In this document: in pieces, positions 1 through 64,000 of the stretch
How the letters are laid out: each line of letters starts with the position of its first letter
How positions within the stretch are numbered: position 1 is the first letter of the stretch
Assembly: GCA_040365065.1 (NCBI GenBank)
Contig: BAABNI010000004.1
Span: 80,854 to 144,853 of the forward strand
Source of the DNA: Candidatus Pelagadaptatus aseana
GTDB taxonomy: Bacteria; Pseudomonadota; Gammaproteobacteria; Pseudomonadales; Cellvibrionaceae
Direction of reading: 5' to 3'
DNA: 64,000 nucleotides
Notes under the pieces: generated by a model
What the model saw: the letters and a program-made list of their open reading frames with translations, nothing else
Databases searched by the model: none
Told to the model about the DNA's origin: nothing
Made by a program: the position numbers and the translations under genes

Positions 1-1100
1 TTGATAGCCTGTTCCAGCGCCTCAAAGTCCAGCTCTCCCGAGTCACCCACCGCCTTATCCGCTCCAGCAGTTGATGACGCTGAGGTTTCACGCTGTTCCT
101 GATCCATCAGAAAGTGCATTTCCAGTGTTTCATGCTCTTTCTTGAGTCGCTGCAATTCTTCCTCACGTTGATCGAGCTTGCTGGCCGCCTTGTCCATGCT
201 GATCATGTGAGTTTCCACCATGGTTTTTTCTTTCAGCGTTCGCTCAAGCTCGTTGCGCACTTCATCGAGTTCGGCTTCGAGCTCTTCGACCCGAGCCTGC
301 AATTCGCTGTCGGTTACCGGCTCATTCTGCTCTTGCGGGGTGTAGGCGCTCTCCAGCTGCTGCTCGAGCATTTCTATCTGCTTGCGCTGATAACTCTCTT
401 TATTCGACAGTTCGTTGTACATGGCCGACAGGCTGTCACGCTCCGCTGTCAGATGAACCGCCTTGCTGGATAATTCATCAACCCTGTCACCCAGCCTCTG
501 ATTATCTTCCTGCAATCGCTCGGATCGTTTCGATAAATGCAAAACTTCAGACAGGCGGCTGCGTGCCTCATCCAGTTTTTGCCGCAGAGTATTGGCAATG
601 GAGCGATGACGTCCCTCTTCTTTGCTGAGCTGGGATACCCTGGAACGCAAAATACTGGTGTCAGCCACGTCTCGTTCGAGAGATTCTACATGGGCCCGAC
701 TGCTGTCGAGTTCCTGCCTGAGATCGTCAACGATGGCGCCGAGTAATTGTTTATCGTCATCGCCGGGGGCTCGGCTACTGTATTCTTCCAACAGTTTGAT
801 TTTTTGATCACGCATCTGCAATTGCTGACGCAGGGAGTTGAGGGCGTGGTTCATCCCCGCCTCCCGACTGACATCGTGTTTTTGCTCGGGTTCAGATGCA
901 GTAGAAGCAGAATTGGTCAGGCGACCTTCCAGCTCACGATTTCTCTGCAGGGCTTCGTCGAGCCGATCTTTGAGGTCGTGCACCAGTTTTTTCAGACGAT
1001 TGCGATATTTCAGTTCCTGACGATAGGTGCCAATACCAATAATAATCGCAGCCACCAGAAAAATGCCGAGATTGATCGCAATGATCGCTTCAGTGTTCAT
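1..1100 (-). CDS. Membrane-anchored coiled-coil protein; C-terminus runs off the window start
   Basis: ATG (minus strand) at 1100-1098. I checked the frame codon by codon over 3-540 plus the first ~46 codons (962-1100) and found no stop; the interior 541-961 was only read by eye. Translation is MNTEAIIAINLGIFLVAAIIIGIGTYRQELKYRNRLKKLVHDLKDRLDEALQRNRELEG..., one N-terminal TM helix followed by E/L/R/Q-rich heptad-like sequence. It is absent from the ORF track because no stop lies inside the window. The + strand ORFs 114-1394 look like its antisense shadows. Confidence 0.5.
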   Translation of the reverse strand, partial: MNTEAIIAINLGIFLVAAIIIGIGTYRQELKYRNRLKKLVHDLKDRLDEALQRNRELEGRLTNSASTASEPEQKHDVSREAGMNHALNSLRQQLQMRDQKIKLLEEYSSRAPGDDDKQLLGAIVDDLRQELDSSRAHVESLERDVADTSILRSRVSQLSKEEGRHRSIANTLRQKLDEARSRLSEVLHLSKRSERLQEDNQRLGDRVDELSSKAVHLTAERDSLSAMYNELSNKESYQRKQIEMLEQQLESAYTPQEQNEPVTDSELQARVEELEAELDEVRNELERTLKEKTMVETHMISMDKAASKLDQREEELQRLKKEHETLEMHFLMDQEQRETSASSTAGADKAVGDSGELDFEALEQAI

Positions 1101-1198
1101 AGGCGGGTTATCTCAGAAAAAAGTTCTGAAACTCTTGATTTTATTAATTATTATTGTTCCAAGAGTAACCCAACTGGCGCGTTTTTCTATTTTTTGAG

Positions 1199-2395
1199 CT
1201 ATTTGCCTGACTTTTGCAAAGCATTCTCTACCGCCGCCATCCCCAGGGGCACGTTCAGTTTCAAGCCGAGATCATTGAAGGTGGAACCAAAGGCATGCAG
1301 GGTTCGGAACAGATTGTGGGCGCGACACTGTTCGCCCATCTGGCCAATGCGCACAATGGGCGGCCCAAACGAGCCGGCAATTTCTACCCGATAATGCTTT
1401 GAGATATGGCCACAGACAGTTTTGGCATCCAGCCCCTCCGGCAGTTTGATACCCACCACAGAATTCAGGCGGTTTTCCGTCGGCACATACAACTCCAATC
1501 CCAGAGTTTCCACCCCGGCCTGTAACGCCTTTGAACAAACCTGATGCCTTGCAAAACGGCTTTCCAGAGTTTCCCGGCACACCAGGCGCATGGCTTCATG
1601 CAATGCCAACAGCCCCGATACCGGCGCCGTATAGTGGTATGACGCCTTGTGCCAGAAGTTGGTGGCCAGTTTGGCATCCAGAGTCCACTGGGGTAGCTGA
1701 CTGGGGCGATTATCGATGCGCTGCCAGGCTTTTTCCGAGAAGGCCACCAGCGACACGCCGGGAATGGAGCTCAGACCTTTCTGCCCGCCGGTGATGACGG
1801 CATCTATGTGCCACTCGTCCATATTCAAAGGCATGGTACTGAGGGTGCAAACCGCATCCACCACCAGATAACACCCAAATTCTTTTGCCAGAGCACCGAT
1901 TTGTGGCAACTGATGATTATGAGTGGTATTGGAAGTTTCCCCCTGCACAATGGTGATGACTTCCGGACAATCACGCTCTAATTCTGCACGAATTTTTTCA
2001 ATGCAAGCACTGTCGCCATCGGCCACCATCAATCGATTCACCTGGCCTCCGGCGCGCTCTGCCATCTCGGACAGGCGCCCGGAGAAGAAACCGTTGCAGA
2101 CGCTCAACACCTTGGTGTCTTTCCACACCAAATTGGCTACGGCCATCTCCATCGCAGCCGACCCCGGACCGGCAACGCCAACAATCCATGGGGTTTGGGT
2201 CTGGAAAATATACCCTGCCATGGCCTTAACCTGACCAATAATTTGCGCCATGGTATCGCCCAGATGATTGATCACAATGCCATTGGCCCTGGCCACCGCC
2301 TCGGGAATCGGCACCGGTCCGGCACCCATCATCAGCAGAGGTTCTTCTGGCAGGATTCTATCGAGGGTTTTAATATCGGGGGCGTCAATGGTCAT
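1199..2395 (-). CDS. Class V (PLP-dependent) aminotransferase, serine-pyruvate/alanine-glyoxylate aminotransferase-like
   Basis: ORF 1199-2452. The likely true start is the internal ATG at 2395 (MTIDAPDIKTLDRILPEEPLLMMGAGPVPIP...), a typical N-terminus of this family. The GGQKGLSS motif is consistent with the PLP-lysine region. Confidence 0.7.
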   Translation of the reverse strand: MTIDAPDIKTLDRILPEEPLLMMGAGPVPIPEAVARANGIVINHLGDTMAQIIGQVKAMAGYIFQTQTPWIVGVAGPGSAAMEMAVANLVWKDTKVLSVCNGFFSGRLSEMAERAGGQVNRLMVADGDSACIEKIRAELERDCPEVITIVQGETSNTTHNHQLPQIGALAKEFGCYLVVDAVCTLSTMPLNMDEWHIDAVITGGQKGLSSIPGVSLVAFSEKAWQRIDNRPSQLPQWTLDAKLATNFWHKASYHYTAPVSGLLALHEAMRLVCRETLESRFARHQVCSKALQAGVETLGLELYVPTENRLNSVVGIKLPEGLDAKTVCGHISKHYRVEIAGSFGPPIVRIGQMGEQCRAHNLFRTLHAFGSTFNDLGLKLNVPLGMAAVENALQKSGK

Positions 2396-2567
2396 GAAAT
2401 CGGTGCTTCCGCAAACTGTCGTTGGATGTAAAGTTGCCAAACGCAACATCATAGCACGATCAATAATTCATACAGAGTCTTGCTCCCGCCATCGGCTAAA
2501 CAACAAAAAGCGCAATAAAATGGCGTAAATACCCGGCGGACATCAGAGCAATCACTATACTGGCAGT

Positions 2568-3368
2568 ATGAACCGGACTGTCTCCAGTAAAGTGTTTCAA
2601 CCACCGTTGCGACTACGAGTTGCTCTGGTGCTGGTTTGCCTGTTTATCTCACCGTTGCTGCCTGCAACTCAGTCCATCCACCTGTGCACCGAGAGCACCT
2701 CCTTTCCGCCCTACACCTACAGCGAAATCGAGTTCCTCGACAAACCCGGTGTATTGCCCGAACTGATCAATCTTGCCGCTGACAAACTGGGCATGGACAT
2801 TGAGTATTCATTTGCCCCCTGGAAACGCTGCATCAACAGACTCAAAAGTGGCGAAGTGGATGGCATATTCCCGATCATAAGAACAAAGGAGAGAATCAAA
2901 TGGGGGAAATTTCCAGAACAGCCCGAGCAACGCCTGTGGCCGGCGCGATACACCGTTTTTGTTGCCCGTGACTCACCACTGCAATGGGACGGCGAGTCAT
3001 TTAGAAATATCAGACACGGTGTTTCTGCGCCTCTGGGCTATCTCACTTCCAAGAAATTGACCGCGATGCGGGTCTCACCCAATATGACCATCAACTTGGA
3101 TATGGGGATGCGAATGGTGTCACGGCATCGACTCGACGGCTTTGTCTTTGAAGAGCGCGCTGGCTGGTATCACGCGGGCAAAATTGGTCTTGAATCCCAA
3201 CTGCGAACCCTGCCTCAAGCGTTTATGAGCGAGAACCTTAACGTCGTATTCAACCAGAAATATTATCAGGAGCATAAAAACAGCCTTGACGCATTCTGGT
3301 ATGAACTGGACCGTTTCAGCCGCAACCTGCCGCCAGACCTTATCGACCGATACAATCTAAAACCTTGA
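2568..3368 (+). CDS. Periplasmic solute-binding protein, family 3 (amino-acid ABC type), orphan
   Basis: 266 aa with an N-terminal hydrophobic signal-like segment (LRVALVLVCLFISPLLPA). Overall resemblance to SBP_bac_3 proteins (PYTY..., PWKRC...L..GEVDG). No permease or ATPase gene is adjacent. Confidence 0.5.
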   Translation: MNRTVSSKVFQPPLRLRVALVLVCLFISPLLPATQSIHLCTESTSFPPYTYSEIEFLDKPGVLPELINLAADKLGMDIEYSFAPWKRCINRLKSGEVDGIFPIIRTKERIKWGKFPEQPEQRLWPARYTVFVARDSPLQWDGESFRNIRHGVSAPLGYLTSKKLTAMRVSPNMTINLDMGMRMVSRHRLDGFVFEERAGWYHAGKIGLESQLRTLPQAFMSENLNVVFNQKYYQEHKNSLDAFWYELDRFSRNLPPDLIDRYNLKP

Positions 3369-3503
3369 GCCAGTTACCAGCCTCCTACCCGGTTGTACCG
3401 CTTACGCATCCCCCTATAATAGAGCCCAGTGTTTTAAGTTAACCCTGTCGGTCAGAACGTTTCTGGGCCCACCAAGACAGGCCTTAATAGGAATCCATTT
3501 ACT

Positions 3504-4208
3504 GTGATTATCCGAGTCATTCTTCTTGCAGCAGCCATTTTTCTACTGCTGCACTTTCTGGGCTATCTGAAAAAGCTGCCTCCACAGCATCGCCGTCAGG
3601 CTCTGATCAAATACGGTGGTTATGGAATTTTACTGGTGGTTATCTTACTGGCCGCCACAGGACGCCTCCACTGGATTGGCGCGGTTATCGCTGCCATTAT
3701 TCCCTTTGCCAAACAGATCGGTCATTTTGCGGTACGCGCACTGCCCTTCTTACGCTGGCTGCAGCAGCAGAAGCTCAAGCCTTCCATACTTGCCACTCCC
3801 TTTCTGAAAGTCGTTATCGACAGTAAAACCGGGCAATGGCAAGGCCAGATCATTCAGGGCAACCACAGCGGTAAAAATCTCAATGAGCTGACCCAGGAAC
3901 AACTGATTGAACTGAGCCATCAATATCTGCAGCAGGACCCGGCTTCAGCCCGTCTGCTCAATGCCTATATGCGTTATCGATTCCAGCAGGGCTCCGATCA
4001 GGGCTCATCCCAGAATCAGACTGCCGACAACGGCAATATGAATCGTAAAGAAGCATTGGAAGTACTGGGGCTTGATGAAGAGGCCTCTGAGAAAGACATT
4101 GTTGCAGCCCATCGCAGCCTGATGCAGAAAGTACACCCTGATCGCGGTGGCAGTGATTATCTGGCAGCCAAGATCAATCAGGCCAAAGACACCCTGTTAA
4201 AAGCCTAG
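3504..4208 (+). CDS. Membrane protein with C-terminal J domain (DnaJ-like co-chaperone)
   Basis: 234 aa with a GTG start. Two or three N-terminal TM helices. The C-terminus [53 protein letters not shown] contains the HPD tripeptide of J domains. Confidence 0.7.
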
Positions 4209-5203
4209 GCCTGTTTCCCTTTCTGAGCCTGCTGCCAGGCTCGCGGGGACAACCCCGTCCACTGTTTAAAGTGGCGACTGAACACCGCCACTTCGGCATA
4301 ACCAAGATTCAAAGCCAAATCGGTGATACTGATATTGGTTTGCCGTAAATAGTGCTCCGCAAGATTTTGCCGACTCTGTTGCAACAGCTGACGAAAGCTG
4401 GAATCACTTTTCGCCAATTGCCGCTGCAACCCTCGTGGGTGAAAATTCAAAGCCGCACTCACCCGCTCCAGAGTACATTCGCCACTGGTGAGTAAATCAC
4501 TGATGACATGGCGCACCTGTGCCTGGAGATTATCCGGGTACAAATTTTCCAGAACCTGCATACGCCGCTGAATATAACCCAGCATTTCGGATTCGTTATA
4601 GGCAGTCTGGCGCTCCAGCCAGACAGTGGGAAACTGCACCCCATCAAAATGACTGTTGAAAACAATTTGACCGTGGTAGTGATCCGGTACCGCGGTATGT
4701 GTAGGCGGTTGCTGCAGATGCAGCGTCAAACCCGGTTGATAGCCCCCCAGTGCGGCGCAGAGAATATTCCACATATGACCCGCACTGAGCTGGATTAACT
4801 GGCGCAGCCGATAGGCATTGGTGAATTCAAAACCGAGCACAAACGCCGTCAGATTTTCCTCACTGACCGTATCCACGTTAACGCCCATAGCGTGCAAATG
4901 TACGTACCTCTGACTGGCCTCCAGTACCGATCGAATGGATGTCTGCTGGGTCGTAAACAACGCCAGATCACCAAAAATCATGGTGGACTGGGAAGCCGAT
5001 AGCGCCAAACCGAATGCGTCATCGCACCCCACACTGGTGATATCCAGCAAATCGGCGACCCGGGCATAGGACAGCAGTGCATCGGGTTCTCGAAGCTGGG
5101 CGGCGGATAACCCGACTTCCGCCAGCAGCGCACTGGGGTTTTGCTGATACTGACCAACCAATGAGGCAAAGCCCTCAATGGCCCCACTTCGAACCAGATA
5201 CAT
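4205..5203 (-). CDS. AraC-family transcriptional regulator (paralog 1 of 3)
   Basis: 332 aa. C-terminal HTH_AraC signature ([32 protein letters not shown]). The N-terminal ~220 aa are alignable to the other two AraC proteins in the window. Divergent from the cupin/SDR genes. Confidence 0.8.
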
Positions 5204-5374
5204 AACTCAAACACCCCGAACAACCAGCCGCCAATTGTCGTAAATAATCAACTTAATGTCGTAAATAATCAAGAGCTCCCCATCGATATTTTCTACACTG
5301 ATTTCGTACTTCAAAGAAAGCCTGCTGGTCTGGCCCGATGACCAGCAACATCAATCCAGAGTAAGGAGCCCAAA

Positions 5375-5908
5375 ATGACTGACACCAACACCCCCGCCAT
5401 GCAGATGCTGATGTCCCTGATGGATGGCCCTGTCGTATCCAAAGAACACACCAAAGAAGCCATTTTGCTGCAGGACGAAGATCTGCCTCACGTAGAATTG
5501 CCCGACGGATCCACCCTGCAATTGCTGCACGTTGATCTCAATCAGAACCTCTGGGTTGTTCGCAACCGTTTCAAGCCGGGCTTCGGTATCGATACCCACT
5601 ACCATACAGGTCCGGTATTTGCGGTGACCCAGTCTGGTGAATGGTTCTACAAAGAATACCCGGACAAGGTGAACAAAGCCGGTGCCTATTTGTTTGAGCC
5701 GGCCCACTCCCACCACACCCTGACGGTGGCCGACGACGCTCAGGAAGACGCCGTGGTTTGGTTTGCCATCTTTGGCAGTAACGTCAATGTCGACGCAGAG
5801 GGCAATGTCACCAGTATCATTGATGCCCAAACGATTCTCAAAATATATCGCGCTCTGTGTGAAGCTCAGGGGCTTGATTGCAGTAAAGTCATTGTTGTGG
5901 GTGAATAA
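5375..5908 (+). CDS. Cupin-fold dioxygenase, 2,4'-dihydroxyacetophenone dioxygenase-like
   Basis: 177 aa. Cupin His motif region GIDTHYHTGPVFAVTQSGEWFY ... FEPAHSHHTL. Size and motif pattern match my memory of the DAD family. Confidence 0.55.
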   Translation: MTDTNTPAMQMLMSLMDGPVVSKEHTKEAILLQDEDLPHVELPDGSTLQLLHVDLNQNLWVVRNRFKPGFGIDTHYHTGPVFAVTQSGEWFYKEYPDKVNKAGAYLFEPAHSHHTLTVADDAQEDAVVWFAIFGSNVNVDAEGNVTSIIDAQTILKIYRALCEAQGLDCSKVIVVGE

Positions 5909-5985
5909 TCCGCAGGCTTAATCCGACACTATGAGATGAATGTTTCTATCCCCACTTCTTTTATAACAATAAAGGGAACCCCAAA

Positions 5986-7818
5986 ATGTCTGAATCCAAT
6001 ACCGTCCTGGTTACCGGTGCTGGCGGCTTTATTGGCCGGCATCTCGTTCGAGAGCTCCTCTTACAAGAAGCTTCCGTCATTGCCCTCATGCTACCTGCGG
6101 AAGCAGTGCCCGAGGAGTGGGGAGAACAGGTCAAAATCGTCACAGGTGATATTCGTGAGCTCAGCACCCTAGCTGAGGCCATAGGTCCGATCGATACGAT
6201 CTTTCATCTGGCGGCCATTGTCAGCGACTGGGGAGCCATGCAGGAGCATGTGGACATAACCGTCTCTGGTACCGAGCAGGCCATAGCAGTGGCATTGAAA
6301 AACGACGCCACCTTTATCGTCACCACCAGCGTCTGCGCCTATGCTTCGGCCCTTGCCCAAGGGGTCATCAGCGAAACAACACCTGTAGGCAAAGCTCATT
6401 CGCCTTATGAATTCTGCAAGCAGGAGCAAGAGCGCGTCACACTGGAAGCTGTCCGAGAAAGCGGCCTGAAAGCCACCATCGTTCGCCCCGGTAATGTCTA
6501 TGGTGTGGGCAGCGGCCCCTGGGTTCAGATGATGGCCGACATGATGCGCCAGAACAAACCCTGCCTGCTCGGCAGCGGTGAATGGGACGCCGGACTGTGC
6601 CACGTCAACAATCTGGTGGCCCTGATGCTGGCAGCAGCTCAAACGCCCAATCAGACCGGTGAAATCTACAATGCCGCAGACGGTTTTGGCGTCACCTGGA
6701 AAACCTACCTGCAACGACTGGCACAGGTGGCGGCCACCCCTGCCCCGAAATCGATACCCAACAGCCTTGCCAAAGCCATGGCGCCGATTCTGGAATCCGT
6801 GGCCCGGTGGCGTCAGCAACAAGAGCGCCCCGCCATTACCCGGCAATCTTATCGATTGATGGGCGGTCCCAATCAATTTTCGATTGAAAAAGCCACCACA
6901 GAACTGGGCTATCAACCCGTCACTTCCTTTGAACAGGCGATGCAAGAACTGGCCGCTCACTATAAAACACCTTCGAGCACCATCGAGCAGGACTGGGTAT
7001 GGATAACCGGTAGTGCCAGTGGTCTGGGTCGCTACCTGACCGGTCAATTGCTGCAAAAAGGCCAACGGGTACTGGCCTGTGATTTATCACCAGAGGCACT
7101 GCAAGACGCCGCCCGAATCGATGGCTGGGACCTGCAGAAGGTCAGTCTGGAGGCATTCAACATCACCGATCTGGGAGAATGGCAGCGCGTCTATAAAACC
7201 TACAGCGATCAGGGAACCCGGTTTTCCCATCTGCTTAATGTCGCCGGTATTATTCGCCCCGGCTACAGCTATGAAAACCCGGCCAAAGAAGTGGGGTTGC
7301 AACTGGATGTCAACGTCATGGGCAGCATCAATGGCTGCGACACCCTGCTGCCTCACTTTCAAGAACGGAATCAGGGGCACATCATCAATATCGCCTCCTA
7401 CGCCGGCTTTGGACCGGTACCCGGAGTGGTCGGTTACACCACATCCAAAGCAGCGATTCGCAGTTTTTCCAACGGCCTGGCCATGGATTTACGCAGCTCG
7501 GGACAGGCCATCAAGGTGACCTGTGTATGCCCCGATTTGATTGCCACGCCGATGATGGATCATCAGGTAGGTTTTGGCGATCACTCAAGAATGGTATTCA
7601 GCGGCAATCGCCCACTAACCACGGAAGAAGTGGCCAGCGTGATACTGGGTGAGGTGTGGGATAAGCAGCCAATGGAAGTGGCGATACCCAAACTAAAAGG
7701 GGCGCTGGTACGCCTGCTGGGGTTAAATCCCGAGCTGGGCTTCAAGGCATTCGGGCTTATGGCCAGGCGCGGGGTTAAAAACCTGGAAAAAATTCGCAGC
7801 ACCCGCCAGCAAGACTGA
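5986..7818 (+). CDS. Two-domain dehydrogenase fusion: extended SDR (NAD-dependent epimerase/3-beta-HSD-like) plus classical SDR
   Basis: 610 aa. First Rossmann motif VTGAGGFIGRHL at the N-terminus. Second ITGSASGLGRYL begins near residue 340, with catalytic YTTSKAAIRSF (YxxxK) further on. Confidence 0.75.
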   Translation: MSESNTVLVTGAGGFIGRHLVRELLLQEASVIALMLPAEAVPEEWGEQVKIVTGDIRELSTLAEAIGPIDTIFHLAAIVSDWGAMQEHVDITVSGTEQAIAVALKNDATFIVTTSVCAYASALAQGVISETTPVGKAHSPYEFCKQEQERVTLEAVRESGLKATIVRPGNVYGVGSGPWVQMMADMMRQNKPCLLGSGEWDAGLCHVNNLVALMLAAAQTPNQTGEIYNAADGFGVTWKTYLQRLAQVAATPAPKSIPNSLAKAMAPILESVARWRQQQERPAITRQSYRLMGGPNQFSIEKATTELGYQPVTSFEQAMQELAAHYKTPSSTIEQDWVWITGSASGLGRYLTGQLLQKGQRVLACDLSPEALQDAARIDGWDLQKVSLEAFNITDLGEWQRVYKTYSDQGTRFSHLLNVAGIIRPGYSYENPAKEVGLQLDVNVMGSINGCDTLLPHFQERNQGHIINIASYAGFGPVPGVVGYTTSKAAIRSFSNGLAMDLRSSGQAIKVTCVCPDLIATPMMDHQVGFGDHSRMVFSGNRPLTTEEVASVILGEVWDKQPMEVAIPKLKGALVRLLGLNPELGFKAFGLMARRGVKNLEKIRSTRQQD

Positions 7819-8021
7819 CAATAGTACGAGAGCCATCAGCGTAACAGCTGAGTATTGAAAGCCATCAGCGCAACGACTGAGTATTATAAGCCGTTCGCCC
7901 ACAACTCTATTGAAGCAAAAACGAAAGAGTTCAATACGGTGAGGCACACTTAGGTTCAGGGTGTCTCACCGGCAATTACTTACCGATCGAACTATTAGGA
8001 CAATGATCTGAAAAAAACAGA

Positions 8022-8303
8022 TCAGGTCATAACCCCAAACAGGTTGCGATTATCGTTTGGCTGACGGTTGCCGTAGTTGTTGCCGCGGTTACCGCCCTGA
8101 CCACGATTTTTCGGCATCAACTTAACTTTTTTGGCAACCAAACCCTTGTCATCAGCATGGCATTCAAATTCCACTGTGACACCGGGCTTGAGGTATTGGC
8201 AATTCTCCAAATTGGCCTTGCGAACCATAATATCCGGACCATTGCCATTCGATAGAAAACCGTAGTTTTTATCTTTGAACCATTTTTTAACCGTAGTTTG
8301 CAA
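8022..8303 (-). CDS. Cold-shock domain protein with Gly/Asn/Arg-rich C-terminal tail
   Basis: 93 aa. The KWFKDKNYGFL motif (RNP1-like) and an OB-fold-length core are followed by KNRGQGGNRGNNYGNRQPNDNRN. A ~490-bp AT-rich upstream region is compatible with a long cold-shock 5' UTR. Confidence 0.8.
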   Translation of the reverse strand: MQTTVKKWFKDKNYGFLSNGNGPDIMVRKANLENCQYLKPGVTVEFECHADDKGLVAKKVKLMPKNRGQGGNRGNNYGNRQPNDNRNLFGVMT

Positions 8304-8940
8304 ATCAATTCCTCACTGCAGAAGAAACATACACATTCAAACAAACCGCATGAATGCACTAACTATCAACACTGTTCCAAACAAAAAAATTCCAAAAGAA
8401 CCTGTAAATAGATATTGAAATAACCGAATGAAAGACCGCATAAAACGGGCTTAATCAAGGGTGGTAAAACAAAAACACAGTATTAATTAAAAAATATACG
8501 ATTACTCAAAAAATACCAGTGAATAAGATCCATCTTTTTTCATGTCATGTCAGAAGCCGATAAATTTATTCTTGGGCTCAATCGGATAAACCACTCTGAG
8601 CATAAAAATGCTTGATTCATAAGCAAGTCGGCAACCAAAGGGGTTTGCCAGTAAAGCATCCGGACACATTTAAAGCAGAAGATAGTAAAATGCTAACAGG
8701 CTTTTTATAAAACTCCAAGGTAAAAACCAGTCATAAAGTGCCGCTTCTTTAATCAAAACACTTCCATTACGACATCGAAAACCACATCAATACCTAATGG
8801 TATTGATACGCAATACAGCGTATAACGGTTTTATTCCATTGCAGCCAATCAAGTGCTGCCCGGACAACTTTTTACAGCAACATTACTGCAACCACCACCA
8901 GCTAAATACAATCATTATGGACTTTTGTAACACCGGCACC

Positions 8941-10179
8941 ATGATGCCCTTCGAGGAGGCCAGAGCCCATCTGGCCAACGCCATCACTCCGATTAAAGAC
9001 ACTGTCGAGGTACCCATTGGCAGCGCTCTGGATCGCATTCTGGCACAAGACATTCTCAGCCCGATACAGGTGCCCGGCTACGATAACTCGGCCATGGACG
9101 GTTACGCCGTTCGTGCGAAAGATCTGCAAAACCACGATACCCTGACACTGATCGGTAAATCCTTTGCAGGCACCCCCTACGAAGGTCGCATAAATCCAGG
9201 CCAGTGCGTTCGCATCATGACCGGAGCCAAATTGCCGGACGATGCCGACACGGTCATCATGCAGGAGAACACCAACGCTCAGGGTGATACCGAAATTGGC
9301 GACCAGATTATTTTCAGCGGCGATATCCGTCCCGGCAGTAACATCCGTCGCGCCGGCGAAGACATCGACACCGGCCATCGAATTCTTGCCAAAGGTAAGC
9401 GTTTGTCACCGGCCGATATTGGCCTGTTGGCTTCCGTAGGCATAGCCCAAGTCACCGTATTTCGCGCTGTCAAAGTCGGCATTTTTTCTACCGGAGATGA
9501 ATTGCGTAGACCAGGCCAGCCACTCGATCCGGGCTGCATCTATGAAAGCAATCGGTTTGTTGTCATGGCCATACTGCAAAGATTGGGTGCTGACATTGTC
9601 GACTTCGGCATTATTGAAGACAATCCCCAAGCGCTTGAAAAAGCCTTTATCGATGCCGCCCAACAGTGCGACGCGGTAGTGTCTTCCGGTGGGGTATCCG
9701 TCGGTGAGGCCGATTACACCAAAGACATTCTCGACAAGCTGGGCTCGGTAGGTTTCTGGAAAGTTGCCATCAAACCGGGCAAACCCTTTGCTTTCGGCAC
9801 CATCGGCAATATTGCCACCGATGGCAGTTACTTTTTTGGTCTGCCGGGCAACCCGGTCTCTGCCACTGTCACCTTTCACCAATTGGCGCTGCCTGTCTTG
9901 CAAAAGCTTGCCGGCGAAAGGGTTAGCGAGCCTCTGAGTATTCAGGCAATCGCCAGCGCCGACATTCGCAAATCACCCGGCAGGCTGGATTTCCAACGCG
10001 GCAATCTGACGCCCAACGAAGAAGGACAGCTGCACGTGGCAACAACAGGCCAGCAAGGTTCCGGGATCCTGTCTTCGATCAGTAAAGCCGATTGCTATCT
10101 GATACTGGAAAGGGAACAAGGCAATCACCGCCAGGGCGACACGATTAACGTTCAACCCTTTGACCGCTGGCTGGTGTAA
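8941..10179 (+). CDS. moeA: Molybdopterin molybdenumtransferase MoeA
   Basis: The ORF is open from 8797, but a MoeA-like N-terminus starts at ATG 8941 (MMPFEEARAHLANAITP...). This gives 412 aa, the typical MoeA length. Motifs PGYDNSAMDGYAV and SGGVSVGEADY are present. Confidence 0.85.
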   Translation: MMPFEEARAHLANAITPIKDTVEVPIGSALDRILAQDILSPIQVPGYDNSAMDGYAVRAKDLQNHDTLTLIGKSFAGTPYEGRINPGQCVRIMTGAKLPDDADTVIMQENTNAQGDTEIGDQIIFSGDIRPGSNIRRAGEDIDTGHRILAKGKRLSPADIGLLASVGIAQVTVFRAVKVGIFSTGDELRRPGQPLDPGCIYESNRFVVMAILQRLGADIVDFGIIEDNPQALEKAFIDAAQQCDAVVSSGGVSVGEADYTKDILDKLGSVGFWKVAIKPGKPFAFGTIGNIATDGSYFFGLPGNPVSATVTFHQLALPVLQKLAGERVSEPLSIQAIASADIRKSPGRLDFQRGNLTPNEEGQLHVATTGQQGSGILSSISKADCYLILEREQGNHRQGDTINVQPFDRWLV

Positions 10180-10206
10180 CCCCGCACCAGCCAATCCCAA
10201 AAGTCG

Positions 10207-11808
10207 TTATTTTAAAACTTTAAACTGCGCCACCAGCTCGGTCAGTGACTCCACCTCATCATTAATGCTGGATGTAGCCGCAACCACCTTGGCAGCATCA
10301 TCCCGGGTTTCACTGGAGACACTGGATATATTGACCACTCGCTGATCGATATCCACAGCCACCTGGCTTTGCTCCTCTGCAGCGGTGGCAATCAGTATGT
10401 TCATTTGCGAGATGGTATCCACCGCTGACAGAATGTTGGCCAATGCAGTCTTGGCCTCTCCGGCCAACGCCACGCTTTGTTCGGCCTCCTGCGAAGTGTT
10501 TTCCATTGCCGTAACCGCTTCCAGAGCCTGGGACTGCAGGCGCTCAATGATATTGGAAATTTCCTGAGTTGAATCCTGGGTACGCTGGGCCAGGGTTCTT
10601 ACCTCATCGGCAACCACCGCAAAACCGCGACCATGCTCGCCGGCTCTGGCAGCCTCAATAGCGGCATTGAGTGCCAGCAGATTGGTTTGCTCGGCAACAC
10701 CGGTAATGACTTCCAACACACTGCCGACCTGACTGGTTTCCTGCTGCAAACTGGTCAATACATCGGAGGTTCGATGCAAATTGCCCGACATGGCGTTAAT
10801 TTGCGACACCGCCCGACTCACCGTTTCATCGCTGGCCTTGGCCAGCGTATCTGCCGCTTTAGCTGCTTCCGCCGCCTCCGCCGAATTCGACGCCACTTCA
10901 TTTACGGTGGCCGCCATCTCGGTCATGGCAGAAGCAACCTGATCAATCTCGGTATACTGGCGATTCACCCCGGCATCGGTTTCCTCAGTGGCCTCCACCA
11001 CCGATCTGACATGTTGCTTGGTGCTGTTGACTGAAGACAGCACACTGCCAGCCAACTGGCTGATGTGATCCGACATATCATTGAATGACGAATACATCTT
11101 ACCGACCTCATTATCGGTATGAGTGATGTTGAATCGATGGGTAAAATCGCCATCACCCACTTCAGCCAAGCGGCGCTGCAACCGGCCAATATTTTCCATC
11201 AGCATGGCCATACCAAAAGCCCTGCCCATCAGCACCAGAAACAGAATGCCAAGAATACAGATAAACGCCCCGGTCAATAATTTGCTGGTGGTTTCACTGG
11301 ATGCCCGTGTCAGCATGCCTACGGCTTTGTTCATTTCCTTGAGAATAACCGGGGAGGTACGCTTAAGCTCCTGGGTATTGGCTGCGCTCTGATCCTTCAG
11401 GTAACTCTCCAACAGGCGCTTGTAATCTACCCACAGGCGCCCAACAACATCCATCTGCTTCAGAATGGCCTGATCTGTTATCGGATTCATACCCTGCTGC
11501 GGATCACCCAAAATGATTTTGTCGTGAGAGGTTTCAAACAGTGCCATGGTCTTGCGCAACACCGCTTCCTGCTCAACACCGGCACCCACCAGCATCACTT
11601 CTTTGGCCATTTTCTGGCTTAGCATCCGCTGCCGCCCTGCCACATTGATGGTCTGAGGGTCGATGGCCATACTCATATAAAGCATCACCGCCGAAGCCGC
11701 CGCCAACACAAAAATCAAAGCATAGGAAAGTAGAAACTGACTGTTGAGGGTTTTACAACCAACGGCTCTTAAGACCGTATCCGCCAGTTTGGCAAAAAAC
11801 ATTTGCAT
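10207..11808 (-). CDS. Methyl-accepting chemotaxis protein with PilJ/NarX-type N-terminal sensor region
   Basis: 533 aa. TM1 is followed by [16 protein letters not shown] (PilJ/NIT-type P-box), then TM2, HAMP and the highly conserved MA signalling hairpin ([32 protein letters not shown]). Confidence 0.85.
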
Positions 11809-12019
11809 TGAGTGGACCTCCTGAAACTAAACATTCTCCCTGCCGTAGATGTCGGCCATTGGCTTTACTTCTTGAAGCCGACGGAAGAAAAACAACGACT
11901 GAGCAATATCAAACCTGCTAGAGCAATAAACACCCCTCACAGGCTGAGCAGCTGTATAAAATCTGATCCACATCAACAATTAATTTTACCCAATCCGGAA
12001 CAATAGACCTCGTTTCCAT

Positions 12020-12412
12020 ATGGGTATAATTATGACTACAGAAAAGGACGAGAAACCTCTTGTCTATGCCTGTTCCGGCTGTTCCAACGTGGCACAGACT
12101 GCCAACGATATGGCGCTGAGCATGAATACTTCCGGTGCCGCGGAGATGTCCTGTGTTGCCGGGGTTGGCGGTAACGTTAAACACATGATAGACAAGGCCA
12201 GATCAGGGCGCGACATTATTGCCATCGACGGCTGTTCCCACCACTGCATCAAACGCTGCTTAGAAGACAAAGGGATTGAGCCCAGTTTTCACTTCGAATT
12301 GACCGCCATGGGGATTACCGATGATGACAGCAAACCCGTCAGTCTGATCGAGAGCTCCAAAGCACTGAAAACCATCCACATGGCTTGCGGTCTGGCTTCG
12401 GCTTATCACTAG
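12020..12412 (+). CDS. DGC-domain putative zinc-binding protein
   Basis: 130 aa. Motifs YACSGCSNVAQ and AIDGCSHHCIKRC are as I recall for the DGC family (PF08859). An alternative start lies at ATG 12032. Confidence 0.5.
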   Translation: MGIIMTTEKDEKPLVYACSGCSNVAQTANDMALSMNTSGAAEMSCVAGVGGNVKHMIDKARSGRDIIAIDGCSHHCIKRCLEDKGIEPSFHFELTAMGITDDDSKPVSLIESSKALKTIHMACGLASAYH

Positions 12413-12420
12413 AAGATTGT

Positions 12421-13194
12421 TCAGGCGCCACACACCTGACATTCCGGCCGCTTGCGCACGCCTATCTGCTTAAAATCCATTCTCAGAATATCCACCAGAC
12501 ATAATTTGTTGTGGCAGGGTTCACCAATACCTGCAAGCAACTTCAGGGCTTCTGCCGCCTGCAATGCTCCCACCACGCCGACGACTGGGCTGAACACACC
12601 TGCTTGTGAGCAGCTGAGTTGATCGCCACCGATCATATGACTGAAGCACTGGTAACAGGCACTGCCGTCTTGCATATCCAGCGTTATCAACTGTCCCTCA
12701 AAACGAATGGCCGCACCGGACACCAGCGGCGTAGAGCTTTGATAACAGAGACGATTTAACAGATTGCGGGTATCCAGATTGTCGCTGCAATCGAGCACCA
12801 CATCGGCACGCTTAATCAACTCAACATGGGATTCACTGAAAAACTCCGGCACCAAATCGAGATTCAGCTCCGGGTTCAAAGGCTTCAAACGCTGCGCTGC
12901 CGAAGCCACCTTTTCCTGCCCCAGACTGGTATCGGTGTGCAGCACCTGACGATGCAAGTTACTCAACTCGACCTGATCACCATCCACCAGAGTGATCTGG
13001 CCCACCCCGGCAGCCGCCAGATAAGGGGCTGCCCCGCATCCCAGACCGCCGGCCCCCACAACCAGTACCGAGGCGTGATGGATGCGAAGTTGCGCTGCTT
13101 CATCCATGTTCGGCAGCAACAGATGACGACTGAAACGCTGTAATTGATCGTCCGTTAAATGAGTCATAGAAGTTACCCGGTGCAAATTTACCAA
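12421..13194 (-). CDS. moeB: Molybdopterin-synthase adenylyltransferase MoeB (ThiF/HesA family)
   Basis: 257 aa. Motifs FSRHLLLPNM, the Rossmann-like VLVVGAGGLGCGAAPYL, and two CxxC pairs (ACYQC, CQVCG). Context among moa/moe genes. The start may be the ATG at 13167 (MTHLTDDQL). Confidence 0.8.
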   Translation of the reverse strand: MVNLHRVTSMTHLTDDQLQRFSRHLLLPNMDEAAQLRIHHASVLVVGAGGLGCGAAPYLAAAGVGQITLVDGDQVELSNLHRQVLHTDTSLGQEKVASAAQRLKPLNPELNLDLVPEFFSESHVELIKRADVVLDCSDNLDTRNLLNRLCYQSSTPLVSGAAIRFEGQLITLDMQDGSACYQCFSHMIGGDQLSCSQAGVFSPVVGVVGALQAAEALKLLAGIGEPCHNKLCLVDILRMDFKQIGVRKRPECQVCGA

Positions 13195-13369
13195 CTCATT
13201 ATTACGAATCAGCCAAAATTATCTGTACGAATTAATCCAATAATATTAACGATAAAGCGATAGCGGGAAAACCGGGCTTGGTACATAATAAAAAGCACTA
13301 TTAACGCCGAAGCCTTTAAATCTAAGTTCCTGCCAACAGGGAATAGGATTTACTGGCCGTGATTGATGC

Positions 13370-13455
13370 TCAGGCAGCTAAAGCTCTCAGAGCAAACAGA
13401 TCGCCAGGGTTGATCCGGGAAACCGGGCGGCCTCCCGCATTTGGAAAGGCAAATA
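13370..13455 (+). promoter_or_regulatory. Candidate Moco (molybdenum cofactor) riboswitch in the moaA leader; boundaries approximate
   Basis: Immediately upstream of moaA lies ...GCTCTCAGAGC...GATCCGGGAAACCGGGCGGCCTCCCGCATTTGGAAAGGCAAATACAATG. A GAAA-capped CCGG/CCGG hairpin is followed by GCCUCCC and an AAAGG element overlapping the RBS. This resembles the 3' half of the Moco motif as I remember it. No covariance-model search was run. Confidence 0.35.
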
Positions 13456-13457
13456 CA

Positions 13458-14519
13458 ATGTTGATCGAAAGCTATACGCTGGAGGACCGCCCAGAGCAGT
13501 CTGACAGTCATAATGGCCTTGAGCTGTTTGATACTACTGAGTCCACCACTCTGACGGACAGTTACAAACGACGTTTTACCTATTTACGTCTATCCATCAC
13601 CGATGTCTGCAACTTCCGCTGTAACTACTGTCTGCCCGATGGCTATTGCCATGAGGGCGACAAGGCGCACCTGAGTCTGGATGAAATCCGTACCGTCGCA
13701 GCCGCCTTTGCCAAGGCCGGTACCCGCAAGATTCGTATTACCGGGGGCGAGCCCACCCTGCGCAAGGATCTGCCCGAGATCATTCGCATCTGTAAACAGA
13801 CGCCGGGTATTGAAAAGGTGGCGTTGACCACCAACGGTTACAAACTCACCAAACAAATTGACGAACTGCTCGACTGTGGCCTCGATGCCCTCAACATCAG
13901 CATGGACAGCCTGCGCCCGGAAACCTTCCAGCTGATCACCGGTCACGACAAACTCGATGAAATCAAACAGGCCATGGCCATGGCGTTTGAACGCGGGTTT
14001 ACCAACATCAAGATCAATGCGGTTCTGATGAAAGAGTACAACCTGGGCGAACTTCAGGCGTTTCTGGATTTCGTCAGAGACACCCCCATCAGCCTGCGCT
14101 TTATTGAAGTCATGCAGACCGGCGACAACCAGCAATTTTTCAATGCCCAGCACGTCAGTGGCGAAGTGATTCAGGAGCAACTCATTGCACAGGGGTGGCA
14201 GCCCGTGATGCGAGACGCCGACGCCGGCCCCGCCAAAGAATTTACTCACCCGGATCATCAGGGGCGCATTGGTCTGATCATGCCCTACAGCAAAAACTTC
14301 TGTGCCAGCTGTAATCGCTTAAGAGTCGCCTCCAACGGCAAACTGCACCTGTGCCTGTTTGGCGACAGCAATATTGATCTGCGGCCATTACTGGGCCAAC
14401 GGGACAGCGACCAGCTGGCGGCGTACCTGCACCAAGCGGTGGCTGGAAAAAAGGAAAGCCACCTGCTGCACGATCAGGAAACCGGTTTGACGCGCAATCT
14501 GGCGATGCTTGGGGGCTGA
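13458..14519 (+). CDS. moaA: GTP 3',8-cyclase MoaA (radical SAM)
   Basis: YLRLSITDVCNFRCNYCLP (CxxxCxxC) and the C-terminal CASCNRLR cluster, ending in GG. The ORF is open from 13359, but that extension covers the putative riboswitch. ATG 13458 is preferred. Confidence 0.9.
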   Translation: MLIESYTLEDRPEQSDSHNGLELFDTTESTTLTDSYKRRFTYLRLSITDVCNFRCNYCLPDGYCHEGDKAHLSLDEIRTVAAAFAKAGTRKIRITGGEPTLRKDLPEIIRICKQTPGIEKVALTTNGYKLTKQIDELLDCGLDALNISMDSLRPETFQLITGHDKLDEIKQAMAMAFERGFTNIKINAVLMKEYNLGELQAFLDFVRDTPISLRFIEVMQTGDNQQFFNAQHVSGEVIQEQLIAQGWQPVMRDADAGPAKEFTHPDHQGRIGLIMPYSKNFCASCNRLRVASNGKLHLCLFGDSNIDLRPLLGQRDSDQLAAYLHQAVAGKKESHLLHDQETGLTRNLAMLGG

Positions 14520-14521
14520 AC

Positions 14522-15088
14522 TTGAGCCAGCTGAATACCCTTGGCGTCGTTCTTGCGGGCGGCCAGTCATCGCGCATGGGCACAGACAAAGCCCTGCTGT
14601 GCGTCAATGGCAGGAACCAGATGGATCGCAGCCGGGAATGGCTGCTGCAAGCCGGTTGTGATGCCGTGGTGATCAGCCGCAACACCCCGGATATCTCACA
14701 CACCATCGCCGACCAGTACACCAATCAGGGCCCTCTTGGCGGGATTCACGCCGTCGTCAAAGCACACCCCCAAGCCAAGGCCTTTCTGATTCTGCCGGTG
14801 GACATGCCCCAGCTGGGTGTTCCCCTGTTACAGCAATTAATGCAGCAGCCCCATTCCTGCTTTTATCAAGACAGTCTGTTTCCCTGCCTGATCCACAACT
14901 CAGCAGAACTGGTCACGCAATTGGAACAGCGGCTCGACAGCGATCAACTGCGAGTCAAACCCTTCCTGAAGGCTATTGGCGCCAACGCCATAACCAGCAG
15001 TCAGATGGAACAGTTGCAAAACACCAACACCCCGGCCGAATGGCAGGCCGCGGTCAATCCTTCTCACACCCCTTCAACGACTGAATAA
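14522..15088 (+). CDS. mobA: Molybdenum cofactor guanylyltransferase MobA
   Basis: 188 aa with a TTG start. Motif GVVLAGGQSSRMGTDKALL, and PVDMP further on. Confidence 0.8.
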   Translation: MSQLNTLGVVLAGGQSSRMGTDKALLCVNGRNQMDRSREWLLQAGCDAVVISRNTPDISHTIADQYTNQGPLGGIHAVVKAHPQAKAFLILPVDMPQLGVPLLQQLMQQPHSCFYQDSLFPCLIHNSAELVTQLEQRLDSDQLRVKPFLKAIGANAITSSQMEQLQNTNTPAEWQAAVNPSHTPSTTE

Positions 15089-15103
15089 ACAACGAGGTTT
15101 TCC

Positions 15104-15646
15104 ATGGGCGGCCACGTAGCCAAACAATTGATTCCCCTACAGGTTGCGGTACTGACCGTTTCCGACACCCGCGATGAATCCACCGACACCTCAGGGCAAA
15201 CTCTGGTCAGACTGCTGACCGATGCCGGCCACACCATCAACGACAAGGTGATCATCAAAGACGACATCTATCAGATCCGTGCTCACATCTCCCGCTGGAT
15301 TGCCAGCGACACCACGCAGGTAGTGTTGGTTACCGGCGGCACAGGATTCACCGGGCGCGACAGTACCCCGGAAGCCGTCACCCCGCTGCTGGATAAAATC
15401 GTCGAAGGCTTTGGTGAAGTGTTCCGTGCAGAATCCATGAAAAAAATTGGCACCTCCACCATTCAGTCGCGGGCGCTGGCGGGTCTCAGCAACGGCACTT
15501 TGATCTTTTGTATGCCCGGCAGCACCGGCGCCTGTAAAGACGCCTGGGAAATCATCGAGAGCCAGATTGATGCTCGACACGCGCCGTGCAACTTTGTCCC
15601 ACAACTCAAAAACATCGACGTCGAACTGTGCTTCGGACGCGACTGA
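15104..15646 (+). CDS. moaB: Molybdenum cofactor biosynthesis protein B (MoaB/MogA family)
   Basis: 180 aa. Motifs [10 protein letters not shown] and [17 protein letters not shown], typical of the MoaB/MogA fold. Confidence 0.8.
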
Positions 15647-15662
15647 ACAAGAGAGCCCTGCC

Positions 15663-16148
15663 ATGTCACTGACTCATATTGATCAACACGGTGCCGCCAG
15701 CATGGTGGATGTTTCTGATAAAGACGAAACCGCTCGCGAAGCACGTGCCTTTGCCCGCATTCGTATGCAGCCATCCACACTGGAGCTGGTGAAAAATAAC
15801 GGCCTGAAAAAAGGCGACGTACTGGCTACGGCTCGCATCGCCGGAATTCAGGCCGCCAAACAATGCTCCAATCTGATTCCCCTGTGCCATCCACTGATGC
15901 TGAGCAAGGTCGCTGTTGATTTTGAGCTGAACGAAAGTTTGAGCAGTATCGACATTACGTCTTACTGTAAGCTCAAAGGGCAAACCGGTGTTGAAATGGA
16001 AGCGCTGACCGCAGCGTCCGTTGCTGCGCTGACCATCTACGACATGTGCAAGGCCGCCGAACTGACCATGGAAATCGGTGAAGTCCATCTGCTGGAGAAA
16101 TCCGGCGGCAGGCGCGGACACTATCAACGCGACGAGGAACAAGCATGA
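15663..16148 (+). CDS. moaC: Cyclic pyranopterin monophosphate synthase MoaC
   Basis: The MoaC-like N-terminus starts at ATG 15663 ([20 protein letters not shown]). LIPLCHPL and [23 protein letters not shown] are present. 161 aa. Confidence 0.9.
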
Positions 16149-16393
16149 CCCAAATACTGTTTTTCGCCCAACTCCGCGAAGATCTTGGCTGCGACAGCAT
16201 CGAACTGGATCTGCAACGCCCCTGCTCGGTCACGGAACTGCGCGACCGCATCGTCGCCGAAAATCCTCAATGGCAGGCCATTTTCAAGCACAGCCTGCTA
16301 CTGTGTTCGGTCAACCAGACACTGGCCGATTTTAAGGATCTGGTAACGCCCGGAGATGAAGTGGCCTTCTTTCCACCTGTGACCGGAGGTTAG
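16145..16393 (+). CDS. moaD: Molybdopterin synthase sulfur-carrier subunit MoaD
   Basis: 82 aa, ubiquitin-like size, ends in FFPPVTGG (C-terminal Gly-Gly). 4-nt overlap with moaC. Confidence 0.85.
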
Positions 16394-16460
16394 ATTGTTG
16401 CTCCCACTGGTCGCTATTTCCATGGACGGAATGTATGCAGGTTTTGCAGGAGCAAAAACC

Positions 16461-16514
16461 TGTCAGAATGACAAACTCTAACAATGTCATCCTGACACGC
16501 AGTGAAGGATCTCG
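16461..16514. repeat. REP-like element (family described under findings) inserted between moaD and moaE
   Basis: TGTCAGAATGACA (16461-16473) plus ATGTCATCCTGACACGCAGTGAAGGATCTCG (16484-16514). The same ATCCT...AGGAT unit occurs in the flagellar intergenic regions. Confidence 0.65.
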
Positions 16515-16524
16515 AAGTAAAATC

Positions 16525-16983
16525 ATGAATAACACACACATAGCCGTACAAACCGAAGACTTTGATCTCGGAACCGAGTACCAAGCATTAGTGGAAGACA
16601 ACACTCAGGACGGCGGCGTTGCCCTGTTCGTCGGTCGCGTGCGCGAGTTCAATCAGGAGCAGCAGGTCACCACTCTGGAACTGGAACACTACCCGGCCAT
16701 GACCGAGAAGGCCCTCAGGGACATTGCCGATCAGGCCCGGCAGCGCTGGCAAATCAACAATCTTTGTATTATTCACCGCGTCGGCAAGCTGGAGCTGAGT
16801 GATCAGATCGTTCTGGTGGGCGTCACCAGCCCGCACCGCGAAGCCGCTTTTGAATCGGCCCAATTTTTAATGGATTATCTGAAAACCCGGGCTCCTTTCT
16901 GGAAAAAAGAAACCACAACCGCAGGAACGCAACGATGGGTCGAAGCCCAGGAAAAAGATCAGCAAGCCGCCAAGCGCTGGTAA
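16525..16983 (+). CDS. moaE: Molybdopterin synthase catalytic subunit MoaE
   Basis: The MoaE-like sequence starts at ATG 16525 (MNNTHIAVQTEDFDLGTEYQAL...FVGRVREFN). The upstream ORF extension from 16435 would translate the REP element. 152 aa. Confidence 0.85.
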   Translation: MNNTHIAVQTEDFDLGTEYQALVEDNTQDGGVALFVGRVREFNQEQQVTTLELEHYPAMTEKALRDIADQARQRWQINNLCIIHRVGKLELSDQIVLVGVTSPHREAAFESAQFLMDYLKTRAPFWKKETTTAGTQRWVEAQEKDQQAAKRW

Positions 16984-17762
16984 TTCTTGCCGCATTGTGG
17001 GGCCTGTTACTGAGCGTCACTGGCCATTCGGCTCAGGAGGATCACAACTCAAAGATGCCCCCCATCTATATTGCCTGTGCGGCCAATTTTTTTGTGCCCC
17101 TCAAGCAATTGGTTGCTGACTATAAGGCGCGTCACGCCCCCGAGGCCAACATTTTGATTTCCTCCGGCTCCTCCGGCAGCCTTTACCGTCAGATCAAATT
17201 TGGCTCGCCTCATCAACTGTTTCTCTCAGCCGACCGCTTTTTTCCACAACAACTGGAACGCGAACAGTTGGTCCTGACCGACTCGCGGCAAACCTACGCC
17301 ATCGGCCAGCTGGTATTCTGGCAACCGGGCCTGAAGCTTGAGTCTCTCGACGAACTGACCAGCCTGCAATCGCCACTGGCCATAGCCAATCCTAAAACGG
17401 CACCTTATGGCCAGGCCGCTCGAGAGGTACTTAACCGGCTGGCACCGAACAAATCCTGGCAATTGATCACCGGCACCAGCATTGCTCAAACCCATCAATT
17501 TATCAGCAGTGGCAATGTGCCGGCCGGCTTTACCAGCCGCAGTCTGATTCCGGCCAGCACAAGCGCCGTGTTAGAAGTGCCCTCCGAGTGGCATCAACCC
17601 CTAATCCAGCAGATGGTGTTGACCCGCAAAGCCAAAGACCAGCCACAGGCAACCCAGTTGTTTGCTTATCTCAGCAGCCCGGATGCCCGAACCATCATCA
17701 AAGCTCACGGTTATCTGTTGCCCGAAAAGCCCGCGCTCAAGGAGGCTCAACAGCCATTATGA
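16935..17762 (+). CDS. modA: Molybdate ABC transporter substrate-binding protein ModA
   Basis: 275 aa with a signal peptide (ALVILAALWGLLLSVTGHSA). Motifs SSGSSGSLYRQI and PYGQAAREVL. Followed by modB and modC. The annotated start overlaps the moaE end by 49 nt, so the start is uncertain. Confidence 0.8.
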   Translation: MGRSPGKRSASRQALVILAALWGLLLSVTGHSAQEDHNSKMPPIYIACAANFFVPLKQLVADYKARHAPEANILISSGSSGSLYRQIKFGSPHQLFLSADRFFPQQLEREQLVLTDSRQTYAIGQLVFWQPGLKLESLDELTSLQSPLAIANPKTAPYGQAAREVLNRLAPNKSWQLITGTSIAQTHQFISSGNVPAGFTSRSLIPASTSAVLEVPSEWHQPLIQQMVLTRKAKDQPQATQLFAYLSSPDARTIIKAHGYLLPEKPALKEAQQPL

Positions 17763-18424
17763 GTGAAACCGACCTGCTCGCTCTGGGCCTGACCCTGAAA
17801 CTGGCCACCGGTGTTACCCTGGTGCTGATTGCACTCAGCCTGCCGCTCAGCTTTTTTCTGGCTCACTGGCAATCGCGCTGGAAGCTGTTAGCCGAGGCAC
17901 TCACCACCTTACCACTGGTATTGCCTCCGACGGTGCTTGGCTATTATCTGTTGGTGGCGTTTGCCCCGGATCAGTTTCTGGGCCAGAGTTTTCACTTTCT
18001 GTTCGACCAGCAACTGGCCTTCAGTTTTGCCGGCATCTTTATCGCGTCTTTAATTTACAGCTTGCCGTTTGCCCTGCGGCCATTGCAGGCGGCCTTTGAA
18101 CAACAGGGCCGCGGTTTGATGGAAACCTCGGCCTTATTGGGCATGAACCCGACACAAACGTTCTTCCGGGTACTGCTACCCAACATCAGCCCCGCACTGC
18201 TCAGCGCGGCCTCCCTGACCTTTGCTCATACCATGGGCGAATTCGGCGTCATCCTGATGATTGGCGGCAATATTCCCGGAGAAACCCAGGTGCTGTCGGT
18301 GGCCCTGTTCGAACATGTGGAAACCCTGCAGTATCAGCAAGCCAATCAGTTGGCGTTGACCATGCTCGGCCTATCCCTGCTGGTCGTGATATTTTCCCAA
18401 TGGTTGGGCAAGCGCCATGCTTGA
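17759..18424 (+). CDS. modB: Molybdate ABC transporter permease ModB
   Basis: ATG 17759 overlaps the modA stop (ATGA). 221 aa, multi-TM, with the EAA-type loop ETSALLGMNPTQTFFRVLLP. Confidence 0.85.
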   Translation: MSETDLLALGLTLKLATGVTLVLIALSLPLSFFLAHWQSRWKLLAEALTTLPLVLPPTVLGYYLLVAFAPDQFLGQSFHFLFDQQLAFSFAGIFIASLIYSLPFALRPLQAAFEQQGRGLMETSALLGMNPTQTFFRVLLPNISPALLSAASLTFAHTMGEFGVILMIGGNIPGETQVLSVALFEHVETLQYQQANQLALTMLGLSLLVVIFSQWLGKRHA

Positions 18425-19460
18425 AATTGATATCGACATCAGCACACCCTGCCGGCTCAGGGCCAGAGCCCAGACCGACTGCCTGATCACTGGTTTGCTG
18501 GGCCCTTCCGGCAGTGGCAAAACCACTCTGCTGAGAAGCCTGTGTGGATTGAATCATCACACTGGCACCATTGAGCTCAACGGCATAGAGCAGCACAACA
18601 CGGCCACCCATAAACGACCCGTGACGCTGGTGCAGCAGCACACCCAACTGATTCCCCACTGGACGGTTCAGCAGCACATCAGCAATACCCACCATCGCGC
18701 CTGTCCTATTGATCAAACAACATTAATTGACGCCATGGGTGTCACCGATCTGCTCAGGCACAAGCCTCATCAGCTCAGCGGTGGCCAGAAACAACGAGTC
18801 GCCCTGTTGCTGGGGCTGTTGCGCTCGCCCCAGCTGCTGCTGTTGGACGAGCCCTTTACCGCGCTGGATAATCGCAGCAAGCGACAACTGTTTCCTGTTA
18901 TAGCCAGTGCCTTACAGCAGATGTCCGCGCAGGCCCTGTTGGTGTCACATCAGGTTCGCGACATTGCCAGCCTGTCCGACCGAATCTGGGAATTGAAGTC
19001 CGACGGCTCTCTTGGCCAGCATTCGGTTCAGCAAGGTCTGCGACAATATCAGGGCAATCGCTGCCACGACGTGCTGCTTAGCGCGGAATTTCTCGGCTAT
19101 GAACCACAGTATCAACTCAGTCGATTCCGGATGGGTACGCAGCAGCTGCTGGTCTCCGGTCAGCACAACTATGCCATCGGCAGCCTTGTGCGCCTGGCCA
19201 TATCCGCCGATGACGTGGGGCTGAGCCTGGATGCTCAACAGGGCAGCAGTTTTGCCAACGACCTGTCGGCCACCATCTGCCACATCGACAAAGACGATTA
19301 TGGCGCCCGGGTTCACTGCCAGATTGACGATCAGATCATCGAAGCACACATCACCGATTTTTCCCTGCAGCGCCTGTCTCTGGAATCAGGCAAACCGGTT
19401 CGCCTGATTTTTAAGGCCGGCGCCGTCGATGTACTGGGCAGCCCCATCAAGCACGACTGA
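18417..19460 (+). CDS. modC: Molybdate ABC transporter ATP-binding protein ModC
   Basis: 347 aa. Walker A GPSGSGKTT, signature LSGGQKQRVAL, Walker B LLLLDEP, and a C-terminal TOBE-like region. Confidence 0.85.
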   Translation: MLEIDIDISTPCRLRARAQTDCLITGLLGPSGSGKTTLLRSLCGLNHHTGTIELNGIEQHNTATHKRPVTLVQQHTQLIPHWTVQQHISNTHHRACPIDQTTLIDAMGVTDLLRHKPHQLSGGQKQRVALLLGLLRSPQLLLLDEPFTALDNRSKRQLFPVIASALQQMSAQALLVSHQVRDIASLSDRIWELKSDGSLGQHSVQQGLRQYQGNRCHDVLLSAEFLGYEPQYQLSRFRMGTQQLLVSGQHNYAIGSLVRLAISADDVGLSLDAQQGSSFANDLSATICHIDKDDYGARVHCQIDDQIIEAHITDFSLQRLSLESGKPVRLIFKAGAVDVLGSPIKHD

Positions 19461-19626
19461 CCCGTTTTTCAACATTCACCAAACCTGCCCCAAGCACCAA
19501 CCCCATTCATAAAATCTATGCGAGTCGCCACTATCCCCGCAGCCCTTTAAATATCGCCAGTGTGTTTTTTTGATAATCAAGGGGCCAATCTGTCAACCCC
19601 AAAATATAGAAAAAAAATCAAAAAAA

Positions 19627-19674
19627 ACGCCATATATGGTGTGTCAAGGTCTAGCCTAACACTAGATATAGGTA
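19627..19674 (+). promoter_or_regulatory. Tandem NrdR boxes upstream of nrdJ
   Basis: Box 1 is ACGCCATATATGGTGT (19627-19642). Box 2 is ACACTAGATATAGGTA (19659-19674). Both are close to the NrdR consensus acaCwAtATaTwGtgt. The 32-bp start-to-start spacing is about three helical turns. Confidence 0.6.
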
Positions 19675-19746
19675 TTATTATCTCACCCGTACTAGCCACC
19701 ACGCACATCCACCACATAACAAAGACAATATTCTCTGGGAGTTAAA

Positions 19747-21882
19747 ATGAGTCAGGATCTCGCCGCACCCGAAGCAACAACAAGAACAAAAATCGCTTTC
19801 CAGGATGCCTCCATGGATATCTGGGATAAAAAATACCGCCTTAAGGACAAGCGCAACAATCCCGTTGACGAGACCCTGGCAGCTACCTACTCTCGAGTGG
19901 CCAAAGCTCTGGCTTCCGTAGAAAAGGGCAAGAAGAACCAGAATCTCTGGTTTGAAAAATTTCAGTGGGCTCTGGAAAACGGCGCCATTCCCGCAGGCCG
20001 TATTATTTCCAACGCCGGTGCCGAAGCGCACAAGCCTGCGACCTCCACCATTAATTGCACCGTATCAGGCACCATTCCGGATTCCATGAAAGGCATTCTG
20101 GAAAAGAACGTGGAAGCTGGCCTGACTCTGAAAGCAGGTTGTGGTATCGGTTACGAATTCTCCACCCTACGTCCCAAAGGCGCTTACGTATCCGGTGCGG
20201 GTGCGCACACCTCTGGCCCGCTGTCGTTTATGGATATCTTCGACAAGATGTGTTTCACCGTGTCCTCTGCCGGTGGCCGCCGTGGTGCCCAGATGGCGAC
20301 CTTTGATGTCAGCCACCCGGACGTGCTGGAATTTATCCGCGCCAAGCGTGAAGACGGTCGTCTGCGCCAGTTCAACCTGTCGCTGCTGATCACCAACGAA
20401 TTTATTGATGCGGTTCGCAATGAGCAGGATTGGCCGCTGTCGTTCCCGATGACCCAGAAAGATCTGGAGAGCTGCGATGTGGATCTGGATAACCCCGAGC
20501 AGGTGATCTGGCGCGAAGTGCCCAACCCCGAAGGCTACATCAATAACGATGAGGGCCTAAGTGCCTGTCGCATCTACAAAACCATTCCGGCCCGTCGCCT
20601 GTGGGATGTGATCATGTCCTCCACCTACGACTTCGCCGAGCCGGGTTTTATCCTGATCGATCAGGTTAACGAGATGAACAACAACTGGTTCTGCGAACAG
20701 ATCCGCGCCACCAACCCCTGTGGTGAACAGCCTCTGCCTCCTTATGGCAGCTGCCTGCTGGGTTCCGTGAACCTGACCCTGTTCGTTGACAAGCCATTTA
20801 CTCCGGAAGCCCAGTTCAACTGGGACAAGTACCGCGAAGTGGTATCCATCTTTACCCGTATGCTTGACAACGTGGTGGAGATCAATGGCCTGGCTCTGCC
20901 AGAGCAGCGCGCGGAAATCGCCAACAAGCGTCGTCACGGCATGGGCTTTTTGGGTCTGGGCTCTACCATGACTCTGCTGGGTATTCCCTATGGCAGCTCC
21001 GCATCCATTGCGTTCACCGAGCAGATCAGCCGCGAGCTGGCCATCACCGGCTGGAAAACCGGTCTGGAACTGTCCAAGGAAAAAGGCGCCGCACCGGTAA
21101 TGGATCAGGAATTTGAAGTGACCCCGAGCATGCTGCGTCACCGCCCGGAAATGGTCGACGATGGCATCAAGGTCGGCGACAAGGTGCTGGGTAAGGTATT
21201 GCACGCCAAGTACAGCCGCTACATGCAGAAAGTGGCTGAGGAAGAGCCGGAACTGGTAGCCGAGCTGGCCGAAGTGGGCTGTCGCTTTACCCACCACTCG
21301 TCCATTGCCCCGACCGGTACCATCTCCCTGTCTCTGGCCAACAACGCCAGTAACGGTATCGAGCCAAGTTTTGCGCACCACTACGCCCGTAACGTGATTC
21401 GTGAAGGCCGCAAAACCAAAGAAAAAGTGGATGTATTCTCTTACGAGCTGCTGGCCTATCGCCATCTGGTGGACGAAAGCGCCATGCCGGGCAACCTGCC
21501 CGACTACTTCACCACCACCGACGATGTGGAACCGAAGCAGCACGTGGATGTACAGGCCGCGGCACAGAAATGGGTGGACTCCTCCATTTCCAAAACCATT
21601 AACGTGCCGACCCAGATCGACTACGACGCCTTTAAAGGCATCTACCTTTACGCCCACGAAAGTGGTCTCAAGGGTTGCACCACCTTCCGCTTCAACCCGG
21701 AAGCCTTCCAGGGCGTTCTGGTACGTGAAGAAGATCTTGAGAACACCACCTACAAGTTCAACCTGGACGACGGCACCGTGCTGGAACTGAAAGGTAATGA
21801 GGAAGTTGAATACGACGGTGAGATTCACACCGCCGCCAACCTCTACGACGCATTGAAAGAAGGCTACTACGGTAAGTTATAA
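19747..21882 (+). CDS. nrdJ: Class II (adenosylcobalamin-dependent) ribonucleotide reductase, large N-terminal part (NrdJa)
   Basis: 711 aa. Active-site region TNPCGEQPLPPYGSCLLGSVNL. N-terminus DIWDKKYRL, typical of NrdJ. The protein lacks the C-terminal Cys-rich tail, which is encoded by the next ORF. Confidence 0.85.
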   Translation: MSQDLAAPEATTRTKIAFQDASMDIWDKKYRLKDKRNNPVDETLAATYSRVAKALASVEKGKKNQNLWFEKFQWALENGAIPAGRIISNAGAEAHKPATSTINCTVSGTIPDSMKGILEKNVEAGLTLKAGCGIGYEFSTLRPKGAYVSGAGAHTSGPLSFMDIFDKMCFTVSSAGGRRGAQMATFDVSHPDVLEFIRAKREDGRLRQFNLSLLITNEFIDAVRNEQDWPLSFPMTQKDLESCDVDLDNPEQVIWREVPNPEGYINNDEGLSACRIYKTIPARRLWDVIMSSTYDFAEPGFILIDQVNEMNNNWFCEQIRATNPCGEQPLPPYGSCLLGSVNLTLFVDKPFTPEAQFNWDKYREVVSIFTRMLDNVVEINGLALPEQRAEIANKRRHGMGFLGLGSTMTLLGIPYGSSASIAFTEQISRELAITGWKTGLELSKEKGAAPVMDQEFEVTPSMLRHRPEMVDDGIKVGDKVLGKVLHAKYSRYMQKVAEEEPELVAELAEVGCRFTHHSSIAPTGTISLSLANNASNGIEPSFAHHYARNVIREGRKTKEKVDVFSYELLAYRHLVDESAMPGNLPDYFTTTDDVEPKQHVDVQAAAQKWVDSSISKTINVPTQIDYDAFKGIYLYAHESGLKGCTTFRFNPEAFQGVLVREEDLENTTYKFNLDDGTVLELKGNEEVEYDGEIHTAANLYDALKEGYYGKL

Positions 21883-21960
21883 ACCGGGCAAGCTATAAAG
21901 CTTGTCCCTGCTAACACTTGCGAACACACACGTAGAGCACCAGAACAAGAGACTAAGACA

Positions 21961-22650
21961 ATGTCAGTAAAAATCGATAAGAAGATCACCGGCTTTGCCG
22001 TTAAAAATGAGGCGGATGACGCCGCCAAAGCTGCCGAGGCCGAAGCCGCAGCAGCCAAAGAAATTGAGCACATGCATGAAAATGTAGGCCGCCCCGACGT
22101 ATTGATCGGCTCCACCTACAAGATCAAGCCGCCCATGTCCGACCACGCGCTGTACATCACCATCAACGACATCGTATTGAATCCGGACACCGACCACGAA
22201 ATGCGTCGCCCCTACGAGATCTTCCTGAACTCGAAGAACATGGATTACTTCCAGTGGGTAGTTGCCCTGACTCGCGTAATCTCCGCGGTATTCCGCAAAG
22301 GTGGCGACGTTACCTTCCTGGTGGAAGAAATGAAGAACGTATTTGATCCAAAAGGCGGTTACTTCAAGCCCGGCGGTCGCTTTATGCCATCACTGGTGGC
22401 TGAGATGGGTTACGCCATTGAGACCCACATGAAGACCATCGGTCTGCTGCAAAGCGAGGATATGAGCGAGCATCAGCGCCAGATCCTCGACGAAAAGCGT
22501 GATGAATACCTGGAGAAGAAAGGTGAAACTGCCAAAGACGGCGACTTTCCAGAATCCGCCCAGCTGTGCATGAAGTGTCACACCAAAGCCGTGATTCTGA
22601 TGGATGGCTGCATGACCTGTCTGAACTGTGGCGACTCCAAGTGTGGTTAA
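21961..22650 (+). CDS. nrdJ: Class II ribonucleotide reductase, C-terminal part (NrdJb)
   Basis: 229 aa ending in CMKCHTKAVILMDGCMTCLNCGDSKCG (the redox-active Cys-rich tail of NrdJ). Separated from nrdJa by 78 nt. I recall the same split arrangement for Pseudomonas aeruginosa nrdJa/nrdJb. Confidence 0.75.
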   Translation: MSVKIDKKITGFAVKNEADDAAKAAEAEAAAAKEIEHMHENVGRPDVLIGSTYKIKPPMSDHALYITINDIVLNPDTDHEMRRPYEIFLNSKNMDYFQWVVALTRVISAVFRKGGDVTFLVEEMKNVFDPKGGYFKPGGRFMPSLVAEMGYAIETHMKTIGLLQSEDMSEHQRQILDEKRDEYLEKKGETAKDGDFPESAQLCMKCHTKAVILMDGCMTCLNCGDSKCG

Positions 22651-22673
22651 TCGTCTCTTAGACGCTTAACTCG

Positions 22674-22702
22674 AAAAAAGGCAGCACTCGCTGCCTTTTT
22701 TT
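22674..22702 (+). terminator. Rho-independent terminator after nrdJb
   Basis: AAAAAAGGCAGC-ACTC-GCTGCCTTTTTTT: a 6-bp GC stem extendable by A/T pairs, followed by a 7-T run. Confidence 0.8.
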
Positions 22703-22800
22703 ATTTATATTTCACAAATAATCCAGCACCATACAAATAGCAGCAGCCAAGGAAACTCAGTACTCTAAAGACTTAAACATAGCCAGACTCTTCTCATATT

Positions 22801-24306
22801 ATGAAAAGCAAACAAAAAAGTGTCTATGCGGTTTATGCGCTCTCCTTAGTAACCAATCTTCTGATTGTTTACGTTATCTATGCTCAATTTAATGGGGTGC
22901 AGTCCCTCACCCGCTTATGGAATGATAATGCGACCGGCAACCTGACCAGCGCCACCACTCTGGCTGAAATTGAGCGCAACCTTGGTTATGTCGGCTTTAT
23001 TCACCACTTCAAAAATTATGTCATCCGGGGCACAGAGGAATACTACGAAAAAGCCGAGCTTAGCTATCAACACACCAGCAATGCCATCACCGCCTTCAAA
23101 CAGCTCCCCATCAATGACGACGAACATCAAGTCATTGCAATTATTGAGAAAACTCTCAACGACTACCATCAGAAACTGCAACTGATTCACTCTGTCAGTG
23201 ACGAATTTTCAATCACCGAGCTGGATCAAAAGGTTAAAATTGATGACGCTCCGGCAGAACAGGCACTGAATACATTGCGTTCACACATTCTGCCAAGGCT
23301 CAAACAACAGCAGGCGATCGCCGATGACATGGCTGTCGGGCTCAACATCAAAAGTATCTATCTGGCGAGTCTGCTGATTCCAACGATCCTGATTTCCAGC
23401 CTTATCACCATTCGTGTTTTTCGTCGCCTCGACGCCACAAGCAAAGAACTCGTCACCATTTTCGACTTGTCACCTGACGCCATCATCTACACGGATATTG
23501 ATGGCAATATACTCAAGGCGAACAAAGCCACAGCCAATATGTTTGGCTACACCATCGAGGAAATTCAGTCGTTACAACTCGAAGACCTAATCGAAGAACA
23601 CCTGCGCGACAAACACAGATCCCTTAGAACTGGCTTCAGTCAAAAGGAACAGTCCAGACCCATGGCAGGACGCGAACTCAAGATTCAAGGGGTCCGCAAA
23701 GATCAATCACTGATAGAGCTAAGCATAGACATTGCAGCCAAAACCATTGATGGCGATATTCGAAGTGTCTGTGTTGTCAAAGATATCACCCATCAAAATC
23801 AGCTTAAAATGGCCGCTGAGAAGGACCACCTGACACAACTGGGTAACCGCCGCTTTTTCGATCAAACACTCAACACCGAACTGAGCCGCAAGCACCGTGA
23901 AAGAACGCCACTGTCGCTGCTGATGATCGATCTGGATCATTTCAAACTACTCAATGACAACGAGGGGCACGTAGCCGGTGACATCGCTCTGAAAAAAGTA
24001 GCGGACTATCTGCAGCAACAAACCCGCTCCTACGACCACCTGGCTCGCTGGGGTGGCGATGAATTTGTACTGCTTTGCCCTGGATTATCCCGAGAAGATG
24101 CCATCCATCATGCCGAACGAATTCGTGCCGGATTTGAAGGCATGCCGATGGACGGCAATATCCGGCTGACCCTCAGTATCGGTGTTGCCAGCGCGTGTGA
24201 AGAATCCAGCACCACGTCAGAAGATCTGCTGAATTCAGCCGATAAGGCGGTTTACAACGTTAAAAACAATGGCAGAAATCACGTTAAGCATCACGATCAT
24301 ATCTAG
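22801..24306 (+). CDS. Sensor diguanylate cyclase (2 TM periplasmic sensor - PAS - GGDEF)
   Basis: 501 aa. TM helices near residues 10-30 and 185-205. PAS-like region (IFDLSPDAIIYTDIDGNILKANKA...). GGDEF domain with RWGGDEFVLL. Confidence 0.85.
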   Translation: MKSKQKSVYAVYALSLVTNLLIVYVIYAQFNGVQSLTRLWNDNATGNLTSATTLAEIERNLGYVGFIHHFKNYVIRGTEEYYEKAELSYQHTSNAITAFKQLPINDDEHQVIAIIEKTLNDYHQKLQLIHSVSDEFSITELDQKVKIDDAPAEQALNTLRSHILPRLKQQQAIADDMAVGLNIKSIYLASLLIPTILISSLITIRVFRRLDATSKELVTIFDLSPDAIIYTDIDGNILKANKATANMFGYTIEEIQSLQLEDLIEEHLRDKHRSLRTGFSQKEQSRPMAGRELKIQGVRKDQSLIELSIDIAAKTIDGDIRSVCVVKDITHQNQLKMAAEKDHLTQLGNRRFFDQTLNTELSRKHRERTPLSLLMIDLDHFKLLNDNEGHVAGDIALKKVADYLQQQTRSYDHLARWGGDEFVLLCPGLSREDAIHHAERIRAGFEGMPMDGNIRLTLSIGVASACEESSTTSEDLLNSADKAVYNVKNNGRNHVKHHDHI

Positions 24307-24384
24307 GCTGATATAAGACGCAAACTACGATCAGATCAAAAATCCTTCCCTGTAAATAATTCTATACTGGGCGTATAAGCAATA

Positions 24385-24585
24385 ATGACCGAGGGATTTA
24401 TGAGCAAACCAACCGAAGCAGAATACAAACAAGCCATGGCTGAAGTAGCCCGTATGCGGGAAGCCGGAGAAGACCCGGAGCATGTAGCCAAGACACTGCT
24501 CAATCTCGACTATCGCTTTAAACATCTTGAACACGTCTATGAAGCCCTGGAGCACTGGCTCAATTCCGGTCAGGCGGCCAATTAG
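24385..24585 (+). CDS. Small helical hypothetical protein (66 aa)
   Basis: ORF only. Coding-like composition (MTEGFMSKPTEAEYKQAMAEVARMREAGEDPEHVAK...). No family recognised. Confidence 0.35.
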   Translation: MTEGFMSKPTEAEYKQAMAEVARMREAGEDPEHVAKTLLNLDYRFKHLEHVYEALEHWLNSGQAAN

Positions 24586-24685
24586 CACACCAATCTGATG
24601 ATGGCACTGGAAAAGTACCGCAGCATCAATCACGTGCTGGGCGAGCGACGAGATGACTATGTTGGTTAATAAGTGCCGGCTAACA

Positions 24686-24761
24686 GGGATCCCTCGCGGT
24701 CGCCCGGGATGACAAATTTGAATTGATGTTATTCTGACGACCCCAGAAAGGAAGAATCTCT
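24686..24761. repeat. REP-like element pair (inverted units)
   Basis: GGGATCCCTCGCGGTCGCCCGGGATGACA (24686-24714) and GTTATTCTGACGACCCCAGAAAGGAAGAATCTCT (24728-24761), lying directly 3' of the AraC gene stop. Confidence 0.65.
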
Positions 24762-24763
24762 GT

Positions 24764-25780
24764 CTATCCCTGACGATACTCACTGGGGCTCTTGCCGCAC
24801 CAGCTTTTAAAAGCACTGGAAAAAGAGCTTTGATCACCGTAGCCCAACAGGAAAGCAATGTCGGTAATACCCAGATGCTGATCGGCAAGATAATTAAAAG
24901 CCAACTCCGAACGAACCGTCTGTAAAACCTGGGAAAACGGGCTGTCGCGCTCCCCCAACCGTCGCTGCAGGGTGCGGCGGGACACTCCCAACTCTTTTGC
25001 CACCGCATCAATTCCGGTCTCACCGGTAGGCAACAATTTCATCAGGCAACTCTTCAGCTCAAGCAGGAACTGGTCACCATCGTCGCCCTCGGACCTAAAG
25101 AGATGTTGCACCTGATGGCTTACCGCCTGATTCAGATCGAAACCGGTTTTGGTCAACGGGTAATCAAGTGACTGACTATCGTAGTACAGGCAGCTGAAAG
25201 GCTGATCGAAGTGCAAATTGTCACCAAACAGAGTCTTTAACAAACCTGTATCGGCTGGCTTTGGGTAGGTAAAACAGGCCTTCTCAACCCGTATTGGCTG
25301 AACGCACAGGGTATCGATAATATAAGCCGAATTGGCCAATACCATGTCGCTCAAAAATCGATGTGAGCGGCTCTCTTGTGAGAGAGGAACCCAGTTGAGG
25401 CAAATCACCTCACCCTGCCGCTTCACCTTGACCTCACCGATATCACCGGCAAAGCGCAACAGACTGGGCATCAGATTCAGGTACTCCCGAAACGTACGAC
25501 AGATGGTCCCCATATACAATTGCAGATTGAGTCCATTGGTGTAAAACACCCTACCCGTATAAAGACCAACATCATCGCTGGCGGATTCCCTCACCAACAG
25601 ATCATAAAATTCAAATACGCCAGTAATGGGTATGCGGCTCTCTGGGTCCTGTAACTGCGAAGATTCGATACCCACTTGCTGCAACAGATCTTTGGTCGGC
25701 AAACCCAACATATTGGCCACCTGAACCAGACTGTTGACGGTAGCGGCATAAACGGACCATTGCGGATTGGGGACAGGCAT
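24764..25780 (-). CDS. AraC-family transcriptional regulator (paralog 2 of 3)
   Basis: 338 aa. C-terminal ITDIAFLLGYGDQSSFSSAFKSWCGKSPSEYRQ. The N-terminal domain is alignable to the proteins at 4205-5203 and 30762-31778. Confidence 0.8.
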   Translation of the reverse strand: MPVPNPQWSVYAATVNSLVQVANMLGLPTKDLLQQVGIESSQLQDPESRIPITGVFEFYDLLVRESASDDVGLYTGRVFYTNGLNLQLYMGTICRTFREYLNLMPSLLRFAGDIGEVKVKRQGEVICLNWVPLSQESRSHRFLSDMVLANSAYIIDTLCVQPIRVEKACFTYPKPADTGLLKTLFGDNLHFDQPFSCLYYDSQSLDYPLTKTGFDLNQAVSHQVQHLFRSEGDDGDQFLLELKSCLMKLLPTGETGIDAVAKELGVSRRTLQRRLGERDSPFSQVLQTVRSELAFNYLADQHLGITDIAFLLGYGDQSSFSSAFKSWCGKSPSEYRQG

Positions 25781-25895
25781 CGAAAACCCAAAATTGTGAC
25801 AGGAGGCTGAATTCTAAACCAACGACTGAGGTTCAAGAAGAACAAAATGCCACAGAATCCGGGATTCAAATGTCACTATCCCGCCGAGGTCGCCC

Positions 25896-26384
25896 ATGTC
25901 ACAGGCCCTATCAAATTTGTGCGTTGCCGGTCTGATGCTATTGCTGGCATCAGTCACAACCGCTGGTGAGCAAGAATCACCTTCGCGCAGCCAAAAACTG
26001 GAGGTCTACAGTAAAATGCAAACCCTCTGCGACCGTTGGAGCCGTTGGTACAAACGCGATCGCAGTGAAAATGCCCGGATCAATATGAACATCTCCTGCC
26101 GTGATGCCGCCCGCTATGCCAGCAATGAACTGGCCATGACCGTCGCCACTCCCAAACATATTGCGGCCAAGCCCAGCAAACCCAGAAACACCAAACCCAA
26201 TGCCAGATTACTCAGCGCCCGAAAACTCGAGCGCGATTACACCGGCAAACCGAAATGCAGTCGCTGGCAGGAACAAGTCGATAATATCCAACGCAAACTG
26301 CGCGGCGGCTACAGAGAACCCCAGGGCAACAAATTGCGGGAAAAAAGACGCAATCTGTGGCGCCTGCTGCGGGATAATTGTTAA
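25896..26384 (+). CDS. Secreted basic hypothetical protein
   Basis: 162 aa. Signal-peptide-like N-terminus (LCVAGLMLLLASVTTAGE). Lys/Arg-rich C-terminal half. No family recognised. Confidence 0.4.
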   Translation: MSQALSNLCVAGLMLLLASVTTAGEQESPSRSQKLEVYSKMQTLCDRWSRWYKRDRSENARINMNISCRDAARYASNELAMTVATPKHIAAKPSKPRNTKPNARLLSARKLERDYTGKPKCSRWQEQVDNIQRKLRGGYREPQGNKLREKRRNLWRLLRDNC

Positions 26385-26443
26385 GCCAGCTTAACTATTC
26401 GCGTTTTTAGCCGATAACCTGATACCAGTAGCAATGAGTATCA

Positions 26444-26884
26444 ATGGCAGGAACGAACATGAGCCTTTCGAAGCGGCAAAAAGCGTTATTTGGATTCCTA
26501 TTTATGGCAGCGCTTGTCACTAACGTTTTCGCCATCTATGCCTACGCAACCCACCATACTCCGTCCACGGCAACAGCAACAAAAGCCATGGTCACCACGC
26601 CCTTTCACACCACAAAAAAGGCTGCCAACCAGCTCACCATGAACGAGTACACCTTTATTGATGCCGAACAGGACTGTCTGACAAAAGTAAGGGATGGACG
26701 CGCCATTGATCAAAGGGCCGCTCTCTATGTGGATTCACGTTCCACCATCAGCGAGCCACGCTTTTCCCGGTATCGGGTTTACATAAAAGACAGTCAGCAG
26801 ATCAATGACATCTATGAATGCTATGCGGACTTAACCGACAACCGGGTTACCGTGGGCCACATCCGCTCTACCCTTGGCAGTTAA
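26444..26884 (+). CDS. Membrane-anchored hypothetical protein
   Basis: 146 aa with a single N-terminal TM (LFGFLFMAALVTNVFAIYAYA). No family recognised. Confidence 0.4.
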   Translation: MAGTNMSLSKRQKALFGFLFMAALVTNVFAIYAYATHHTPSTATATKAMVTTPFHTTKKAANQLTMNEYTFIDAEQDCLTKVRDGRAIDQRAALYVDSRSTISEPRFSRYRVYIKDSQQINDIYECYADLTDNRVTVGHIRSTLGS

Positions 26885-26888
26885 TTCC

Positions 26889-27779
26889 CTACAAGCCCCG
26901 CTGCCATTCCTGCCTCAGAGGGATGACACCCGGGCGTTCAATGGCAGTTTGAACCTGATCGAGCAGTGCTTGCTTGTCCTTGCCCAAAACGCCTTTAAGT
27001 ACCAGATAATTAGAGGCGTGATCACTGCGAAAGATGGTCTTATTCAATTCCAGTTCCGTCAGTAGCACCTGCATTTCACGAAACAACTCCATCTGTTCCA
27101 GCTTGCGCCAACGACCATTGAAGGGGGCGGCAAAGCGCTCACTGCCCATGGGAAACTCAACCACCAGCGTCGACAGATAATCCGGTTGCGCGGCGTTCAT
27201 CAGCCGCGCCGAATTGCGGGCATGCTGCTCACTCAGCTCCGGCCCGCCCAGACCATTAAGAATCATCACCGAGCTCTTCATGCCCGCCTGCTTGATCTTG
27301 CTCAGCGCATCGAGAGAGCTCTGGAAGGTTTCACCTTTCTCAATCAACTCGAGCAACTCATCATCGCCGGTTTCACAGCCGACATACATCAGGCTCAATC
27401 CCAGATTTTGCAGGACCTGCAAGTCTGCTACGGATTTGTTTTTGAGGTTGCGAGGCAAACAATAGGAGGAAATGCGTTGCACATCGGGAAAGTAGTCATT
27501 GATGAGATGCAGAATCTCTTCCAGACGGCGCACGGATAAAGTCATTGCATCGCCATCAGCCAGAAATACCCGTTTTACAGGGTAGCCCGCCTCGGCCAGC
27601 GCTTTGAGCTCCTTTTCCAGCTCCGCAATGGGCTTGGGACGAAAGCGCTTCTGTTCCGCCGTGTACATATCGCAAAAGGTGCACTTATTCCACGAACAGC
27701 CGTTGGTCACCTGAAGAATCAGGGAGCGGGCTTCACTGGGCGGTCTGAAAACGGGCTCAATATAATGCAAGGGGTACAT
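26889..27779 (-). CDS. Radical SAM domain protein with non-canonical Cx4Cx2C cluster motif
   Basis: 296 aa. LILQVTNGCSWNKCTFCDMY has Cys spacing C-4-C-2-C. FLADGDAM and GCETGDD are typical of the radical-SAM TIM-barrel core. Confidence 0.7.
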   Translation of the reverse strand: MYPLHYIEPVFRPPSEARSLILQVTNGCSWNKCTFCDMYTAEQKRFRPKPIAELEKELKALAEAGYPVKRVFLADGDAMTLSVRRLEEILHLINDYFPDVQRISSYCLPRNLKNKSVADLQVLQNLGLSLMYVGCETGDDELLELIEKGETFQSSLDALSKIKQAGMKSSVMILNGLGGPELSEQHARNSARLMNAAQPDYLSTLVVEFPMGSERFAAPFNGRWRKLEQMELFREMQVLLTELELNKTIFRSDHASNYLVLKGVLGKDKQALLDQVQTAIERPGVIPLRQEWQRGL

Positions 27780-27827
27780 GCTCGGGTCTCCTGAATCGGC
27801 CGGGCGACATGATACAGGATAGCGCGG

Positions 27828-28202
27828 CTATTTTGCCTTGGATGCCAGTACAAAAGCCTCAAATTTTTTATCGACACCATAGATGTGACGCGTCAGCCAC
27901 TCCGACAGAAACAGGGATAATGAGGCTCTGAGGGTATCGTCAAAATCCCGGTGGCTGGCCACCATCTGGTCCAGCTCTACCCGAAACTTATTGTGGGCCT
28001 CAATGTGAGCGACTCTGTCAGGGTAATCCAGTATCTCCATGTAGGTCTCTTCCAGAGCGAAATGATTCTCGGCGTACTGCTGCAACCGGGCGAAGACCCG
28101 GCCATCACCGGCACAGGTTTCAATCTGATCAATCAGGTCAAACAACTGCTGATGCTGGGCTTCCTGCCAGATCAGATCACTGGTTTTTCTGCGTGAGACC
28201 AT
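27828..28202 (-). CDS. Hemerythrin-like metal-binding protein (bacteriohemerythrin)
   Basis: 124 aa. His/Glu ligand pattern: HQQLFDLIDQIE, ENHFALEE, HIEAHNKF, and HIYGVDKKF near the C-terminus. Confidence 0.8.
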   Translation of the reverse strand: MVSRRKTSDLIWQEAQHQQLFDLIDQIETCAGDGRVFARLQQYAENHFALEETYMEILDYPDRVAHIEAHNKFRVELDQMVASHRDFDDTLRASLSLFLSEWLTRHIYGVDKKFEAFVLASKAK

Positions 28203-28345
28203 AATGACGCCCTAAAGCATAAACCACTCTTTATCAGTCTAGACCTTCAGGTCATGCCCGGATACAACAACAGCCATGACGCTGGTTTAAGGCAAATCCA
28301 CGGCAGCACAGCCACTTGATAGACAAGTCATAAAAATGGATAATA

Positions 28346-28361
28346 CTGTACATATATACAG
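28346..28361 (+). promoter_or_regulatory. LexA (SOS) box
   Basis: CTGTACATATATACAG is a perfect CTGT-N8-ACAG palindrome, 11 nt upstream of the GTG start proposed for umuD. Confidence 0.85.
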
Positions 28362-28371
28362 GTATTTTATT

Positions 28372-28812
28372 GTGACTGCTATTTCCATAATTTCCGAACA
28401 CGAAGCCAGAGAAGCGCTCAGCCTGCCCTGCTATGGCACCCGGGTACCCGCAGGCTTCCCGAGCCCGGCCGATGACTATATGCCGCGCAAACTCGACCTG
28501 AATGAGTATTTGATTCAACACCCGGCGGCCACTTTCTACTGCCGGGTAAACGGCGAATCCATGCAGGATCTGGGCATTATGGACGGTTGTTTGCTGATCG
28601 TAGATCGCGCCGAACAGTATCAGAACGGCTCGATCGTTCTGGCCGCGATTAACGGGGACATCACCTGCAAAATTCTCGACACCGGGCAACGCAAACTGCG
28701 CAGTGGCAACCCAAAATTCCCCGCCATAGACATTCCGGAAGAACTGGATGTCATTATTGAGGGCGTCGTGATCCACGCCATTAACAGCTATGCTGGCACT
28801 GGTCGACTGTAA
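28372..28812 (+). CDS. umuD: UmuD, LexA-like S24 peptidase subunit of DNA polymerase V
   Basis: VNGESMQDLGIMDGCLLIVDR (catalytic Ser region) and a downstream Lys region. A GTG start at 28372 gives 146 aa. The longer ORF from ATG 28336 would contain the SOS box. Confidence 0.85.
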   Translation: MTAISIISEHEAREALSLPCYGTRVPAGFPSPADDYMPRKLDLNEYLIQHPAATFYCRVNGESMQDLGIMDGCLLIVDRAEQYQNGSIVLAAINGDITCKILDTGQRKLRSGNPKFPAIDIPEELDVIIEGVVIHAINSYAGTGRL

Positions 28813-30040
28813 TTCCTTCTATGCCAGCTGCGAGCAGGTATTCCGTCCGGAGCTGCGCGGCAAACCGGTGGTGGTTCTGAGCAATAACGACTGCTTTGTG
28901 GTGGCTCGATCACAGCAGGCCAAAGAATTGGGAATCGGCGATCTGGTCAATTTTTTCAAGGTTGAACATATTCTGCGTGCCCATCAGGTAGCCATTTTCA
29001 GCAGTAACTACCCCCTATACGGCGACATATCGAGCCGGGTCATGCAGATCCTCAACACCTTTTCCCCCCGTCTTGAGGTGTACTCGATCGATGAAATGTT
29101 TCTCGATCTGCAGGGGCTGCAAGACAATCTTATTAACTACGGCCACAGCATCAGGCAAACGATCTGGAAGCAAACCCGCATCCCGGTGGGGGTTGGCATA
29201 GCCCCCACCAAAACTCTGGCCAAGCTGGCCAACCACGTCGCCAAGAAACACCGTCAGGCAACCGGAGTCTGCTTGCTCGACACCCCCGACAAATGGCAAT
29301 GGGTACTCAGACGCCTGCCCGTCAACAAGGTATGGGGGGTCGGATCTAGACTCAGTAAGCGTCTGGCGGAACTGGCCATCTACTCGGCCTGGGATCTGGC
29401 CACGGCGGATACCGCACAAGTGGGACGCCATACCAGCATCAATCTGGAGAGAACCATTGCCGAGCTCAACGGCGTTTCCTGTCTGGATCTGGAGGAACTG
29501 CCACCGGCCAAAAAACAGATTTACTGCTCGCGCGGGTTTGGCCAGAAACTGAACCAACTCGACCAGATTCTGCAGGCCGTGTCACTTTATGCCCGCCGTG
29601 CAGCGGAAAAACTTCGAGGCCAGAGCCATCTGGCCCAAGGGCTTCAGGTATTTCTGCAACCGGTCACTTCCGACATCGGCCAGCCCGGTCGCAGTATGAC
29701 CATTCGGCTCGAGTATCCGACGGATGACAGCCGCACCCTCACTCACGCCGCCAAACAAATCGTGCGGAACATTTATGCGCCCGGCTATCAGTACATAAAA
29801 GCCGGTGTCGGCCTGATTGACTTAATCGACAAAAAACATTTGCAGCAGGATTTTTGGCAGCCCGCCATGTCAGATCAGCTGATGCACGTGATCGACTCCG
29901 TCAACAGCCGCTATGGGAAAGGTACCTTGCATCTGGCCTCTGAGGGATTCAGCAAAAAATGGTATATGAAACAGCGCTATACCTCACCGGCCTACACCAC
30001 GGAATGGCAAGACCTGCCCAGTATCCGGTGCTCCGATTAG
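28790..30040 (+). CDS. umuC: UmuC, Y-family DNA polymerase V catalytic subunit
   Basis: 416 aa. The N-terminus MLALVDCNSFYASCEQVFRPEL matches the canonical UmuC start. SIDEMFLDL is present. Confidence 0.9.
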   Translation: MLALVDCNSFYASCEQVFRPELRGKPVVVLSNNDCFVVARSQQAKELGIGDLVNFFKVEHILRAHQVAIFSSNYPLYGDISSRVMQILNTFSPRLEVYSIDEMFLDLQGLQDNLINYGHSIRQTIWKQTRIPVGVGIAPTKTLAKLANHVAKKHRQATGVCLLDTPDKWQWVLRRLPVNKVWGVGSRLSKRLAELAIYSAWDLATADTAQVGRHTSINLERTIAELNGVSCLDLEELPPAKKQIYCSRGFGQKLNQLDQILQAVSLYARRAAEKLRGQSHLAQGLQVFLQPVTSDIGQPGRSMTIRLEYPTDDSRTLTHAAKQIVRNIYAPGYQYIKAGVGLIDLIDKKHLQQDFWQPAMSDQLMHVIDSVNSRYGKGTLHLASEGFSKKWYMKQRYTSPAYTTEWQDLPSIRCSD

Positions 30041-30047
30041 CGCTGCG

Positions 30048-30082
30048 TCAACTGCCGCCGATATTGTCCGGGAGGCAAAACG
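30048..30082. repeat. Left copy of a 35-nt direct repeat flanking the toxin-antitoxin cassette
   Basis: TCAACTGCCGCCGATATTGTCCGGGAGGCAAAACG is 33/35 identical to 30773-30807. On the minus strand it reads ...LPPGQYRRQL..., a remnant of an AraC-type C-terminus. Confidence 0.75.
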
Positions 30083-30159
30083 CTGCCAAGAAAGATAAAC
30101 CAGCGTGCCAGAAGCGACATTATGGGCCTTGAATAATAATGGCATCCGACCGCCACGCC

Positions 30160-30176
30160 GTATTACAATGTAATAC
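30160..30176. promoter_or_regulatory. Probable antitoxin operator / promoter -10
   Basis: GTATTACA-A-TGTAATAC is a perfect 8+1+8 palindrome, 24 nt upstream of the antitoxin ATG. It contains TACAAT (-10-like). Confidence 0.5.
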
Positions 30177-30199
30177 ATCAATTCCAAGGAGATGAGTTT

Positions 30200-30466
30200 A
30201 TGAGTATAACCAGTGTCCGCCTGACTGATGATGTAGAACGTCCCCTTGAACACCTTTCAAAGAAAATGGACAGAAGCAAAAGTTATCTTATAAATCAGGC
30301 TGTTAGAGAGTTTTTGGCACGCCAATCTATCGAGGAGAGCCGCTGGGAGCAGACTCTTGAAGCAATTGATTCCATCAACAAGGGCAATGCTGTTGATGAA
30401 GACGACGTAAATGCCTGGCTAAATAGCTGGGGCACAGAACAGGTAATGGATTCGCCAAAAGTATGA
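30200..30466 (+). CDS. Ribbon-helix-helix (CopG/ParD-type) antitoxin
   Basis: 88 aa. MSITSVRLTDDVERPLEHLSKKMDRSKSYLINQAVREFL is an RHH fold signature. 4-nt overlap with the toxin gene. Confidence 0.75.
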   Translation: MSITSVRLTDDVERPLEHLSKKMDRSKSYLINQAVREFLARQSIEESRWEQTLEAIDSINKGNAVDEDDVNAWLNSWGTEQVMDSPKV

Positions 30467-30753
30467 AGTTGGAATATTCGCCTCAATCCATTTTGGATTT
30501 GCAGCGCCTCCATGATTTTGTTGCCGATAAAAACCCCTTAAGTGCACGCAAAATTGCTATTGAGATTCAGGAAGCCGCACAAAAACTGAAGAGTTTTCCC
30601 CAAATAGGCCTTCCTGTTTCACGTGCTGATGCCTCTAAAAACATTCGCGACCTCTATGCCGGAAATTACACAATAAGATATTTGGTTTCTACAGATGAGG
30701 TTATTTCAATTTTGCGCATTTGGCACAATAAAGAAGAGGAAAAGGATCTGTAA
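30463..30753 (+). CDS. ParE/RelE-family toxin
   Basis: 96 aa. SILDLQRLHDFVADKNP...FPQIGLP...IRDLYAGNYTIRYLV..DEVISILRIWHNKE matches the ParE-type toxin pattern. Confidence 0.75.
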   Translation: MKLEYSPQSILDLQRLHDFVADKNPLSARKIAIEIQEAAQKLKSFPQIGLPVSRADASKNIRDLYAGNYTIRYLVSTDEVISILRIWHNKEEEKDL

Positions 30754-30761
30754 ATAAGCGG

Positions 30762-31778
30762 TTACCTATCCATCAACTGTCGCCGATATTGTCCGGGAGG
30801 CAAACCGGTCCACTGCTTAAAAGCACGATTAAAAGTACTTTGTTCGGAATAGCCTAACAGCAGAGCAATCTCCACCAGACTCAAGCCCTGCTGCTGCAGA
30901 TAGCGCGCCCCCAGGTTCTCCCGCAGCCCATCGAGCAGTAACTGATAGGATAAATTGAATTGCGCCAGACGTCGCTGCAGGGTTCTTGGCGACATACTCA
31001 TGGCGCGAGCCACCTCATCAATCGTGGCGCTGGCTCTGGGGATCAGTCGCAACAACACCTCCTGCAACTGCTGTAAAAACGGCGTCCTGTCGGCCACCAC
31101 TTCACTGAATGCCTGAGCCTGCTGAATCTGCATGGAGCGCAAACCCGACGGCAAGTCGCCCTGCTCGGTCTGACAGGCCTGTTGATAATCGATGCTGATA
31201 CCGGGATTTTCCGAACCAAACTCAACCGGACAACCAAAAAAGGCCTCGAACGGAGCAACGTTCTCCGGTCTGGATTCGGTTAAAGCCACCTTTAATAAAT
31301 TTATCCGGGTGGGAAAGCGCTGTCGGGAAAAACAAACCAGCGTGGCCAGAGCAACCCGGACAAACAAGCCATTGGCATCGCCCAGACGATCCGGCCAGGA
31401 CAGGGTATAGCAGCCATCAGCAAGCTTCAGCTGACTGAAGCGCACGCCGTAAAAACGCTGCTCACAGCGACTGTAGGTTTGCAAAGCCTCGGCCGGTGTC
31501 TCACAGTTGAGTACCAGATAACCCAGCACCCCCACATTGGCCAGAGTGGCTCTGCCGCCAATTTCCAGCCCAAAGTGAGGCTCGTTACTGTAGACCTCCG
31601 CTCGCGCCAGCAGCGCTTTCCACTCTTCTACCGGCAGACTGTCACGCCGGGATGCCTGTACCAGATCATTGACCAGAGAAACGTCATTGATGGCTTGCTT
31701 ATCCAGCCACTCTTTGAGGATCAACGTAAACGCCCCGGACACTCTGATGATCAAAACTACCCCTCCGCACCACAACAA
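30762..31778 (-). CDS. AraC-family transcriptional regulator (paralog 3 of 3)
   Basis: 338 aa. C-terminal LVEIALLLGYSEQSTFNRAFKQWTGLPPGQYRRQ. Divergent from the TauD/hydratase genes. Confidence 0.8.
   Translation of the reverse strand: MLWCGGVVLIIRVSGAFTLILKEWLDKQAINDVSLVNDLVQASRRDSLPVEEWKALLARAEVYSNEPHFGLEIGGRATLANVGVLGYLVLNCETPAEALQTYSRCEQRFYGVRFSQLKLADGCYTLSWPDRLGDANGLFVRVALATLVCFSRQRFPTRINLLKVALTESRPENVAPFEAFFGCPVEFGSENPGISIDYQQACQTEQGDLPSGLRSMQIQQAQAFSEVVADRTPFLQQLQEVLLRLIPRASATIDEVARAMSMSPRTLQRRLAQFNLSYQLLLDGLRENLGARYLQQQGLSLVEIALLLGYSEQSTFNRAFKQWTGLPPGQYRRQLMDR
30773..30807. repeat. Right copy of the 35-nt direct repeat (inside the 3' end of the AraC gene)
   Basis: TCAACTGTCGCCGATATTGTCCGGGAGGCAAACCG encodes ...LPPGQYRRQL... 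at the C-terminus of the AraC regulator 30762-31778. Confidence 0.75.
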
Positions 31779-31897
31779 AGTTGGCGTGATATGCCAATAT
31801 TGGAAGATTCAGGTTGCCTACTATGCCTTAAACGCAACGCGGATTACCAACAACAATCACTCACTGTAACCCTCAAACCGAAACAAGAGACGACCCT

Positions 31898-32740
31898 ATG
31901 AGCATTACCGTAACCCCATCAGGGCAGGCCTGTGGCGCCGAAGTGCGCGGCGTTGACCTGACCCAACCGCTGTCCGAAGAGCAGATCACCGAGATCAAAC
32001 AGGCCTGGTCCGAGCACCATGTTTTGGTGTTTCCCGATCAGGATCTCAGCGATGATGATCTGGAATCATTTACCCGGTATTTTGGCAATCTCGACGATGA
32101 CCCCTTCTTTCGTCCCATTGAGGGTCGCCGCTATATCGCCGCCATCCACCGTTACGCTAATGAGACCACTCCGATTTTTGCAGAATCCTGGCACGCCGAC
32201 TGGAGCTTTAAAGAGCAACCACCCATCGGCACCTGCCTGATGGGCGTAAAAATTCCCCCCGAAGGCGGCGACACTCTGTTTGCCAATCAGCATCTGGCCT
32301 ACAAAAATATGCCCGATGAACTGAAAGCAAAAATTGATGACCTGATTGCCATCCACTCAGCCAAACTCGCCTACTCCCCTGAAGGCCTGTATGGCAACCC
32401 GGACCCAGACGCCAGAAGCGGAATGAAACCGATCATCTCCGACGAAGCCTACAAGACTCAGAGTCACCCGCTGGTTATGACCCACCCCGAGAATGGCCAA
32501 AAAGCCATTTATGGCTGCATTGGTTATACCCTGGGCATTGAGGGCATGAGCCAGGAAGATGCGGCTGAATTACTGATGGAGCTGCACCAGTGGCAAACCA
32601 GCGAAGGTAATGTCTATCGCCATAAATGGCAGGAAAACATGCTGATCATGTGGGATAACCGCTCGGTACTGCACGCCGCCACCGGCGGTTTTGAAGGCCA
32701 TGAGCGCCTGTTGCATCGCACCACCATCTGGCCGCAATAG
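31898..32740 (+). CDS. TauD/TfdA-family Fe(II)/2-oxoglutarate-dependent dioxygenase
   Basis: 280 aa. The HxD motif lies in WHADWSF, with a distal His in VLHAATGG and R in HRTTI. Confidence 0.75.
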   Translation: MSITVTPSGQACGAEVRGVDLTQPLSEEQITEIKQAWSEHHVLVFPDQDLSDDDLESFTRYFGNLDDDPFFRPIEGRRYIAAIHRYANETTPIFAESWHADWSFKEQPPIGTCLMGVKIPPEGGDTLFANQHLAYKNMPDELKAKIDDLIAIHSAKLAYSPEGLYGNPDPDARSGMKPIISDEAYKTQSHPLVMTHPENGQKAIYGCIGYTLGIEGMSQEDAAELLMELHQWQTSEGNVYRHKWQENMLIMWDNRSVLHAATGGFEGHERLLHRTTIWPQ

Positions 32741-32751
32741 GGAATCACGCC

Positions 32752-33462
32752 ATGAGCAACGCCATAGCAGCGATCAGCAAGACCATTTCCGAACGTCGAC
32801 CACTGCCGGACCTGTGCTGCGATACTCTGGAAGACGGTTATCGCATGCAAAAAGCGGTGACCGCCAGCATCAACGACAATCTCGCGAAAGACCTGAAGGC
32901 CGGCGTCACCAATGCCGCCATGCAACAGCAATTGGGGCTCTCTGCTCCCTTGCTGGGTACACTCTACCAGCGCGGCAAGCTTGCCAGCGGTTGTGCGGTG
33001 GCGGTAGTCAAAGGCCAGCAACTGGAATTTGAAATAGGTGTTATGGTTGACGATCAGGGGCAACCCACCCATCTGGTCCCCACGGTGGAAGTGGTGTATC
33101 TGGCCTTCGAAGATCCCAGCGACTTCAGTATCGCCAATGTCGTGGCCGCCAATCTGGGCGCGGATCGCCACATCATCGGCAATGCCATTCCCTGGCAGGA
33201 AACACTGAGTGACATTGTCATCACCGTTTATCGCGACGGTCAGGAAATCGCGACGGCCCGCAACGAGTATTCTTTTGGCACACCGGCTGATGGGGTTCGC
33301 TGGATGGTTAATGAAGCCCGGCAACGAGGCCTGTGGCCATCAGCCGATCAGAGACTGCTGATGCTGGGAACCTGCGGTCAGGCAATTGACGCAGAGGCTG
33401 GTGATTACCGGGTTAAATTTGAGAAACTCGGTGAGGTAAACTTTACCGTGACGGAGCAATAG
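32752..33462 (+). CDS. 2-keto-4-pentenoate hydratase-like (FAH-fold hydratase/decarboxylase family)
   Basis: 236 aa. LKAGVTNAAMQQQLGLSAPLLGTLY resembles the K-G-T...Q..LG...P..G motif of MhpD-type hydratases. EFEIGV is present. Confidence 0.45.
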   Translation: MSNAIAAISKTISERRPLPDLCCDTLEDGYRMQKAVTASINDNLAKDLKAGVTNAAMQQQLGLSAPLLGTLYQRGKLASGCAVAVVKGQQLEFEIGVMVDDQGQPTHLVPTVEVVYLAFEDPSDFSIANVVAANLGADRHIIGNAIPWQETLSDIVITVYRDGQEIATARNEYSFGTPADGVRWMVNEARQRGLWPSADQRLLMLGTCGQAIDAEAGDYRVKFEKLGEVNFTVTEQ

Positions 33463-33590
33463 AAAGGTGAGCACCGTAGCTAATTAATGAGGTAGATCCG
33501 GCCTTATGTGGAAGGATGGAATCATAAAAGTCTTTGGGTGCAAATCAACACCATCTGACAAAGTTTTTTGCTTAAATCATTGCTTAAAAC

Positions 33591-33627
33591 GAAAAAAGGC
33601 TAGTAGGTGTTAACCTGCTAGCCTTTT
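33591..33627 (-). terminator. Rho-independent terminator downstream of tRNA-Arg (bidirectional hairpin)
   Basis: GGCTAGTAGGT-GTTA-ACCTGCTAGCC, an 11-bp stem with one G-U pair. There is a 6-T run on the minus strand and a 4-T run on the plus strand. Confidence 0.7.
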
Positions 33628-33634
33628 CCTTATA

Positions 33635-33711
33635 TGGCGCACTCGGAAGGATTCGAACCTTCGACCGCTCGGTTCGTAGCCGAGTACTCTATCCAGCTGA
33701 GCTACGAGTGC
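33635..33711 (-). tRNA. tRNA-Arg (anticodon ACG)
   Basis: The reverse complement is GCACTCGTAGCTCAGCTGGATAGAGTACTCGGCTACGAACCGAGCGGTCGAAGGTTCGAATCCTTCCGAGTGCGCCA. It forms a cloverleaf with the anticodon loop CTACGAA, a TPsiC loop GGTTCGAATCC and an encoded CCA. It is very close to E. coli tRNA-Arg(ACG). Confidence 0.95.
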
Positions 33712-33913
33712 GTGATGGCGCGTATAATATGGATGCCCCCCGTTCAGGTCAAGCAGTAATTTCAAAAAAATGAAGTTTTTTTGAATACTGCCTAGATTCC
33801 ATACAGACCGGGAGTAATACCACTACAACACGATGATTTTTTAAGCAATTCAATAAGTTAGGTGTATTGAGAACGGGTAGTGGAGGATGACTCATACACA
33901 CATATCTGACTTA

Positions 33914-34297
33914 TCAAACCTGATCCGCAATCCCCTCCCATCCGGATTTGATGGTTTTAATCAGCTCGATACATTCACTGAAAGCGCTGTTGTCTTCGTC
34001 CAGATTGCCGCGAATCAAACGCAGCTGGATGTATTCGTACAGCCGGTCGAGATTTTGCGGGATATCCGACTCCATCTCCATATTGAGTGACTCACGCAGA
34101 CCTCCGACAATGCCCAGAGCTTTACTGAGAAAGGCACCTTTGGCCGAGATATCACCGCGCTCAGCACAGGCTTTGGCCTGAAGTAAACGCTCTATAGCGC
34201 CTTCAAACAACATCTGGATCAGCTCGTGGGGGGAAGCGTTAGCTACCTTGGTTTCCAATTCCAGAGAACGGTATTGCAGGGCTTGATTGTTTGGCAT
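33914..34297 (-). CDS. fliS: Flagellar export chaperone FliS (copy 1, downstream of fliD)
   Basis: 127 aa. ASPHELIQMLFEGAIERL...KALGIVGGLRESLN...NLDRLYEYI is the typical FliS four-helix pattern. Confidence 0.9.
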   Translation of the reverse strand: MPNNQALQYRSLELETKVANASPHELIQMLFEGAIERLLQAKACAERGDISAKGAFLSKALGIVGGLRESLNMEMESDIPQNLDRLYEYIQLRLIRGNLDEDNSAFSECIELIKTIKSGWEGIADQV

Positions 34298-34312
34298 GAC
34301 TATAGGTCCTGG

Positions 34313-37300
34313 TTAATCTTTCTTACTGTAGAGTGCGTTCAACACTTCAAATTGTTGCGCAATGTAATCCCGGGTTGAGTTCAGCTGCGATACCAAGATG
34401 TCGTTAAAAGCAAACTGTCGGGCCAGCTGAGTCTGAAAGGCCTCAATCCGGTCATCCAGAGCCTGACGATCCTCATCCAGTTCAGCCAGCTCATCCTGCA
34501 GGCCGCTTTGCTTGATCCCCAGACCGCCGTCGCTATCAAGGAAATCCTTGAGGAAATCCTCCAGTTGCGCGGCAATCCCTCGACCAAACTCAATTTCGCC
34601 CCGGTTACCCAGATTGCCACCCAAAACATTGATGCGCAGATCTTCAACGGGAGTTCCGGTAGCACCAACCAAACGCTGGCCACTGCCCAACGCGGCATAG
34701 CCACCGATGGTACCAGCGACACTGGTACCAGACTCGAAAGTAAAATCATCGTCGGTGGTTTCTACAAGCCCCAAACTGCTACTGGCAAAGTTATTGGGGC
34801 TCTTCACATGAAAGCTTACGTCATTACCAAAATCAATTTTAAAGCTGCCACCCTCAGTAGAACCGTCATAGGTCACAGTGGCCAGAGTCAGATCTTCACC
34901 CCGGACCAAGCCGGCCTCAATGCCAAAACCGTCCAGTGCGCCACTGCCGTCAAAACCGGAACTGTAGACCGCATCACCGGCAAACAGGTTGAGCGGATCC
35001 ACCATATTTTTTACTTCCAGTGAGGCGCCGCTGCCCACTGTGTCGGAAGTAATGACACCATTTTTGCTGTTGCTCTGAAAGTAGAGATTGTTGGCTCCGT
35101 CCAGCTCAACGGTAATATCACCCGCGGCAAAATCACTGCTGGCATCCAGCGCGGCATCGATCTGCCCCTGAATGTAGGCCTGCACTTCCGATATGGTATC
35201 CCCTGCTGCGCCATCGGCGTCCAGAGTGATATCAAAGTCGGTACCGGCCATACTCAGAGTAAACGTCGACGTATTGGCTCCCGAAAAATCTTCGGTGCCG
35301 GTTAATGCGGTAGCCCCCAGCGCCGTTTTGGCGCCCGAACCATCGGCAACCACATTAAGCGTTTCAGTGGGTCCGGTAGCCACGGTTTTCAACACCAAAC
35401 CGGTACCGGAACGATCGGCCACCAGATTACCGGCAAGCCCCGGCGTGGCATCAATCTGATCCTGTACGCTTTGCAAAATATCGTCGATGGCATCGGTATT
35501 GCCATCACCATCGATATCGGAGGCCGCCGTCCCATTGGCGTCGATCACCAGATCATAGCGGGTCCCATTGTACTCAACACCAAAGGCGCGGGGGTTCGCA
35601 GTAAAATCAATGGCGCCAGCGGTGATATCCACCGTACCAGCTCCGGTTTCAGCGCCTTTTCTGGCCGCAATAAAGTTGCTATCAGTGGCAATGGCCGTTT
35701 GTAAAGCCAACGCAATATCACTGCCATCATTACTGTTGATAGCCACCGATAAGGTATCAGACGTTACCCCGTTGGCTTCAATGGTAAATTCTGCCGTATC
35801 GTTGAGAGTTGAGCTCAACGCATCCGTTACTGATAAGGCGGACAGCTCTGTAAATTCACCGGAACCAGCGGACAGGCCAATGCTGGAGGCCATGGAAGAT
35901 TCGGCGGCAGACACAATAAAACCCAACTGCCGACCATCGCCGTTTTTCTCAAAACTCATGGTCAGCTTGCCAGTTTCCAAATCGCCCTCAAAAGCGACAT
36001 TGGCGGTCAAACCTTCCGCTTTGAAATTCGAGTCATCGTTAATGGCAGCCTGAATAGCCTGCGCCAGATCATCGCCACTGGAGTAGCTGCCATTGGCAAT
36101 CTGGATACTGTTGGAGGTCACCCCATCCACACTCAGGGTAAAATCATCGTTGCCGCCGTTGATGGTCACCGCACTGGCAAAATCATCGGTGGTTTTTAAC
36201 AGCGAAACGGTATCGCCTGAATGGCCACCCTGCTGCGGTTCACGCAGCCCTAACGTTAACGCGGTAGTGGTATCGGTACTGACAAACCCCAAATTGGAAG
36301 AGGCACCGTAACTGCCGGAAGTCAGTTCAAACCGCTGTTCTGCAGCGTTGTAATTCACCTCTACCGATTTACCGGCATCCTGAATATTAACGTCGGTATT
36401 GATGGCACTCTGTATGGCTTCAGCCAACTCATCACCCGTGTAGGTACCGCGTGCCAGAGTAATCTGATCGGAGTATTGGCTGTCTACCTGAACTTTGAAA
36501 CCATCGTTGCCTGCATCAATAACAAAGGGCTCTCCGGAAGTCGACAGGCCAAGCAACTGAGCCTGTTCCGCCACACGGGAAATAACAATTTCGTAGTCAC
36601 CGGCCTGAGTATCATTGGAGCTGCTGACGTAATCAATCAGCGAGTCTGTCGCGGTGGCACCAATGCCAAACAGGGTACTGAGTGACTCGGCATCGGACTG
36701 CAGGGCTGACTGAAACGTGCCACTGTCGAATATCAAAAGGCCGGTTTCACCGTTGGTGGAAATCCCCACCTCGGACATGGTCCTGAAGTCGGTACCATTG
36801 AGTGAACTGACCGCAGACGTCAGAATATTTTGCGAAGAAGTAATCAAGCGACGAATGGTATTATCACCGGTAAAAATACTGCCCAAGCCGGTATCGGGGT
36901 CAAAGGCAGTTAACCCATTCACGGTGGTTTTGAGTTCATTGTAAGCGTCTACCATGGTCTGCATCCGCTCGGTTACTGCCGCAGTATCCCGCTCTACTGT
37001 CAGGGTAACAGGGCCAGCACTGTCCTGCTTGAGGTTGAGCGTCAGACCATTAATTACCCCGGCCACCAGATTCGATTCACGGGTAATATCCAGACCATTC
37101 ACTTTAAATTCGGCGTTCTTGGCATCCACCGTCTGTAACATGGTGGTTGAGTCGTCATCGAAAGACAGGCTGTCGAGACCATTGGATGGGTTGTTAACCG
37201 AGACCGTAAAACCGTTATTTTCACCGGTTTCTTCTGAGGTAAAGAGCAAACGATAGCCACTGCCGGTATCAACAATGGTGGCTTCGATTCCCATATCCGC

Positions 37301-37822
37301 GTTATTCACCGCATCGCGAATACCGGTAATGGTGTGGTTACTGGCGTCGATATTGAGCTTTCTGACAGCGGCCTCAGAATCGGCTGTAAACGAAAAGCTG
37401 GGTGTGCCGGAGTCGTAATCTACATCACCAAAGGTGAACACCAGCTCACCTTCTCCCAAAACGGCGTCGAGATCACCGTACTCGGCAGAGGCAATGGTTT
37501 GTGAACGAGCCAGCTGGCTGGTTTCAATGGTGTAAACGCCCGGGGAAGCCAGAGAACTGGCAGTTGCCGTTAAAGCTGAGTCATTGGTCGAGGAGGTGGT
37601 ATTGGTCTGAAAAGACGAAGTCAGGGTCAGGGCATTGGCGGCGGCACGCAGGGACTCTGCCTGACTGGCGACATTGCCCAGCTCAGACACCTGAGTATCG
37701 AGATTTTCCTGCTCGGCATTGATGCGCTTGTCGGCTGATTCACGCTCTACCGCGACCAGGTCATCAATCAATTCGGAGGTTAAAACCCCGGAACCGATAC
37801 CTACTGATGAAATTGAAGCCAT
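34313..37822 (-). CDS. fliD: Flagellar filament cap protein FliD, giant (1169 aa)
   Basis: The N-terminus MASISSVGIGSGVLTSELIDDLVAVERESADKRI and the C-terminus ...RIEAFQTQLARQFAFNDILVSQLNSTRDYIAQQF are canonical FliD coiled-coil ends. AEFKVNGLDITRESN is the FliD core. About 600 aa of extra repeat modules lie at residues ~430-1030. Confidence 0.9.
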   Translation of the reverse strand: MASISSVGIGSGVLTSELIDDLVAVERESADKRINAEQENLDTQVSELGNVASQAESLRAAANALTLTSSFQTNTTSSTNDSALTATASSLASPGVYTIETSQLARSQTIASAEYGDLDAVLGEGELVFTFGDVDYDSGTPSFSFTADSEAAVRKLNIDASNHTITGIRDAVNNADMGIEATIVDTGSGYRLLFTSEETGENNGFTVSVNNPSNGLDSLSFDDDSTTMLQTVDAKNAEFKVNGLDITRESNLVAGVINGLTLNLKQDSAGPVTLTVERDTAAVTERMQTMVDAYNELKTTVNGLTAFDPDTGLGSIFTGDNTIRRLITSSQNILTSAVSSLNGTDFRTMSEVGISTNGETGLLIFDSGTFQSALQSDAESLSTLFGIGATATDSLIDYVSSSNDTQAGDYEIVISRVAEQAQLLGLSTSGEPFVIDAGNDGFKVQVDSQYSDQITLARGTYTGDELAEAIQSAINTDVNIQDAGKSVEVNYNAAEQRFELTSGSYGASSNLGFVSTDTTTALTLGLREPQQGGHSGDTVSLLKTTDDFASAVTINGGNDDFTLSVDGVTSNSIQIANGSYSSGDDLAQAIQAAINDDSNFKAEGLTANVAFEGDLETGKLTMSFEKNGDGRQLGFIVSAAESSMASSIGLSAGSGEFTELSALSVTDALSSTLNDTAEFTIEANGVTSDTLSVAINSNDGSDIALALQTAIATDSNFIAARKGAETGAGTVDITAGAIDFTANPRAFGVEYNGTRYDLVIDANGTAASDIDGDGNTDAIDDILQSVQDQIDATPGLAGNLVADRSGTGLVLKTVATGPTETLNVVADGSGAKTALGATALTGTEDFSGANTSTFTLSMAGTDFDITLDADGAAGDTISEVQAYIQGQIDAALDASSDFAAGDITVELDGANNLYFQSNSKNGVITSDTVGSGASLEVKNMVDPLNLFAGDAVYSSGFDGSGALDGFGIEAGLVRGEDLTLATVTYDGSTEGGSFKIDFGNDVSFHVKSPNNFASSSLGLVETTDDDFTFESGTSVAGTIGGYAALGSGQRLVGATGTPVEDLRINVLGGNLGNRGEIEFGRGIAAQLEDFLKDFLDSDGGLGIKQSGLQDELAELDEDRQALDDRIEAFQTQLARQFAFNDILVSQLNSTRDYIAQQFEVLNALYSKKD

Positions 37823-37886
37823 TTAGACCACCACTTAATTAATGCAGCATCCATTACCGCTAAAACTGTTTGCCCCATTCAACTTG

Positions 37887-37913
37887 TTATCGGCCTACTT
37901 GGGGAAAACTTTA
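37887..37913 (-). promoter_or_regulatory. Sigma-28 (FliA) promoter for fliD-fliS
   Basis: The minus strand reads TAAAG-N14-GCCGATAA (TAAAGTTTTCCCCAAGTAGGCCGATAA), an exact match to the core consensus TAAAG-N14-GCCGATAA. It lies 65 nt upstream of the fliD ATG. Confidence 0.8.
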
Positions 37914-37921
37914 CGGTTAAT

Positions 37922-39805
37922 TTAGCCCGATGTTTTCACGAAAAATTGATACATATTGGCGAAAACATCGGGATTTTTTTCCTCAAAATCCTGCCAATTA
38001 GCCAAGTTTCTAACTCCTTCCACCCCAAACTGGCTATAAAATTTTTCCCTATAGTTTGGATTCTCAAGTGTCATGCCCAAAAAATCCAATTGATACTTTT
38101 TAAGTAAAGCCTCAATTTGAGGGATGGTGTAGCGGTGTTCCTGTGCATGAAACAACAAATCCCGGCAAGGGCTGGTAGCGTAAAAGTCACCAAAGCCTGT
38201 AACCAGCCTGCAATCAGGTCGGGCCTCTTCAGACATCAAAGCCTTCCTGACGTTCCGGATATTTTCCAGATCCGGCGACATGCCACTGTTAATGTAGGCA
38301 TTCCTCACTGCCACAACACCTCGACGGGCCGTTTCACTGTAGAGCCCCAGCCGGATAGTCCCTCCAGGCCTGATTACCTCCAACAAAGCCTCCAGACCCG
38401 CCTCGGGATTTTCCATGTGATGCAAAACCCCGGCGCATTCAATGGCATCAAACTGCTTGCCAAGCAGGCCAACCTCCATCAAATCCATATGCAGCAGCTG
38501 AAGATTGTTTACTGAATACTCATCTGCCTTCATTTGAGCGTAAGCCAGACTCCTTCTGGAGATATCGATGGCTGTCACCTTGACATCGGTTTGCAGCGCG
38601 CACATCAGAGGATGCTTGCCGGTGCCACAACCGGCCACCAGAACCTCTTTAATCTTGCCAGAGCCTGCGACCCGCTCCTCCTCAGAGAGCACCTGCTCCA
38701 TTCGCATAATGTAATCAACCCGCCCATCCGGAACAGACAATTGACGCCAACGTGGATAGGGGTTTTCCTCATACTGCTCCCTCACCTTGAGAGAGATGGA
38801 ATCAGCAATACTGCCAACACTGGATAGGGATTTTAGACACGCCCGTTCTTTTTTCTCTTCAAGAATTGCCGTATAAAACATGCCATTCAGGCTCTCGGGC
38901 CACAAATCTTCGGTCAAGCTCGACAGGGTTTCGTAACTATCAAAATCCCTGACCGGCTTGTACATAGCAAGCAACAGCAGCAACCCCTCAACAACAATCG
39001 GCTTAAACCCTTGCTGTGCAACCTGTTCTTTCAGCAAGCCTTCCAGCTCAGCAATCAACTGAAGCTCATCAGACTCCACCACATGAACGTATTCGTTCCA
39101 CTTATTCTGCCAGGCAATGGCCTGAACCAGAGGCACATAATCATCGGGAAAATCCATCTTAACCAGAGCATCAAAAAACACCTTTCTGCGCACCGCCACC
39201 AACACAGGCTCCAGCTTGGCGCTGCGGCAGTAATCTTTCTCCAGAACTTTTATCAGCAACTGATCAGACGCCAGTTCAACAATATCCGGCTCATTTTGCC
39301 CGCCATATTTGAGAGCCAGAAGCTGGGTACCCAGCTTGTGAACCTTGCCAGCCAAAAGCTCGTCGTCCCAAAACGACAAAACATCTTTTTCCACCATGGG
39401 CGAATAATTCAAGCAGTTCATTCTGTCCAGACAGTGACGAACGATATTTCTGATTGAATCGGACATCCTCAGCGGTTCCGCTAATTCGTGAGACCGCACA
39501 TAAGCACTTGAAAGATCATTGTTTCGATGCGCCAGAATCACTTCGGCCATCAATACTTGCTGCCCTTCCAGGTCATTTGCGGCAAGGTTTCGGGTATCAC
39601 TCAGGACACGTTCAGCATCCACGAGCCTGCCAGCATTAATCAGGCACTCGAGATATTGAATCGCATACACAAAACCCAATTCACTCTCAGGCCAGCCCTG
39701 CTCAAGAATTTGAGCCGCCTGCAGCCATTCTCTGGCTTGCGCCTTTACCGTTGCCTGCTCAAGCAAAAGCGCCGACGAAGAGCTGTGCTGGGTTAAATTT
39801 GTCAT
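37922..39805 (-). CDS. TPR-like repeat protein fused to a class I SAM-dependent methyltransferase (paralog A)
   Basis: 627 aa. The helical-repeat N-terminal half is followed by ENPYPRW, motif I VLVAGCGTGKH, VTAIDIS and FDAIECAGVLHHM. The C-terminal ~270 aa align throughout with the ORF at 45532-47586. Confidence 0.75.
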   Translation of the reverse strand: MTNLTQHSSSSALLLEQATVKAQAREWLQAAQILEQGWPESELGFVYAIQYLECLINAGRLVDAERVLSDTRNLAANDLEGQQVLMAEVILAHRNNDLSSAYVRSHELAEPLRMSDSIRNIVRHCLDRMNCLNYSPMVEKDVLSFWDDELLAGKVHKLGTQLLALKYGGQNEPDIVELASDQLLIKVLEKDYCRSAKLEPVLVAVRRKVFFDALVKMDFPDDYVPLVQAIAWQNKWNEYVHVVESDELQLIAELEGLLKEQVAQQGFKPIVVEGLLLLLAMYKPVRDFDSYETLSSLTEDLWPESLNGMFYTAILEEKKERACLKSLSSVGSIADSISLKVREQYEENPYPRWRQLSVPDGRVDYIMRMEQVLSEEERVAGSGKIKEVLVAGCGTGKHPLMCALQTDVKVTAIDISRRSLAYAQMKADEYSVNNLQLLHMDLMEVGLLGKQFDAIECAGVLHHMENPEAGLEALLEVIRPGGTIRLGLYSETARRGVVAVRNAYINSGMSPDLENIRNVRKALMSEEARPDCRLVTGFGDFYATSPCRDLLFHAQEHRYTIPQIEALLKKYQLDFLGMTLENPNYREKFYSQFGVEGVRNLANWQDFEEKNPDVFANMYQFFVKTSG

Positions 39806-39853
39806 GCTTAAACCTCGAAAGGGACAGTGTCACATTAGAAACAAACAACAAAA

Positions 39854-39869
39854 TGCAAATATTGGGCCA
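39854..39869 (-). promoter_or_regulatory. Sigma-54 promoter for methyltransferase paralog A
   Basis: The minus strand reads TGGCCCAATATTTGCA (GG-N10-GC spacing, TTGCA -12 element). It lies ~49 nt upstream of the ATG at 39805. Confidence 0.65.
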
Positions 39870-39882
39870 CCAGACAAACAGG

Positions 39883-39911
39883 CAAAAAAAAGCCCGCTTT
39901 GTAAGCGGGCT
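39883..39911 (-). terminator. Rho-independent terminator after flaG
   Basis: The minus strand reads AGCCCGC-TTACAAA-GCGGGCT followed by TTTTTTTT. Confidence 0.8.
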
Positions 39912-39951
39912 TTCTGATTTGAGATTGGAATAGTTAACTTACTTTATTCCA

Positions 39952-40338
39952 TTAAGCTTGCGCACTAAACAATCTCAATGGCTCTTCTTCGTTTAGCCTG
40001 GCCGCGAGTGTCAGGGCCACCTCATTGGGAATCTGCCTTACAACTTCTTCAGTATTTCTGTCGACAACCGTAACGACTGTCTTACTTACCGAATCATCGT
40101 AGGCAAAATACAAATCCCTCTGAGTTGATTGCACGTAATCATTTAGCTTAGATACGGCTTCATCAACTTTGGCCTGATTCACATCAACCTGATCAACCTG
40201 GGCTGCCGCTTCAGTTTCCTGTTGCGGCAACTGATTGCCGGTTGCCTTCTCAACAGCAGCAGACTTGCTCTGATTCAGAGCTGAAGAAGCAGTTCTCACA
40301 CCGGCTGTCAGTGCGTTGCTTGAATTAACTTCATTCAT
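39952..40338 (-). CDS. flaG: Flagellar protein FlaG
   Basis: 128 aa. The C-terminal LYFAYDDSVSKTVVTVVDRNTEEVVRQIPNEVALTLAARL is the FlaG family signature. It sits downstream of the flagellin gene. Confidence 0.85.
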   Translation of the reverse strand: MNEVNSSNALTAGVRTASSALNQSKSAAVEKATGNQLPQQETEAAAQVDQVDVNQAKVDEAVSKLNDYVQSTQRDLYFAYDDSVSKTVVTVVDRNTEEVVRQIPNEVALTLAARLNEEEPLRLFSAQA

Positions 40339-40472
40339 AACTCTTTCCTCTGCTGGTTGCTGGAGGGGCTTGGTTTCAACATTATAGCCTCAACCTTAAC
40401 CTCTCCATTTTACCCTTCTCTATCACGTTTGTGGAACCCGGTTCTCACCGGGCCCACTGTTTCTGCTGATTA

Positions 40473-43400
40473 TTACTGCAGTAGTGACAGAGCCTGCTGA
40501 GGCAAGGCATTGGCCTGTGCCAGTACGGAGATACCAGCCTGCTGCAGCACCTGCGAACGGGACAGGGCAGCGGTTTCAGCCGCAAAGTCCGCATCCTGGA
40601 TTCGACTGTTTGCAGCAGTCAGGTTCTCAGAAGTGATCGCCAGGTTAGAGATGGTAGATTCAAAGCGGTTTTGAATCGCACCCAAGTTGGCTCGCTCACC
40701 GGAGATAGATTGCAGCGCGTTGTCGATTGCAGTCAGGGCTTCGTTAGCACCTTCGAGAGTGGAGATATCGATTTCATCGATAAAGATACCACGCTCGGTC
40801 GCACCGAAGGAGCCCTGAGCAAAGCTCAGACCAGCCAGTGCGGAAGCACCGTTACTACCCGCTTCTACTTCAATCTCACCAGAGCTGCTCAGCTGCACTG
40901 AAGAGTAGGTAGTAGCCGCAGTATTGGCGTAATTCAAAGAAGCATTATTGCTGATATCGGCTTCGTTGATGCCGTCCTGACCAGCACTCAGACCGATGGC
41001 ATTACCAAAGTTGGCCACACCTTCGTTGTCGATCGCTACAGAGATGTTACGACCATCTTCAGCAGTCAGGGTAATGCTCACACCGTTATCTTCAGCAGTT
41101 ACACCGGTTTGACCCGATACAGCGTTGATGGCATCGATGGCAGAACCACGGTCCTGATCGGCATCACCGGTCAGAACAACACCGTTGGTCTGTACACCGT
41201 TGATGTAAACGCTACCGGAAGAACCTGCGGCAGCCACTGCGCCTGTTCCGTCACCACCAGTTACCACAGTTTCGTTAACTGTAGCAGTCACACCAGTACT
41301 GTCGCTGGCACGGTTGATGGCCGCAGCAACTGCGATACCGGAGGCAGACGCGTCACTGGACTCGGCGGTGGTATCGGATGCTGTGTCATCAGATGCCAAA
41401 GAGGCACCAATGGCTGTTCCGTTAATAACCAGGTCACCATCATCCAGGCTATCCACAGTTACCGCACCGGCTTGGGCTTCACTGCCGTCTACCGCAGAAC
41501 CACTTACGGCGAAAGTACCGTCAGTCAGACGAATCTGGCTACCGGAACCAGTGGCTTCGTCAGTAAAGGTCAGGGTGCCATCGGCATTTGCCACAACGGT
41601 GGAGGCATCAAACGCTGCACCAATGGCTTGTACCTGATCTTCAATTTCAGCGGCCAGGTCGGCCAGAGTGTTATAGCTGCCATCAGAAATGGTGATGGTG
41701 TTCTCGGTAGTGCCACCGTCAGCAGAGTAGGTAAAGGTGTTATTACCTTGCGCTGCGCTGATCGACAGAGGATCGGCATTACCGTTGGAGTCAACAAAGG
41801 TACCTGCAGCCAGTGTTCCGCTGCCGTCAGCCACACTGAAGGCACCGGTTGTTGCAGTACCTGCAGTCGCAGCACCGTTAACACCAGCGGTTGAGGTCGC
41901 AGTCAGATCATCATCAGCCGCCACAATTTCATCAGCGGTAGCGGTAGACAACTCAACGGTACCACCGGAATTAGAGCTGATTACAACCTGATCACCAACA
42001 GCTGTGGCAGTAATGCCGGAACCAGCCAGAGAAGTATCCGCGGCGTACTGGATAACGGCGGCCAGTTCTGCAGCGTTAGTTGGTGGGTTGGCTGATGCAG
42101 GATAGCCACCATCGGCAACCGCGGCAGCAGAATCCAATTCCAGATCGGCTGCGCCAGCACCATCCACATCAATACCAATGGTATCGGCACCACCGGCACC
42201 GGCAGTCAGAGAGAAGCCAGACAGGAAGGCTGACACATCGGTAATAACGCTATCGCCGTTGGCCAGTTGCTGTACTGAATTACCCTGATTAGCTACCTCA
42301 ATGGTGTTGGCACCAGTTGAGGAGTCGGCCACCACTACGCTACTGGCAGCACCAGTGCTCTGGGAAGTCAGCAGCACATTCAGGCCATCTTCGGAGACCG
42401 AAGCTTCAACGGTACCCGCCAGACTGGTAGAACCAATCGCGGTATTCAAGGCCGCAGCAAAAGTAGCCGCATCGGTATAGGTCGCACCACCAATGGTGAT
42501 GTCCACCGCCGAATTACCATCAACAGCAATACTTAGCTCATCCAGGTTGTTACCGGTATCAGACACCAACGCGTTAACGCCGTCGAAGGTAAAATCAATG
42601 GTTGCAACACCGGCCGTACCGTTATCCGCCGCAGAACCACCATCGGTAGTCGTTACAGCAGTTGGGATGGCAATGTTACCGGAAGAACCGGTTCTTACAG
42701 ACACAGAAGACGCATCACCGGTAGTTGCCGAGGTGAAGGTCAAGCCACCGGAACCGTTATCGGAAGCAGTCACCAGACCGTTCAGAGCACTGCCGGAAAT
42801 GGCGTTATTCACCGCATCAGCCAATTGGGCCGCGTCGTCGTACTCACCCGCGCCGGAGCCGGCATCGTAGGTAGAGCTCAGCTGAACCTGAACAAAAGAA
42901 GCACCATCGACAGAAATTTCGAAGGTGTTATTGGTGGCATTCACCACGGTGTTGGCAGCAATATTCATGTCACCGGTAGTAAAAGTACCGGAAGTGGCGG
43001 CTGTCAGAGAGCCAGCTTCAACACTGCGCGCAGAACTGTTAACCAGGGCTTGACCGGCTTGGTAGTCGCCTACGGTCAGACCTGCGTTGGCAATATCATC
43101 ATTACCGGTTCCATCACCACCACTGACACTGATGGTACCTTCACCACTCAGAGTGAAACCACCGTAGCTGGTACCTTCAGACAGACCAGTAGCCGCTTCA
43201 AAATCTGCAGAAGTACCGGACAAACCGCTGAAGCTAACGTCGATATTACGACCATCAGCCGCCTTCAGAATCACACCGCTGGACTGACCACCATCTTCAG
43301 CGATCACACCGGTTTGATCCGACTTGGCATTAACCGCAGAGATAACCGCATTACGGTCATCGTCAGAACTTGCACCACCCGTGGAGATATTAATGTCTAC

Positions 43401-44177
43401 ACCGTTCAGGGTTACGGTACCGCTCTCTGCACCCGCTGTCATGGCAGAACCGGTAGCAACGGTTTCGTTTACCGTAGCAGTCACACCGGTTTCATCAGAA
43501 GAACGGTTGATCGCTGCCGCCTTGGCGATGGCAGAGGATGCCGCATCAACGGTAGAAGCGTTGTCATCCTGAGAGCTGGATGGGGTAATCGCCACACCAT
43601 TGATGATCAGGTCACCGTTGCTGATGGCAGAAGAAGTACCGATAGCACTTACGCCAGCAGTTTCAGAAGAACCGAGAGTGTCAGCGGTCATCTTGCCAAC
43701 GGCAACTTCAATGGTTTCACCGGAGTTAGCACCAATCTGGAATTGAGAGGTGAAAGAACCGTCCAGCAGGTTACGTCCGTTAAAGTTGGTCTGTTCAGCA
43801 GTACGGGTGATCTCGGAGATCAGCTGCTGGGCCTCAGCGTTCAGAGCCTCACGGTCGGAGTCACTGTTGGTGCCGTTAGCAGACTGCAGTGCCAGCTCAC
43901 GGATACGCTGCATGTTGTCAGTCATCGAACCCAGAGCACCCTCGGCGGTTTGCGCCAGAGAGATACCGTCACCGGCGTTACGAATAGCCACTGCCAGACC
44001 CTTGGTTTGAGATGTGAAACGAGTTGAAATCGCCAGACCCGCCGCATCGTCCTTCGCACTGTTAATACGCAGACCAGAGGACAAACGCTCCAGCGCTTGA
44101 GCTTGGTCAGACTGCGACGTATTCAAGTTACGTTGAGCCGTCAGCGAGCTGATATTAGTGTTAATAATCTGAGGCAT
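40473..44177 (-). CDS. fliC: Giant flagellin (1234 aa)
   Basis: From ATG 44177 (RBS AGGGAG): [51 protein letters not shown]... (flagellin N domain). The C-terminus is ...[72 protein letters not shown] (flagellin C domain). About 930 aa of Thr/Ser/Ala/Gly/Asp-rich repeat modules lie in between. Confidence 0.95.
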
Positions 44178-44255
44178 GATAAATGCTCCCTGTTGGTTTT
44201 TAGCGTCGGGCCCTGGCGAATGCACAGGACTCGTTTTTTCTGTTCTACAAACGGG

Positions 44256-44282
44256 TTAACGGCAGGGTATGGAGGGGCTTTA
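44256..44282 (-). promoter_or_regulatory. Sigma-28 (FliA) promoter for the flagellin gene
   Basis: The minus strand reads TAAAG-CCCCTCCATACCCT-GCCGTTAA, with a 14-nt spacer and one mismatch to GCCGATAA. Confidence 0.75.
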
Positions 44283-44473
44283 GGTTTTTTTTAAGAAAAA
44301 TTGCTTAAAAATCGACTCTATTGCTTTTTTTATGAGAAAGAGCCCATCAGGGAAACATAAACAACTGTTTTCAAAAACATTTTTAAATAGCCGGCTTTAT
44401 GGCAACGGCCTTATCCTTGAAAAAATCAACGCTTATATAAATAAGAAGAAAGAAAATTTAACCAATAATTTCC

Positions 44474-44500
44474 TAAAGCCTGCCCCCCATCAGTCGATAA
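44474..44500 (+). promoter_or_regulatory. Sigma-28 (FliA) promoter for the second fliS gene
   Basis: TAAAG-CCTGCCCCCCATCA-GTCGATAA, with a 14-nt spacer and one mismatch. It lies 48 nt upstream of ATG 44548. Confidence 0.7.
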
Positions 44501-44547
44501 GCTGTTTATCTTGGATAACACCTTATAAAACTCAGGAGACTGTCCCT

Positions 44548-44988
44548 ATGTACCGACAAAACGCCATGCAGCAGTACCGTCATGCCCAGGCATCGGCAGC
44601 CATTGACAGCTCTCCTTATAAGGTCATTTCCATGCTTATGCAGGGCGCTCTGGATCGCATGGTTTCAGCCAAAGGCTGTATCGCCAACAACGATATTGCC
44701 GGTCGCAATCATTTTATTGGCAAAGCCGCCGACATTATTGACTGCCTGAAAAACTCACTGGAACACAAGCACGACGAAGAGATGACCAACAACCTGGACA
44801 ATCTCTACGATTACATGGCTCGCCGCCTGTTTCATGCTAATTTGAAGAACTGCCCGGACACTATTGATGAAGTTTATGGTCTATTGGATACTATTTACGA
44901 TGGCTGGAAAGAGCTGGAAGACAAGCTTCCGGATGCCGGTGTCAGTGTCGCCAGCGTCGAGCGCCAACCACTCCCATTGAGCAAGTGA
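44548..44988 (+). CDS. fliS: Flagellar export chaperone FliS (copy 2, divergent from the flagellin gene)
   Basis: 146 aa from ATG 44548 (RBS CAGGAG). SSPYKVISMLMQGALDRM...GKAADIIDCLKNSLE...NLDNLYDYMARRL matches the FliS pattern. The longer ORF from 44332 would run over the sigma-28 promoter. Confidence 0.8.
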   Translation: MYRQNAMQQYRHAQASAAIDSSPYKVISMLMQGALDRMVSAKGCIANNDIAGRNHFIGKAADIIDCLKNSLEHKHDEEMTNNLDNLYDYMARRLFHANLKNCPDTIDEVYGLLDTIYDGWKELEDKLPDAGVSVASVERQPLPLSK

Positions 44989-44998
44989 GAACGTAGCC

Positions 44999-45280
44999 AT
45001 GATTGGTGAACTGACCGAACAACTCGAAACCGCGACCCAATCGAAAGACTGGCAGCAGGTTGCAGACCTCGACCAAAATCTCAAGCGCAACGTTGGTCGC
45101 AAGGTTGAGTTGTGCAAAACCCCTGAGGAAGCGAAAGCTCTGATGGATGATTTGCAAAAACTGATGTACGCCTATCATCTCAGTATTGAGGCCTGCGAGA
45201 AGGACAGTGCTGAACTTAAGCAGGATAATCAGAGCCTGCACCGTGGACTCCAAGCCAGCAAGCAGTATCTTTCTATTTAG
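44999..45280 (+). CDS. Small helical protein, possible FliT-type flagellar chaperone
   Basis: 93 aa, predicted helical (LTEQLETATQSKDWQQVADLDQNLKR...), positioned right after fliS as fliT often is. No motif-level proof. Confidence 0.3.
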   Translation: MIGELTEQLETATQSKDWQQVADLDQNLKRNVGRKVELCKTPEEAKALMDDLQKLMYAYHLSIEACEKDSAELKQDNQSLHRGLQASKQYLSI

Positions 45281-45294
45281 CGCTTTGGGATTAA

Positions 45295-45380
45295 CAGATC
45301 CTTCGCTACGCTCAGAATGACATGGCTCTGGTTTCCCGGATCCCTGTCTTTCTGGCGACCACAGGGAGGAAGAATCTATC
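45295..45380. repeat. REP-like element pair
   Basis: CAGATCCTTCGCTACGCTCAGAATGACA (45295-45322) and TCTTTCTGGCGACCACAGGGAGGAAGAATCTATC (45347-45380). Confidence 0.6.
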
Positions 45381-45477
45381 TCCATCCAGTCAAAAAAGCG
45401 GCAACTCTTTTCCCCTCTCCTCCAAATCGCTCAACATAATATTCTCAACACACTGATTTAAAACAACTTTTCCCATC

Positions 45478-45493
45478 TGGCCCGATCTATGCA
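45478..45493 (+). promoter_or_regulatory. Sigma-54 promoter for methyltransferase paralog B
   Basis: TGGCCCGATCTATGCA has GG-N10-GC spacing. It has the same TGGCCC -24 element as the paralog A promoter. It lies 39 nt upstream of ATG 45532. Confidence 0.55.
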
Positions 45494-45531
45494 TTTTACC
45501 GCTTGGATAATTTTCTCAAGCGGATAGAGCC

Positions 45532-47586
45532 ATGAATACTCAACACGCAGCAGCGTTAACATCAACTGAAACTCCTGTAACGCTGGGCAAGAAAGAACAA
45601 CTACAAATCGCGCAACTACTCAGCGACGCCATCAACCTGTATCAGGAAACCCGATCTGAAAAGTTGAGCGTATCGGAAGTAGCGGATCTGCAGGAACGCA
45701 GTATTGATTTAGCCGAAGAAGTATTCGCTCTCGACCCGACCAATATCGAAGCACTCAATGTTCTCGCCAGAGTCCGTCTGGACCAAAATCATCTGGTATT
45801 GGCGGAAACGATTGCTCAGGCCGCGCTTGCCATTGATAAAAACTCAGCCACATCCTGGTACAGCTATGGTCAGGTGCAACTTGCCATGGGTAATCTCAAC
45901 AACGCTGAGCAGGCATTTGTAAAATGCATCAGTCTTGATGCCACTTTCTTCAGGGCTCATACCTCCTATGCATTCACCAAACTGAATAAAGGCGAGATAG
46001 CCGCGGCTTTCCAGCACTACACCAAGCTGGCCAAAATCAAACCGGAAGATGATCACATCCGCTCCAAACTGTTTGAGTGCATGAAACAACTCAAAGCAGA
46101 TTACGACAACGAGCATTTAGGTAAAGCTCTGGTTGATTACCTGAACTGGAAAGACGTTAACTATCAGGACCTAAGTAATATCATCGAGTCTCTGTTAGTG
46201 CATCGCTACAAACTGGATTCCAGTGAAGCACAGGTGGACTTATCAAAGCTGTGTCAGGACAAACTTTACAACGAAGGTTTACGTAAACTCTTTTTCTGCA
46301 ACCCCAAAATTGAAGAGCTCAATCGTGATCTGCGTGGTTACTTCCTGACCCTCGATAATCAACTGGCTGGCCCGGACGAGATTCACTTGATGTCTTCTCT
46401 GGTTTATCAGCTCTATAACAATGAATACGTACTGAGTTATACCGAGAGTGAAGCAGCCCAACTGGAGATCATTTGCCAACAATTAAGCAAAGCCGATCTG
46501 GACAGCCTGCAACAGCAGCAGACAAATCTGCTGAAGGCCCTGCTCTACCGACCACTGAAGAGCACCTTGTCGCGGATGCAAATCATAGAACTGCTGTCAC
46601 GTAGGGATAAATGTTGGCAACCAGAAATATTCCAGCTAATCACCTGGCTCGACAAACAGGAAGACGGGGAGTCAACTGCAGGTATTCTGGTTCATGAAGA
46701 CATCACCAACCAGACGTCCAAAGCGGTAAAAGCCCAGTATGAAATCAACCCCTACCCTCGCTGGTTGAGCCTGGATTTTCTGACGCCCACCACTTACGGT
46801 GTGGCACTGGAAAAAGCTTTGCCTTTGCATAAGGCGGACAAACACTTTTTCTCCGATTCGCTGGATATCCTGATCGCTGGATGCGGCACAGGCCGCCACG
46901 CCATTCAGGTAGCCCGCTACTTCCGTGGCGTTAATGTCACCGCCATCGATGTCAGCATGCACAGTTTGTCCTATGCCAACACCATGGCAAAAAAATACAA
47001 GCTGGATAATATCGAGTTTATTCAGGCGGACATTCTCAATCTCGGCAACTTTGATAAGCGTTTCGATATCATCGAATGTTCCGGTGTATTACACCATATG
47101 GCGGACCCTCTCGAAGGCGCTCAAATATTAAAGAACCTGCTCAAGACACACGGCCTGTTAAAGGTTGGCCTGTACAGTGAGCGGGCACGCTCCGAAGTGG
47201 TTGGCTGCCGTAATTTGATCAGTGAGCTCTATCCGGAAACCAACAGCCGGGTCATCAGAGACTTTCGACGGGAGGTACTAAAGAATGCCAACGGCTTTCC
47301 GCAAATTGTACAATCAGCCGACTTCTACAGCATGAGCGGTTGTCGAGACCTGTTGTTCCATGTTCAGGAACACCGCTTTACCCCAACCTCGTTAAAGCAA
47401 CTTATTGATAATCTGGGGATGGAATTCCTTGGCTTTGTTCAGGTGCAGAGTGACTACCTGAAGGCCTACGATGAGCGCTTCCCTCTCGATCAGGCCCGTA
47501 CCGATTTGGCCAACTGGGAGCAGCTTGAGGATGATATTCCGCAAATTTTCTCTGCCATGTATCAGTTTTACTTGAAAAACCAATAA
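45532..47586 (+). CDS. TPR repeat protein fused to a class I SAM-dependent methyltransferase (paralog B)
   Basis: 684 aa. Clear TPR units (SWYSYGQVQLAMGNLNNAEQAFVKCISLDATFFRAHTSYAFTKLNKGEIAAAFQHYTKLAKIKP). Then INPYPRW, ILIAGCGTGRH, VTAIDVS and FDIIECSGVLHHM. Confidence 0.8.
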   Translation: MNTQHAAALTSTETPVTLGKKEQLQIAQLLSDAINLYQETRSEKLSVSEVADLQERSIDLAEEVFALDPTNIEALNVLARVRLDQNHLVLAETIAQAALAIDKNSATSWYSYGQVQLAMGNLNNAEQAFVKCISLDATFFRAHTSYAFTKLNKGEIAAAFQHYTKLAKIKPEDDHIRSKLFECMKQLKADYDNEHLGKALVDYLNWKDVNYQDLSNIIESLLVHRYKLDSSEAQVDLSKLCQDKLYNEGLRKLFFCNPKIEELNRDLRGYFLTLDNQLAGPDEIHLMSSLVYQLYNNEYVLSYTESEAAQLEIICQQLSKADLDSLQQQQTNLLKALLYRPLKSTLSRMQIIELLSRRDKCWQPEIFQLITWLDKQEDGESTAGILVHEDITNQTSKAVKAQYEINPYPRWLSLDFLTPTTYGVALEKALPLHKADKHFFSDSLDILIAGCGTGRHAIQVARYFRGVNVTAIDVSMHSLSYANTMAKKYKLDNIEFIQADILNLGNFDKRFDIIECSGVLHHMADPLEGAQILKNLLKTHGLLKVGLYSERARSEVVGCRNLISELYPETNSRVIRDFRREVLKNANGFPQIVQSADFYSMSGCRDLLFHVQEHRFTPTSLKQLIDNLGMEFLGFVQVQSDYLKAYDERFPLDQARTDLANWEQLEDDIPQIFSAMYQFYLKNQ

Positions 47587-47676
47587 GAGTGGAACTATAT
47601 TTCAATCGATTTGTCATAAAAGGGACACACAAATCGAGTAATGTCGATAAGGATAGTTAAGAAAGAGGTAAAGAAA

Positions 47677-47763
47677 ATGGAAGATTATTTAGAAGATCTG
47701 TTAGAAGAGAGTGAAGTAGACTTTGACGATGAATCTTACGTAGATGATTATTCGGAAGTCTGA
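47677..47763 (+). CDS. Candidate 28-aa highly acidic micro-protein
   Basis: ATG preceded by AAGAAAGAGGTAAAGAAA (a strong SD). Translation is MEDYLEDLLEESEVDFDDESYVDDYSEV, with 14 Asp/Glu and no Lys/Arg. A strong terminator follows 19 nt downstream. It is below the ORF-track size cutoff. Confidence 0.35.
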   Translation: MEDYLEDLLEESEVDFDDESYVDDYSEV

Positions 47764-47781
47764 GTAAACTCAGGAAGAAAC

Positions 47782-47808
47782 AAAGCCGGGAAACAGTCCC
47801 GGCTTTTT
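47782..47808 (+). terminator. Rho-independent terminator
   Basis: AAAGCCGGGA-AACAG-TCCCGGCTTTTT. Confidence 0.8.
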
Positions 47809-47835
47809 ATTGTCTTCAATTTGTGTACCTGGAGA

Positions 47836-47931
47836 GAGATCCTTCACATTCGTTTATTGTCATCCAGACCCAACATCCGTCCACGCCACAAAAAATATCA
47901 TTCTGACGACCGAAGGAAGGATGAATCTCTC
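47836..47931. repeat. REP-like element pair directly 3' of flgL
   Basis: GAGATCCTTCACATTCGTTTATTGTCA (47836-47862, degenerate) and TATCATTCTGACGACCGAAGGAAGGATGAATCTCTC (47896-47931). Confidence 0.6.
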
Positions 47932-47933
47932 AC

Positions 47934-49184
47934 TTACAGGCTATTAAACAACGACAACCCACTGATCCGGGCATAGCTTTGCTGTGCCGCTTCCAGCACA
48001 AAACTTTCAAAAGTCAGCTGACTGACCGCCTCGGCATAATCCAGATCACGCAACGTTGACAACAGTTCCGTGGTGACAATTTCCACTTCTTCATGAAGTG
48101 CCTGAGTCGAATCAATGGTATTGAGGCGTGCACCAATTTGAGAGCGCGTTTCCAATATCGACGTTTGAGCATGATCAAGATTGGCAATGGTGGTGCTGAT
48201 CAGGTTTTGATAGCTCTCCTGATCATCAGGTGACAGAGTCAGACTGCGCATGCCATCAAGAAAACGGTTAACCGTTGTCAGAATATCCTGAGTATCTTTG
48301 GACTCCACAAGATAGCTGTCTCCCGTAGCCGGGACACCAGACAATTTGATGCTGATACCATTAAACTGAATGTCACGACCGCTGGTGTAAGGGACATTGG
48401 ATTCTATTACGCGACCATCTGACTTCTGAATAATGTTGTAATTCAGCGACGGCGATTTGCCGAGCAGGGTCATATCATCCGGGTTTTGAAACTCGATAAT
48501 ATAATCTTCCGGATAAAACTGATTGAATTCTTCCTGGTCGTAAACGAATCCCGTAGAAATAGTCGCTGGTGGATTGCCTCGATTATTGGGATTATCAAAG
48601 GCCTGAAACGTTGGATCCGCACTGGAAACATTGACGAACACTTCCTTACCCGAATCGTTACTTGGAATGTATGTACTCGCAGCAACCTGTACAAATCGTT
48701 GTCCTTCATCACCCTGATAAGTGTAGTTGCCACTGCCGTTATCCAGAAAAGGAACCGTACTGCCCTTGAAACCGGAAAACAAATATTCGTTACTGGCATC
48801 TTTGGTATTCATCAAATCCGCCAGTTCAGTCATCCGGACTTCCACTTCAGCGGCAATAGCCCGACGATCATCGACGGTCAATGCACCATTATTCGCCTGA
48901 ATCGCCAGTTCGCGAATCCGGATAATGGTATCATTAGCACTGTCGAGGACACTTTCTTCCAGTTCCAACCGGCTATTGAGCAGGTTGATGTTGTCCATAT
49001 ATTGTTCACGAATATTGTTTTCCTGATTCAGTTTTTGAATCTGGCTGGATGCCACCGGATCATCCGAAGGCGTCAATATTCGGGTACCTCTGGAAATTTG
49101 TTCCTGGGTTTTATTAACCTGACCAGACAAGTCAATAATCTGCGAGGTACCAGTTACAAATGATTGCAAGGATGAAATACGCAT
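47934..49184 (-). CDS. flgL: Flagellar hook-associated protein 3, FlgL (normal-range size, 416 aa)
   Basis: N-terminus MRISSLQSF...ISRGTRILTPSDDPVASSQI. C-terminus DYAEAVSQLTFESFVLEAAQQSYARISGLSLFN. Immediately downstream of flgK. Confidence 0.9.
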   Translation of the reverse strand: MRISSLQSFVTGTSQIIDLSGQVNKTQEQISRGTRILTPSDDPVASSQIQKLNQENNIREQYMDNINLLNSRLELEESVLDSANDTIIRIRELAIQANNGALTVDDRRAIAAEVEVRMTELADLMNTKDASNEYLFSGFKGSTVPFLDNGSGNYTYQGDEGQRFVQVAASTYIPSNDSGKEVFVNVSSADPTFQAFDNPNNRGNPPATISTGFVYDQEEFNQFYPEDYIIEFQNPDDMTLLGKSPSLNYNIIQKSDGRVIESNVPYTSGRDIQFNGISIKLSGVPATGDSYLVESKDTQDILTTVNRFLDGMRSLTLSPDDQESYQNLISTTIANLDHAQTSILETRSQIGARLNTIDSTQALHEEVEIVTTELLSTLRDLDYAEAVSQLTFESFVLEAAQQSYARISGLSLFNSL

Positions 49185-49196
49185 AAAAATTTCTCC

Positions 49197-52100
49197 TTAG
49201 AATGCCGCCAACAGAGTATCGAACAGATCTCTGGCAACACTGATAATTCTTGATGAGGCGTTATACGCCAGCTCATAGCGAATCAAATTGGCCGCTTCTT
49301 CATCGAGGTTGACCCCGGCAATGGAATTTCTTAATGCATTGGACTGCTCGAGAATTTCACCCGCCGCTTCACGATTGATATTGGATTCCGCGGTAATGGT
49401 GCCAACAAATTCAACCAGATTACTGTAGGACTCCTGAAACGATGCATTACCCCCAATTAACTGCATCGATTCCACTTCAACAAACTTCAATGCATTGCGG
49501 TTATCACTGACACCATCTTCATTAAAATTGACAAAGAACTCATCCCCCACATCCGGATTACCACTGATATCAAAGGTGTAACCAAGATAATTGGAAACCG
49601 CCTCTGTTCCGGGGCGAAAAACATTGCCGGCATCGATGGCATCGGTGGTCATGGAAAAGTTTTCTTCCAGTGTCACATTGACTTCACCGGATATGGTTAC
49701 ACCATTGACCATGCCGAAATCTTCACCGCGAACCACACCTTGCAGCTCAGCCACCTGCATACCCAGTGGATCACTGCCCTGAATATTGTTTACCTGAATT
49801 TGGGCCCGTTCCATATTGACAGCATCGGGCCCGGTAATGGCAAAGCTGCCATTACCCAATCTAACCTGGCTGCCCAGCCCGCTATTGGAATCGGTAATCA
49901 ACAGAGACGAGCCTGACACCTCAACACTGACATCAGAGCCCGTGGCGCCATCGATTGCCGCTGCAAAACCAATCAGGTTGCTATAGGTTCCTGCCGGGAT
50001 CTGATAAGTGGTAAACGTAGTTCCGCCATCAACCGAAATTTCAAAACTGTCATTAACTCCGGTAACGACAGTCAAGGGCGCAGGATTACCATAGGCATCT
50101 TCAAAGTTACCAATATGATCAACATTGAAAGAACTGGTTGTAGCGGTGCCCGATGTTGCCGGCGGAAATGGTACAGAAGTAACCGGGCCAGAACTGCCCA
50201 TATTGGTATTGGCCGCAAGCGGTGTCGTACTGTCGGTAGTAATCAGTACGGATCCCAACGGATTTGACGAGGCAATGATAATTTGCCCACCATCTTCAAA
50301 AGCTGTAACGCCTGACCCAGCCGGTGACGCCGCAAAGCTGGCATTCAACAGGGATACCAGCTCAGCGGTATTGGTTGGTGGATTACCTGGGCCATTAACG
50401 TATCCCGGTGCATCAAAATCCAGTGGCAAAGGTAAGGTGCCGACACCATCTACATTGAGACCAATATTTTCATCATCGGCAATACCCAACCCGATAAAAC
50501 CAGCCGGATCGGTAATCACCGCGGTGCGCCCCAGATGAGTCACCAAATCATCCTGAGGATTGGCCTGAATGGGGTTGACAGCCCCCGGTCCAAATATCAG
50601 TGCTTCACCCAGATTGTCGGCCGTTACCAGCACACTGCGTCCATCATCACTGACGGTGGCAGTCGCATCGTAGGCAACCAGCGCAGTATTCAGTGCCGCG
50701 GCAAATAACGTTGGCGAGGCATAGCTGCCACTGGGAACGGTAATATCGGCGATTGGAGAAGCGTTAACACTGATGGCAAACGTGTTGGCACCCGGCGCAA
50801 CAACCAAAGGCAGCGCCCCATCAAATTCAAAGTCCACCTCGGCCTGATCAAATGACAGCGGACTGGGCGCCGTACCATCAGTGAAGCTGTAATTATTGGA
50901 AATACTCAAGCCGCCGGTACTGGAATCAGCCAAATAGGTGTAGTTGGTAATCTCCAACCGGCCCTCAGAGGAGACACTGGCAATGACTTTATCGGCACCA
51001 TAAAAGGCATCCAACTGACTTTGCACCACATCCACAATGTCCTGAGGATCGGTGTAGACACCACTGAGGTTAATGGTCACCGGATTATTGGCACCAAAAA
51101 CTCCGTCATTCAAATCAACGTCGAAGCTGTGAGGGCCGCCGACTGAAAAGTCAGCACCATTGGCAATATTGACACCGGCTGTAACCGAAGGAAATTGATA
51201 AGCGCCGTCAAGCCTCACAATATCACTGGGCTGAACCACACCTTGCAATGCGGCCGCTGACAACCCGAGGGGATCGCTACCGACCAGATTACCAATCTGC
51301 ATTTTTGCCAAGGGGCCATTATCATTATTGACAAACTGCAAGGTGCCATCATCGCGGAATTCAACACTCACTTTACCCGGCACATCAAAAGCGATATCGA
51401 TTTGATTTTCCAGATAACTGATCAATTCTTCCGGTGTTTGAAAAATTCCGGACAGCTCTATTGTCTTGGGGTTACTTAAACCATTTGGTCCATCAAATAA
51501 ATCGATATCAAAACTGCTGAAACCACCGGCACTGAGATCCACGCCACCGGTAACCACTCCCGTGGTCAGAAGGGTCGGTTTCTGATCGCCTTTTATTTCA
51601 ACAAAATCACCTTCCGCTCCCTGCATCTCAAACTTCAGATCCGCACCGGTAGACGCTTTGATTGTAATGCTGTCACCATTACTGACCGCAGTAATATTCT
51701 GCTGCTGAAGAGCCCCGCTGAAATTGATGGCATCGGCAATCATGTCGTTGGTAACCGGGGTTGGCACAGCACTTGGCGAAAACAGCAGTCCCAGCTCATT
51801 GCGCAAATTGACGCCATTCAGCAGTAAATTAAAATCCTGTAATTGGCCCGGTCCATTGTCGGATACCCTGATCTGGGTTTCCGTAGAAGCAATGGCCGTG
51901 ACGCCATCTCGCGACGATAACTGAAAGGCTATTTCTTCAGCAGAATCGCCGGCATTAACCACCACATTGGGCTGATCAACCCTAACGCCAGTAACAGGGT
52001 CGGTATAGGTGACGGTTATTTCTTCCGCTAAATAGGTATTGGGGATGCTGATCCCGGCTGTTCCGAACACCACCTCGGATTGGCTGGGAATACGATTGGC

Positions 52101-53762
52101 ATTAAAGCCATCGCTCACCATCACCGTCTGACCGGGTTCCGTTGGAAATATCTGATTGGTTTGCCCCGGAATAAAGGTTTGCCCCTCAAAAGGAGGCGTC
52201 AAACTTTTGGGGTTGTTGGGATCACTGACATCCAGCACATCATAGGTTGTTGGTGAAGTAAACTTCACCATAACCGGTGGATTCAGAGCACCATCAACCG
52301 AAAAAGCAGGTAAACGCTCTCCCGTTAAAGGGTCAATGGTTTGCAGCACATCACCTTGAGAAATCTTGCCGGTCCCGGTATTGGCCAGGTTGTTGACTGT
52401 GGATACCGGTGAAGCAAATGCCAGCACTTCAGGGGACGTTGCCACCACATCAACATTTTGTGAGGCAAAACGGGTGGGCATTATGCGGTAGCGATCACCG
52501 TCCTGAAACGAACCCTGTTCCAGAGTGATGGAAAACCCTTCGTACTCGATACTGGTAGGTCTTTGCGCCGACAGACCGCCAGATTGAACCAGCTCACCGT
52601 CGGAGTTCCTGACCAGCTCGTAACCGTCGGGACCGGAGCCGGTCAAACTGAGTGTATAATCGCTGTTGCCCAAGGCCGTCGCATCGGTAATCGCCACACT
52701 GACAACCCGATCCGGCGGATTGGCATTCAGACTGCTTGGGACGGCGCGATCCAATGTCGCCTGTCTTAAATTGATATCATCAAACAACGGCACACCGTAG
52801 TTGCCATTCAGATCCAACCCCACCGATTGTTGATAATTCATGGCTTCGGTAAAGGTCAAAGCGATTCGACCCAGTTCATTAAAGGATCGATCGAGCACTT
52901 CATTACGGTAGTTCAGCAGCCCACCAAGACGACCACCAGTTATGCTGTCTGTGACAATTTGACTGGAGCCATCATTCACAAACACCAGATCATAGCGGGT
53001 CGGATCGGTTTCACCATTCACCGCCTGCATTTCACTGGCGACCTGACCCACAACCAGTGGCTGGCCATTACCGATAAAGACATTCACCGCCCCATCGGCT
53101 TGCTCAAAGGTGGTTACTGATACCAACTCGGACAGCTGGCGCAAAGTTTCATCACGTTCATCCAGCAAATCATTGGGAGGATTACCCGCCCCCTGAGAAG
53201 TGGCATTGACAATCGCCTTATTCAGACCAGCCAGACCATTGGCCAGCGAGGTAACCATACTGGCGGTGGCTTTTAGCTCCTGATTAACAATATCATTGGT
53301 TTCATCAAAGCGACCGTACAAACTGGAAAAGCGCTGTGCCAAAACCTCGGACTGCGCCAACACCAACTGCCTGACGGGGATGGACGTCGGATCGTCCGTT
53401 GCGGCTTGCAAAGAACCAAAAAAGTTACTCAAACCATCCGATAAACCAATGGCTTCGTTGGACAACAGGTTATCGATTTCACCCACCTTTTGGGCAAATG
53501 CATCTAACTCGTTAAACGCGGTGGAATCAAGGCGTATTTGTGACGTGAGAAATTCATTGGCAATGCGTTCAATGGACTGAACATTAACCCCGGTGCCCAC
53601 ATAACCAGAACCGGAATAAATGGCCGGATTGGTACCCACATCAACACGCTGACGTGAATAACCTTCCTGATTGGCATTAGTGATGTTATGGCCGGTGGTA
53701 CTGATTTGCGCTTGGCTGGTTTTTAAACCGGATACCGCAATACCTAATAAGTCCGCACCCAT
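49197..53762 (-). CDS. flgK: Flagellar hook-associated protein 1, FlgK, giant (1521 aa)
   Basis: N-terminus MGADLLGIAVSGLKTSQAQISTTGHNITNANQEGYSRQRV. C-terminus GVNLDEEAANLIRYELAYNASSRIISVARDLFDTLL. Both are canonical FlgK ends. About 900 extra residues of repeat modules lie between ~440 and ~1345. Confidence 0.95.
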   Translation of the reverse strand: MGADLLGIAVSGLKTSQAQISTTGHNITNANQEGYSRQRVDVGTNPAIYSGSGYVGTGVNVQSIERIANEFLTSQIRLDSTAFNELDAFAQKVGEIDNLLSNEAIGLSDGLSNFFGSLQAATDDPTSIPVRQLVLAQSEVLAQRFSSLYGRFDETNDIVNQELKATASMVTSLANGLAGLNKAIVNATSQGAGNPPNDLLDERDETLRQLSELVSVTTFEQADGAVNVFIGNGQPLVVGQVASEMQAVNGETDPTRYDLVFVNDGSSQIVTDSITGGRLGGLLNYRNEVLDRSFNELGRIALTFTEAMNYQQSVGLDLNGNYGVPLFDDINLRQATLDRAVPSSLNANPPDRVVSVAITDATALGNSDYTLSLTGSGPDGYELVRNSDGELVQSGGLSAQRPTSIEYEGFSITLEQGSFQDGDRYRIMPTRFASQNVDVVATSPEVLAFASPVSTVNNLANTGTGKISQGDVLQTIDPLTGERLPAFSVDGALNPPVMVKFTSPTTYDVLDVSDPNNPKSLTPPFEGQTFIPGQTNQIFPTEPGQTVMVSDGFNANRIPSQSEVVFGTAGISIPNTYLAEEITVTYTDPVTGVRVDQPNVVVNAGDSAEEIAFQLSSRDGVTAIASTETQIRVSDNGPGQLQDFNLLLNGVNLRNELGLLFSPSAVPTPVTNDMIADAINFSGALQQQNITAVSNGDSITIKASTGADLKFEMQGAEGDFVEIKGDQKPTLLTTGVVTGGVDLSAGGFSSFDIDLFDGPNGLSNPKTIELSGIFQTPEELISYLENQIDIAFDVPGKVSVEFRDDGTLQFVNNDNGPLAKMQIGNLVGSDPLGLSAAALQGVVQPSDIVRLDGAYQFPSVTAGVNIANGADFSVGGPHSFDVDLNDGVFGANNPVTINLSGVYTDPQDIVDVVQSQLDAFYGADKVIASVSSEGRLEITNYTYLADSSTGGLSISNNYSFTDGTAPSPLSFDQAEVDFEFDGALPLVVAPGANTFAISVNASPIADITVPSGSYASPTLFAAALNTALVAYDATATVSDDGRSVLVTADNLGEALIFGPGAVNPIQANPQDDLVTHLGRTAVITDPAGFIGLGIADDENIGLNVDGVGTLPLPLDFDAPGYVNGPGNPPTNTAELVSLLNASFAASPAGSGVTAFEDGGQIIIASSNPLGSVLITTDSTTPLAANTNMGSSGPVTSVPFPPATSGTATTSSFNVDHIGNFEDAYGNPAPLTVVTGVNDSFEISVDGGTTFTTYQIPAGTYSNLIGFAAAIDGATGSDVSVEVSGSSLLITDSNSGLGSQVRLGNGSFAITGPDAVNMERAQIQVNNIQGSDPLGMQVAELQGVVRGEDFGMVNGVTISGEVNVTLEENFSMTTDAIDAGNVFRPGTEAVSNYLGYTFDISGNPDVGDEFFVNFNEDGVSDNRNALKFVEVESMQLIGGNASFQESYSNLVEFVGTITAESNINREAAGEILEQSNALRNSIAGVNLDEEAANLIRYELAYNASSRIISVARDLFDTLLAAF

Positions 53763-53832
53763 GGGGGTTTCTCTCTTTGCAAAGTTTTTGCTGCGTCAAA
53801 TAAACAGCGAAATCATTTCTTCAAATGAAAAT

Positions 53833-53848
53833 TGCAAAAAGTGCGCCA
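53833..53848 (-). promoter_or_regulatory. Sigma-54 promoter for flgKL
   Basis: The minus strand reads TGGCGCACTTTTTGCA (TGGCAC-N5-TTGCA type). It lies ~70 nt upstream of the flgK ATG. Confidence 0.7.
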
Positions 53849-53864
53849 AGAATAATTATAGGTT

Positions 53865-53958
53865 TATCATTCTGATGACTTTCTAAATACTATCATTCTG
53901 ATGACCGAAGGGAAGAAGAATCTCCAAAAGATCCTTCACATACGTTCAGGATGACATG
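53865..53958. repeat. REP-like element cluster between flgJ and the flgK promoter
   Basis: TATCATTCTGATGAC (partial, 53865-53879), TATCATTCTGATGACCGAAGGGAAGAAGAATCTCC (53891-53925) and AAGATCCTTCACATACGTTCAGGATGACATG (53928-53958). Confidence 0.7.
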
Positions 53959-53967
53959 CAGGAATTA

Positions 53968-54915
53968 TCACAAACTCGCTAAATTGACAGTTTTGCCATG
54001 AAAGATATTGGTAATCTTTTTAGCGTAAGCCGGGTCTGTGGCATAACCGGCATCTTGCAGCCCCTGAATGTACTCTAAGGGTTCGGATGCCTTTTGCAAC
54101 GCATCTTTATATCTTGGATTAGACTGCAGAAAATCAACGTAATCGGCAAAACTTTGCCCGTAAGATTCATAGCGGCGAAATGCTGCCACCTCAGGTTTGG
54201 GCAAACCATTGCGATATTCCAAGGTACGCACCTGAACACTGTCGCCATCCCATCGACTGTCAGCCTTGATGTTAAACAGGTTAAAACTGTTTTCACCACG
54301 GGTATTGTGGATCACATGCTTGCCCCAGCCGGTTTCCAGAGCCGCCTGAGCCACCAGAATCTTGGGATTAACACCGAGTTCCTCTGCGGCTTTTTTAGCG
54401 TGGGGCATGACCGCCTTAACAAACTCTTCCGGTGTCTCAGCCAGAGGGGCTTTGATTCCAACCGAGGTAACCTCTTGCAAATACTTCTTGGCTTTAAATG
54501 GTTCGTCAAGCTGCCCCAGCTCACCATTATTTTTCGCCTGATCAGCAGAACCGTAATTGCGTCTTAACTGGCGAACCAATGCATCAGCCAGTCCGACACC
54601 CTTGCCTTCGCTTAATGAAAGCGCCAATTGGTGATCGAGCATATCGCGATGAAAATTCATCTCGGAGCTATTGAAGATACTGTCTTTTTCAAAGACGGCA
54701 TTGGCCTGGCGCATACTCTTGAGCATGCTGTGCATTAAAATGGATTCGAACTGCTTGGCAATCTGTTCAAGGGCCGCATCTTTATCTTTGGCACCAAGAC
54801 GTCGAATTCCCTGCAGACTGTTGAGGTCCGTATAGTTGGATTGTGCCTGCTGCAGGGCCATACCTGCTTTTTGATCCATCATAATAATTCCAACGTCGGG
54901 AATGGCCTTTCGCAA
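53968..54915 (-). CDS. flgJ: Flagellar rod assembly protein / peptidoglycan hydrolase FlgJ
   Basis: Rod-binding N domain (AKQFESILMHSMLKSMRQA) plus a C-terminal glucosaminidase/muramidase domain (AALETGWGKH...NLFNIK...YATDPAYAKK). The probable start is ATG 54882 (MMDQKAG...). Confidence 0.9.
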   Translation of the reverse strand: MRKAIPDVGIIMMDQKAGMALQQAQSNYTDLNSLQGIRRLGAKDKDAALEQIAKQFESILMHSMLKSMRQANAVFEKDSIFNSSEMNFHRDMLDHQLALSLSEGKGVGLADALVRQLRRNYGSADQAKNNGELGQLDEPFKAKKYLQEVTSVGIKAPLAETPEEFVKAVMPHAKKAAEELGVNPKILVAQAALETGWGKHVIHNTRGENSFNLFNIKADSRWDGDSVQVRTLEYRNGLPKPEVAAFRRYESYGQSFADYVDFLQSNPRYKDALQKASEPLEYIQGLQDAGYATDPAYAKKITNIFHGKTVNLASL

Positions 54916-54989
54916 ACCCTGGGCAGACTCCGCCTCTGTATTCGAAGCCTGGCCAGGGGTGCGAAAAACGTTGTTAAACTACTGAATTG

Positions 54990-56099
54990 CTATATCACTA
55001 TCAACTCGGCCTGTAAGGCGCCGGCCTGTTTCATGGCCTCCAGGATGGCCATCAAATCGCCGGGCGCCGCGCCAACCAGATTCACCGCCCGGACAATATC
55101 ATCCAGCGTTGGACCCGGTGAAAACTTGAACATGGGGTTCTTCTCTTCATCAATCCCCACATTGCTTTCCGGTAACACCACCGTTGTACCATCTGCCAGA
55201 GCATCCGGTTGACTGACTTGCACCGCTTCATCCACGGTTACCGTCAGGCTGCCATGAGTAACGGCTACGGGTTTAACCCGGACATTCTGCCCCACCACGA
55301 TGGTACCGGTGCGGGAATTGATAATAACCTTGGCAGCCTCTTCGCCGGGATCTACTTCGATGTTTTCCAGCAGTGACAGAAAATTAACCTTGTGGGCCGG
55401 GTTAACAGGGGCATCGACCATAATGGAAGTTGAATCCATGGGCCGTGCCACATCGGGGCCTAGCAATTCATTAATGCTTTGAGCAACACGTTTGGCCGTC
55501 GTAAAATCCGAGCGGTGCAAATTAAAGACAATGGGTTTGCCATTGGAAAAATTATCGGGCACCGAGCGCTCTACCACGGCACCATTGGGAATGCGACCAA
55601 CACTGGGGACATTGACCGTAATTTTGGAACCGTCAGCACCCTCGGCACCAAAGCCACCCACAATCAAATTACCCTGAGCAATGGCGTAGGTATTACCATC
55701 AATCCCTTTTAAAGGTGCCATCAACAAACTGCCGCCACGCAGGCTTTTGGCGTTACCGATGGACGAGATGGTCACGTCAATTTCCTGACCAGGTTTGGCA
55801 AAAGGCGGCAGTTCAGCATGCAGAGAAACCGCCGCAACGTTTTTAAGCTGCATCCGGGCACCCTCGGGAATGGTGATGCCAAATTGCTTCATCATGCTGT
55901 TAAAAGACTGGGTCGTAAACGGCGTCTGATTGGTTTGATCACCACTGCCATCCAGTCCAACCACCAGGCCATAGCCCACCAGCTGATTGGATCGAACACC
56001 GGCAATGGATGCCAAATCTTTGATACGCTCTGACATGGCCGGTGTACTCATCAGCCCCAGAGCAATTGAGACAATCGTCAGAATTTTTTTCATCTTCAC
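54990..56099 (-). CDS. flgI: Flagellar P-ring protein FlgI
   Basis: 369 aa. A signal peptide is followed by [31 protein letters not shown], the canonical FlgI start. Confidence 0.95.
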
Positions 56100-56117
56100 A
56101 CACTCACTTCCGACAAA

Positions 56118-56816
56118 TTAGAACGGCCAAATTGGGCTGTTAAAGAATCGGGTTAACCACCCTGCTGCTGTATTGTCAGCCAATTGTCCGGTGCCACTGT
56201 AGGTAATGCGCGCATTGGCAAGTTTGGTAGACATAATCTCATTATCCGGAGAAATATCATCAGGGCGAATGATGCCGCTGATGCGGATGTATTCATCACC
56301 ACGATTCAACGTCATCCACTTTTCTCCGCGAACGACCAAGTTACCATTCACCAGTACTTCGGAAACCGTCACAGTGATACTGCCATCGAGCTGGTTACTC
56401 TGATCGGCGTCTGCCTCTCCGGTAAATTCCCGGTTCTGTTCCAGATTGGTAGCCAAACCTAAATTGCTGAACGTAGGATTGGAACCCAGCAAGGTATTGC
56501 CTGCACTGTTTTCATTAAAATCCAGTTCACTTTCCTTGGTCATGGATACATTGGTTGTCTTGGTCGAGGAGGTTCTTTCATTGAGAACAATGGTAATAAT
56601 GTCCCCTACTCTGTGTGCCTTACGATCTTCAAACAGCGACATGCCGTAATCCGGCCTATAAATAGCACCTTCATTGGCTCTGGGAACCGCCATGGCAGGG
56701 TCATAAACCGGAGCGTAGCGCGGGTCACCCGGAACCGGAGGTTGCTGAATCACACAGGCACTCAGTGATGCTACCGCACCCACGACTGCCAGATTTTTAA
56801 ATAATTTGGAGAGCAT
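56118..56816 (-). CDS. flgH: Flagellar L-ring lipoprotein FlgH
   Basis: 232 aa. Lipobox LSAC. Motifs HRVGDIITIVLNE and IRPDDISPDN. Confidence 0.95.
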   Translation of the reverse strand: MLSKLFKNLAVVGAVASLSACVIQQPPVPGDPRYAPVYDPAMAVPRANEGAIYRPDYGMSLFEDRKAHRVGDIITIVLNERTSSTKTTNVSMTKESELDFNENSAGNTLLGSNPTFSNLGLATNLEQNREFTGEADADQSNQLDGSITVTVSEVLVNGNLVVRGEKWMTLNRGDEYIRISGIIRPDDISPDNEIMSTKLANARITYSGTGQLADNTAAGWLTRFFNSPIWPF

Positions 56817-56854
56817 ATCTATTACCTCTAACGCTTCAGCAACCGGTTACATCA

Positions 56855-57640
56855 TTACAGGGTTTGGGTAATAAACTGCAACATGGAATCGGCCGTCGAT
56901 ACGACTTTCGAGTTGAGCTCGTAAACCCGCTGGGTGGTGATCATATTCACCATCTCTTCAACAATATCCACATTGGAATTTTCCAGTGTGCCCTGCAGGA
57001 TTTCGCCCATGCCATTTTCACCGGGCGTACCATTGATGGGATCACCACTGGCGGCTGTTTCCAGAAACAGGTTGCCACCGACACTTTGCAGACCGGAAGG
57101 ATTAATAAAATCCACCAAATCAAACTGACCGATTTGCGTCGGGTTTGGATCACCTTCCTGATAGGCGTTGACGATGCCATCGGTACCAATGGTAATTTTG
57201 TTGGTGCCTTCCGGTACATTGATGTTGGGTTCCATCAACAGGCCACTGGAGTTCACCAGATCGCCATCGGAATTAATTTGCAACTGACCATTACGGGTGT
57301 AAGCGGTATCGCCATTGGGCAACAACACCTGCAAGAAGCCGCGACCATCAATCGCCAAATCCAGCGCTTGCTCGGTGACCTGCAAAGTCCCTTCGGTAAA
57401 CTGTTTATTGGTACCCGCCACACGCACACCCACACCCAGCTGCAAACCGGAGGGTAATTCATTGTCGCGGTTGGTCTGACCACCCGGTTGGCGCTGAATC
57501 TGATACAGCAGGTCTTCAAACACCGCCCTATCGCGTTTAAAACCCACCGTCGAGGCATTGGCCAGGTTGTTGGAAATGGTGCTCAGCTGTTTGTCCTGAG
57601 CGCTTAACCCGGTTTTACTGACATATAGTGCGGCGTGCAT
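56855..57640 (-). CDS. flgG: Flagellar distal rod protein FlgG
   Basis: 261 aa. MHAALYVSKTGLSAQDKQLSTISNNLANASTVGFKRDRAVFEDLLYQ... and the C-terminal LENSNVDIVEEMVNMITTQRVYE. Confidence 0.95.
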   Translation of the reverse strand: MHAALYVSKTGLSAQDKQLSTISNNLANASTVGFKRDRAVFEDLLYQIQRQPGGQTNRDNELPSGLQLGVGVRVAGTNKQFTEGTLQVTEQALDLAIDGRGFLQVLLPNGDTAYTRNGQLQINSDGDLVNSSGLLMEPNINVPEGTNKITIGTDGIVNAYQEGDPNPTQIGQFDLVDFINPSGLQSVGGNLFLETAASGDPINGTPGENGMGEILQGTLENSNVDIVEEMVNMITTQRVYELNSKVVSTADSMLQFITQTL

Positions 57641-57663
57641 AGGTTCACCTCATCAAGTGAAAA

Positions 57664-58407
57664 TTAGGATTGAGAAAGCAACTTGGAGGAAGATTCCGAG
57701 TTCTTCTCAACCGTCTGCATCATTTTTAATTGCATTTCGTATTGGCGTGACAGGCTCAACACCTCGGTAAATTCATGGATGGTGTTGACGTTACTGCCCT
57801 CCACAAATCCCGGCGCCACAGTGACATTGACATCCACCGGCGCAATGCCACCATCTTTCAGGCGAATCAGGCCGTCCTCGCCCTTTTCAATATCTTCCCA
57901 AACCGGACGGACCAGTTTGATCTGATCTACCTGAGCCAATTCTTCCGGTCCATCACCGAGAATCTGAACACTGACAATACCGTCGTTGGAGATCATTATT
58001 TTCTGATCCGGTGGAATCGAGATTGGACCTCCCGTGCCAATAATGGGCAGGCCTGTGCTGGTTCGCAGAATACCGTTGGCGTCTACCGACAAATCACCGA
58101 CTCGGGTGTAGGCTTCCTGGCCCGCGCGATCCTGAACGGCAATCAGACCCTCCCCTTCAATGGCAATATCCAGATCACGGCCGGTTTCAATCAACGGCCC
58201 GGGTACAAAATTGGTGGCCGGATTTTCGGTCATGGCGTAGGCGCGGGTAGGATGCCCGTCGCCGTAATAAACCCCCATACTGCGTGCCTGAGCAAAGTCA
58301 GCACGGAAACCCGTGGTATTGGCGTTGGCCAGATTATTTGAGTGCGCTGCCTGGGCCATCATGTTGTTCTTGGCCCCGGTCATTGAGATATATAGCGCTT
58401 TATCCAT
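57664..58407 (-). CDS. flgF: Flagellar proximal rod protein FlgF
   Basis: 247 aa. MDKALYISMTGAKNNMMAQAAHSNNLANANTTGFRADF... and the C-terminal VEGSNVNTIHEFTEVLSLSRQYE. Confidence 0.9.
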   Translation of the reverse strand: MDKALYISMTGAKNNMMAQAAHSNNLANANTTGFRADFAQARSMGVYYGDGHPTRAYAMTENPATNFVPGPLIETGRDLDIAIEGEGLIAVQDRAGQEAYTRVGDLSVDANGILRTSTGLPIIGTGGPISIPPDQKIMISNDGIVSVQILGDGPEELAQVDQIKLVRPVWEDIEKGEDGLIRLKDGGIAPVDVNVTVAPGFVEGSNVNTIHEFTEVLSLSRQYEMQLKMMQTVEKNSESSSKLLSQS

Positions 58408-58473
58408 GACGATCTCCGGTTCAAATTTTCAGGTGCCGGTTTATTGTCACCTGAGAGTTCTACACAGAGAAAA

Positions 58474-58489
58474 TGCAAGGGATGTGCCA
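58474..58489 (-). promoter_or_regulatory. Sigma-54 promoter for flgFGHIJ
   Basis: The minus strand reads TGGCACATCCCTTGCA, an exact TGGCAC-N5-TTGCA consensus. It lies 67 nt upstream of the flgF ATG. Confidence 0.8.
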
Positions 58490-58523
58490 GAAACAATCGA
58501 TAGAAAAGGGAGGATAAAGGGTA

Positions 58524-58695
58524 AGAGATCCTTCACTTCGTTCAGGATGACATGGCGCCACTTCGTTCAGGATGACATGGCGTCACTTGATTCAGGGTGA
58601 CACGGATTTGCGCCACCATAAACCTGACATCCTCCCTGTCATCATGACGACCGCTGCTAACGTCATCCTGACGACCAAAGGGAGGAAGGATCTCT
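58524..58695. repeat. Composite REP/MITE-like element (172 bp) between flgE and the flgF promoter
   Basis: Left end AGAGATCCTTCACTTCGTTCAGGATGACATGGCG. This is followed by two partial tandem copies (CCACTTCGTTCAGGATGACATGGCG; TCACTTGATTCAGGGTGACACGG). Right end CGTCATCCTGACGACCAAAGGGAGGAAGGATCTCT. The ends are inverted: AGAGATCCTTC / GAAGGATCTCT and TCAGGATGAC / GTCATCCTGA. Confidence 0.75.
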
Positions 58696-58700
58696 ATTTA

Positions 58701-61700
58701 TTAACGAAGATTAATAATGGTCTGGGTAGTCTGGTTAGCCGTCTCAATGGTCTTCGAGTTTGCCTGGAAGTTACGCTGGGCAATAATCAAATTCACCAAT
58801 TGTTCGGACAGATCCACGTTGGACTCTTCCACCGCGCCAGACTGAATCACACCCAGTGCCGCCGTGCCGGGTGTACCAATGTTCGGCACACCGGATTCAA
58901 AGTTCTCAGCCCACATGGTATCACCCACCGGCTGTAGACCCTGAGAGTTGGCAAATTCAGCCAAGGCAATCTGTCCCAGCGTCTGGGCCTCACCATTGGT
59001 AAAGCGGGCAAAGATGATACCGTCGTCATCAATGCTGATGCCGGACAAACGACCGGTAGTAAAGCCGTTTTGGTCCACATCATTCACGGCAAAGTCGCTA
59101 CCGAACTGTGTGGTGCCCATCAGATCAATGGCAAAGTTGGAACTGCTTGGAGGCTCAGGGATGGGCAAAGTACCTCCCTGCAATTGATTCTGTGGACCCA
59201 GGGCACCATTCGGCTGACCATCAGCATCCAGTGGTTCCCAGTTGGAGATCAACACCTCATCGGACAACAGCGTATTGGCGGTACCATCCTGGTTAAAGAA
59301 CAGGTTAAAGGTCGCGCGAGTCGGCAGAGTATTGTCTGGTGGCGGCAGGGTGGTGATTGGATCACCCACATCGGCACCGTCAATCAACACATGCATCTGC
59401 CAGTGGTTCTGCGATGTGGTTGGATCGGCCGGATCGTAAGGTTGTTTCACAAAATACTGGGTCGCGATATGGGAGTTACCCAGACTGTCGTAAATGGTAA
59501 CCGAAGTCGCATGGTTGTAGGTGGTCTGATCGTTCGGATCAAACTGGTTGATCACGAATGGCTGGAAAGTGGTTGCCGTAAACGGACCAAACAAACCAAT
59601 GGCCGGAGGCGTCGGATCGGTAGCGGTATAGCCCTCATCCAAGACAATATCGATGGCGCCACCGACAATCACCGCACTGGGGTTGCCATTCACGCCTTCG
59701 GCGCGGTTATTGGCACCATCTGCGCCCTGATACAGCGTGCCCACCAGATTAGGCACCGTATTCAAACCCAACACATCGTTGGTGACATTGGTAATCCGTA
59801 CCGAGTGGTTGATACCGGGTTGTCCGGTTTCAAAATAGATCTGGTTGGTAGCCGCATCCAGAGCCACAGTCACATTACCAACACCGGCGGCGGTATCCAC
59901 TGCAGCCTGAACGGCCGCCAGAGTTGTAGCTGGATCAGGAGCAGCACCCAGATCGGCAGCGCCACCCATGGCCGTTTGAATCGTCAGCAGATTGAGAGTA
60001 TCCAAACCACCCCCCACATTGTCCAACAGAATACTGCCGGCGACACCCGTGGTTGCGGTCGAGAAACTCAAGGCAAAATTGGTGGGATCCATATTAACGA
60101 TCACATCACCAGGCGCTACCGTTGCGGCGTCTACGGCTGCCTGAATCTGAGCTTGCAATTGGGCTGGCGTCACCGCTGAGCCATCAACAAAACCGGTCAA
60201 ATCGACGTTGGCCACTGCTGGGCCCTGGATGGTTAAATCAAAAGTCGTGGTCATGGCGGTTGACAGGACAGTGTCCAGAGTCGTACCAGCCACGGGGGTA
60301 CTGCCGTTCAGAATCAAATCGTTATTAATACCACCGAGGTCCACCGTAACAAAACCCTGACCATCGACGGACAGATCCAGAGTCGGCGACGGAACTTGAG
60401 TCCACCAGTTTTCAGAACCGGTCACAACGGTACTGGCATTCGGGGTCTGAGCAACAGTGGCCGTTGCCGTGCCATTGTTAAGAGGATCAGCCTCCAAAAT
60501 ACTGCCAACGGTGGAGGTATCCCCCTGAATGGCAATGGAGTCGCCGTCGTCCGTACTGCTGAATTCAAACACCAGATCATCACCCACAGAGGATTCCACG
60601 GCCAACGTACCGGTTGCAGCATCAAAAGTGGCCGAGACACCGGGCAAGGTAGAAGTGGTCAGCGCATTGATTTGGGTTTCCAGATCCTGCAGCGTGTCAC
60701 CAGTCAGGGCAACATTATTCAGTGTAACCACACTGTTACCGTTGATGTTGGTAAAGCTGGAGAGAGTTGCCATGGTAGTGGCCGTAGCCGAAACACCGGA
60801 CAGTGCATTCATCTCGGAGGCCGTTTCCGCTGCAGAGTTACCCTCAACGGCGCTGTAAGTCACCACGTTGCCATCGGGATCCGTGATATCGATTGATTGC
60901 AAAGGGTAGCCATTGTCTACGGCTGCCTGACCACTGCTGTCGGAAATACGCCCACCGCCTACAGGCAAACCCAGAACCGAGGCTGCATCACCACCTCGAT
61001 ACAAGGCATTGACCAGATTAGGTGAACCACTGGCGCCCTGCAGCCCCAGAATATCGGTGTTTACTACCTGTGTAATTTGAATGGTATTGGTGGCACCGTC
61101 GTTGTTGGTTTCAAAGTAAACCCGGCCGGTAGCGGCATCAACGTGAACGTCCGCCAGATCGGAACCCACTGCGGTATCCAAACGCGCATTCAATTGAGCT
61201 TCCAGCTGCGCCAAAGTCGCCTGCGGCCCAATATCGCCAATAATGACCCGAACCGGAGCGGTGCCATTTACAGAGATTTCAAAACCGGCACCGTCGCTGC
61301 CGGTATTCTGCAGACCCAATGGCGTAGTCAAACCGAGAGAATCCGTACCCGCCAGACTGTCAATGGATAGAGTCTGGGTAGCACCGGTAGCAATCGTCTC
61401 AAAGCTGATGGAACCTGAACCCGCCGGGAAGTTATTGTTGACCGCCTGAATCTGACCGGCCAGAGCGGAACCGCCAATCAGGACATTCAGTTGGGTAACC
61501 AACTGGTTTACGTCATCGTTATTCAGACCCGGGGTTACCGCATCGGCAGCAATGGCTGCCGCTTCGATATCCAGAGTTACCTGAGTACCATTGGCACTCA
61601 GAGTCACCGTGCTGGCACCACCGCCAGCAATGGTGGAAACCACAGTGGCATCAACCGTGGCCGAACCCGACGCAGAAGCCGGTGCCGGTGGGTCAATTGC

Positions 61701-62693
61701 GGTGAAATCCGGTGTTGGTACTGTAAACACGGTAGCGGCCTGATCGGTGACAGCCGGTGAATTGGTATTACCGTTAGTGACACTCACTTGAGAGGACTCA
61801 CCGGAAACCAGCGCTTGAAATTCCAGGTGGTAATCACCGCCACCGTCATCCACAGCAACCGCAATCACATCAATAGGATCTTGCGAGGAGTTAACCGTTG
61901 GTGAAAACAGCTGAGAGTTAATCACACCAGCCAGCGTGCGCAGGTCATTAAAGGTATTAATGGCAGCCGGCGCACCAGCCGCATTATCCAGCTGTACCGA
62001 GACGGTACCATTATTTGATGTGGCACCACTGAGCTGCACATCGAAGGTGATTGGGGTCTGGGTAAAATCGTTAACCAGTGGCAGGTTAAAACTGCCTGAC
62101 AGCAAAGTAGAGGTGGTGTCATTGAGCAGTCCCACCTGACTGACACCAATGGCATTGCCGTCGGTGACAAAGGTGGTGCCGGAGCGCTGCAGTACTTCCT
62201 CGGTTGCATCCAGGTTCAGGGTGGATTCAACCAATGTGGTTTGTCTTGGCGGTTGGTTGCCCGTCTGAATCTGCAGATCGCCCAGCACGCCCCCGACTAC
62301 ACCGTTGGCATCCGCCTGAAAACCCTGCAAATTAGCGCCAACGTTATTGACGATAAAGCCGTCTTTATCCAATCCAAGCGTACCGGCGCGGCTGAATACC
62401 TGATCACCACCATTATCCAGAACAAAGAAGCCGCTACCACTGATCGCCAGATCCAGAGAGTTTTCGGTAAAGGAAATATTGCCCTGAGTAAATTGTTGGG
62501 CAACGTCCTGCAGCCGGACACCACTACCGATGGTGTTGCTGCCAGCCCCCAGAATCGTGGTGGCATAAACATCACCAAATTCAGCCCGTGAGGCCTTAAA
62601 ACCGACCGTTGAAGCATTGGCAATGTTATTACCGGTGATCTTCAAGTCGGCATTTGACGCCCGAATACCACTGAGTGCTGTATTAAATGGCAT
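58701..62693 (-). CDS. flgE: Flagellar hook protein FlgE, giant (1330 aa)
   Basis: N-terminus MPFNTALSGIRASNADLKITGNNIANASTVGFKASRAEF. The D2-type segment TSVTIYDSLGNSHIATQYFVK is present. C-terminus SGAVEESNVDLSEQLVNLIIAQRNFQANSKTIETANQTTQTIINLR. About 870 extra residues lie between ~172 and ~1040. Confidence 0.95.
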   Translation of the reverse strand: MPFNTALSGIRASNADLKITGNNIANASTVGFKASRAEFGDVYATTILGAGSNTIGSGVRLQDVAQQFTQGNISFTENSLDLAISGSGFFVLDNGGDQVFSRAGTLGLDKDGFIVNNVGANLQGFQADANGVVGGVLGDLQIQTGNQPPRQTTLVESTLNLDATEEVLQRSGTTFVTDGNAIGVSQVGLLNDTTSTLLSGSFNLPLVNDFTQTPITFDVQLSGATSNNGTVSVQLDNAAGAPAAINTFNDLRTLAGVINSQLFSPTVNSSQDPIDVIAVAVDDGGGDYHLEFQALVSGESSQVSVTNGNTNSPAVTDQAATVFTVPTPDFTAIDPPAPASASGSATVDATVVSTIAGGGASTVTLSANGTQVTLDIEAAAIAADAVTPGLNNDDVNQLVTQLNVLIGGSALAGQIQAVNNNFPAGSGSISFETIATGATQTLSIDSLAGTDSLGLTTPLGLQNTGSDGAGFEISVNGTAPVRVIIGDIGPQATLAQLEAQLNARLDTAVGSDLADVHVDAATGRVYFETNNDGATNTIQITQVVNTDILGLQGASGSPNLVNALYRGGDAASVLGLPVGGGRISDSSGQAAVDNGYPLQSIDITDPDGNVVTYSAVEGNSAAETASEMNALSGVSATATTMATLSSFTNINGNSVVTLNNVALTGDTLQDLETQINALTTSTLPGVSATFDAATGTLAVESSVGDDLVFEFSSTDDGDSIAIQGDTSTVGSILEADPLNNGTATATVAQTPNASTVVTGSENWWTQVPSPTLDLSVDGQGFVTVDLGGINNDLILNGSTPVAGTTLDTVLSTAMTTTFDLTIQGPAVANVDLTGFVDGSAVTPAQLQAQIQAAVDAATVAPGDVIVNMDPTNFALSFSTATTGVAGSILLDNVGGGLDTLNLLTIQTAMGGAADLGAAPDPATTLAAVQAAVDTAAGVGNVTVALDAATNQIYFETGQPGINHSVRITNVTNDVLGLNTVPNLVGTLYQGADGANNRAEGVNGNPSAVIVGGAIDIVLDEGYTATDPTPPAIGLFGPFTATTFQPFVINQFDPNDQTTYNHATSVTIYDSLGNSHIATQYFVKQPYDPADPTTSQNHWQMHVLIDGADVGDPITTLPPPDNTLPTRATFNLFFNQDGTANTLLSDEVLISNWEPLDADGQPNGALGPQNQLQGGTLPIPEPPSSSNFAIDLMGTTQFGSDFAVNDVDQNGFTTGRLSGISIDDDGIIFARFTNGEAQTLGQIALAEFANSQGLQPVGDTMWAENFESGVPNIGTPGTAALGVIQSGAVEESNVDLSEQLVNLIIAQRNFQANSKTIETANQTTQTIINLR

Positions 62694-62754
62694 GTTACTC
62701 TCCTGCTTCTTGTTTTATCGATGCAAGCTCTGGCTGCACCTCACAAATTCTTTC

Positions 62755-62822
62755 TATGTCATCCTGAGCACAGCGAAGGATCTCCTGAAGACTCTTCCGC
62801 CCTGCGGTTGTCAGAATGACAT
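62755..62822. repeat. REP-like element pair between flgD and flgE
   Basis: TATGTCATCCTGAGCACAGCGAAGGATCTCC (62755-62785) and GAAGACTCTTCCGCCCTGCGGTTGTCAGAATGACAT (62788-62822). Confidence 0.65.
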
Positions 62823-62836
62823 TGTTGAATACTTCA

Positions 62837-63544
62837 CTAATTAAATTGCTTGATTTGCGCCATGCTAACCGGGCCGACACCCGCCAGATTCAGGGTCAAA
62901 TCACCGCTGTCTTCTAACGTCACGCTGTTGACGTTGTGGCTCAAAGCCATATCCAGTTGCGTCATATCGCCGCCAAGGTTTGCTGAAGCCTCAAAGGTAT
63001 AGGTACCCGCTGGAAGCCCCTCTTCATGACTGGACTGCCAATCGATCAATTCACCGTTGACCTCCATGTTGTAGCCGTCCCAACGGAACAACATGTCGCC
63101 CTTGGGCTGGAACCCAAGAGGTACAGACTCAACCAGAGATCCTGCGTCACTGTAGATATTCAACGTCATGTCGGTGGTGGAGGCAGGCAATTCAACACTG
63201 CCGGATACCACATTATTCAGTCCCAGACTGGCGGTATCACCGGGAACCGTCACCGCGCGACCAACCAGTGAAGTGGCCTGTAAGGTTTGCCCGGACATCA
63301 GGTTATTGCTCAGTTCTTCAAAACTGTTGGCTAACTGATCCAGATTTTCTACCTGAGAAAACTGAGCCAGTTCCGCCACCATGGCACTGTTTTCCTTGGG
63401 GCTCAGCGGGTCCTGGTTTTCCATCTGCGCCAACATTAATTCCAGAAAAGCATCTTTACCCAGCTCATTGCTTTTGGGAGCTTCTTTGGTTTTGGAATCA
63501 ATGGTGAGATTTTCAAAACCACTGATGGCACTGATATCTGTCAT
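62837..63544 (-). CDS. flgD: Flagellar hook capping/assembly protein FlgD
   Basis: 235 aa. KDAFLELMLAQMENQDPLSPKENSAMVAELAQFSQVE is the canonical FlgD motif. A C-terminal FLgD-Ig-like region is present. Confidence 0.9.
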   Translation of the reverse strand: MTDISAISGFENLTIDSKTKEAPKSNELGKDAFLELMLAQMENQDPLSPKENSAMVAELAQFSQVENLDQLANSFEELSNNLMSGQTLQATSLVGRAVTVPGDTASLGLNNVVSGSVELPASTTDMTLNIYSDAGSLVESVPLGFQPKGDMLFRWDGYNMEVNGELIDWQSSHEEGLPAGTYTFEASANLGGDMTQLDMALSHNVNSVTLEDSGDLTLNLAGVGPVSMAQIKQFN

Positions 63545-63559
63545 GACTCAAACTCTCCG

Positions 63560-63994
63560 TTATTGACCCAGGGTCAGCACTCGCTGAACCATTTGCTTGG
63601 CGTTATTCATCACTTCCACATTCACCTGAAAAGATCGGGAGGCGGAAATCATGTCTGTCATTTCTTCCACTACGTTGACATTGGGGTAATAGACATAACC
63701 CTCTTCATTGGCCATTGGGTGATGAGGTTCATAGCGTGGCTGCAAAGGGGCATCGCTTTCCACAATCCCCATGACTCGAACACCGGCTTCACTGTCAGCA
63801 TTAACCTGAGGCGCACCGAGATCCATAGCCTTGTTGTAAGTCGCTGCAAACACTGGCTTACGGGCCCGGTAGGTTTCATCGATACTCGAACTGGCGGTTT
63901 GGGCATTGGCCAGATTACTGGCCGTGGTATTGATGCGCACACTTTGAGCGCTCATACCCGAACCTGCGATATTGAATACATTTCCAAGTGCCAT
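63560..63994 (-). CDS. flgC: Flagellar proximal rod protein FlgC
   Basis: 144 aa. MALGNVFNIAGSGMSAQSVRINTTASNLANAQT... and the C-terminal YPNVNVVEEMTDMISASRSFQVNVEVMNNAKQM. Confidence 0.95.
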   Translation of the reverse strand: MALGNVFNIAGSGMSAQSVRINTTASNLANAQTASSSIDETYRARKPVFAATYNKAMDLGAPQVNADSEAGVRVMGIVESDAPLQPRYEPHHPMANEEGYVYYPNVNVVEEMTDMISASRSFQVNVEVMNNAKQMVQRVLTLGQ

Positions 63995-64000
63995 TGTGTA

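Follow-up and report, generated by a model that had tools for sequence, protein, structure and literature searches.

A shared domain module in the enlarged hook, junction, filament, and cap proteins encoded by a marine Cellvibrionaceae flagellar cluster

The flagellar genes of "Candidatus Pelagadaptatus aseana," an uncultured marine bacterium of the Cellvibrionaceae known as a metagenome-assembled genome (MAG), raise the question of why the proteins exposed on the flagellum (FlgE, FlgK, FliC, and FliD) should be about three times their usual size and what the added sequence might build. The window, meaning the whole stretch of 64,000 nucleotides that was analyzed, holds a canonical cluster running from flgC to flgL together with fliC, fliD, and fliS (Table 1). 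A preliminary description of this DNA had proposed that the exposed axial proteins are enlarged and the others are not.

Giant genes, their inserts, and their neighbors

Four uninterrupted giant ORFs had been claimed, and the ORF list bears this out: FlgE (1330 aa), FlgK (1521 aa), flagellin (1234 aa), and FliD (1169 aa) are intact, all on the minus strand. The flagellin ORF read from a GTG (40473-44225) is 1250 aa long; the public gene call starts at ATG 44177. Pfam searches of the conserved cores recovered the expected terminal families, and the canonical N and C termini described for all four proteins scored above gathering thresholds: Flg_bb_rod (3-33), D1 (83-142), FlgE_D2 (1043-1211), and Flg_bbr_C (1284-1329) in FlgE; FlgK_D1 (94-327; 250 bits) and Flg_bbr_C (1481-1518) in FlgK; Flagellin_N (21-159) and Flagellin_C (1164-1249) in flagellin, numbered from the GTG; and FliD_N (11-108) with FliD_C in two separate stretches in FliD. 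The hook protein additionally scores 460 bits with the NCBIfam FlgE equivalog, above its cutoff of 400.

Insert limits were set by alignment to solved proteins of normal size. Solved FlgE chains of 434 to 437 aa, from their own residue ~176, align only to FlgE residues 1049-1330; Salmonella FlgK residues 3-439 match FlgK residues 4-452; and Salmonella FliD residues 1-371 match FliD residues 1-379. These limits agree within about 20 to 180 nt with the coordinates first proposed, and the FlgE, FlgK, and FliD inserts map to outer-domain sites in solved structures, as had been anticipated. Composition counts likewise support the original portrayal of the inserts as rich in T, S, A, G, D, and N, poor in Lys, and free of Cys. 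The six residues make up 52 to 70% of the four inserts, Lys accounts for 0 of 875 residues in FlgE and 3 of 900 in FliC, Cys is absent from all four giant proteins over their whole length, and the net charge per insert is −74 to −99.

Proteins of the rod, rings, and cap scaffold have the ordinary sizes ascribed to them (FlgC, 144 aa; FlgD, 235 aa; FlgF, 247 aa; FlgG, 261 aa; FlgH, 232 aa; FlgI, 367 aa; FlgJ, 304 aa), and across 80 metagenome loci FlgF spans 245 to 253 aa and FlgG 260 to 262 aa. FlgL, said to be unenlarged, is so at 416 aa, and a scan with the module profile described below detected no module in it; its length in the relatives examined is 412 to 417 aa, with the exception of Simiduia (533 aa). 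Two methyltransferase genes also lie in the cluster. The 627-aa gene has a syntenic 641-aa counterpart in Maricurvus and is missing in close relative L012. The 684-aa gene is kept beside flgL, fliC, and fliD in Maricurvus, L011, L012, Pseudoteredinibacter, and Oleispira, and both Thalassolituus loci show part of it at their edge.

Table 1. Features of the flagellar cluster, in window coordinates
Feature	Coordinates	Strand	Description
fliS, flagellin chaperone, 127 aa	33914..34297	-	Pfam FliS
fliD, filament cap protein HAP2, 1169 aa	34313..37822	-	Pfam FliD_N and FliD_C
FliD insert, residues 391-1060	34643..36652	-	5 modules
FliD head module copy (D3-equivalent), residues 140-211	37190..37405	-	Between FliD_N and FliD_C
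SAM-dependent methyltransferase, 627 aa	37922..39805	-	Between flaG and fliD; Pfam methyltransferase domain, residues 385-487
flaG, 128 aa	39952..40338	-	Pfam FlaG
fliC, giant flagellin, 1234 aa	40473..44177	-	From ATG 44177; Pfam; DE1-DX-DE2 architecture
FliC insert, residues 176-1075	40953-43652	-	Alignment to solved normal-size proteins
Flagellin DE2, residues 903-1075	40953..41471	-	DE1 duplicate
Flagellin DX, residues 416-902	41472..42932	-	4 modules
Flagellin DE1, residues 176-415	42933..43652	-	51% identical to DE2 over 166 aa, E=1e-32
Second fliS paralogue, 146 aa as called	44548..44988	+	Pfam FliS; gene call in L001; divergent from fliC
TPR plus SAM-methyltransferase protein, 684 aa	45532..47586	+	Pfam
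flgL, junction protein HAP3, 416 aa	47934..49184	-	Pfam Flagellin_N and Flagellin_C; not enlarged
flgK, hook-filament junction protein HAP1, 1521 aa	49197..53762	-	ORF; Pfam FlgK_D1 and Flg_bbr_C
FlgK insert, residues 453-1400	49563..52406	-	5 modules
FlgK lineage-specific block, residues 854-1320	49803..51203	-	Homologous to flagellin central DX region
flgJ, flgI, flgH, flgG, flgF	53968..58407	-	Ordinary size
flgE, hook protein, 1330 aa	58701..62693	-	ORF; Pfam N terminus, D1, D2, C terminus
FlgE insert, residues 171-1045	59559..62183	-	6-7 shared-module copies
FlgE module, residues 893-971	59781-60017	-	Module profile
FlgE module, residues 815-893	60015-60251	-	Module profile
FlgE module, residues 645-725	60519-60761	-	Module profile
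FlgE module, residues 470-543	61065-61286	-	Module profile
FlgE module, residues 361-446	61356-61613	-	Module profile
FlgE module, residues 215-309	61767-62051	-	Module profile
flgD (235 aa) and flgC (144 aa)	62837..63994	-	Ordinary size

A recurrent module and its probable relation to FliD

One module of about 76 residues appears in all four inserts, as would be predicted for a common surface layer. An iterated profile found 21 copies at 36 to 69 bits versus a best score of 7.7 bits among 200 locally shuffled decoys, although these in-window scores are partly circular because the copies themselves served as the training set. Profiles trained with one protein left out gave best scores of 25, 24.6, 42.9, and 27.0 bits versus decoy maxima of 4 to 7.3, much lower than the trained scores and with some copies at 6 to 12 bits. 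The DX modules of flagellin (residues 416-497, 546-619, 664-746, and 812-888) still scored 10 to 43 bits with a profile trained without FliC (decoy maximum, 4.6). Furthermore, the module profile found positional copies in untrained orthologues from Maricurvus, Thalassolituus, Natronospirillum, Oleispira, and Pseudoteredinibacter. There are six or seven copies in FlgE, five in FlgK (residues 749-826, 878-957, 992-1055, 1099-1178, and 1237-1306), four in FliC, and six in FliD, comprising one in the head and five in the insert (residues 439-515, 558-637, 676-745, 745-827, and 851-940). Identity between copies is about 20 to 45%, and most have positional orthologues within the same protein; each FliD insert module has a counterpart in FliD of Maricurvus, Pseudoteredinibacter, and Thalassolituus.

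A Pfam search assigned the module to no family. AlphaFold2 folded a single module with confidence (pLDDT 89.9) as strand-strand-helix-strand-strand-strand, and flagellin residues 31-1204 were modeled with a pLDDT of 83.7; these models, of a kind suggested in the preliminary description, indicate that the inserts are folded domains and not disorder. Among 1.84 billion representative proteins, the module profile had 1393 matches at E≤1e-3. Core-sequence matching assigned 62 of the best 150 to flagellins and 47 to FliD, and a Pfam check moved at least three of the unassigned ones among these 150 to FliD. The module is also present in nonflagellar giant proteins.

In the canonical head of FliD, the module copy sits in a position presumably colinear with Salmonella D3, and it scores 9.2 bits with a profile trained without FliD. 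The best solved-structure matches of the module profile were C. jejuni FliD residues 144-201 and 166-221 (E about 1e-3), and P0196 matched FliD profile positions 145-198. A Foldseek search with the module gave no significant match, the best (E=0.3) being to phage tail-sheath domains. The sequence similarities point to a weak relationship between the module and the head domain of FliD, and the module is probably derived from, or of common origin with, D3.

In FlgK, residues 854-1320 have a separate history. The 1030-aa FlgK proteins of Maricurvus and MAG L011 lack this block and align to residues 1-853 and 1320-1521. The block matches FliC residues 443-902 of its own genome (33% identity over 470 aa, E=1e-34) and Maricurvus FliC residues 527-833 (42% identity, E=1e-51), and the nearest neighbors of FlgK modules 3 to 5 are FliC modules 2 to 4, with order kept. 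Judged by these alignments, the block is a lineage-specific copy of the flagellin center.

Recurrence in relatives and competing readings

Length comparisons modify the original claim in two respects. The size gap stands, but the enterobacterial baseline overstates its rarity, since large FlgE, FlgK, and FliD proteins (~810 to 820, ~1000 to 1060, and ~1150 aa) are common in Cellvibrionaceae. The suggested survey of genomes with giant flagellins showed that giant FlgE, FlgK, and FliD recur, as in cultured Maricurvus nonylphenolicus (FlgE 1193, FlgK 1030, FliC 1347, and FliD 1167 aa), Thalassolituus marinus (FlgK 993, FliC 1255, and FliD 1315 aa), Oleispira (FlgK 992, FliC 1127, and FliD 1319 aa), and Thalassolituus-like loci (FlgE of at least 1191 and at least 963 aa). 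The flagellins of T. marinus and Natronospirillum operosum are 51 to 55% identical to FliC at 100% coverage. However, the enlargement is mosaic. Simiduia-type loci have FlgE of 817 and FlgK of 1060 aa but FliC of ~576 to 598 and FliD of 692 aa; Pseudoteredinibacter has 841-aa flagellins with an 1148-aa FliD; in one Thalassolituus a 1316-aa FliD accompanies a 957-aa flagellin devoid of modules; genomes with same-size FliD have FlgK of either 1030 or 1521 aa; and locus L086 has FlgE of 739, FlgL of 657, and FlgK of 574 aa. Joint enlargement of the four exposed proteins was confirmed, but "coordinated" is looser than claimed because the subset that is enlarged varies from lineage to lineage. The bacteria that carry these proteins are marine and either particle-associated or degraders of hydrocarbons or alkylphenols.

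Because enlargement is mosaic across lineages, a single coat function for the four inserts is not required by the data. Each protein may instead have been enlarged for its own reasons at insertion-tolerant outer loops, with the module drawn from a common pool, a possibility that we regard as tentative. The mosaic sizes fit it, including the short FlgK of L086, as do length correlations not above that of the invariant-size control FlgF (rho about 0.48) and the within-protein positional orthologues of most modules, which suggest old, separately evolving arrays. It is harder to reconcile with two orders, Cellvibrionales (Pelagadaptatus and Maricurvus) and Oceanospirillales (Thalassolituus-like loci), in which all readable exposed proteins exceed ~1000 aa together, or with the flagellin-to-FlgK transfer, which shows that inserts are interchangeable between axial positions. 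FlgK length also correlates with that of FliD (rho 0.90, n=10) and FliC (rho 0.57, n=17), but correlations across the 80 loci are confounded by ancestry, as the FlgF control reveals.

Alternatively, and somewhat more doubtfully, the inserts could help the cell adhere to particles, oil droplets, or polysaccharide, or they could act as a decoy or shield against phages or grazers rather than as a structural coat. Of the four inserts, that of flagellin evolves by far the fastest (53% identity to a relative, dN/dS about 0.30, with indels), and flagellin length differs between close relatives (1234 versus 1340 aa), a pattern characteristic of surfaces exposed to diversifying pressure. The lifestyle of the carriers, the nonflagellar occurrences of the module, and weak profile matches to carbohydrate-binding modules (E=0.07 to 0.1) and phage tail-sheath outer domains would also fit. 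The carbohydrate-binding matches are, however, below significance, and Pfam and profile searches of the giant proteins found no binding or enzymatic domain. Moreover, dN/dS versus the relative is 0.053 for the FlgE insert (875 codons), 0.049 for FlgK (948), and 0.078 for FliD (670), values that are approximate because dS exceeds 1, near saturation, and none of these three inserts has an indel over that length. This pattern indicates strong purifying selection on the hook, junction, and cap inserts, a better fit to a structural role than to an arms race.

It is very unlikely that a second set of normal-size genes builds the working flagellum and that the giant set is accessory, conditional, or unexpressed. 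The window covers 64 kb of a 468-kb contig, the cluster stops at fliS without the adjacent fleQ of relatives, and the genome paper gives no per-gene counts. Yet the giant genes follow the canonical order (flgC-D-E-F-G-H-I-J-K-L) alongside rod and ring genes that have no second copy in the window, are under strong purifying selection, and keep this arrangement in every relative examined, and work on B. marisrubri found its giant flagellin in isolated filaments (PMC6248924). Finally, collapsed or chimeric repeats, conceivable for a MAG with inserts repetitive at the protein level, were rejected as virtually impossible, since module copies share only about 20 to 45% identity, no DNA repeat longer than 34 nt was found within the giant genes, each protein is identical on two contigs, a cultured relative's complete genome shows the same architecture, and a diverged relative (85 to 92% identity, with FlgE of 1331 aa at 92% and FliD likewise of 1169 aa at 85%) keeps gene lengths and reading frames with zero indels in three of four inserts.

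A proposed outer protein layer and comparison with known systems

We consider it likely that the giant genes encode genuine, functional hook, junction, filament, and cap proteins whose module arrays face outward as a thick layer. In the proposed model, the flagellum would be of the polar gammaproteobacterial type, with the conserved terminal segments of FlgE, FlgK, FliC, and FliD building the inner tube. Each protein would carry a folded-domain array, mostly of the ~76-residue module, at its outward-facing insertion site, and flagellin would add two DE domains. Modules would be exported through the central channel and then fold outside the assembled structure, so that the hook, filament, and cap, together with the FlgK layer within the junction, would gain a thick, strongly acidic, Cys-free, and nearly Lys-free covering; FlgL is not enlarged. 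The arrays may have grown by within-gene duplication and by recombination between flagellar genes, most clearly in the ~470-residue flagellin-center block copied into FlgK in this lineage. This arrangement would put the inserts on the surface of the assembled organelle and thicken the hook and filament, and it may serve a mechanical or protective role. Conceivably, such a coat could be continuous or laterally bonded and replace a membrane sheath or glycosylation. The sole hint of such replacement is a contrast between two Thalassolituus loci (n=2).

Several features of the system have parallels elsewhere. The FlgE insert sits where D1 meets D2, a hot spot that also hosts the additional domains of Campylobacter FlgE, and the FlgK and FliD inserts enter after Salmonella FlgK residue ~439 and FliD residue ~371 to 379. 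DE2, which has a weak Flagellin_IN match (residues 1007-1056 of the GTG ORF), resembles DE1 in a manner that fits the Domain-Extension duplication described previously (PMC6248924). Outer domains of Geovibrio flagellin have been read as FliD-derived recruits acquired via recombination (PMC11532411). The giant flagellin of B. marisrubri is the subunit of its filaments, which measure at least 30 nm in thickness (PMC6248924). The present work adds sequence-level evidence that giant-flagellin bacteria also have giant hooks, junctions, and caps, and thereby settles a point that Thomson et al. 2018 had left undecided.

Identity and integrity of the giant genes

A preliminary description of four giant, uninterrupted reading frames is borne out by their conserved ends, which Pfam names FlgE, FlgK, flagellin, and FliD. 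FlgE, encoded between flgD and flgF, exceeds the gathering scores of PF00460, PF22692, PF07559, and PF06429 and reaches 459.9 bits against the NCBIfam FlgE equivalog NF004238 (cut-off 400). FlgK, encoded between flgJ and flgL, scores 250 bits against PF22638 and 28.5 bits against PF06429 (cut-off 23) and matches Salmonella FlgK (9go6) at E=1.6e-66. The flagellin scores 149.7 bits against PF00669 and 91.3 bits against PF00700, and its model matches solved flagellar filaments with Foldseek E values down to 4e-16, only the expected flagellin cores being matched. FliD, encoded between fliC/flaG and fliS, scores 66.7 bits against PF02465 and 142.3 bits against PF07195, and its residues 1–379 align to Salmonella FliD 1–371 (E=6e-34); it falls under the NCBIfam FliD equivalog cut-offs (242 versus 387), since the match is interrupted by the insert.

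Coordinates of the giant flagellar genes and neighboring features
Feature	Length (aa)	Positions	Strand	Remarks
flgE	1330	58701-62693	-	uninterrupted ORF, Pfam conserved ends
FlgE insert	875	59559-62183	-	
flgK	1521	49197-53762	-	uninterrupted ORF, Pfam conserved ends
fliC	1250 or 1234	40473-44225	-	1250 aa from GTG; 1234 aa from ATG 44177 (the public gene call)
fliD	1169	34313-37822	-	uninterrupted ORF, Pfam conserved ends
SAM-dependent methyltransferase	627	37922-39805	-	one of two flanking fliC
SAM-dependent methyltransferase, N-terminal TPR repeats	684	45532-47586	+	one of two flanking fliC
FliS paralogue		33914-34297	-	after fliD
FliS paralogue		44548-44988	+	divergent from fliC
Gene adjoining second FliS	93	44999-45280	+	Maricurvus counterpart matches FliT
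25-nt repeat		58534-58602		unit CACTTCGTTCAGGATGACATGGCGC, 2.8 repeats, 90% match
Genes beyond the end of the cluster		28790-33462		TauD-like, AraC-type, UmuC-like (impB/mucB family)

The gene order is flgC-D-E-F-G-H-I-J-K-L, a divergent TPR-methyltransferase, a FliT-like gene, and fliS, followed by fliC-flaG-methyltransferase-fliD-fliS; the rest of the 64-kb window holds housekeeping genes and no further flagellar structural genes. The neighboring products are of ordinary size, as had also been claimed (FlgC 144, FlgD 235, FlgF 247, FlgG 261, FlgH 232, FlgI 367, FlgJ 304, and FlgL 416 aa). The Pelagadaptatus genome paper records 38 flagellar assembly proteins and does not otherwise mention flagella (PMC11985809).

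An assembly artifact is ruled out as the source of these lengths. All four giant proteins are present in identical form on two contigs, with exact matches in the metagenome-assembled genome 'Candidatus Pelagadaptatus aseana' (Cellvibrionaceae; GCA_040362265.1, contig BAABNJ010000003.1), DNA repeats inside the genes reach at most 34 nt and thus hold nothing to mislead an assembler, and a diverged relative from JGI carries all four genes in frame on a 178-kb contig. Compared with this relative, the inserts show dN/dS values that are approximate, since dS exceeds 1, yet clearly far under 1, indicating that they are conserved coding sequence. Between the two flagellin inserts, identity is only 53%. 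Among the four proteins, the flagellin surface is the fast-evolving part, with turnover of the filament surface much faster than that of the hook, junction, and cap surfaces. Over 4311–8333 of the relative's locus and 40473–44177 of the window, the flagellins differ by 106 residues; FlgE, FlgK, and FliD are 85–92% identical between the two, with lengths within one residue.

Divergence of inserts and cores from the JGI relative
Protein	Insert dN/dS	Insert codons aligned	Insert indels	Core dN/dS
FlgE	0.053	875	none	0.011
FlgK	0.049	948	none	0.036
FliD	0.078	670	none	0.050
FliC	~0.30	870	present	0.227

Solved FlgE chains (434–437 aa) align, from their own residue ~176, to window FlgE 1049–1330, and C. 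jejuni FlgE 591–850 (PDB 5jxl) aligns to 1045–1330. These alignments place the FlgE insert (residues 171–1045) at the D1/D2 boundary, a hot spot that also bears the extra domains of Campylobacter FlgE. Salmonella FlgK 3–439 aligns to window FlgK 4–452. The inserts thus occupy sites of outer domains. The inserts lack cysteine and are strongly acidic, with net charges of -74 to -99. There are no lysines and 8 arginines in the FlgE insert and only 3 lysines in the 900 residues of the flagellin insert; the conserved cores are far less depleted.

Modification of the flagellar surface is a possible role for the two methyltransferases, of interest because the inserts are so poor in lysine. The enzyme with TPR repeats is kept beside the flagellin and cap genes in Maricurvus, two metagenome-assembled genomes (MAGs), Pseudoteredinibacter, Oleispira, and Thalassolituus; at the position of the other, the closest relative has a HigB-like toxin pair. 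The duplicated chaperones are also kept in relatives. The flgE-flgF gap, which holds the 25-nt repeat, is unusually long at 293 nt. Beyond the cluster, which ends at fliS, fleQ and a sensor kinase come next in Maricurvus and a related MAG; their absence from this position here indicates that the regulatory genes lie elsewhere in the Pelagadaptatus genome.

A module shared by four axial proteins

A profile seeded with one flagellin segment and iterated to convergence settled on 21 copies of a module of ~76 positions distributed over all four proteins: six in FlgE (plus a weak seventh), five in FlgK, four in FliC, and six in FliD. Copies scored 36–69 bits against 7.7 bits for the top decoy (200 decoys, shuffled within 100-residue windows), a comparison that is partly circular. 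When profiles were trained with one protein left out, the best scores in the omitted protein were 25.0 bits for FlgE, 24.6 for FlgK, 42.9 for FliC, and 27.0 for FliD, with decoy maxima of 4.0–7.3 bits. Furthermore, positional copies were detected in orthologues from other genomes, none of which had been used in training. Structure prediction had been suggested in the preliminary description, and AlphaFold2 gives folded structures for both one module copy (strand-strand-helix-strand-strand-strand, pLDDT 89.9) and the flagellin (residues 31–1204, pLDDT 83.7, no long disordered stretch), ruling out the possibility that the inserts are disordered or low-complexity linkers.

Scans of the 21 copies and of the whole proteins found no Pfam family covering the module. 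The nearest candidate, Flagellin_IN (PF07196), is a strand-helix-strand motif that recurs in flagellins, hook proteins, and FliD and that the DE regions of the window flagellin match weakly. Identity with this family was rejected, since a single copy of the 21 matches it, at E=0.024 and under the 22.7-bit gathering threshold. The family spans 55 positions, the module ~76. The module does align with the PF07196-bearing DE region with its secondary-structure elements in the same order, and its hhalign matches to such regions are weak (P=0.007–0.04, probability 1–5%); distant kinship with Flagellin_IN is possible.

By sequence, the closest solved relatives of the module appear to lie in FliD. A profile search of PDB sequences gave residues 144–201 of the C. 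jejuni FliD head as the top match (E=1.2e-3), followed by weak matches to other FliD fragments (E=0.06–0.5). The copy at window FliD residues 140–210 occupies the canonical position equivalent to this C. jejuni match and is recovered at 9.2 bits by a profile trained without FliD. Foldseek comparison of the module model with the PDB gave no significant match, the best being outer domains of phage tail sheaths and the cap protein FliD (9m6i, E=1.2). Foremost among these was the tail-sheath decoration domain of phage XM1 gp6 (PDB 7kh1; TM-score 0.58 on the query, probability 0.94), a match that is not significant (Foldseek E=0.35, profile E=0.086) and does not establish homology. Decoration domains of contractile tail sheaths are small domains outside a helical tube, a placement that the module may share in flagella.

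Among 1.84 billion representative proteins, the module profile has 1393 matches at E<=1e-3. Core-sequence matching of the best 150 of these assigned 62 to flagellins, 47 to FliD, and a few to FlgK, FlgL, or FlgE, leaving 33 unassigned, at least three of which are FliD by Pfam. The remaining matches include a non-flagellar family of 1225–1690 aa (P0224, P0159, P0196, and about 14 others) with a conserved N-terminus starting MPTKTERILSYLPGTFRA, no Pfam match, and a weak match to phage baseplate family phrog_1160 (E=4e-4). DUF3383 phage-like proteins and one 6694-aa protein are also matched. Thus, the module is not confined to flagella.

Most copies seem to have stayed in place over long periods. 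Outside one block of FlgK, every module has a counterpart at the matching position of the orthologous protein in other genomes, indicating that the arrays are mostly old and vertically inherited. The exception is FlgK 900–1321, which shares 33% identity with FliC 443–902 of the same genome over 470 residues (E=1e-34). The best match of this block is the Maricurvus flagellin (42% identity, E=1e-51), and the nearest neighbors of its three modules are flagellin modules 2–4, with order kept. The 1030-aa FlgK of Maricurvus and a related MAG aligns only to residues 1–853 and 1320–1521, marking 854–1320 as specific to the Pelagadaptatus lineage. The sequences thus present a clear case in which a block of ~470 residues was copied from flagellin into FlgK. 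Such a transfer exemplifies a growth route for this machine, in which a small module multiplies inside individual genes and is also passed from one gene to another.

Enlargement across genomes

The preliminary description regarded the enlargement of hook, junction, filament, and cap proteins as coordinated. Joint enlargement does recur, and lengths were surveyed in named genomes and in metagenomes. Since a scan of a genome collection with FlgK returned one locus (Maricurvus), the survey was built on protein look-ups and on a metagenome scan by FlgK alignment, which yielded 80 loci in each of which gene lengths were measured.

Lengths (aa) of axial flagellar proteins in named genomes
Genome	FlgE	FlgK	FlgL	FliC	FliD
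Pelagadaptatus (window)	1330	1521	416	1234	1169
JGI relative	1331	1522	416	1340	1169
Maricurvus nonylphenolicus KU41E (cultured, complete genome)	1193	1030	416	1347	1167
MAG L011		1030	416	1223	1167
Pseudoteredinibacter isoporae		1022	417	841 (two copies)	1148
Simiduia curdlanivorans	820	1057	533		
Thalassolituus marinus		993	412	1255	1315
Oleispira MAG		992	412	1127	1319
Thalassolituus CP094879				957	1316
Natronospirillum operosum				1224	1316

Over the 80 loci, FlgF (245–253 aa), FlgG (260–262 aa), and FlgD (218–239 aa) are constant, whereas FlgE (403–817 aa), FlgK (544–1062 aa), FliC (374–816 aa), and FliD (464–1318 aa) vary, the maxima rising to 1331, 1522, 1347, and 1319 aa, respectively, when the named genomes are added. 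Cellvibrionaceae FlgE proteins are mostly 810–820 aa, with twelve clusters at 1184–1603 aa, and giant FliD proteins of marine Gammaproteobacteria cluster at lengths of about 1167, 1315, 1407, and 935 aa. A Thalassolituus-like metagenome locus whose FlgK shares 73% identity with the T. marinus protein encodes a FlgE of at least 963 aa, and a locus related to it one of at least 1191 aa, both genes meeting the locus edge.

Lengths are positively rank correlated for FlgE-FlgK (0.51, n=30), FlgK-FliC (0.57, n=17), and FlgK-FliD (0.90, n=10), but near-invariant FlgF correlates about equally with FlgK and FlgE (about 0.48), so shared ancestry accounts for at least part of the signal and we do not count the correlations as independent evidence of coordination. 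Some loci are clear mosaics in which different subsets are enlarged: Simiduia-type loci combine large FlgE and FlgK with ordinary flagellins and a FliD of 692 aa, and metagenome locus L086 encodes FlgE, FlgL, and FlgK of 739, 657, and 574 aa. We read the joint enlargement of all four proteins as genuine in at least two clades, with a coupling that is loose and not obligatory.

FlgL measures 412–417 aa in nearly all relatives, so that the junction is enlarged in its FlgK layer only. In some lineages the FlgL layer is enlarged as well. The FlgL of Simiduia (locus positions 20274–21875) has a weak module-like match at residues 312–364, and FlgL reaches 557 aa in two metagenome loci (L037 and L038) in addition to the 657 aa of L086.

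The assembled flagellum and other known systems

Axial flagellar proteins have an out-and-back topology. Given this arrangement and the thick filaments of related giant flagellins (PMC6248924), we infer that, once hook, junction, filament, and cap are assembled, the modules would cover their outer face, making all four thick, acidic, and lysine-poor. The coat interpretation of the preliminary description is partly supported. A more ambitious proposal, which we consider doubtful, is that lateral bonds join the inserts into a single lattice built from one module family, an unbroken protein sheath from hook to cap, whose module derived from the FliD head and spread by recombination. If this were true, a hook whose subunits each bear about seven extra domains would need an undescribed mode of universal-joint bending. 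The locus also sharpens a mechanical puzzle, as a hook subunit with about 875 extra residues must still permit the compression and extension cycles of a universal joint. Direct experiments are possible in Maricurvus nonylphenolicus JCM 17778 (KU41E), a cultured strain with the same architecture and a complete genome.

Genes for a sheath or for glycosylation (Maf, pse, leg) are absent from the flagellar cluster of the window. In Thalassolituus CP094879 (locus positions 1–9681), whose 957-aa flagellin is module-free, a glycosylation island with Maf and NeuB/pseudaminic-type genes adjoins fliC; the island position in T. marinus (8749–9553), with its 1255-aa module-bearing flagellin, holds only a small toxin-antitoxin pair. 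The contrast, drawn from two genomes only, is consistent with protein domains replacing glycan. Sheathed flagella (Vibrio, Helicobacter) and heavily glycosylated ones (Campylobacter, Maf-dependent) represent other surface coverings and are functional analogies only.

The flagellin belongs with known giants. It exceeds 1000 aa (1234), and its two tandem DE regions, DE1 (176–415) and DE2 (903–1075), are 51% identical (E=1e-32) and enclose a DX region of 487 aa, the DE1-DX-DE2 architecture of the Oceanospirillales-type giant flagellins of Bermanella marisrubri, Oleibacter marinus, Thalassolituus, and Oleispira (PMC6248924); it aligns over its full length to T. marinus and Natronospirillum flagellins at 51–55% identity. 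Filaments of that family are at least 30 nm thick, compared with 24 nm in Salmonella (Thomson et al. 2018, PMC6248924). Thomson et al. studied flagellin alone and asked whether other components were correspondingly large (PMC6248924). In the present host, which belongs to the Cellvibrionales rather than the Oceanospirillales, FlgE, FlgK, and FliD are giant too, and this locus and its relatives answer the question at the sequence level: hook, cap, and the FlgK layer of the junction are correspondingly large, whereas rod, rings, FlgD, and FlgL are not. The same authors reported that DX had no homologues beyond flagellins and proposed that it arose de novo (PMC6248924). That suggestion is revised here, as DX breaks down into four copies of the module that FliD, FlgK, and FlgE also carry.

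Campylobacterota offer a close parallel on a smaller scale, in that the hook, junction, filament, and cap proteins of a single organism all bear extra outer domains, with an equivalent FlgE insertion site. C. jejuni FlgE has 851 aa (PDB 5jxl), FlgK 608 aa, and FliD 642 aa (PDB 9gsx, 6sih), and hook-junction co-evolution in Campylobacter has been discussed (PMC5691160). However, the axial proteins here are much larger (1169–1521 aa versus about 570–850 aa), the lineage is unrelated, and the carriers are free-living marine bacteria. In addition, the extra domains belong to one repeated module family in all four proteins, for which we found no Campylobacter counterpart described. The 792-aa flagellin of Geovibrio thiophilus likewise has multiple outer domains (D2–D5, PDB 9au6) and a strongly negative surface (PMC11532411). 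Its authors relate D4 and D5 to FliD D2 and propose that the protein grew by recombining with flagellar genes already present (PMC11532411), the same process that we infer here. The proposed donor there was FliD D2, as opposed to a putatively D3-like module here, and that analysis was of flagellin only, with no FlgK or FlgE transfer described. The literature consulted, which lay mostly outside subscription journals, yielded no account of joint FlgE, FlgK, and FliD enlargement or of a module common to them. In sum, this locus represents a known phenomenon, the outer-domain elaboration of axial flagellar proteins, to which the shared module and the clear transfer of a block between genes are new additions.

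Follow-up and report, generated by a model that had tools for sequence, protein, structure and literature searches.

The window analysed here, a stretch of 64,000 nucleotides from Candidatus Pelagadaptatus aseana, contains two genes, denoted MT1 and MT2, that encode TPR-methyltransferase fusions and bracket the gene of a giant flagellin. On the minus strand, the gene order is fliS-fliD-MT1-flaG-fliC, and on the plus strand it is fliS'-fliT-like-MT2, in agreement with the first-pass annotation; the coordinates, strands and lengths of the MT1 and MT2 ORFs are likewise as originally reported. The relevant genes and protein domains are the following:

34313..37822, minus: fliD (1169 aa), encoding the giant filament cap, a candidate substrate; next gene downstream of MT1
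37922..39805, minus: MT1 CDS (AseanaTS_13310), 627 aa (ORF and gene call, Pfam, AF2 model, Foldseek)
37925..38800, minus: MT1 catalytic module, residues ~336-627 (alignments; Methyltransf_25 at 388-482; 8HKR fold match)
39491..39781, minus: MT1 TPR-like module, residues ~9-105, three helix-turn-helix pairs (DSSP of the AF2 model)
40473..44177, minus: fliC (1234 aa, counted from the ATG at 44177), encoding the giant flagellin, a candidate substrate
44548..45280, plus: fliS' (fliS2; 146 aa) and FliT-like gene (93 aa), the pair immediately preceding MT2
45532..47586, plus: MT2 CDS (AseanaTS_13360), 684 aa (ORF and gene call, Pfam, AF2, Foldseek)
45670..46089, plus: MT2 TPR array, residues ~47-186, ~4.5 repeats (Pfam; AF2 helices 47-186)
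46111..46662, plus: MT2 helical linker domain, residues ~194-377, family-specific and all-helical (alignments; AF2 secondary structure)
46711..47583, plus: MT2 catalytic module, residues ~394-684, with inserted helical subdomains included (phmmer, profile, Foldseek)

The product of fliS' was identified by the Pfam FliS model, and the 93-aa FliT-like ORF matches the FliT homolog (PF05400) of another genome, L086 (E = 1e-13). The MT2 product is a 100% match to P0001.

MT1 and MT2 align over 546 residues with 29% identity and 52% positives (BLASTP, E = 8e-62); the aligned segments, residues 97-625 of MT1 and 155-683 of MT2, include the long shared C-terminal region noticed previously and show that the homology extends beyond it. 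Judging from this comparison, the two are real, distantly related paralogs; local duplication was rejected as their origin because they are deep paralogs, each belonging to its own clade. Alignments recovered in both proteins all the motifs quoted in the first-pass annotation, namely, NPYPRW, common to the two; the motif I region (VLVAGCGTGKH in MT1, ILIAGCGTGRH in MT2); VTAIDIS and VTAIDVS, respectively; the FD-IEC-GVLHHM-type motif (FDAIECAGVLHHM in MT1, FDIIECSGVLHHM in MT2); GLYSETAR and GLYSERAR, respectively; and the C-terminal CRDLLFH-QEHR-type motif (DFYATSPCRDLLFHAQEHRYT in MT1, DFYSMSGCRDLLFHVQEHRFT in MT2). Class I methyltransferase domains are detected in both (Pfam Methyltransf_25/11/12/31, E 1e-14 to 1e-20). 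Across 78 homologs, motif I (GCGTG), GVLHH, D500 and the acidic position in AID(I/V)S are nearly or fully invariant, suggesting that MT1 and MT2 are intact enzymes.

From N- to C-terminus, each protein combines a TPR or TPR-like array, a helical domain specific to the family and a seven-beta-strand methyltransferase (AlphaFold pLDDT of 92.7 for MT1 and 93.4 for MT2). The earlier description of both N-terminal halves as TPR or TPR-like stands in full for MT2, with its clear array (TPR_17 at 1.8e-11, TPR_19, TPR_8 and TPR_2) that also matches OGT and consensus TPR proteins in a profile search; 'TPR-like' suits MT1, but its TPR region, with helices at 9-23, 27-37, 44-57, 61-72, 78-94 and 98-105 (DSSP, AF2 model), is short and degenerate, matching TPR_19 alone and weakly (E = 0.023). 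No Pfam model matched residues ~194-377 of MT2, a domain in which E261, R268, N297, E307 and Y339 are conserved in the alignments. The MT1 catalytic module comprises the QYEENPYPRW lid, GCGTG motif I, AIDIS, GVLHHM, LYSE..R, CRDLLFH.QEHR and MYQF.

Predicted promoters and terminators

The following regulatory elements were identified around the two genes:

37887..37913, minus: sigma-28 (FliA) consensus promoter TAAAGTTT-N11-GCCGATAA, inside the 99 nt that separate MT1 from fliD
39854..39869, minus: sigma-54-type element of MT1, TGGCCCAATATTTGCA, 48 nt before its ATG
39883..39913, minus: intrinsic terminator-like hairpin (AAAGCCCGC..GCGGGCTTTTTTTT) after flaG (direct sequence reading)
44256..44282, minus: sigma-28 consensus promoter ahead of fliC, with equivalents in L088 and L006
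44474..44500, plus: sigma-28-like promoter ahead of fliS'-fliT, with one mismatch to the consensus
45478..45493, plus: sigma-54-type element of MT2, TGGCCCGATCTATGCA, 38 nt before its ATG
47782..47806: bidirectional terminator hairpin where MT2 and flgL converge, in the space between the two genes

The GG-N10-GC elements upstream of MT1 and MT2 thus lie where they were originally placed; they have 13 of 16 bases in common, and that of MT1 is among the only 5 sites in the window that fit the consensus exactly. When one mismatch is tolerated, 59 sigma-54-type matches are observed in the window against 46 expected, so a single match is not significant there and conservation carries the weight instead. 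Equivalent sites are present upstream of the MT1 and MT2 orthologs in two other genomes (L086 and L088), at -56 for the MT2 orthologs in both, as well as in front of 11 of 18 additional orthologs (0.185 expected per region). The sigma-28 consensus has 3 matches in the window (0.09 expected), and the element in the MT1-fliD gap recurs in L088 and, with one mismatch, in L086. The hairpin after flaG, a counterpart of which (GC hairpin and T-run) follows flaG in L086 and L088, would separate MT1 from the fliC-flaG transcript. MT1 and MT2 are putative sigma-54 units amid sigma-28 late genes, which would refine the regulatory picture.

Flagellar linkage and the wider family

The complete bracket, flgL<-MT2<-fliT<-fliS / fliC->flaG->MT1->fliD->fliS, recurs in two other genomes, GCA_041156585.1 and Maricurvus nonylphenolicus, with protein identity of just 39-46%. 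All sampled members of the MT2 clade (21/21) and the MT1 clade (4/4) are located within 10 kb of fliS, fliD, flaG, fliC or flgL, compared with 4/67 among the other sampled family members; one of the linked clade members belongs to Thalassolituus maritimus (= Oleibacter marinus), a species with a giant flagellin according to the literature. The neighbour most often retained across the MT2 clade is fliS, and a FliS ORF adjoins the MT2-clade gene in 17 of 18 further loci. Synteny among these related gammaproteobacteria is partly inherited and hence not independent. In Thalassospira, a family member lies between flgL and flagellin genes (flgL-[MT]-fliC), the Kiloniellales and Micavibrio members are also embedded among filament genes, and in Endozoicomonas, a canonical PKMT gene (PF10119 and PF21782) is located between a flagellin gene and the family member.

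The catalytic module is carried by about 2,970 clusters at 50% identity (E <= 1e-30), and most of the sampled members outside the MT1 and MT2 clades, e.g., those of SAR11 and Prochlorococcus, lack flagellar neighbours. Flagellar dedication, as originally proposed, is supported for MT1, MT2 and their orthologs by linkage, three-genome synteny and conserved sigma-54-type sites, but does not extend to the family as a whole; because the family is mostly non-flagellar and present in non-motile lineages, the fold does not dictate a flagellar client. A strict tie to giant proteins is likewise contradicted by the alphaproteobacterial Thalassospira, where the adjoining flagellins are of normal size (389/404 aa).

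Proposed substrate and role of MT1 and MT2

The top fold match of both models is 8HKR (Rv2067c of Mycobacterium tuberculosis), followed by PKMT1/2 (for MT2, Foldseek E = 2.7e-11 and about 1e-8, respectively), with all small-molecule methyltransferases ranking lower. The relationship with 8HKR is also detected by sequence (phmmer against PDB, E = 9.5e-18 over query positions 57-257; profile E = 7.6e-35), and the alignment extends beyond the Rossmann core into the C-terminal helices. Rv2067c is the nearest solved relative by both sequence and fold, although the identity is just ~25%; the Rickettsia PKMT1/2 are next closest, their core and inserted helical subdomains resembling the MT1/MT2 module. 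Both Rv2067c and PKMT1/2 bind an extended polypeptide in a trough (PMC10739865), and the flagellin-binding modules of FlmG and Maf-1 are TPR domains (PMC7591256, PMC13317340). The specificity of a class I methyltransferase is not readable from the fold alone; a protein substrate is supported, by analogy, by the PKMT-like nearest relatives and the TPR precedent. The accessory Pfam domains of FliB and of the canonical PKMT family are absent from MT1 and MT2, in line with the earlier doubt about a FliB-like model; the lack of the PKMT domains, like the low identity to Rv2067c, weighs against a PKMT-like function.

The giant proteins are indeed poor in lysine, as had been noted (FliC, 6 K in 1234 aa; FlgE, 5 in 1330; FlgK, 16 in 1521; FliD, 23 in 1169), and the lowest lysine content of the flagellins (0.5-0.6%) is seen in the three genomes that have MT1 as well as MT2, which counts against the reading favoured below. 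Unlike OmpB and AtaA, which are multi-methylated on lysine, FliC and FlgE have too few lysines for such modification. One of the six FliC lysines, K42, lies within a conserved 10-residue motif, and its equivalent is methylated in Aeromonas caviae (PMC9290775).

We consider it somewhat probable (about 0.55) that MT1 and MT2 are SAM-dependent, TPR-guided, PKMT-like protein methyltransferases that specifically serve the flagellar filament module. With a sigma-54 promoter for each, they would be expressed midway through the flagellar hierarchy, ahead of FliC and FliD, the late substrates driven by sigma-28, and of the chaperones FliS and FliT. The TPR/helical module would dock an unfolded or chaperone-bound axial protein in the cytoplasm, i.e., flagellin, the FliD cap or possibly FlgK/FlgL, and feed an extended segment of this client into the substrate trough for methylation, most likely on lysine, prior to type III export through the flagellar apparatus. 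MT1, tied to fliD, and MT2, tied to fliS/fliT, probably act on different clients or at different sites; both the substrate and the target residue are conjectural.

A distinctly less probable reading is that the methylated protein is an export chaperone or regulator (FliS, FliT, FlaG, FlgM or FleQ), or that the TPR module is a chaperone-like holder of export substrates, in which case methylation would adjust filament length or late export. The position of MT2 directly after fliS'-fliT, the more frequent retention of fliS, and often fleQ beyond it, than of fliC in the MT2 clade, and the lysine content of the small proteins (9.7% in FliT-like and 6.2% in FliS', compared with 0.5% in FliC) fit this possibility. 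The sub-threshold match of the MT2 TPR region to the SycD/LcrH type III chaperone family (TIGR02552, E = 2.4e-5) points the same way but is far under the family cut-off and reflects generic TPR similarity, and in Thalassospira, Endozoicomonas and Kiloniellales, the gene adjoins flagellin or flgL rather than fliS. To our knowledge, no flagellar chaperone is regulated by methylation.

It is still less plausible that the acceptor is a non-protein moiety that ends up on the flagellum, such as a flagellin glycan's sugar or nonulosonic-acid substituent, with the TPR only tethering the enzyme to the glycosylation machinery. Methylated flagellin glycan substituents are known (e.g., in Shewanella and PtmH-type pathways), the giant flagellin is 23% Ser+Thr as well as Lys-poor, and Foldseek matches the sugar/natural-product methyltransferases AtmM, RebM and MitM (E ~1e-8 to 1e-6); however, the small-molecule enzymes align with high rmsd (about 10-13 A), whereas the best matches are protein-lysine methyltransferases aligned past the common Rossmann core, and near the filament genes, here and in orthologous loci, there are no glycosylation genes (glycosyltransferase, Maf or sugar-nucleotide), the neighbours being instead lysS, prfB, mscS, fleQ and similar genes.

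Equally improbable is the lack of any flagellar role, with a broad housekeeping family acting on another protein client and a flagellar location inherited from one ancestral insertion: the large size of the family, its non-flagellar members (e.g., in SAR11, between alaS and recA, in the Prochlorococcus cluster and in Rhodovibrionaceae) and the kinship of the gammaproteobacteria behind the 21 loci are compatible with it, but the linkage persists at divergence to about 31-41% identity and outlasts extensive rearrangement (in Oceanospirillales, the gene converges with fliD; in Cellvibrionales, it runs in the same direction as fliS-fliT), a predicted flagellar-type sigma-54 promoter is conserved upstream, and two separate flagellar clades are complemented by at least 4 further flagellar branches in Alphaproteobacteria.

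In the literature searched, we found no description of such a TPR-methyltransferase fusion, consistent with the initial impression that it is not a characterised flagellar factor. Given that genes of this kind also adjoin those of the filament in some twenty further marine bacteria, the putative protein methyltransferases MT1 and MT2 probably represent an uncharacterised kind of flagellar protein-modifying enzyme.

Paired TPR-methyltransferase genes at the giant-flagellin locus

Two paralogous genes encoding fusions of TPR or TPR-like and SAM-methyltransferase regions, MT1 and MT2, lie on either side of the giant flagellin gene fliC, with the coordinates, strands and lengths reported in the first-pass annotation. 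The locus is organized as follows (fliS' denotes the second fliS paralog):

37922-39805, minus strand: MT1, 627 aa, locus tag AseanaTS_13310
45532-47586, plus strand: MT2, 684 aa, locus tag AseanaTS_13360
Minus strand, gene order: fliS (33914-34297) <- fliD (1169 aa) <- MT1 <- flaG <- fliC (1234 aa)
Plus strand, gene order: fliS' (146 aa) -> FliT-like gene (93 aa) -> MT2
Minus strand, convergent with MT2: flgL, flgK (1521 aa), flgJ, flgI, flgH, flgG, flgF, flgE (1330 aa), flgD

According to the public annotation, and in agreement with the flagellin N-terminus MPQIINTN, fliC starts at the ATG at 44177; thus, the longest ORF, which opens with a GTG at 44225 and gives 1250 aa, is an over-extension of the 1234-aa protein by the stretch 44178-44225. 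The giant axial proteins in the window are FliD (34313-37822), FliC (40473-44177), FlgK (49197-53762) and FlgE (58701-62693); FlgL, of normal size (416 aa), is the sole extracellular axial protein in the window that is not giant. The axial proteins are very lysine-poor (0.4-2.0% K) and rich in Ser, Thr, Asp and Asn, and the giant hook and junction proteins found here go beyond the giant-flagellin phenomenon described previously (PMC6248924). The two FliS paralogs, one encoded on the minus strand 3' of fliD and the other on the plus strand (44548-44988), divergent from fliC and followed by the FliT-like gene, may separately chaperone different giant clients; the duplication is also retained in two genomes with a syntenic locus, GCA_041156585.1 and Maricurvus nonylphenolicus. 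In these two genomes, fleQ-fleS-fleR-fliE directly follow fliS. The corresponding stretch of the window past fliS (~26000-33900) holds a 236-aa ORF with no Pfam match, genes for a TauD dioxygenase and an AraC regulator, a ParE/RelB toxin-antitoxin pair, umuDC and a hemerythrin gene, so that the break in the flagellar cluster looks like an insertion or rearrangement.

The paralogy of MT1 and MT2 is borne out by BLASTP (29% identity over 546 residues, E = 8e-62), and the six shared motifs quoted in the first-pass annotation are all present. The class I methyltransferase domains Methyltransf_25, 11, 12 and 31 of Pfam score above the gathering cut-offs in both proteins, which contain motif I (GxGxG), the acidic residue that ends beta-2 and the post-beta-4 motif IV of class I (seven-beta-strand) SAM-dependent methyltransferases, with the beta-alpha-beta core evident in the AF2 models. 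In an alignment of 78 homologs, the AGCGTG, AID(I/V)S and GVLHH motifs are invariant or nearly so; given the near-invariance of motif I and the putative SAM-binding acidic residues, both proteins look catalytically competent. The AlphaFold models are of high confidence (pLDDT 93.4 for MT2 and 92.7 for MT1; pTM 0.89 for each) and share a three-part plan, namely, N-terminal helical hairpins, an all-helical domain of ~190 residues without a Pfam model, and a C-terminal methyltransferase with helical insertions. The TPR assignment of the N-terminal halves holds for MT2, in which Pfam detects clear repeats (TPR_17, E = 1.8e-11; TPR_19, 7.3e-9; TPR_8, 4.3e-8) and the model shows ~4.5 TPRs, whereas for MT1, with a marginal TPR_19 match (E = 0.023) and ~3 degenerate hairpins in the AF2 model, it is structurally suggestive only.

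Flagellar linkage and predicted regulation

At least 544 relatives were obtained by scanning one genome per GTDB species. For the 80 best loci, which were retained, six-frame ORFs were searched with the flagellar proteins of the window, and clades were delineated in a neighbour-joining tree of the catalytic module. In this sample, the MT2 clade includes 21 sequences, all 21 of which are flagellar-linked, from Pseudoteredinibacter, Saccharospirillum, Gynuella, Natronospirillum, Oleispira, Bermanella, Thalassolituus and Oceaniserpentilla, as well as two Cellvibrionales-like genomes. The Oceanospirillales copies are typically divergent from fliS, with fleQ beyond, and often lie between fliS and fliD-flaG-fliC. 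The full-length flagellins at MT2-clade loci span 721-1525 aa and the full-length FliD proteins 812-1328 aa. One such locus belongs to Thalassolituus maritimus DSM 24913, by taxonomy identical to Oleibacter marinus, one of the two species with giant flagellins shown to form thick filaments (PMC6248924).

The MT1 clade consists of four sequences, from the window, GCA_041156585.1, Maricurvus nonylphenolicus and Endozoicomonas sp. SM1973, and all four are flagellar-linked. The complete bracket, flgL<-MT2<-fliT<-fliS / fliC->flaG->MT1->fliD->fliS, is found in GCA_041156585.1 and Maricurvus in addition to the window. Because this arrangement is kept although the enzymes of these two genomes are only 39-46% identical to MT1 and MT2, the pair must be old and retained; a recent tandem or inverted duplication is ruled out by the 29% identity between the paralogs, their separation into distinct clades and the presence of an ortholog of each in two other genomes. 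Thus, the proposed dedication of MT1, MT2 and their clades to the flagellum is upheld by linkage in 21/21 and 4/4 sampled loci, together with the synteny of the bracket in three genomes.

This conserved linkage characterizes the two clades but not the family as a whole. Among the 67 other family sequences sampled, only 4 have flagellar neighbours, those of Thalassospira lucentensis, a Kiloniellales genome, an unclassified alphaproteobacterium and Micavibrio, so that flagellum specificity does not extend to the whole family. Nor is co-occurrence with giant flagellins strict: the flagellins beside gammaproteobacterial members are 717-1525 aa long, but in Thalassospira lucentensis (flgK-flgL-[TPR-MT]-fliC-fliC-flaG-fliD-fliS-fliK) they are of 389 and 404 aa. 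A Rhodovibrionaceae member is found in a metabolic gene context. In Candidatus Pelagibacter nBUS_49, a full-length TPR-methyltransferase gene (9785-11905 of the retrieved locus) is located between alaS and recA, and retention of a family member by SAR11, a lineage regarded as non-motile and with a streamlined genome, implies a conserved protein client unrelated to the flagellum. At least three TPR-methyltransferase paralogs are clustered in the non-motile Prochlorococcus sp. MIT 0916 (locus positions 1-18193), along with genes for a TPR-sulfotransferase, further TPR proteins and a 2OG-Fe(II) oxygenase, in an apparent protein-modification island.

When the catalytic module by itself served as query, exhaustive searching with phmmer retrieved 2,970 clusters at 50% identity (E <= 1e-30). 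Among the matches listed, the module is C-terminal, behind N-termini of variable length, and the clusters with precomputed Pfam annotation are mostly TPR-rich. Together with the largely non-flagellar sample, this makes the family look like a general 'address domain + protein methyltransferase' design from which specific clades were recruited to the flagellum. In each of two relatives, P0232 (1377 aa) and P0127 (942 aa), two distinct segments match the catalytic module, so that these proteins appear to carry it in tandem; a third relative, P0129, has the same unusual length of 942 aa as P0127.

The sigma-54-type elements noted in the first-pass annotation are found where they had been placed and have equivalents 5' of orthologous genes; both were compared with the consensus TGGCAC-N5-TTGCW and have GG and GC ten bases apart:

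39854-39869, 5' of MT1: sigma-54-type element
45478-45493, 5' of MT2: sigma-54-type element

A single match of this type is not significant within the 64-kb window, so that the case for sigma-54 rests on conservation. Equivalent sites lie 54-95 nt 5' of the start codons of the MT1 and MT2 orthologs in the two syntenic genomes, within diverged intergenic DNA, and 11 of 18 further MT2 orthologs are preceded by such a site, where 0.185 would be expected per region. The remaining exact intergenic matches of the window lie 5' of flgK and flgF, and fleQ and fleR-type genes are present in orthologous loci. Three matches to the sigma-28 (FliA) consensus TAAAG-N14-GCCGWTAA, not noted in the first-pass annotation, are present in the window, where 0.09 would be expected, and all three fall at the MT1/fliC/fliS' locus:

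37887-37913, minus strand: sigma-28-type site in the 99-nt MT1-fliD gap, 5' of fliD
44256-44282, minus strand: sigma-28-type site 5' of fliC
44474-44500, plus strand: sigma-28-type site 5' of fliS'

The site between MT1 and fliD recurs in Maricurvus and, with a single mismatch, in GCA_041156585.1; judging from these sites, fliD appears to be a sigma-28 late gene in the window that may also be transcribed by read-through from the predicted sigma-54 promoter of MT1. A predicted hairpin terminator is located 3' of flaG and a predicted bidirectional terminator between MT2 and flgL. With the promoter sites and the framing terminators taken together, MT1 and MT2 appear to form separate, predicted sigma-54 units amid sigma-28 late genes. 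Synthesis of the enzymes would then precede that of the putative substrates, and such placement of sigma-54 enzyme genes among sigma-28 substrate genes would suit an 'enzyme before substrate' order.

Resemblance of the catalytic module to protein-lysine methyltransferases

The best match outside TPR proteins in the PDB is 8HKR, Rv2067c of M. tuberculosis (profile E = 7.6e-35; single sequence E = 9.5e-18), and Rickettsia PKMT2 (5DOO) is also detected (phmmer, E = 3e-4). The alignment with 8HKR spans the Rossmann core, the helices past beta-5 and the 'DF..S..D..H...R.T' region. Foldseek likewise ranks 8HKR first for both models (E ~2e-11, 25% identity, ~255 columns) and PKMT1/2 second (E ~1e-8, ~290 columns), with small-molecule methyltransferases below these and at much higher rmsd; the target-normalised TM-scores to 8HKR and PKMT1/2 are only 0.38-0.53. 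Rv2067c shares with MT1 and MT2 the AGCGT, AIDIS, GVLHH and LY..R motifs as well as aligned helical insertions after beta-5 but, at 407 aa, lacks the TPR and helical N-terminal domains, has an N-terminal region that falls outside the alignment and, unlike MT1 and MT2, possesses a distinct alpha+beta C-terminal domain. We know of no flagellar link for Rv2067c. It is a class I protein-lysine methyltransferase and secreted effector that acts on a host protein, trimethylating free histone H3 at K79, and in both Rv2067c and PKMT1/2 an extended polypeptide is bound in a trough of inserted helical subdomains (PMC10739865). In this structural group, the insertions in the class I core follow beta-5 and separate beta-6 from beta-7.

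A Pfam scan (E <= 0.1) detected neither PF10119 (MethyTransf_Reg) nor PF21782 (WHD_PKMT) in MT1 or MT2, which rules out membership in the canonical PKMT family; we therefore describe these proteins as probably working like the Rv2067c/PKMT group rather than as canonical PKMTs. The outer-membrane protein lysine methyltransferases PKMT1/2 of Rickettsia and KmtA of Acinetobacter act on surface proteins of very large size, OmpB and the 3,630-aa AtaA (PMC11784438), a situation similar to that of giant extracellular axial proteins. However, PKMT1 and PKMT2 (PDB 5DNK, 5DPL) are only 12-18% identical to MT1 and MT2 and have no TPRs, and the PKMT/KmtA targets are lysine-rich, multi-methylated proteins, in contrast to the giant flagellin of the window with its 6 lysines. 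A canonical PKMT gene (540 aa, with PF10119 and PF21782) is present in Endozoicomonas sp. SM1973 between a flagellin gene and the MT1-clade member, which suggests wider use of PKMT-type enzymes on flagellins than has been recorded so far. In this locus (79-9989), the gene for the 717-aa flagellin is followed by the PKMT-type gene and then by the MT1-clade member, and is preceded by genes for a TPR protein, a GT8-like glycosyltransferase and a formyltransferase, making up a dense and diverse flagellin-modification locus.

The closest functional analogues of MT1 and MT2 would be the TPR-guided flagellin glycosyltransferases. Caulobacter FlmG, Maf-1 and Clostridium TPR-GT2 combine a flagellin-binding TPR with a transferase domain, are encoded in flagellar loci and are expressed before export, a modular logic resembling that of MT1 and MT2; the TPR of FlmG is required for binding to flagellin and also suffices for it (PMC7591256), and the TPR domain of Maf-1 provides acceptor specificity (PMC13317340). 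They differ in that their catalytic domain is a glycosyltransferase and the donor a nucleotide sugar, and we detected no homology between these catalytic domains and those of MT1 and MT2. By analogy, MT1 and MT2 may be viewed as a combination of known parts, with TPR targeting logic joined to a PKMT-like methyltransferase. Literature searches found no description of a TPR-methyltransferase flagellar factor, and those on the flagella of the source organism returned nothing on MT1 or MT2, which are not discussed in the published genome description of Candidatus Pelagadaptatus aseana. Contig BAABNJ010000003.1 of assembly GCA_040362265.1, from this member of the Cellvibrionaceae, matches the window.

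Other identities fare less well. Methylation of a flagellar glycan finds no counterpart in gene content, as there is no flagellin glycosylation island near the filament genes in the window or the orthologous loci; the rest of the window holds genes for Moco biosynthesis, RNR, MCP, GGDEF, toxin-antitoxin and umuDC functions, and one epimerase-SDR fusion lies ~28 kb away. FliB of Salmonella enterica, a [4Fe-4S]-dependent flagellin lysine-N-methylase (PMC8598068), is, like MT1 and MT2, encoded beside the flagellin gene, and methylates flagellin post-translationally (PMC7181671, PMC8598068). It is nevertheless unrelated, with no class I Rossmann fold and no TPR, and acts on many surface lysines; MT1 and MT2, which are class I instead, have no match to the FliB-type Cys-rich [4Fe-4S] domain in Pfam or NCBIfam. 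UbiG, UbiE or BioC identity is rejected given NCBIfam scores far under the cut-offs (UbiG, 43-45 bits against 103) and the flagellar context, so that the 'quinol methylase' names of homologs are unsupported, and we treat the UniRef name 'Translation elongation factor P' of a Prochlorococcus homolog in the same way.

Candidate substrates and implications

Of the view that MT1 and MT2 are flagellar modification enzymes, the dedication of both clades to the flagellum stands on linkage, and action on proteins is most likely, judging from sequence and model comparisons; the family at large is generic, and its link to giant flagellins is not strict. The caution about lysine-poor substrates voiced in the first-pass annotation is justified by the counts:

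Lysine content of the giant axial proteins in the window
FliC, 1234 aa: 6 lysines (positions 42, 59, 162, 219, 285, 305)
FlgE, 1330 aa: 5 lysines
FlgK, 1521 aa: 16 lysines
FliD, 1169 aa: 23 lysines

In the three genomes with both paralogs, the flagellins are the most lysine-poor (0.5-0.6%). With so few lysines, dense multi-methylation of the kind seen on OmpB and AtaA is excluded, and methylation of FliC at a few sites is possible. The target residue cannot be deduced from a methyltransferase fold. FliC K42 sits in the conserved [10 protein letters not shown] motif, and the equivalent residue of Aeromonas caviae flagellin, K42, is di- and trimethylated by an enzyme that has not been identified (PMC9290775); Shewanella flagellins are lysine-methylated as well (PMC3765264). 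Other candidate clients are FliD, with MT1 directly upstream, FlgK and FlgL, and the lysine-rich chaperones FliS and FliT encoded next to MT2.

We tentatively propose, with a probability of about 0.3, that MT1 and MT2 represent a third, previously unrecognised class of flagellar methyltransferases, after FliB and PKMT/SO4160, that is TPR-guided and PKMT-like and is needed before export for giant lysine-poor axial proteins. The targets of such a class might be a few conserved lysines, such as K42, or a non-lysine residue. Flagellin methylation outside Salmonella FliB is poorly understood, as is the pre-export handling of giant flagellins. An ortholog is present in genomes of both giant-flagellin species with thick filaments, Thalassolituus maritimus and Bermanella, and because these are cultivable, the flagellar methyltransferase hypothesis is directly testable. 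Beyond the flagellum, the ~3,000 clusters (50% identity) of the family are now labelled 'UbiG/UbiE-like methylase' or 'TPR protein', whereas the present comparison suggests protein methyltransferases of a PKMT-like kind that carry a TPR address domain. By extension of the third class tentatively proposed above, the parent family would embody a general bacterial mode of TPR-addressed protein methylation, even in streamlined, non-motile plankton such as SAR11 and Prochlorococcus.

Follow-up and report, generated by a model that had tools for sequence, protein, structure and literature searches.

Probable copying of a giant-flagellin outer-domain block into the hook-filament junction protein FlgK of Candidatus Pelagadaptatus aseana

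The origin of the outer domains of flagellar proteins is an open question, and the largest of these domains, those of giant flagellins, have been suggested to have arisen de novo. The 64,000-nucleotide stretch of DNA analysed here (the window) comes from Candidatus Pelagadaptatus aseana, a marine, uncultured bacterium, and codes for a giant flagellin, FliC, and a giant hook-filament junction protein, FlgK. A first-pass annotation of the window had claimed that a two-module cassette of ~230 aa was copied between the two proteins. How did a filament protein and a junction protein come to have such a block in common, how far does it extend, and in which direction did it move?

The fliC gene (40473..44177, minus strand) codes for the 1234-aa product given in the NCBI record when translation is started at the Met codon at 44177; the longest open reading frame begins at a GTG codon at 44225. 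The protein is a bacterial flagellin with N- and C-terminal helical D0/D1 regions, as can be seen from matches to Pfam Flagellin_N (149.7 bits, E = 7e-44) and Flagellin_C (91.4 bits, E = 4.8e-26), both of which exceed the cut-offs. Between these regions lie two copies of a “domain extension”, DE1 (aa 180-334, 43176..43640, minus strand) and DE2 (aa 906-1065, 40983..41462, minus strand), both supported by phmmer envelopes and by the duplication (residues 185-299 and 911-1034 are 54% identical, E = 2.9e-26). The only, weak, Flagellin_IN match of FliC is located in the DE2 region. DE1 is followed by a Gly-rich stretch (aa ~330-372) ending in GGDGTGN and then by a central insert (aa 405-906, 41460..42965, minus strand), in which a module HMM finds four divergent modules, a to d, at residues 411-495, 538-617, 660-745 and 807-885, joined by linkers. 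Two plus-strand open reading frames inside fliC, at 41109-41894 and at 42825-44027, were taken as shadow frames of this Ala/Gly/Thr-rich gene.

Giant flagellins of marine gammaproteobacteria, longer than 1000 aa and with a DE1-DX-DE2 architecture, were described by Thomson et al. 2018 (PMC6248924) in the genera Oleibacter, Thalassolituus, Oleispira and Gynuella; the DX insert was reported to be without homologues outside flagellins and without internal repeats, and to be probably of de novo origin. FliC of the window resembles these proteins in its size of more than 1000 aa, conserved D0/D1, duplicated domain extensions with a large insert between them and Gly-rich stretch after DE1. Its insert is homologous to what lies between the domain extensions in the FliC of Thalassolituus marinus (E = 1e-68, with 41% identity over 536 columns) and, by position and by this homology, appears to correspond to the DX insert. 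Unlike DX as it was described, the insert consists of four divergent modules of one family and has a copy inside FlgK, and the host belongs to Cellvibrionales rather than to Oceanospirillales.

The 1521-aa product of flgK (49197..53762, minus strand) is a hook-associated protein 1, or FlgK, according to matches to Pfam FlgK_D1 (E = 2.6e-74, 250.2 bits), to the rod/hook-type C-terminal family Flg_bbr_C (28.5 bits) and to NCBIfam TIGR02492 (319.6 bits with a cut-off of 170.75), as well as the gene order flgJ-flgK-flgL. Its outer part contains unit a (aa 738-850, 51213..51551, minus strand), which consists of a module of FlgK's own and a GSDPLG...LQGVV tail and was found in every FlgK relative examined, and unit b, which duplicates unit a in tandem (z = 19.3). 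In the window, unit b is split by the cassette: its N-terminal part (aa 866-943, 50934..51167, minus strand) ends in RLEITNYTY, and its C-terminal part (aa 1318-1348, 49719..49811, minus strand; ERAQIQVNNIQGSDPLGMQVAELQGVV) has been moved downstream by the nested insertion, as is evident from the similarity of FlgK residues 819-874 to residues 1320-1371 (37.5% identity, E = 1.9e-7). Alignment with the FlgK of P0041 shows that the latter has an intact unit b. The cassette of putative flagellin origin itself (aa 944-1317, 49812..50933, minus strand) begins with what remains of the module a' tail and continues with modules b' (982-1060), c' (1092-1180, with the NPPTN motif) and d' (1226-1312), together with linkers.

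When FliC and FlgK are compared by BLASTP with composition adjustment, a single collinear HSP is obtained (FliC 443-902 with FlgK 900-1321, 160 of 466 positions or 34% identical, E = 2e-39). In its first ~60 columns, FliC module a is set against module b, which is native to FlgK, at z = 1.2, a resemblance at the level of the family only. The solid core of the match, FliC 499-902 (41472..42683, minus strand) with FlgK 944-1317, is 38.9% identical over 360 pairs; on the FliC side it runs through the module a tail, a linker, module b, a linker, module c (NPPTN), a linker and module d, that is, three ~85-aa beta-alpha-beta modules together with their linkers. The two blocks of the first-pass annotation are located within this core: window positions 41490-42185 (minus strand) correspond to FliC aa 665-896, counted from the Met at 44177, and the FlgK blocks are indeed found at 50229-50471 and 49818-50153. 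The FliC residue numbers given at that stage denote the same sequences with an offset of +16, since they take the GTG at 44225 as the start. The cassette is thus shared as proposed, and its length is really ~375-400 aa rather than ~230 aa, with a third module pair upstream and three linkers. Common descent of the block holds and a direction can be inferred for its copying. Part of the resemblance between the two proteins is family-level and owes nothing to the transfer.

Which relatives carry the cassette? Among 120 FlgK homologues listed, only P0001, P0034, P0035 and P0036 are longer than 1200 aa. The 1645-aa FlgK of the sister lineage P0035/P0036, aligned end to end, contains all four flagellin modules a to d, and its cassette lies between the same unit-b strands as in the window; in both lineages the junctions are after a ...(F/I)TN strand and before an ...IQV.N..GSD.L strand. 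The five next-closest FlgKs examined, by the cassette profile or by direct reading, lack the cassette; among them are P0037 (1032 aa), P0040 of Maricurvus (1030 aa), P0041 (1146 aa) and P0068 of Thalassolituus (993 aa). In a tree of FlgK cores, the cassette-bearing proteins form one clade, with P0037 as its sister and moderate support (bootstrap 73). The cassette is present between DE1 and DE2 in the flagellins of Maricurvus (1347 aa), L008 (1382 aa), L011 (1340 aa) and Thalassolituus (1255 aa), the last of which belongs to another order, Oceanospirillales. Word-based homologue searches with the FliC cassette and with a profile of 20 modules were empty, missing even the source protein, and seem to have been swamped by biased composition; in their place, 1.84 billion representatives were searched exhaustively with a profile, which retrieved the collinear cassette in only one FlgK cluster and in at least eight flagellin clusters. 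A separate contig scan with FlgL retrieved three distant loci at 41-44% identity, Cellvibrio loci having an ordinary FlgK of 921-931 aa. On the P0037 contig, a nonulosonic-acid gene cluster follows fliS, and fliC is outside the flank covered.

Taken with the sequence comparisons, this distribution makes it probable that a flagellin insert was copied once into FlgK, nested in the hairpin of unit b, and that one module was later lost in the lineage of the window. The donor would have been the four-module a-b-c-d insert of a giant flagellin, with its linkers, and an in-frame copy of it would have entered flgK in an ancestor shared by Ca. Pelagadaptatus and the P0035/P0036 lineage, within the family Cellvibrionaceae. 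The site of insertion is the hairpin formed by the last two strands of the outermost FlgK module, so that one domain is nested within another; such a placement spares the FlgK assembly core and would push the new domains to the exterior of the junction. On the branch leading to Pelagadaptatus, ~125 aa comprising most of module a' would then have been deleted, leaving b'-c'-d'.

Two separate acquisitions, or a later conversion by another flagellin allele, in the Pelagadaptatus and P0035/P0036 FlgKs would also account for the cassettes of both lineages. Between the two lineages, the FlgK cassettes have an identity of 37-41%, compared with 42-47% to that of Maricurvus FliC, and in a neighbor-joining tree of cassettes (316 columns, deep bootstraps of 25-66) the two FlgK lineages are not joined and do not form one group nested inside flagellins; moreover, flagellin central regions have clearly been swapped between close relatives. 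However, the insertion site is identical at both junctions and the FlgK cores are monophyletic. The Pelagadaptatus cassette is about equally distant from all others (32-44% identity), as expected of a long branch, and the remnant of its a' tail (GGLSISNNYSFTDG compared to SGTFVIPTANVSIDG) agrees with a deletion that started from four modules. We consider two acquisitions, or a later conversion, unlikely.

The cassette tree, being unresolved, would by rooting alone also permit the reverse transfer, with a cassette born in FlgK and then copied to the flagellin, and FlgK does own modules of the same family in its units a and b. These units, however, are not the nearest kin of any cassette module. 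The cassette-bearing FlgKs make up one shallow clade, whereas the insert is present in the flagellins of Thalassolituus, Maricurvus and at least eight clusters, and the partner FlgKs examined, including those of Maricurvus and Thalassolituus, are devoid of the cassette. Since FlgKs outside one clade lack the cassette and flagellins, including those of another order, have the insert, we infer that transfer was from flagellin to FlgK, and consider the opposite direction improbable.

About 20 modules of one family are recognized by the module HMM in all four giant axial proteins, FliD (1169 aa), FliC, FlgK and FlgE (1330 aa), and a good number cluster with others of the same protein, so one can ask whether independent expansion of FliC and FlgK, by tandem duplication of an ancestral module common to both, with a family-level likeness and no transfer, would suffice. 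When all 20 modules were compared, three pairs of FliC and FlgK modules turned out to be reciprocal best partners in the same order in both proteins: FliC_b 532-622 with FlgK_c 982-1060 (z = 12.7), FliC_c with FlgK_d (z = 21.0) and FliC_d with FlgK_e (z = 17.2). The last two correspond to the consecutive blocks noticed in the first-pass annotation. The modules of the cassette thus pair by position and not by host protein, while the other modules group by host. The aberrant NPPTN module scores z = 21 with its partner and at most 4.1 with any other module, and the three linkers of the cassette, which are not modules, are also similar between the two proteins (z = 3.0, 7.0 and 4.8). Position-specific pairing, together with the lack of the entire block in outgroup FlgKs, effectively refutes the duplication scheme, which we regard as very improbable. 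An artefact of T/S/A/G-rich low-complexity outer domains, suggested by the strongly biased composition that swamped word-based cassette searches, is refuted, since the match remains significant with composition-based statistics (E = 2e-39), the core Smith-Waterman score of 447 compares with 87 +/- 13 for global and 89 +/- 12 for 20-aa local shuffles (z = 27-29; 28.8 with 20-aa windows), the reversed sequence scores at background (82) and motifs are conserved through 15 aligned cassette sequences.

At the level of DNA, blastn comparison of fliC with flgK gave no match. A nucleotide likeness at NPPTN(A/T)AEL, put forward earlier, amounts to 20 of 27 positions, which is no more than is implied by the eight of nine identical residues. 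Identical residues across the cassette share the same codon in 42% of cases vs 37% expected; the synonymous sites are thus saturated and the copying event is ancient, and because of this saturation ongoing exchange between fliC and flgK can be discounted. The FlgK copy evolves under purifying selection, since the dN/dS of the cassette, relative to the P0034 orthologue, is 0.062 (0.03-0.04 for the FlgK core). In close relatives the FlgK cassette is kept at 84% identity, and FliC is very different in the insert and 49.6% identical overall. After a single flagellin-to-FlgK copying, the FlgK copy would have been inherited vertically under purifying selection, and the flagellin insert would have turned over fast, apparently by replacement of central regions; this fast turnover would explain why the two copies are now ~39% identical without DNA similarity.

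The module family is also present in flagellins of other phyla and in one phage tail sheath. Scanned against Pfam and PHROGs, the 20 modules fell into no consistent family, with single marginal matches to DUF3383, Flagellin_IN and phrog_19400. Although the helix-plus-hairpin pattern of the modules (..laaaIn.ai....vtA....g.l.ltS...G) resembles Flagellin_IN, a short motif common to flagellins and hook-associated proteins, assignment of the modules to Pfam PF07196 Flagellin_IN was rejected, as just one of 20 matches it (E = 0.34); hhalign comparison of the modules with the DE region carrying the Flagellin_IN motif was not significant (probability 5.4%).

According to AF2, each module has a beta-beta-alpha-beta-beta(-beta) fold (pLDDT of 79 for a single module). 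In a 669-aa model, the pLDDT is 70-90 in module cores, and the interdomain arrangement is unreliable (pTM 0.31), so no packing claim rests on it. Among solved structures, the predicted modules come closest to outer domains of FliD and of flagellins. In a search with a single module, FliD entries rank at the top (best E = 0.45, TM 0.45-0.50); a five-module model matches 6iwy with E = 6.8e-6 and probability 0.99, with a low global TM (model pTM 0.31), and a profile search of PDB sequences gave marginal matches (E = 0.02-0.06) to FliD and to flagellins of Vibrio. The structures concerned are those of FliD D2/D3 domains and of flagellin outer domains from epsilonproteobacteria, Pseudomonas and Vibrio (6iwy, 5h5v, 5h5t, 6x80, 8erm and 9n8h); TM-scores are low and there is no significant sequence relationship to these structures, and the predicted kinship would be remote at most.

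That outer domains were gradually added from existing flagellar genes by recombination has been proposed from similarity of folds (Nat Commun 2024, PMC11532411). The logic and the loop-nested insertions are the same here, and the locus is a strong, well-documented new example of a general principle already proposed from fold comparisons, not a new concept. It differs from the published cases in that the evidence is at the level of sequence (39% identity), the cassette is of three to four domains with linkers, relatives bracket the event by presence and absence, and the flow would be reversed, with a flagellin as donor and FlgK as recipient.

The position of the cassette, nested within the outermost insert of FlgK and flanked by DE1 and DE2 in FliC, makes it reasonable from topology to place homologous domains on the outer surfaces of both the junction and the filament, as was first suggested. 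The cassette might then coat the 11-subunit FlgK layer with the same module type that thickens hook, filament and cap, and the whole external flagellum would bear a continuous protein outer layer with a mechanical or protective role. Hook, junction, filament and cap clad in one layer of a single promiscuous module family, analogous to a sheath, is an idea that we find doubtful. FlgK and the filament are separated by FlgL, which at 416 aa is of ordinary size, and this counts against a coat; the kept FlgK cassette and divergent FliC insert in relatives argue against specific matching of FlgK and FliC lattices. Were the coat real, FlgK would have taken the flagellin insert to close a gap at the hook-filament junction, and the presence of the family on phage tail sheaths too would point to a “cladding” domain of general use on helical tubular polymers.

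The locus reveals by sequence that modules of a family represented in the junction, hook and cap proteins also make up the insert of a giant flagellin. Three to four domains appear to have moved as a block between axial proteins, with the insertion site, the probable polarity and a later deletion readable from living relatives, and the two copies have contrasting modes of evolution, that of the flagellin being swapped fast among close relatives and that of FlgK being kept vertically under constraint. In terms of structure, it is predicted that the junction would be thickened and module-clad in bacteria that bear the cassette, and not in Maricurvus or Thalassolituus.

The flagellar gene cluster occupies 34-63 kb of the window, nearly all of it on the minus strand, and the identity of each gene is backed by both Pfam and NCBIfam. 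It comprises fliD (34313-37822; 1169 aa), a gene for a SAM-dependent methyltransferase (37922-39805, minus; 627 aa), flaG, fliC (40473-44177, minus; 1234 aa), fliS, a gene for a SAM-dependent methyltransferase with N-terminal TPR repeats (45532-47586, plus; 684 aa), flgL (47934-49184; 416 aa), flgK (49197-53762, minus; 1521 aa), flgJ, flgI, flgH, flgG, flgF and flgE (58701-62693; 1330 aa). An exact sequence match assigns the window to contig BAABNJ010000003.1 of GCA_040362265.1, the MAG of Candidatus Pelagadaptatus aseana (Cellvibrionaceae) from Singapore coastal seawater, whose description mentions the presence of flagellar genes and nothing more (PMC11985809).

The first-pass annotation had aligned two consecutive blocks, together about 230 aa, between FliC and FlgK. 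Its coordinates and peptide strings were right, with FliC residue numbers 16 too high because they were counted from an upstream GTG, and the alignment is confirmed and extended here. BLASTP with compositional adjustment gave one collinear HSP between FliC 443-902 and FlgK 900-1321 (34% identity, 466 columns, E 2e-39). In the trimmed region, FliC 499-902 versus FlgK 944-1317, the Smith-Waterman score was 447 (38.9% identity, 360 pairs), compared with 87 ± 13 for globally shuffled sequences, 89 ± 12 for sequences shuffled within 20-residue windows (z 27-29) and 82 for the reversed sequence. The similarity thus survives correction for composition, and these controls rule out low complexity as its source.

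The approximately 20 copies of a ~78-85-aa module in the five axial proteins were located with an HMM seeded with seven repeats and iterated over these proteins. FliC has four, FliD six, FlgE five or six, and FlgK four besides a divergent NPPTN unit. FliD, FliC, FlgK and FlgE owe their giant size to these modules of one ~80-aa beta-alpha-beta family; FlgL, positioned between FlgK and FliC, is of ordinary size. All-against-all Smith-Waterman z-scores showed that most modules cluster within their own host protein (FlgK a-b, 19.3; FliD 2-3-4, 9-17; FlgE 3-5, 13.6), which implies separate tandem expansions outside the FliC/FlgK cassette. In this comparison of all four giant proteins, three modules each of FliC and FlgK paired by position and not by host, with cross-protein reciprocal best pairs in the same order: FliC_b/FlgK_c (12.7), FliC_c/FlgK_d (21.0) and FliC_d/FlgK_e (17.2). 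The z-score of FliC_a versus FlgK_b was only 1.2. Since the three inter-module linkers are also alike (4.8, 3.0 and 7.0), the shared block consists of three modules plus linkers, ~375-400 aa, slightly less than the length of the BLAST HSP; both of the blocks originally described belong to it, and it is larger than the two together. In FliC, the four-module insert lies between two duplicated domain extensions, DE1 and DE2 (aa 185-299 versus 911-1034, 54% identity), as described for giant flagellins.

The nucleotide likeness noticed earlier around the NPPTN motif is real (20 of 27 positions), but it is fully implied by the eight identical residues out of nine. Across the cassette, the same codon is used at 42% of identical residues, where codon usage alone predicts 37%, and no DNA match between fliC and flgK turned up in blastn, which indicates that the event is old.

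Relatives were gathered by searching with full-length FlgK. P0034 (1522 aa) is 87-90% identical and alike in architecture; P0035 and P0036 have 1645-1646 aa. Shorter FlgKs are numerous among the matches, including P0037 (1032 aa), P0040 of Maricurvus nonylphenolicus (1030 aa), P0041 (1146 aa) and P0068 of Thalassolituus marinus (993 aa). In the alignment, Maricurvus FlgK has a single native unit, a, and P0041 has unit a followed by an uninterrupted unit b. P0035 and P0036 have both units, with the penultimate and last strands of b separated by a block matching flagellin modules a-b-c-d over its full length. Unit b of the window FlgK is split at both junctions exactly as in P0035 and P0036, its last strand and the 'GSDPLG...LQGVV' tail resuming downstream of the cassette (self-match of FlgK 819-874 with 1320-1371). 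Most of module a' is missing from the window protein, which accounts for its being 124-125 aa shorter than P0035 and P0036. The four FlgKs that carry the cassette are monophyletic in a tree built on the FlgK core (910 aa; bootstrap 73), and P0037 is their sister.

The four-module flagellin insert is present in Maricurvus (1347 aa), in the genomes of P0035 (1382 aa) and P0034 (1340 aa) and in Thalassolituus marinus (1255 aa), a member of the order Oceanospirillales. The cassette is absent from the FlgKs of Maricurvus and Thalassolituus, though their flagellins carry the insert. When 1.84 billion cluster representatives were searched exhaustively with a profile, 33 proteins were retrieved, among which the collinear cassette was found in a single FlgK cluster, that of the window protein itself; the next eight strongest full-length matches were giant flagellins with the DE1-insert-DE2 arrangement. 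These sequences are most economically explained by an insert of long standing in flagellins that was copied a single time into FlgK. A second acquisition, or later conversion of the FlgK cassette, would explain why FlgK cassettes of the two lineages resemble one another (37-41% identity) no more than they resemble Maricurvus FliC (42-47%); the insertion site is, however, identical in both, and we consider this course of events unlikely. Deep bootstraps in the neighbor-joining tree of the cassette (316 columns) were 25-66. The proposal that a cassette was copied between the two proteins is partly supported, with its size, direction, age and family context amended.

The window FlgK cassette is 84% identical to that of the P0034 genome, while the flagellins of the two (in the P0034 genome, L011 19525-23547) are 49.6% identical overall, in spite of near-identical D0/D1, because their central inserts are of different types. 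The insert type of the P0034 genome has an additional module nested within module d. Replacement of flagellin variable regions is well known, and the difference looks like an allelic replacement of this kind. It follows that the flagellin insert was replaced between close relatives and the FlgK copy was vertically inherited. Nei-Gojobori dN/dS for the two FlgKs was 0.062 in the cassette and 0.03-0.04 in the core, values that are approximate given saturated dS (~1.6); the cassette evolves under constraint as part of FlgK and is not decaying baggage. In several flagellins (Maricurvus FliC, L006 17953-21996; P0002, P0005, P0007 and P0010), module d is split by a further ~100-130-aa module between its helix and last strands, apparently a recursive domain-in-domain growth.

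Several features of the locus were also observed. The two large methyltransferase genes flank fliC, an arrangement conserved in the Maricurvus genome and in those of P0035 (L008), P0037 (L010) and P0034 (L011), and are candidates for modifying flagellin or glycan. After fliS in L010 (8533-12462), in the position of fliC elsewhere, genes for nonulosonic-acid biosynthesis (epimerase/dehydratase, DegT aminotransferase, CTP transferase and NeuB) form a cluster, suggesting that flagellin is glycosylated in this lineage. A HepT/MNT-type toxin-antitoxin pair (HepT-like protein and nucleotidyltransferase) is found between flgL and fliC of T. marinus (L012 14268-15072), and a HigB-like toxin gene directly beyond flaG in L011. 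Two ORFs antisense to fliC (41109-41894, plus, 261 aa; 42825-44027, plus, 400 aa) are most likely shadow ORFs arising from the biased codon content of this Ala/Gly/Thr-rich gene.

None of the Pfam, PHROG and NCBIfam models scanned covers the module; phrog_19400 and part of Pfam DUF3383 may contain the same module. Membership in Flagellin_IN, suggested by likeness by eye, was not supported (one of 20 modules matched, E 0.34; hhalign probability 5%). AlphaFold2 with the 20-module alignment predicted a beta-beta-beta-alpha-beta-beta-beta fold (pLDDT 79), for which the top Foldseek ranks were FliD of H. pylori, E. coli and Salmonella, at non-significant scores (best E 0.45, TM 0.45-0.50). The model of FlgK 725-1393 (669 aa) contained five predicted units with one long helix each (module-core pLDDT 70-90), their packing being unreliable because of a pTM of 0.31. 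With this same low-pTM model, Foldseek retrieved H. pylori FliD (6iwy, E 6.8e-6) and, at lower ranks, the Campylobacter junction-cap complex, outer domains of C. jejuni and P. aeruginosa flagellins, Vibrio flagellins, enterobacterial FliD D2-D3 and some phage sheath or baseplate proteins. Marginal matches to Vibrio flagellins and FliD came from searching PDB sequences with a profile. Judging from these models, the structural neighbours of the module appear to be consistently flagellar outer domains. The representative search also placed the family in Firmicute-type flagellins (P0011, P0012 and P0021), FlgL-like proteins, further FlgKs (P0017 and P0027) and a FliD (P0031). Outside flagella it occurs in a phage tail sheath (P0032, phrog_23), in P0009 (2684 aa; nine or more modules alongside virion-structural-protein regions) and in P0025, a protein with a Laminin_G_3 lectin domain; P0013 and P0018 are listed with these. 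The module behaves as a promiscuous decoration unit of helical polymers.

Giant hook and cap proteins go with giant flagellins in other genera: FlgE (1210 aa) and FliD (1315 aa) of Thalassolituus both contain the module family, and FlgE is giant by length in Maricurvus (1193 aa), L008 (1326 aa) and L011 (1331 aa). The giant-flagellin literature that we found discusses flagellin alone, and not hook or cap proteins. Thomson et al. (2018), who defined the DE1-DX-DE2 architecture, reported neither internal repeats in DX nor homologues of it beyond flagellins, and took it to be 'probably generated de novo' (PMC6248924). Since Thalassolituus is among their DX genera (PMC6248924) and the window FliC insert has a homologue in the inter-DE region of its flagellin, DX is very probably the four-module cassette, of a family common to other axial proteins.

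The chain of an axial flagellar protein runs outwards and back as a hairpin, which leaves the termini in the core and places the midpoint of the sequence farthest out (PMC6248924), so an in-frame insertion in a distal hairpin adds outer mass without disturbing assembly. The cassette entered FlgK at just such a hairpin. Illegitimate or homeologous recombination between same-strand genes ~5 kb apart is a plausible route for this and for the further nested insertions in module d, junction DNA now being too old to show it. That the FlgK cassette was conserved while the FliC insert was swapped speaks against a specific lattice match between FlgK and FliC; we infer that the FlgK layer gains an outer coat comparable to those on the giant proteins of hook, filament and cap. 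An origin of flagellin outer domains from pre-existing domains of flagellar genes, loop-nested duplicates included, has been proposed from fold similarity (PMC11532411). In open-access papers, we found neither a description of a flagellin-derived cassette in FlgK nor a report that giant FlgK, FlgE or FliD have modules in common with giant flagellins. The FliC/FlgK cassette is a new and unusually clear case of an already known type of event.
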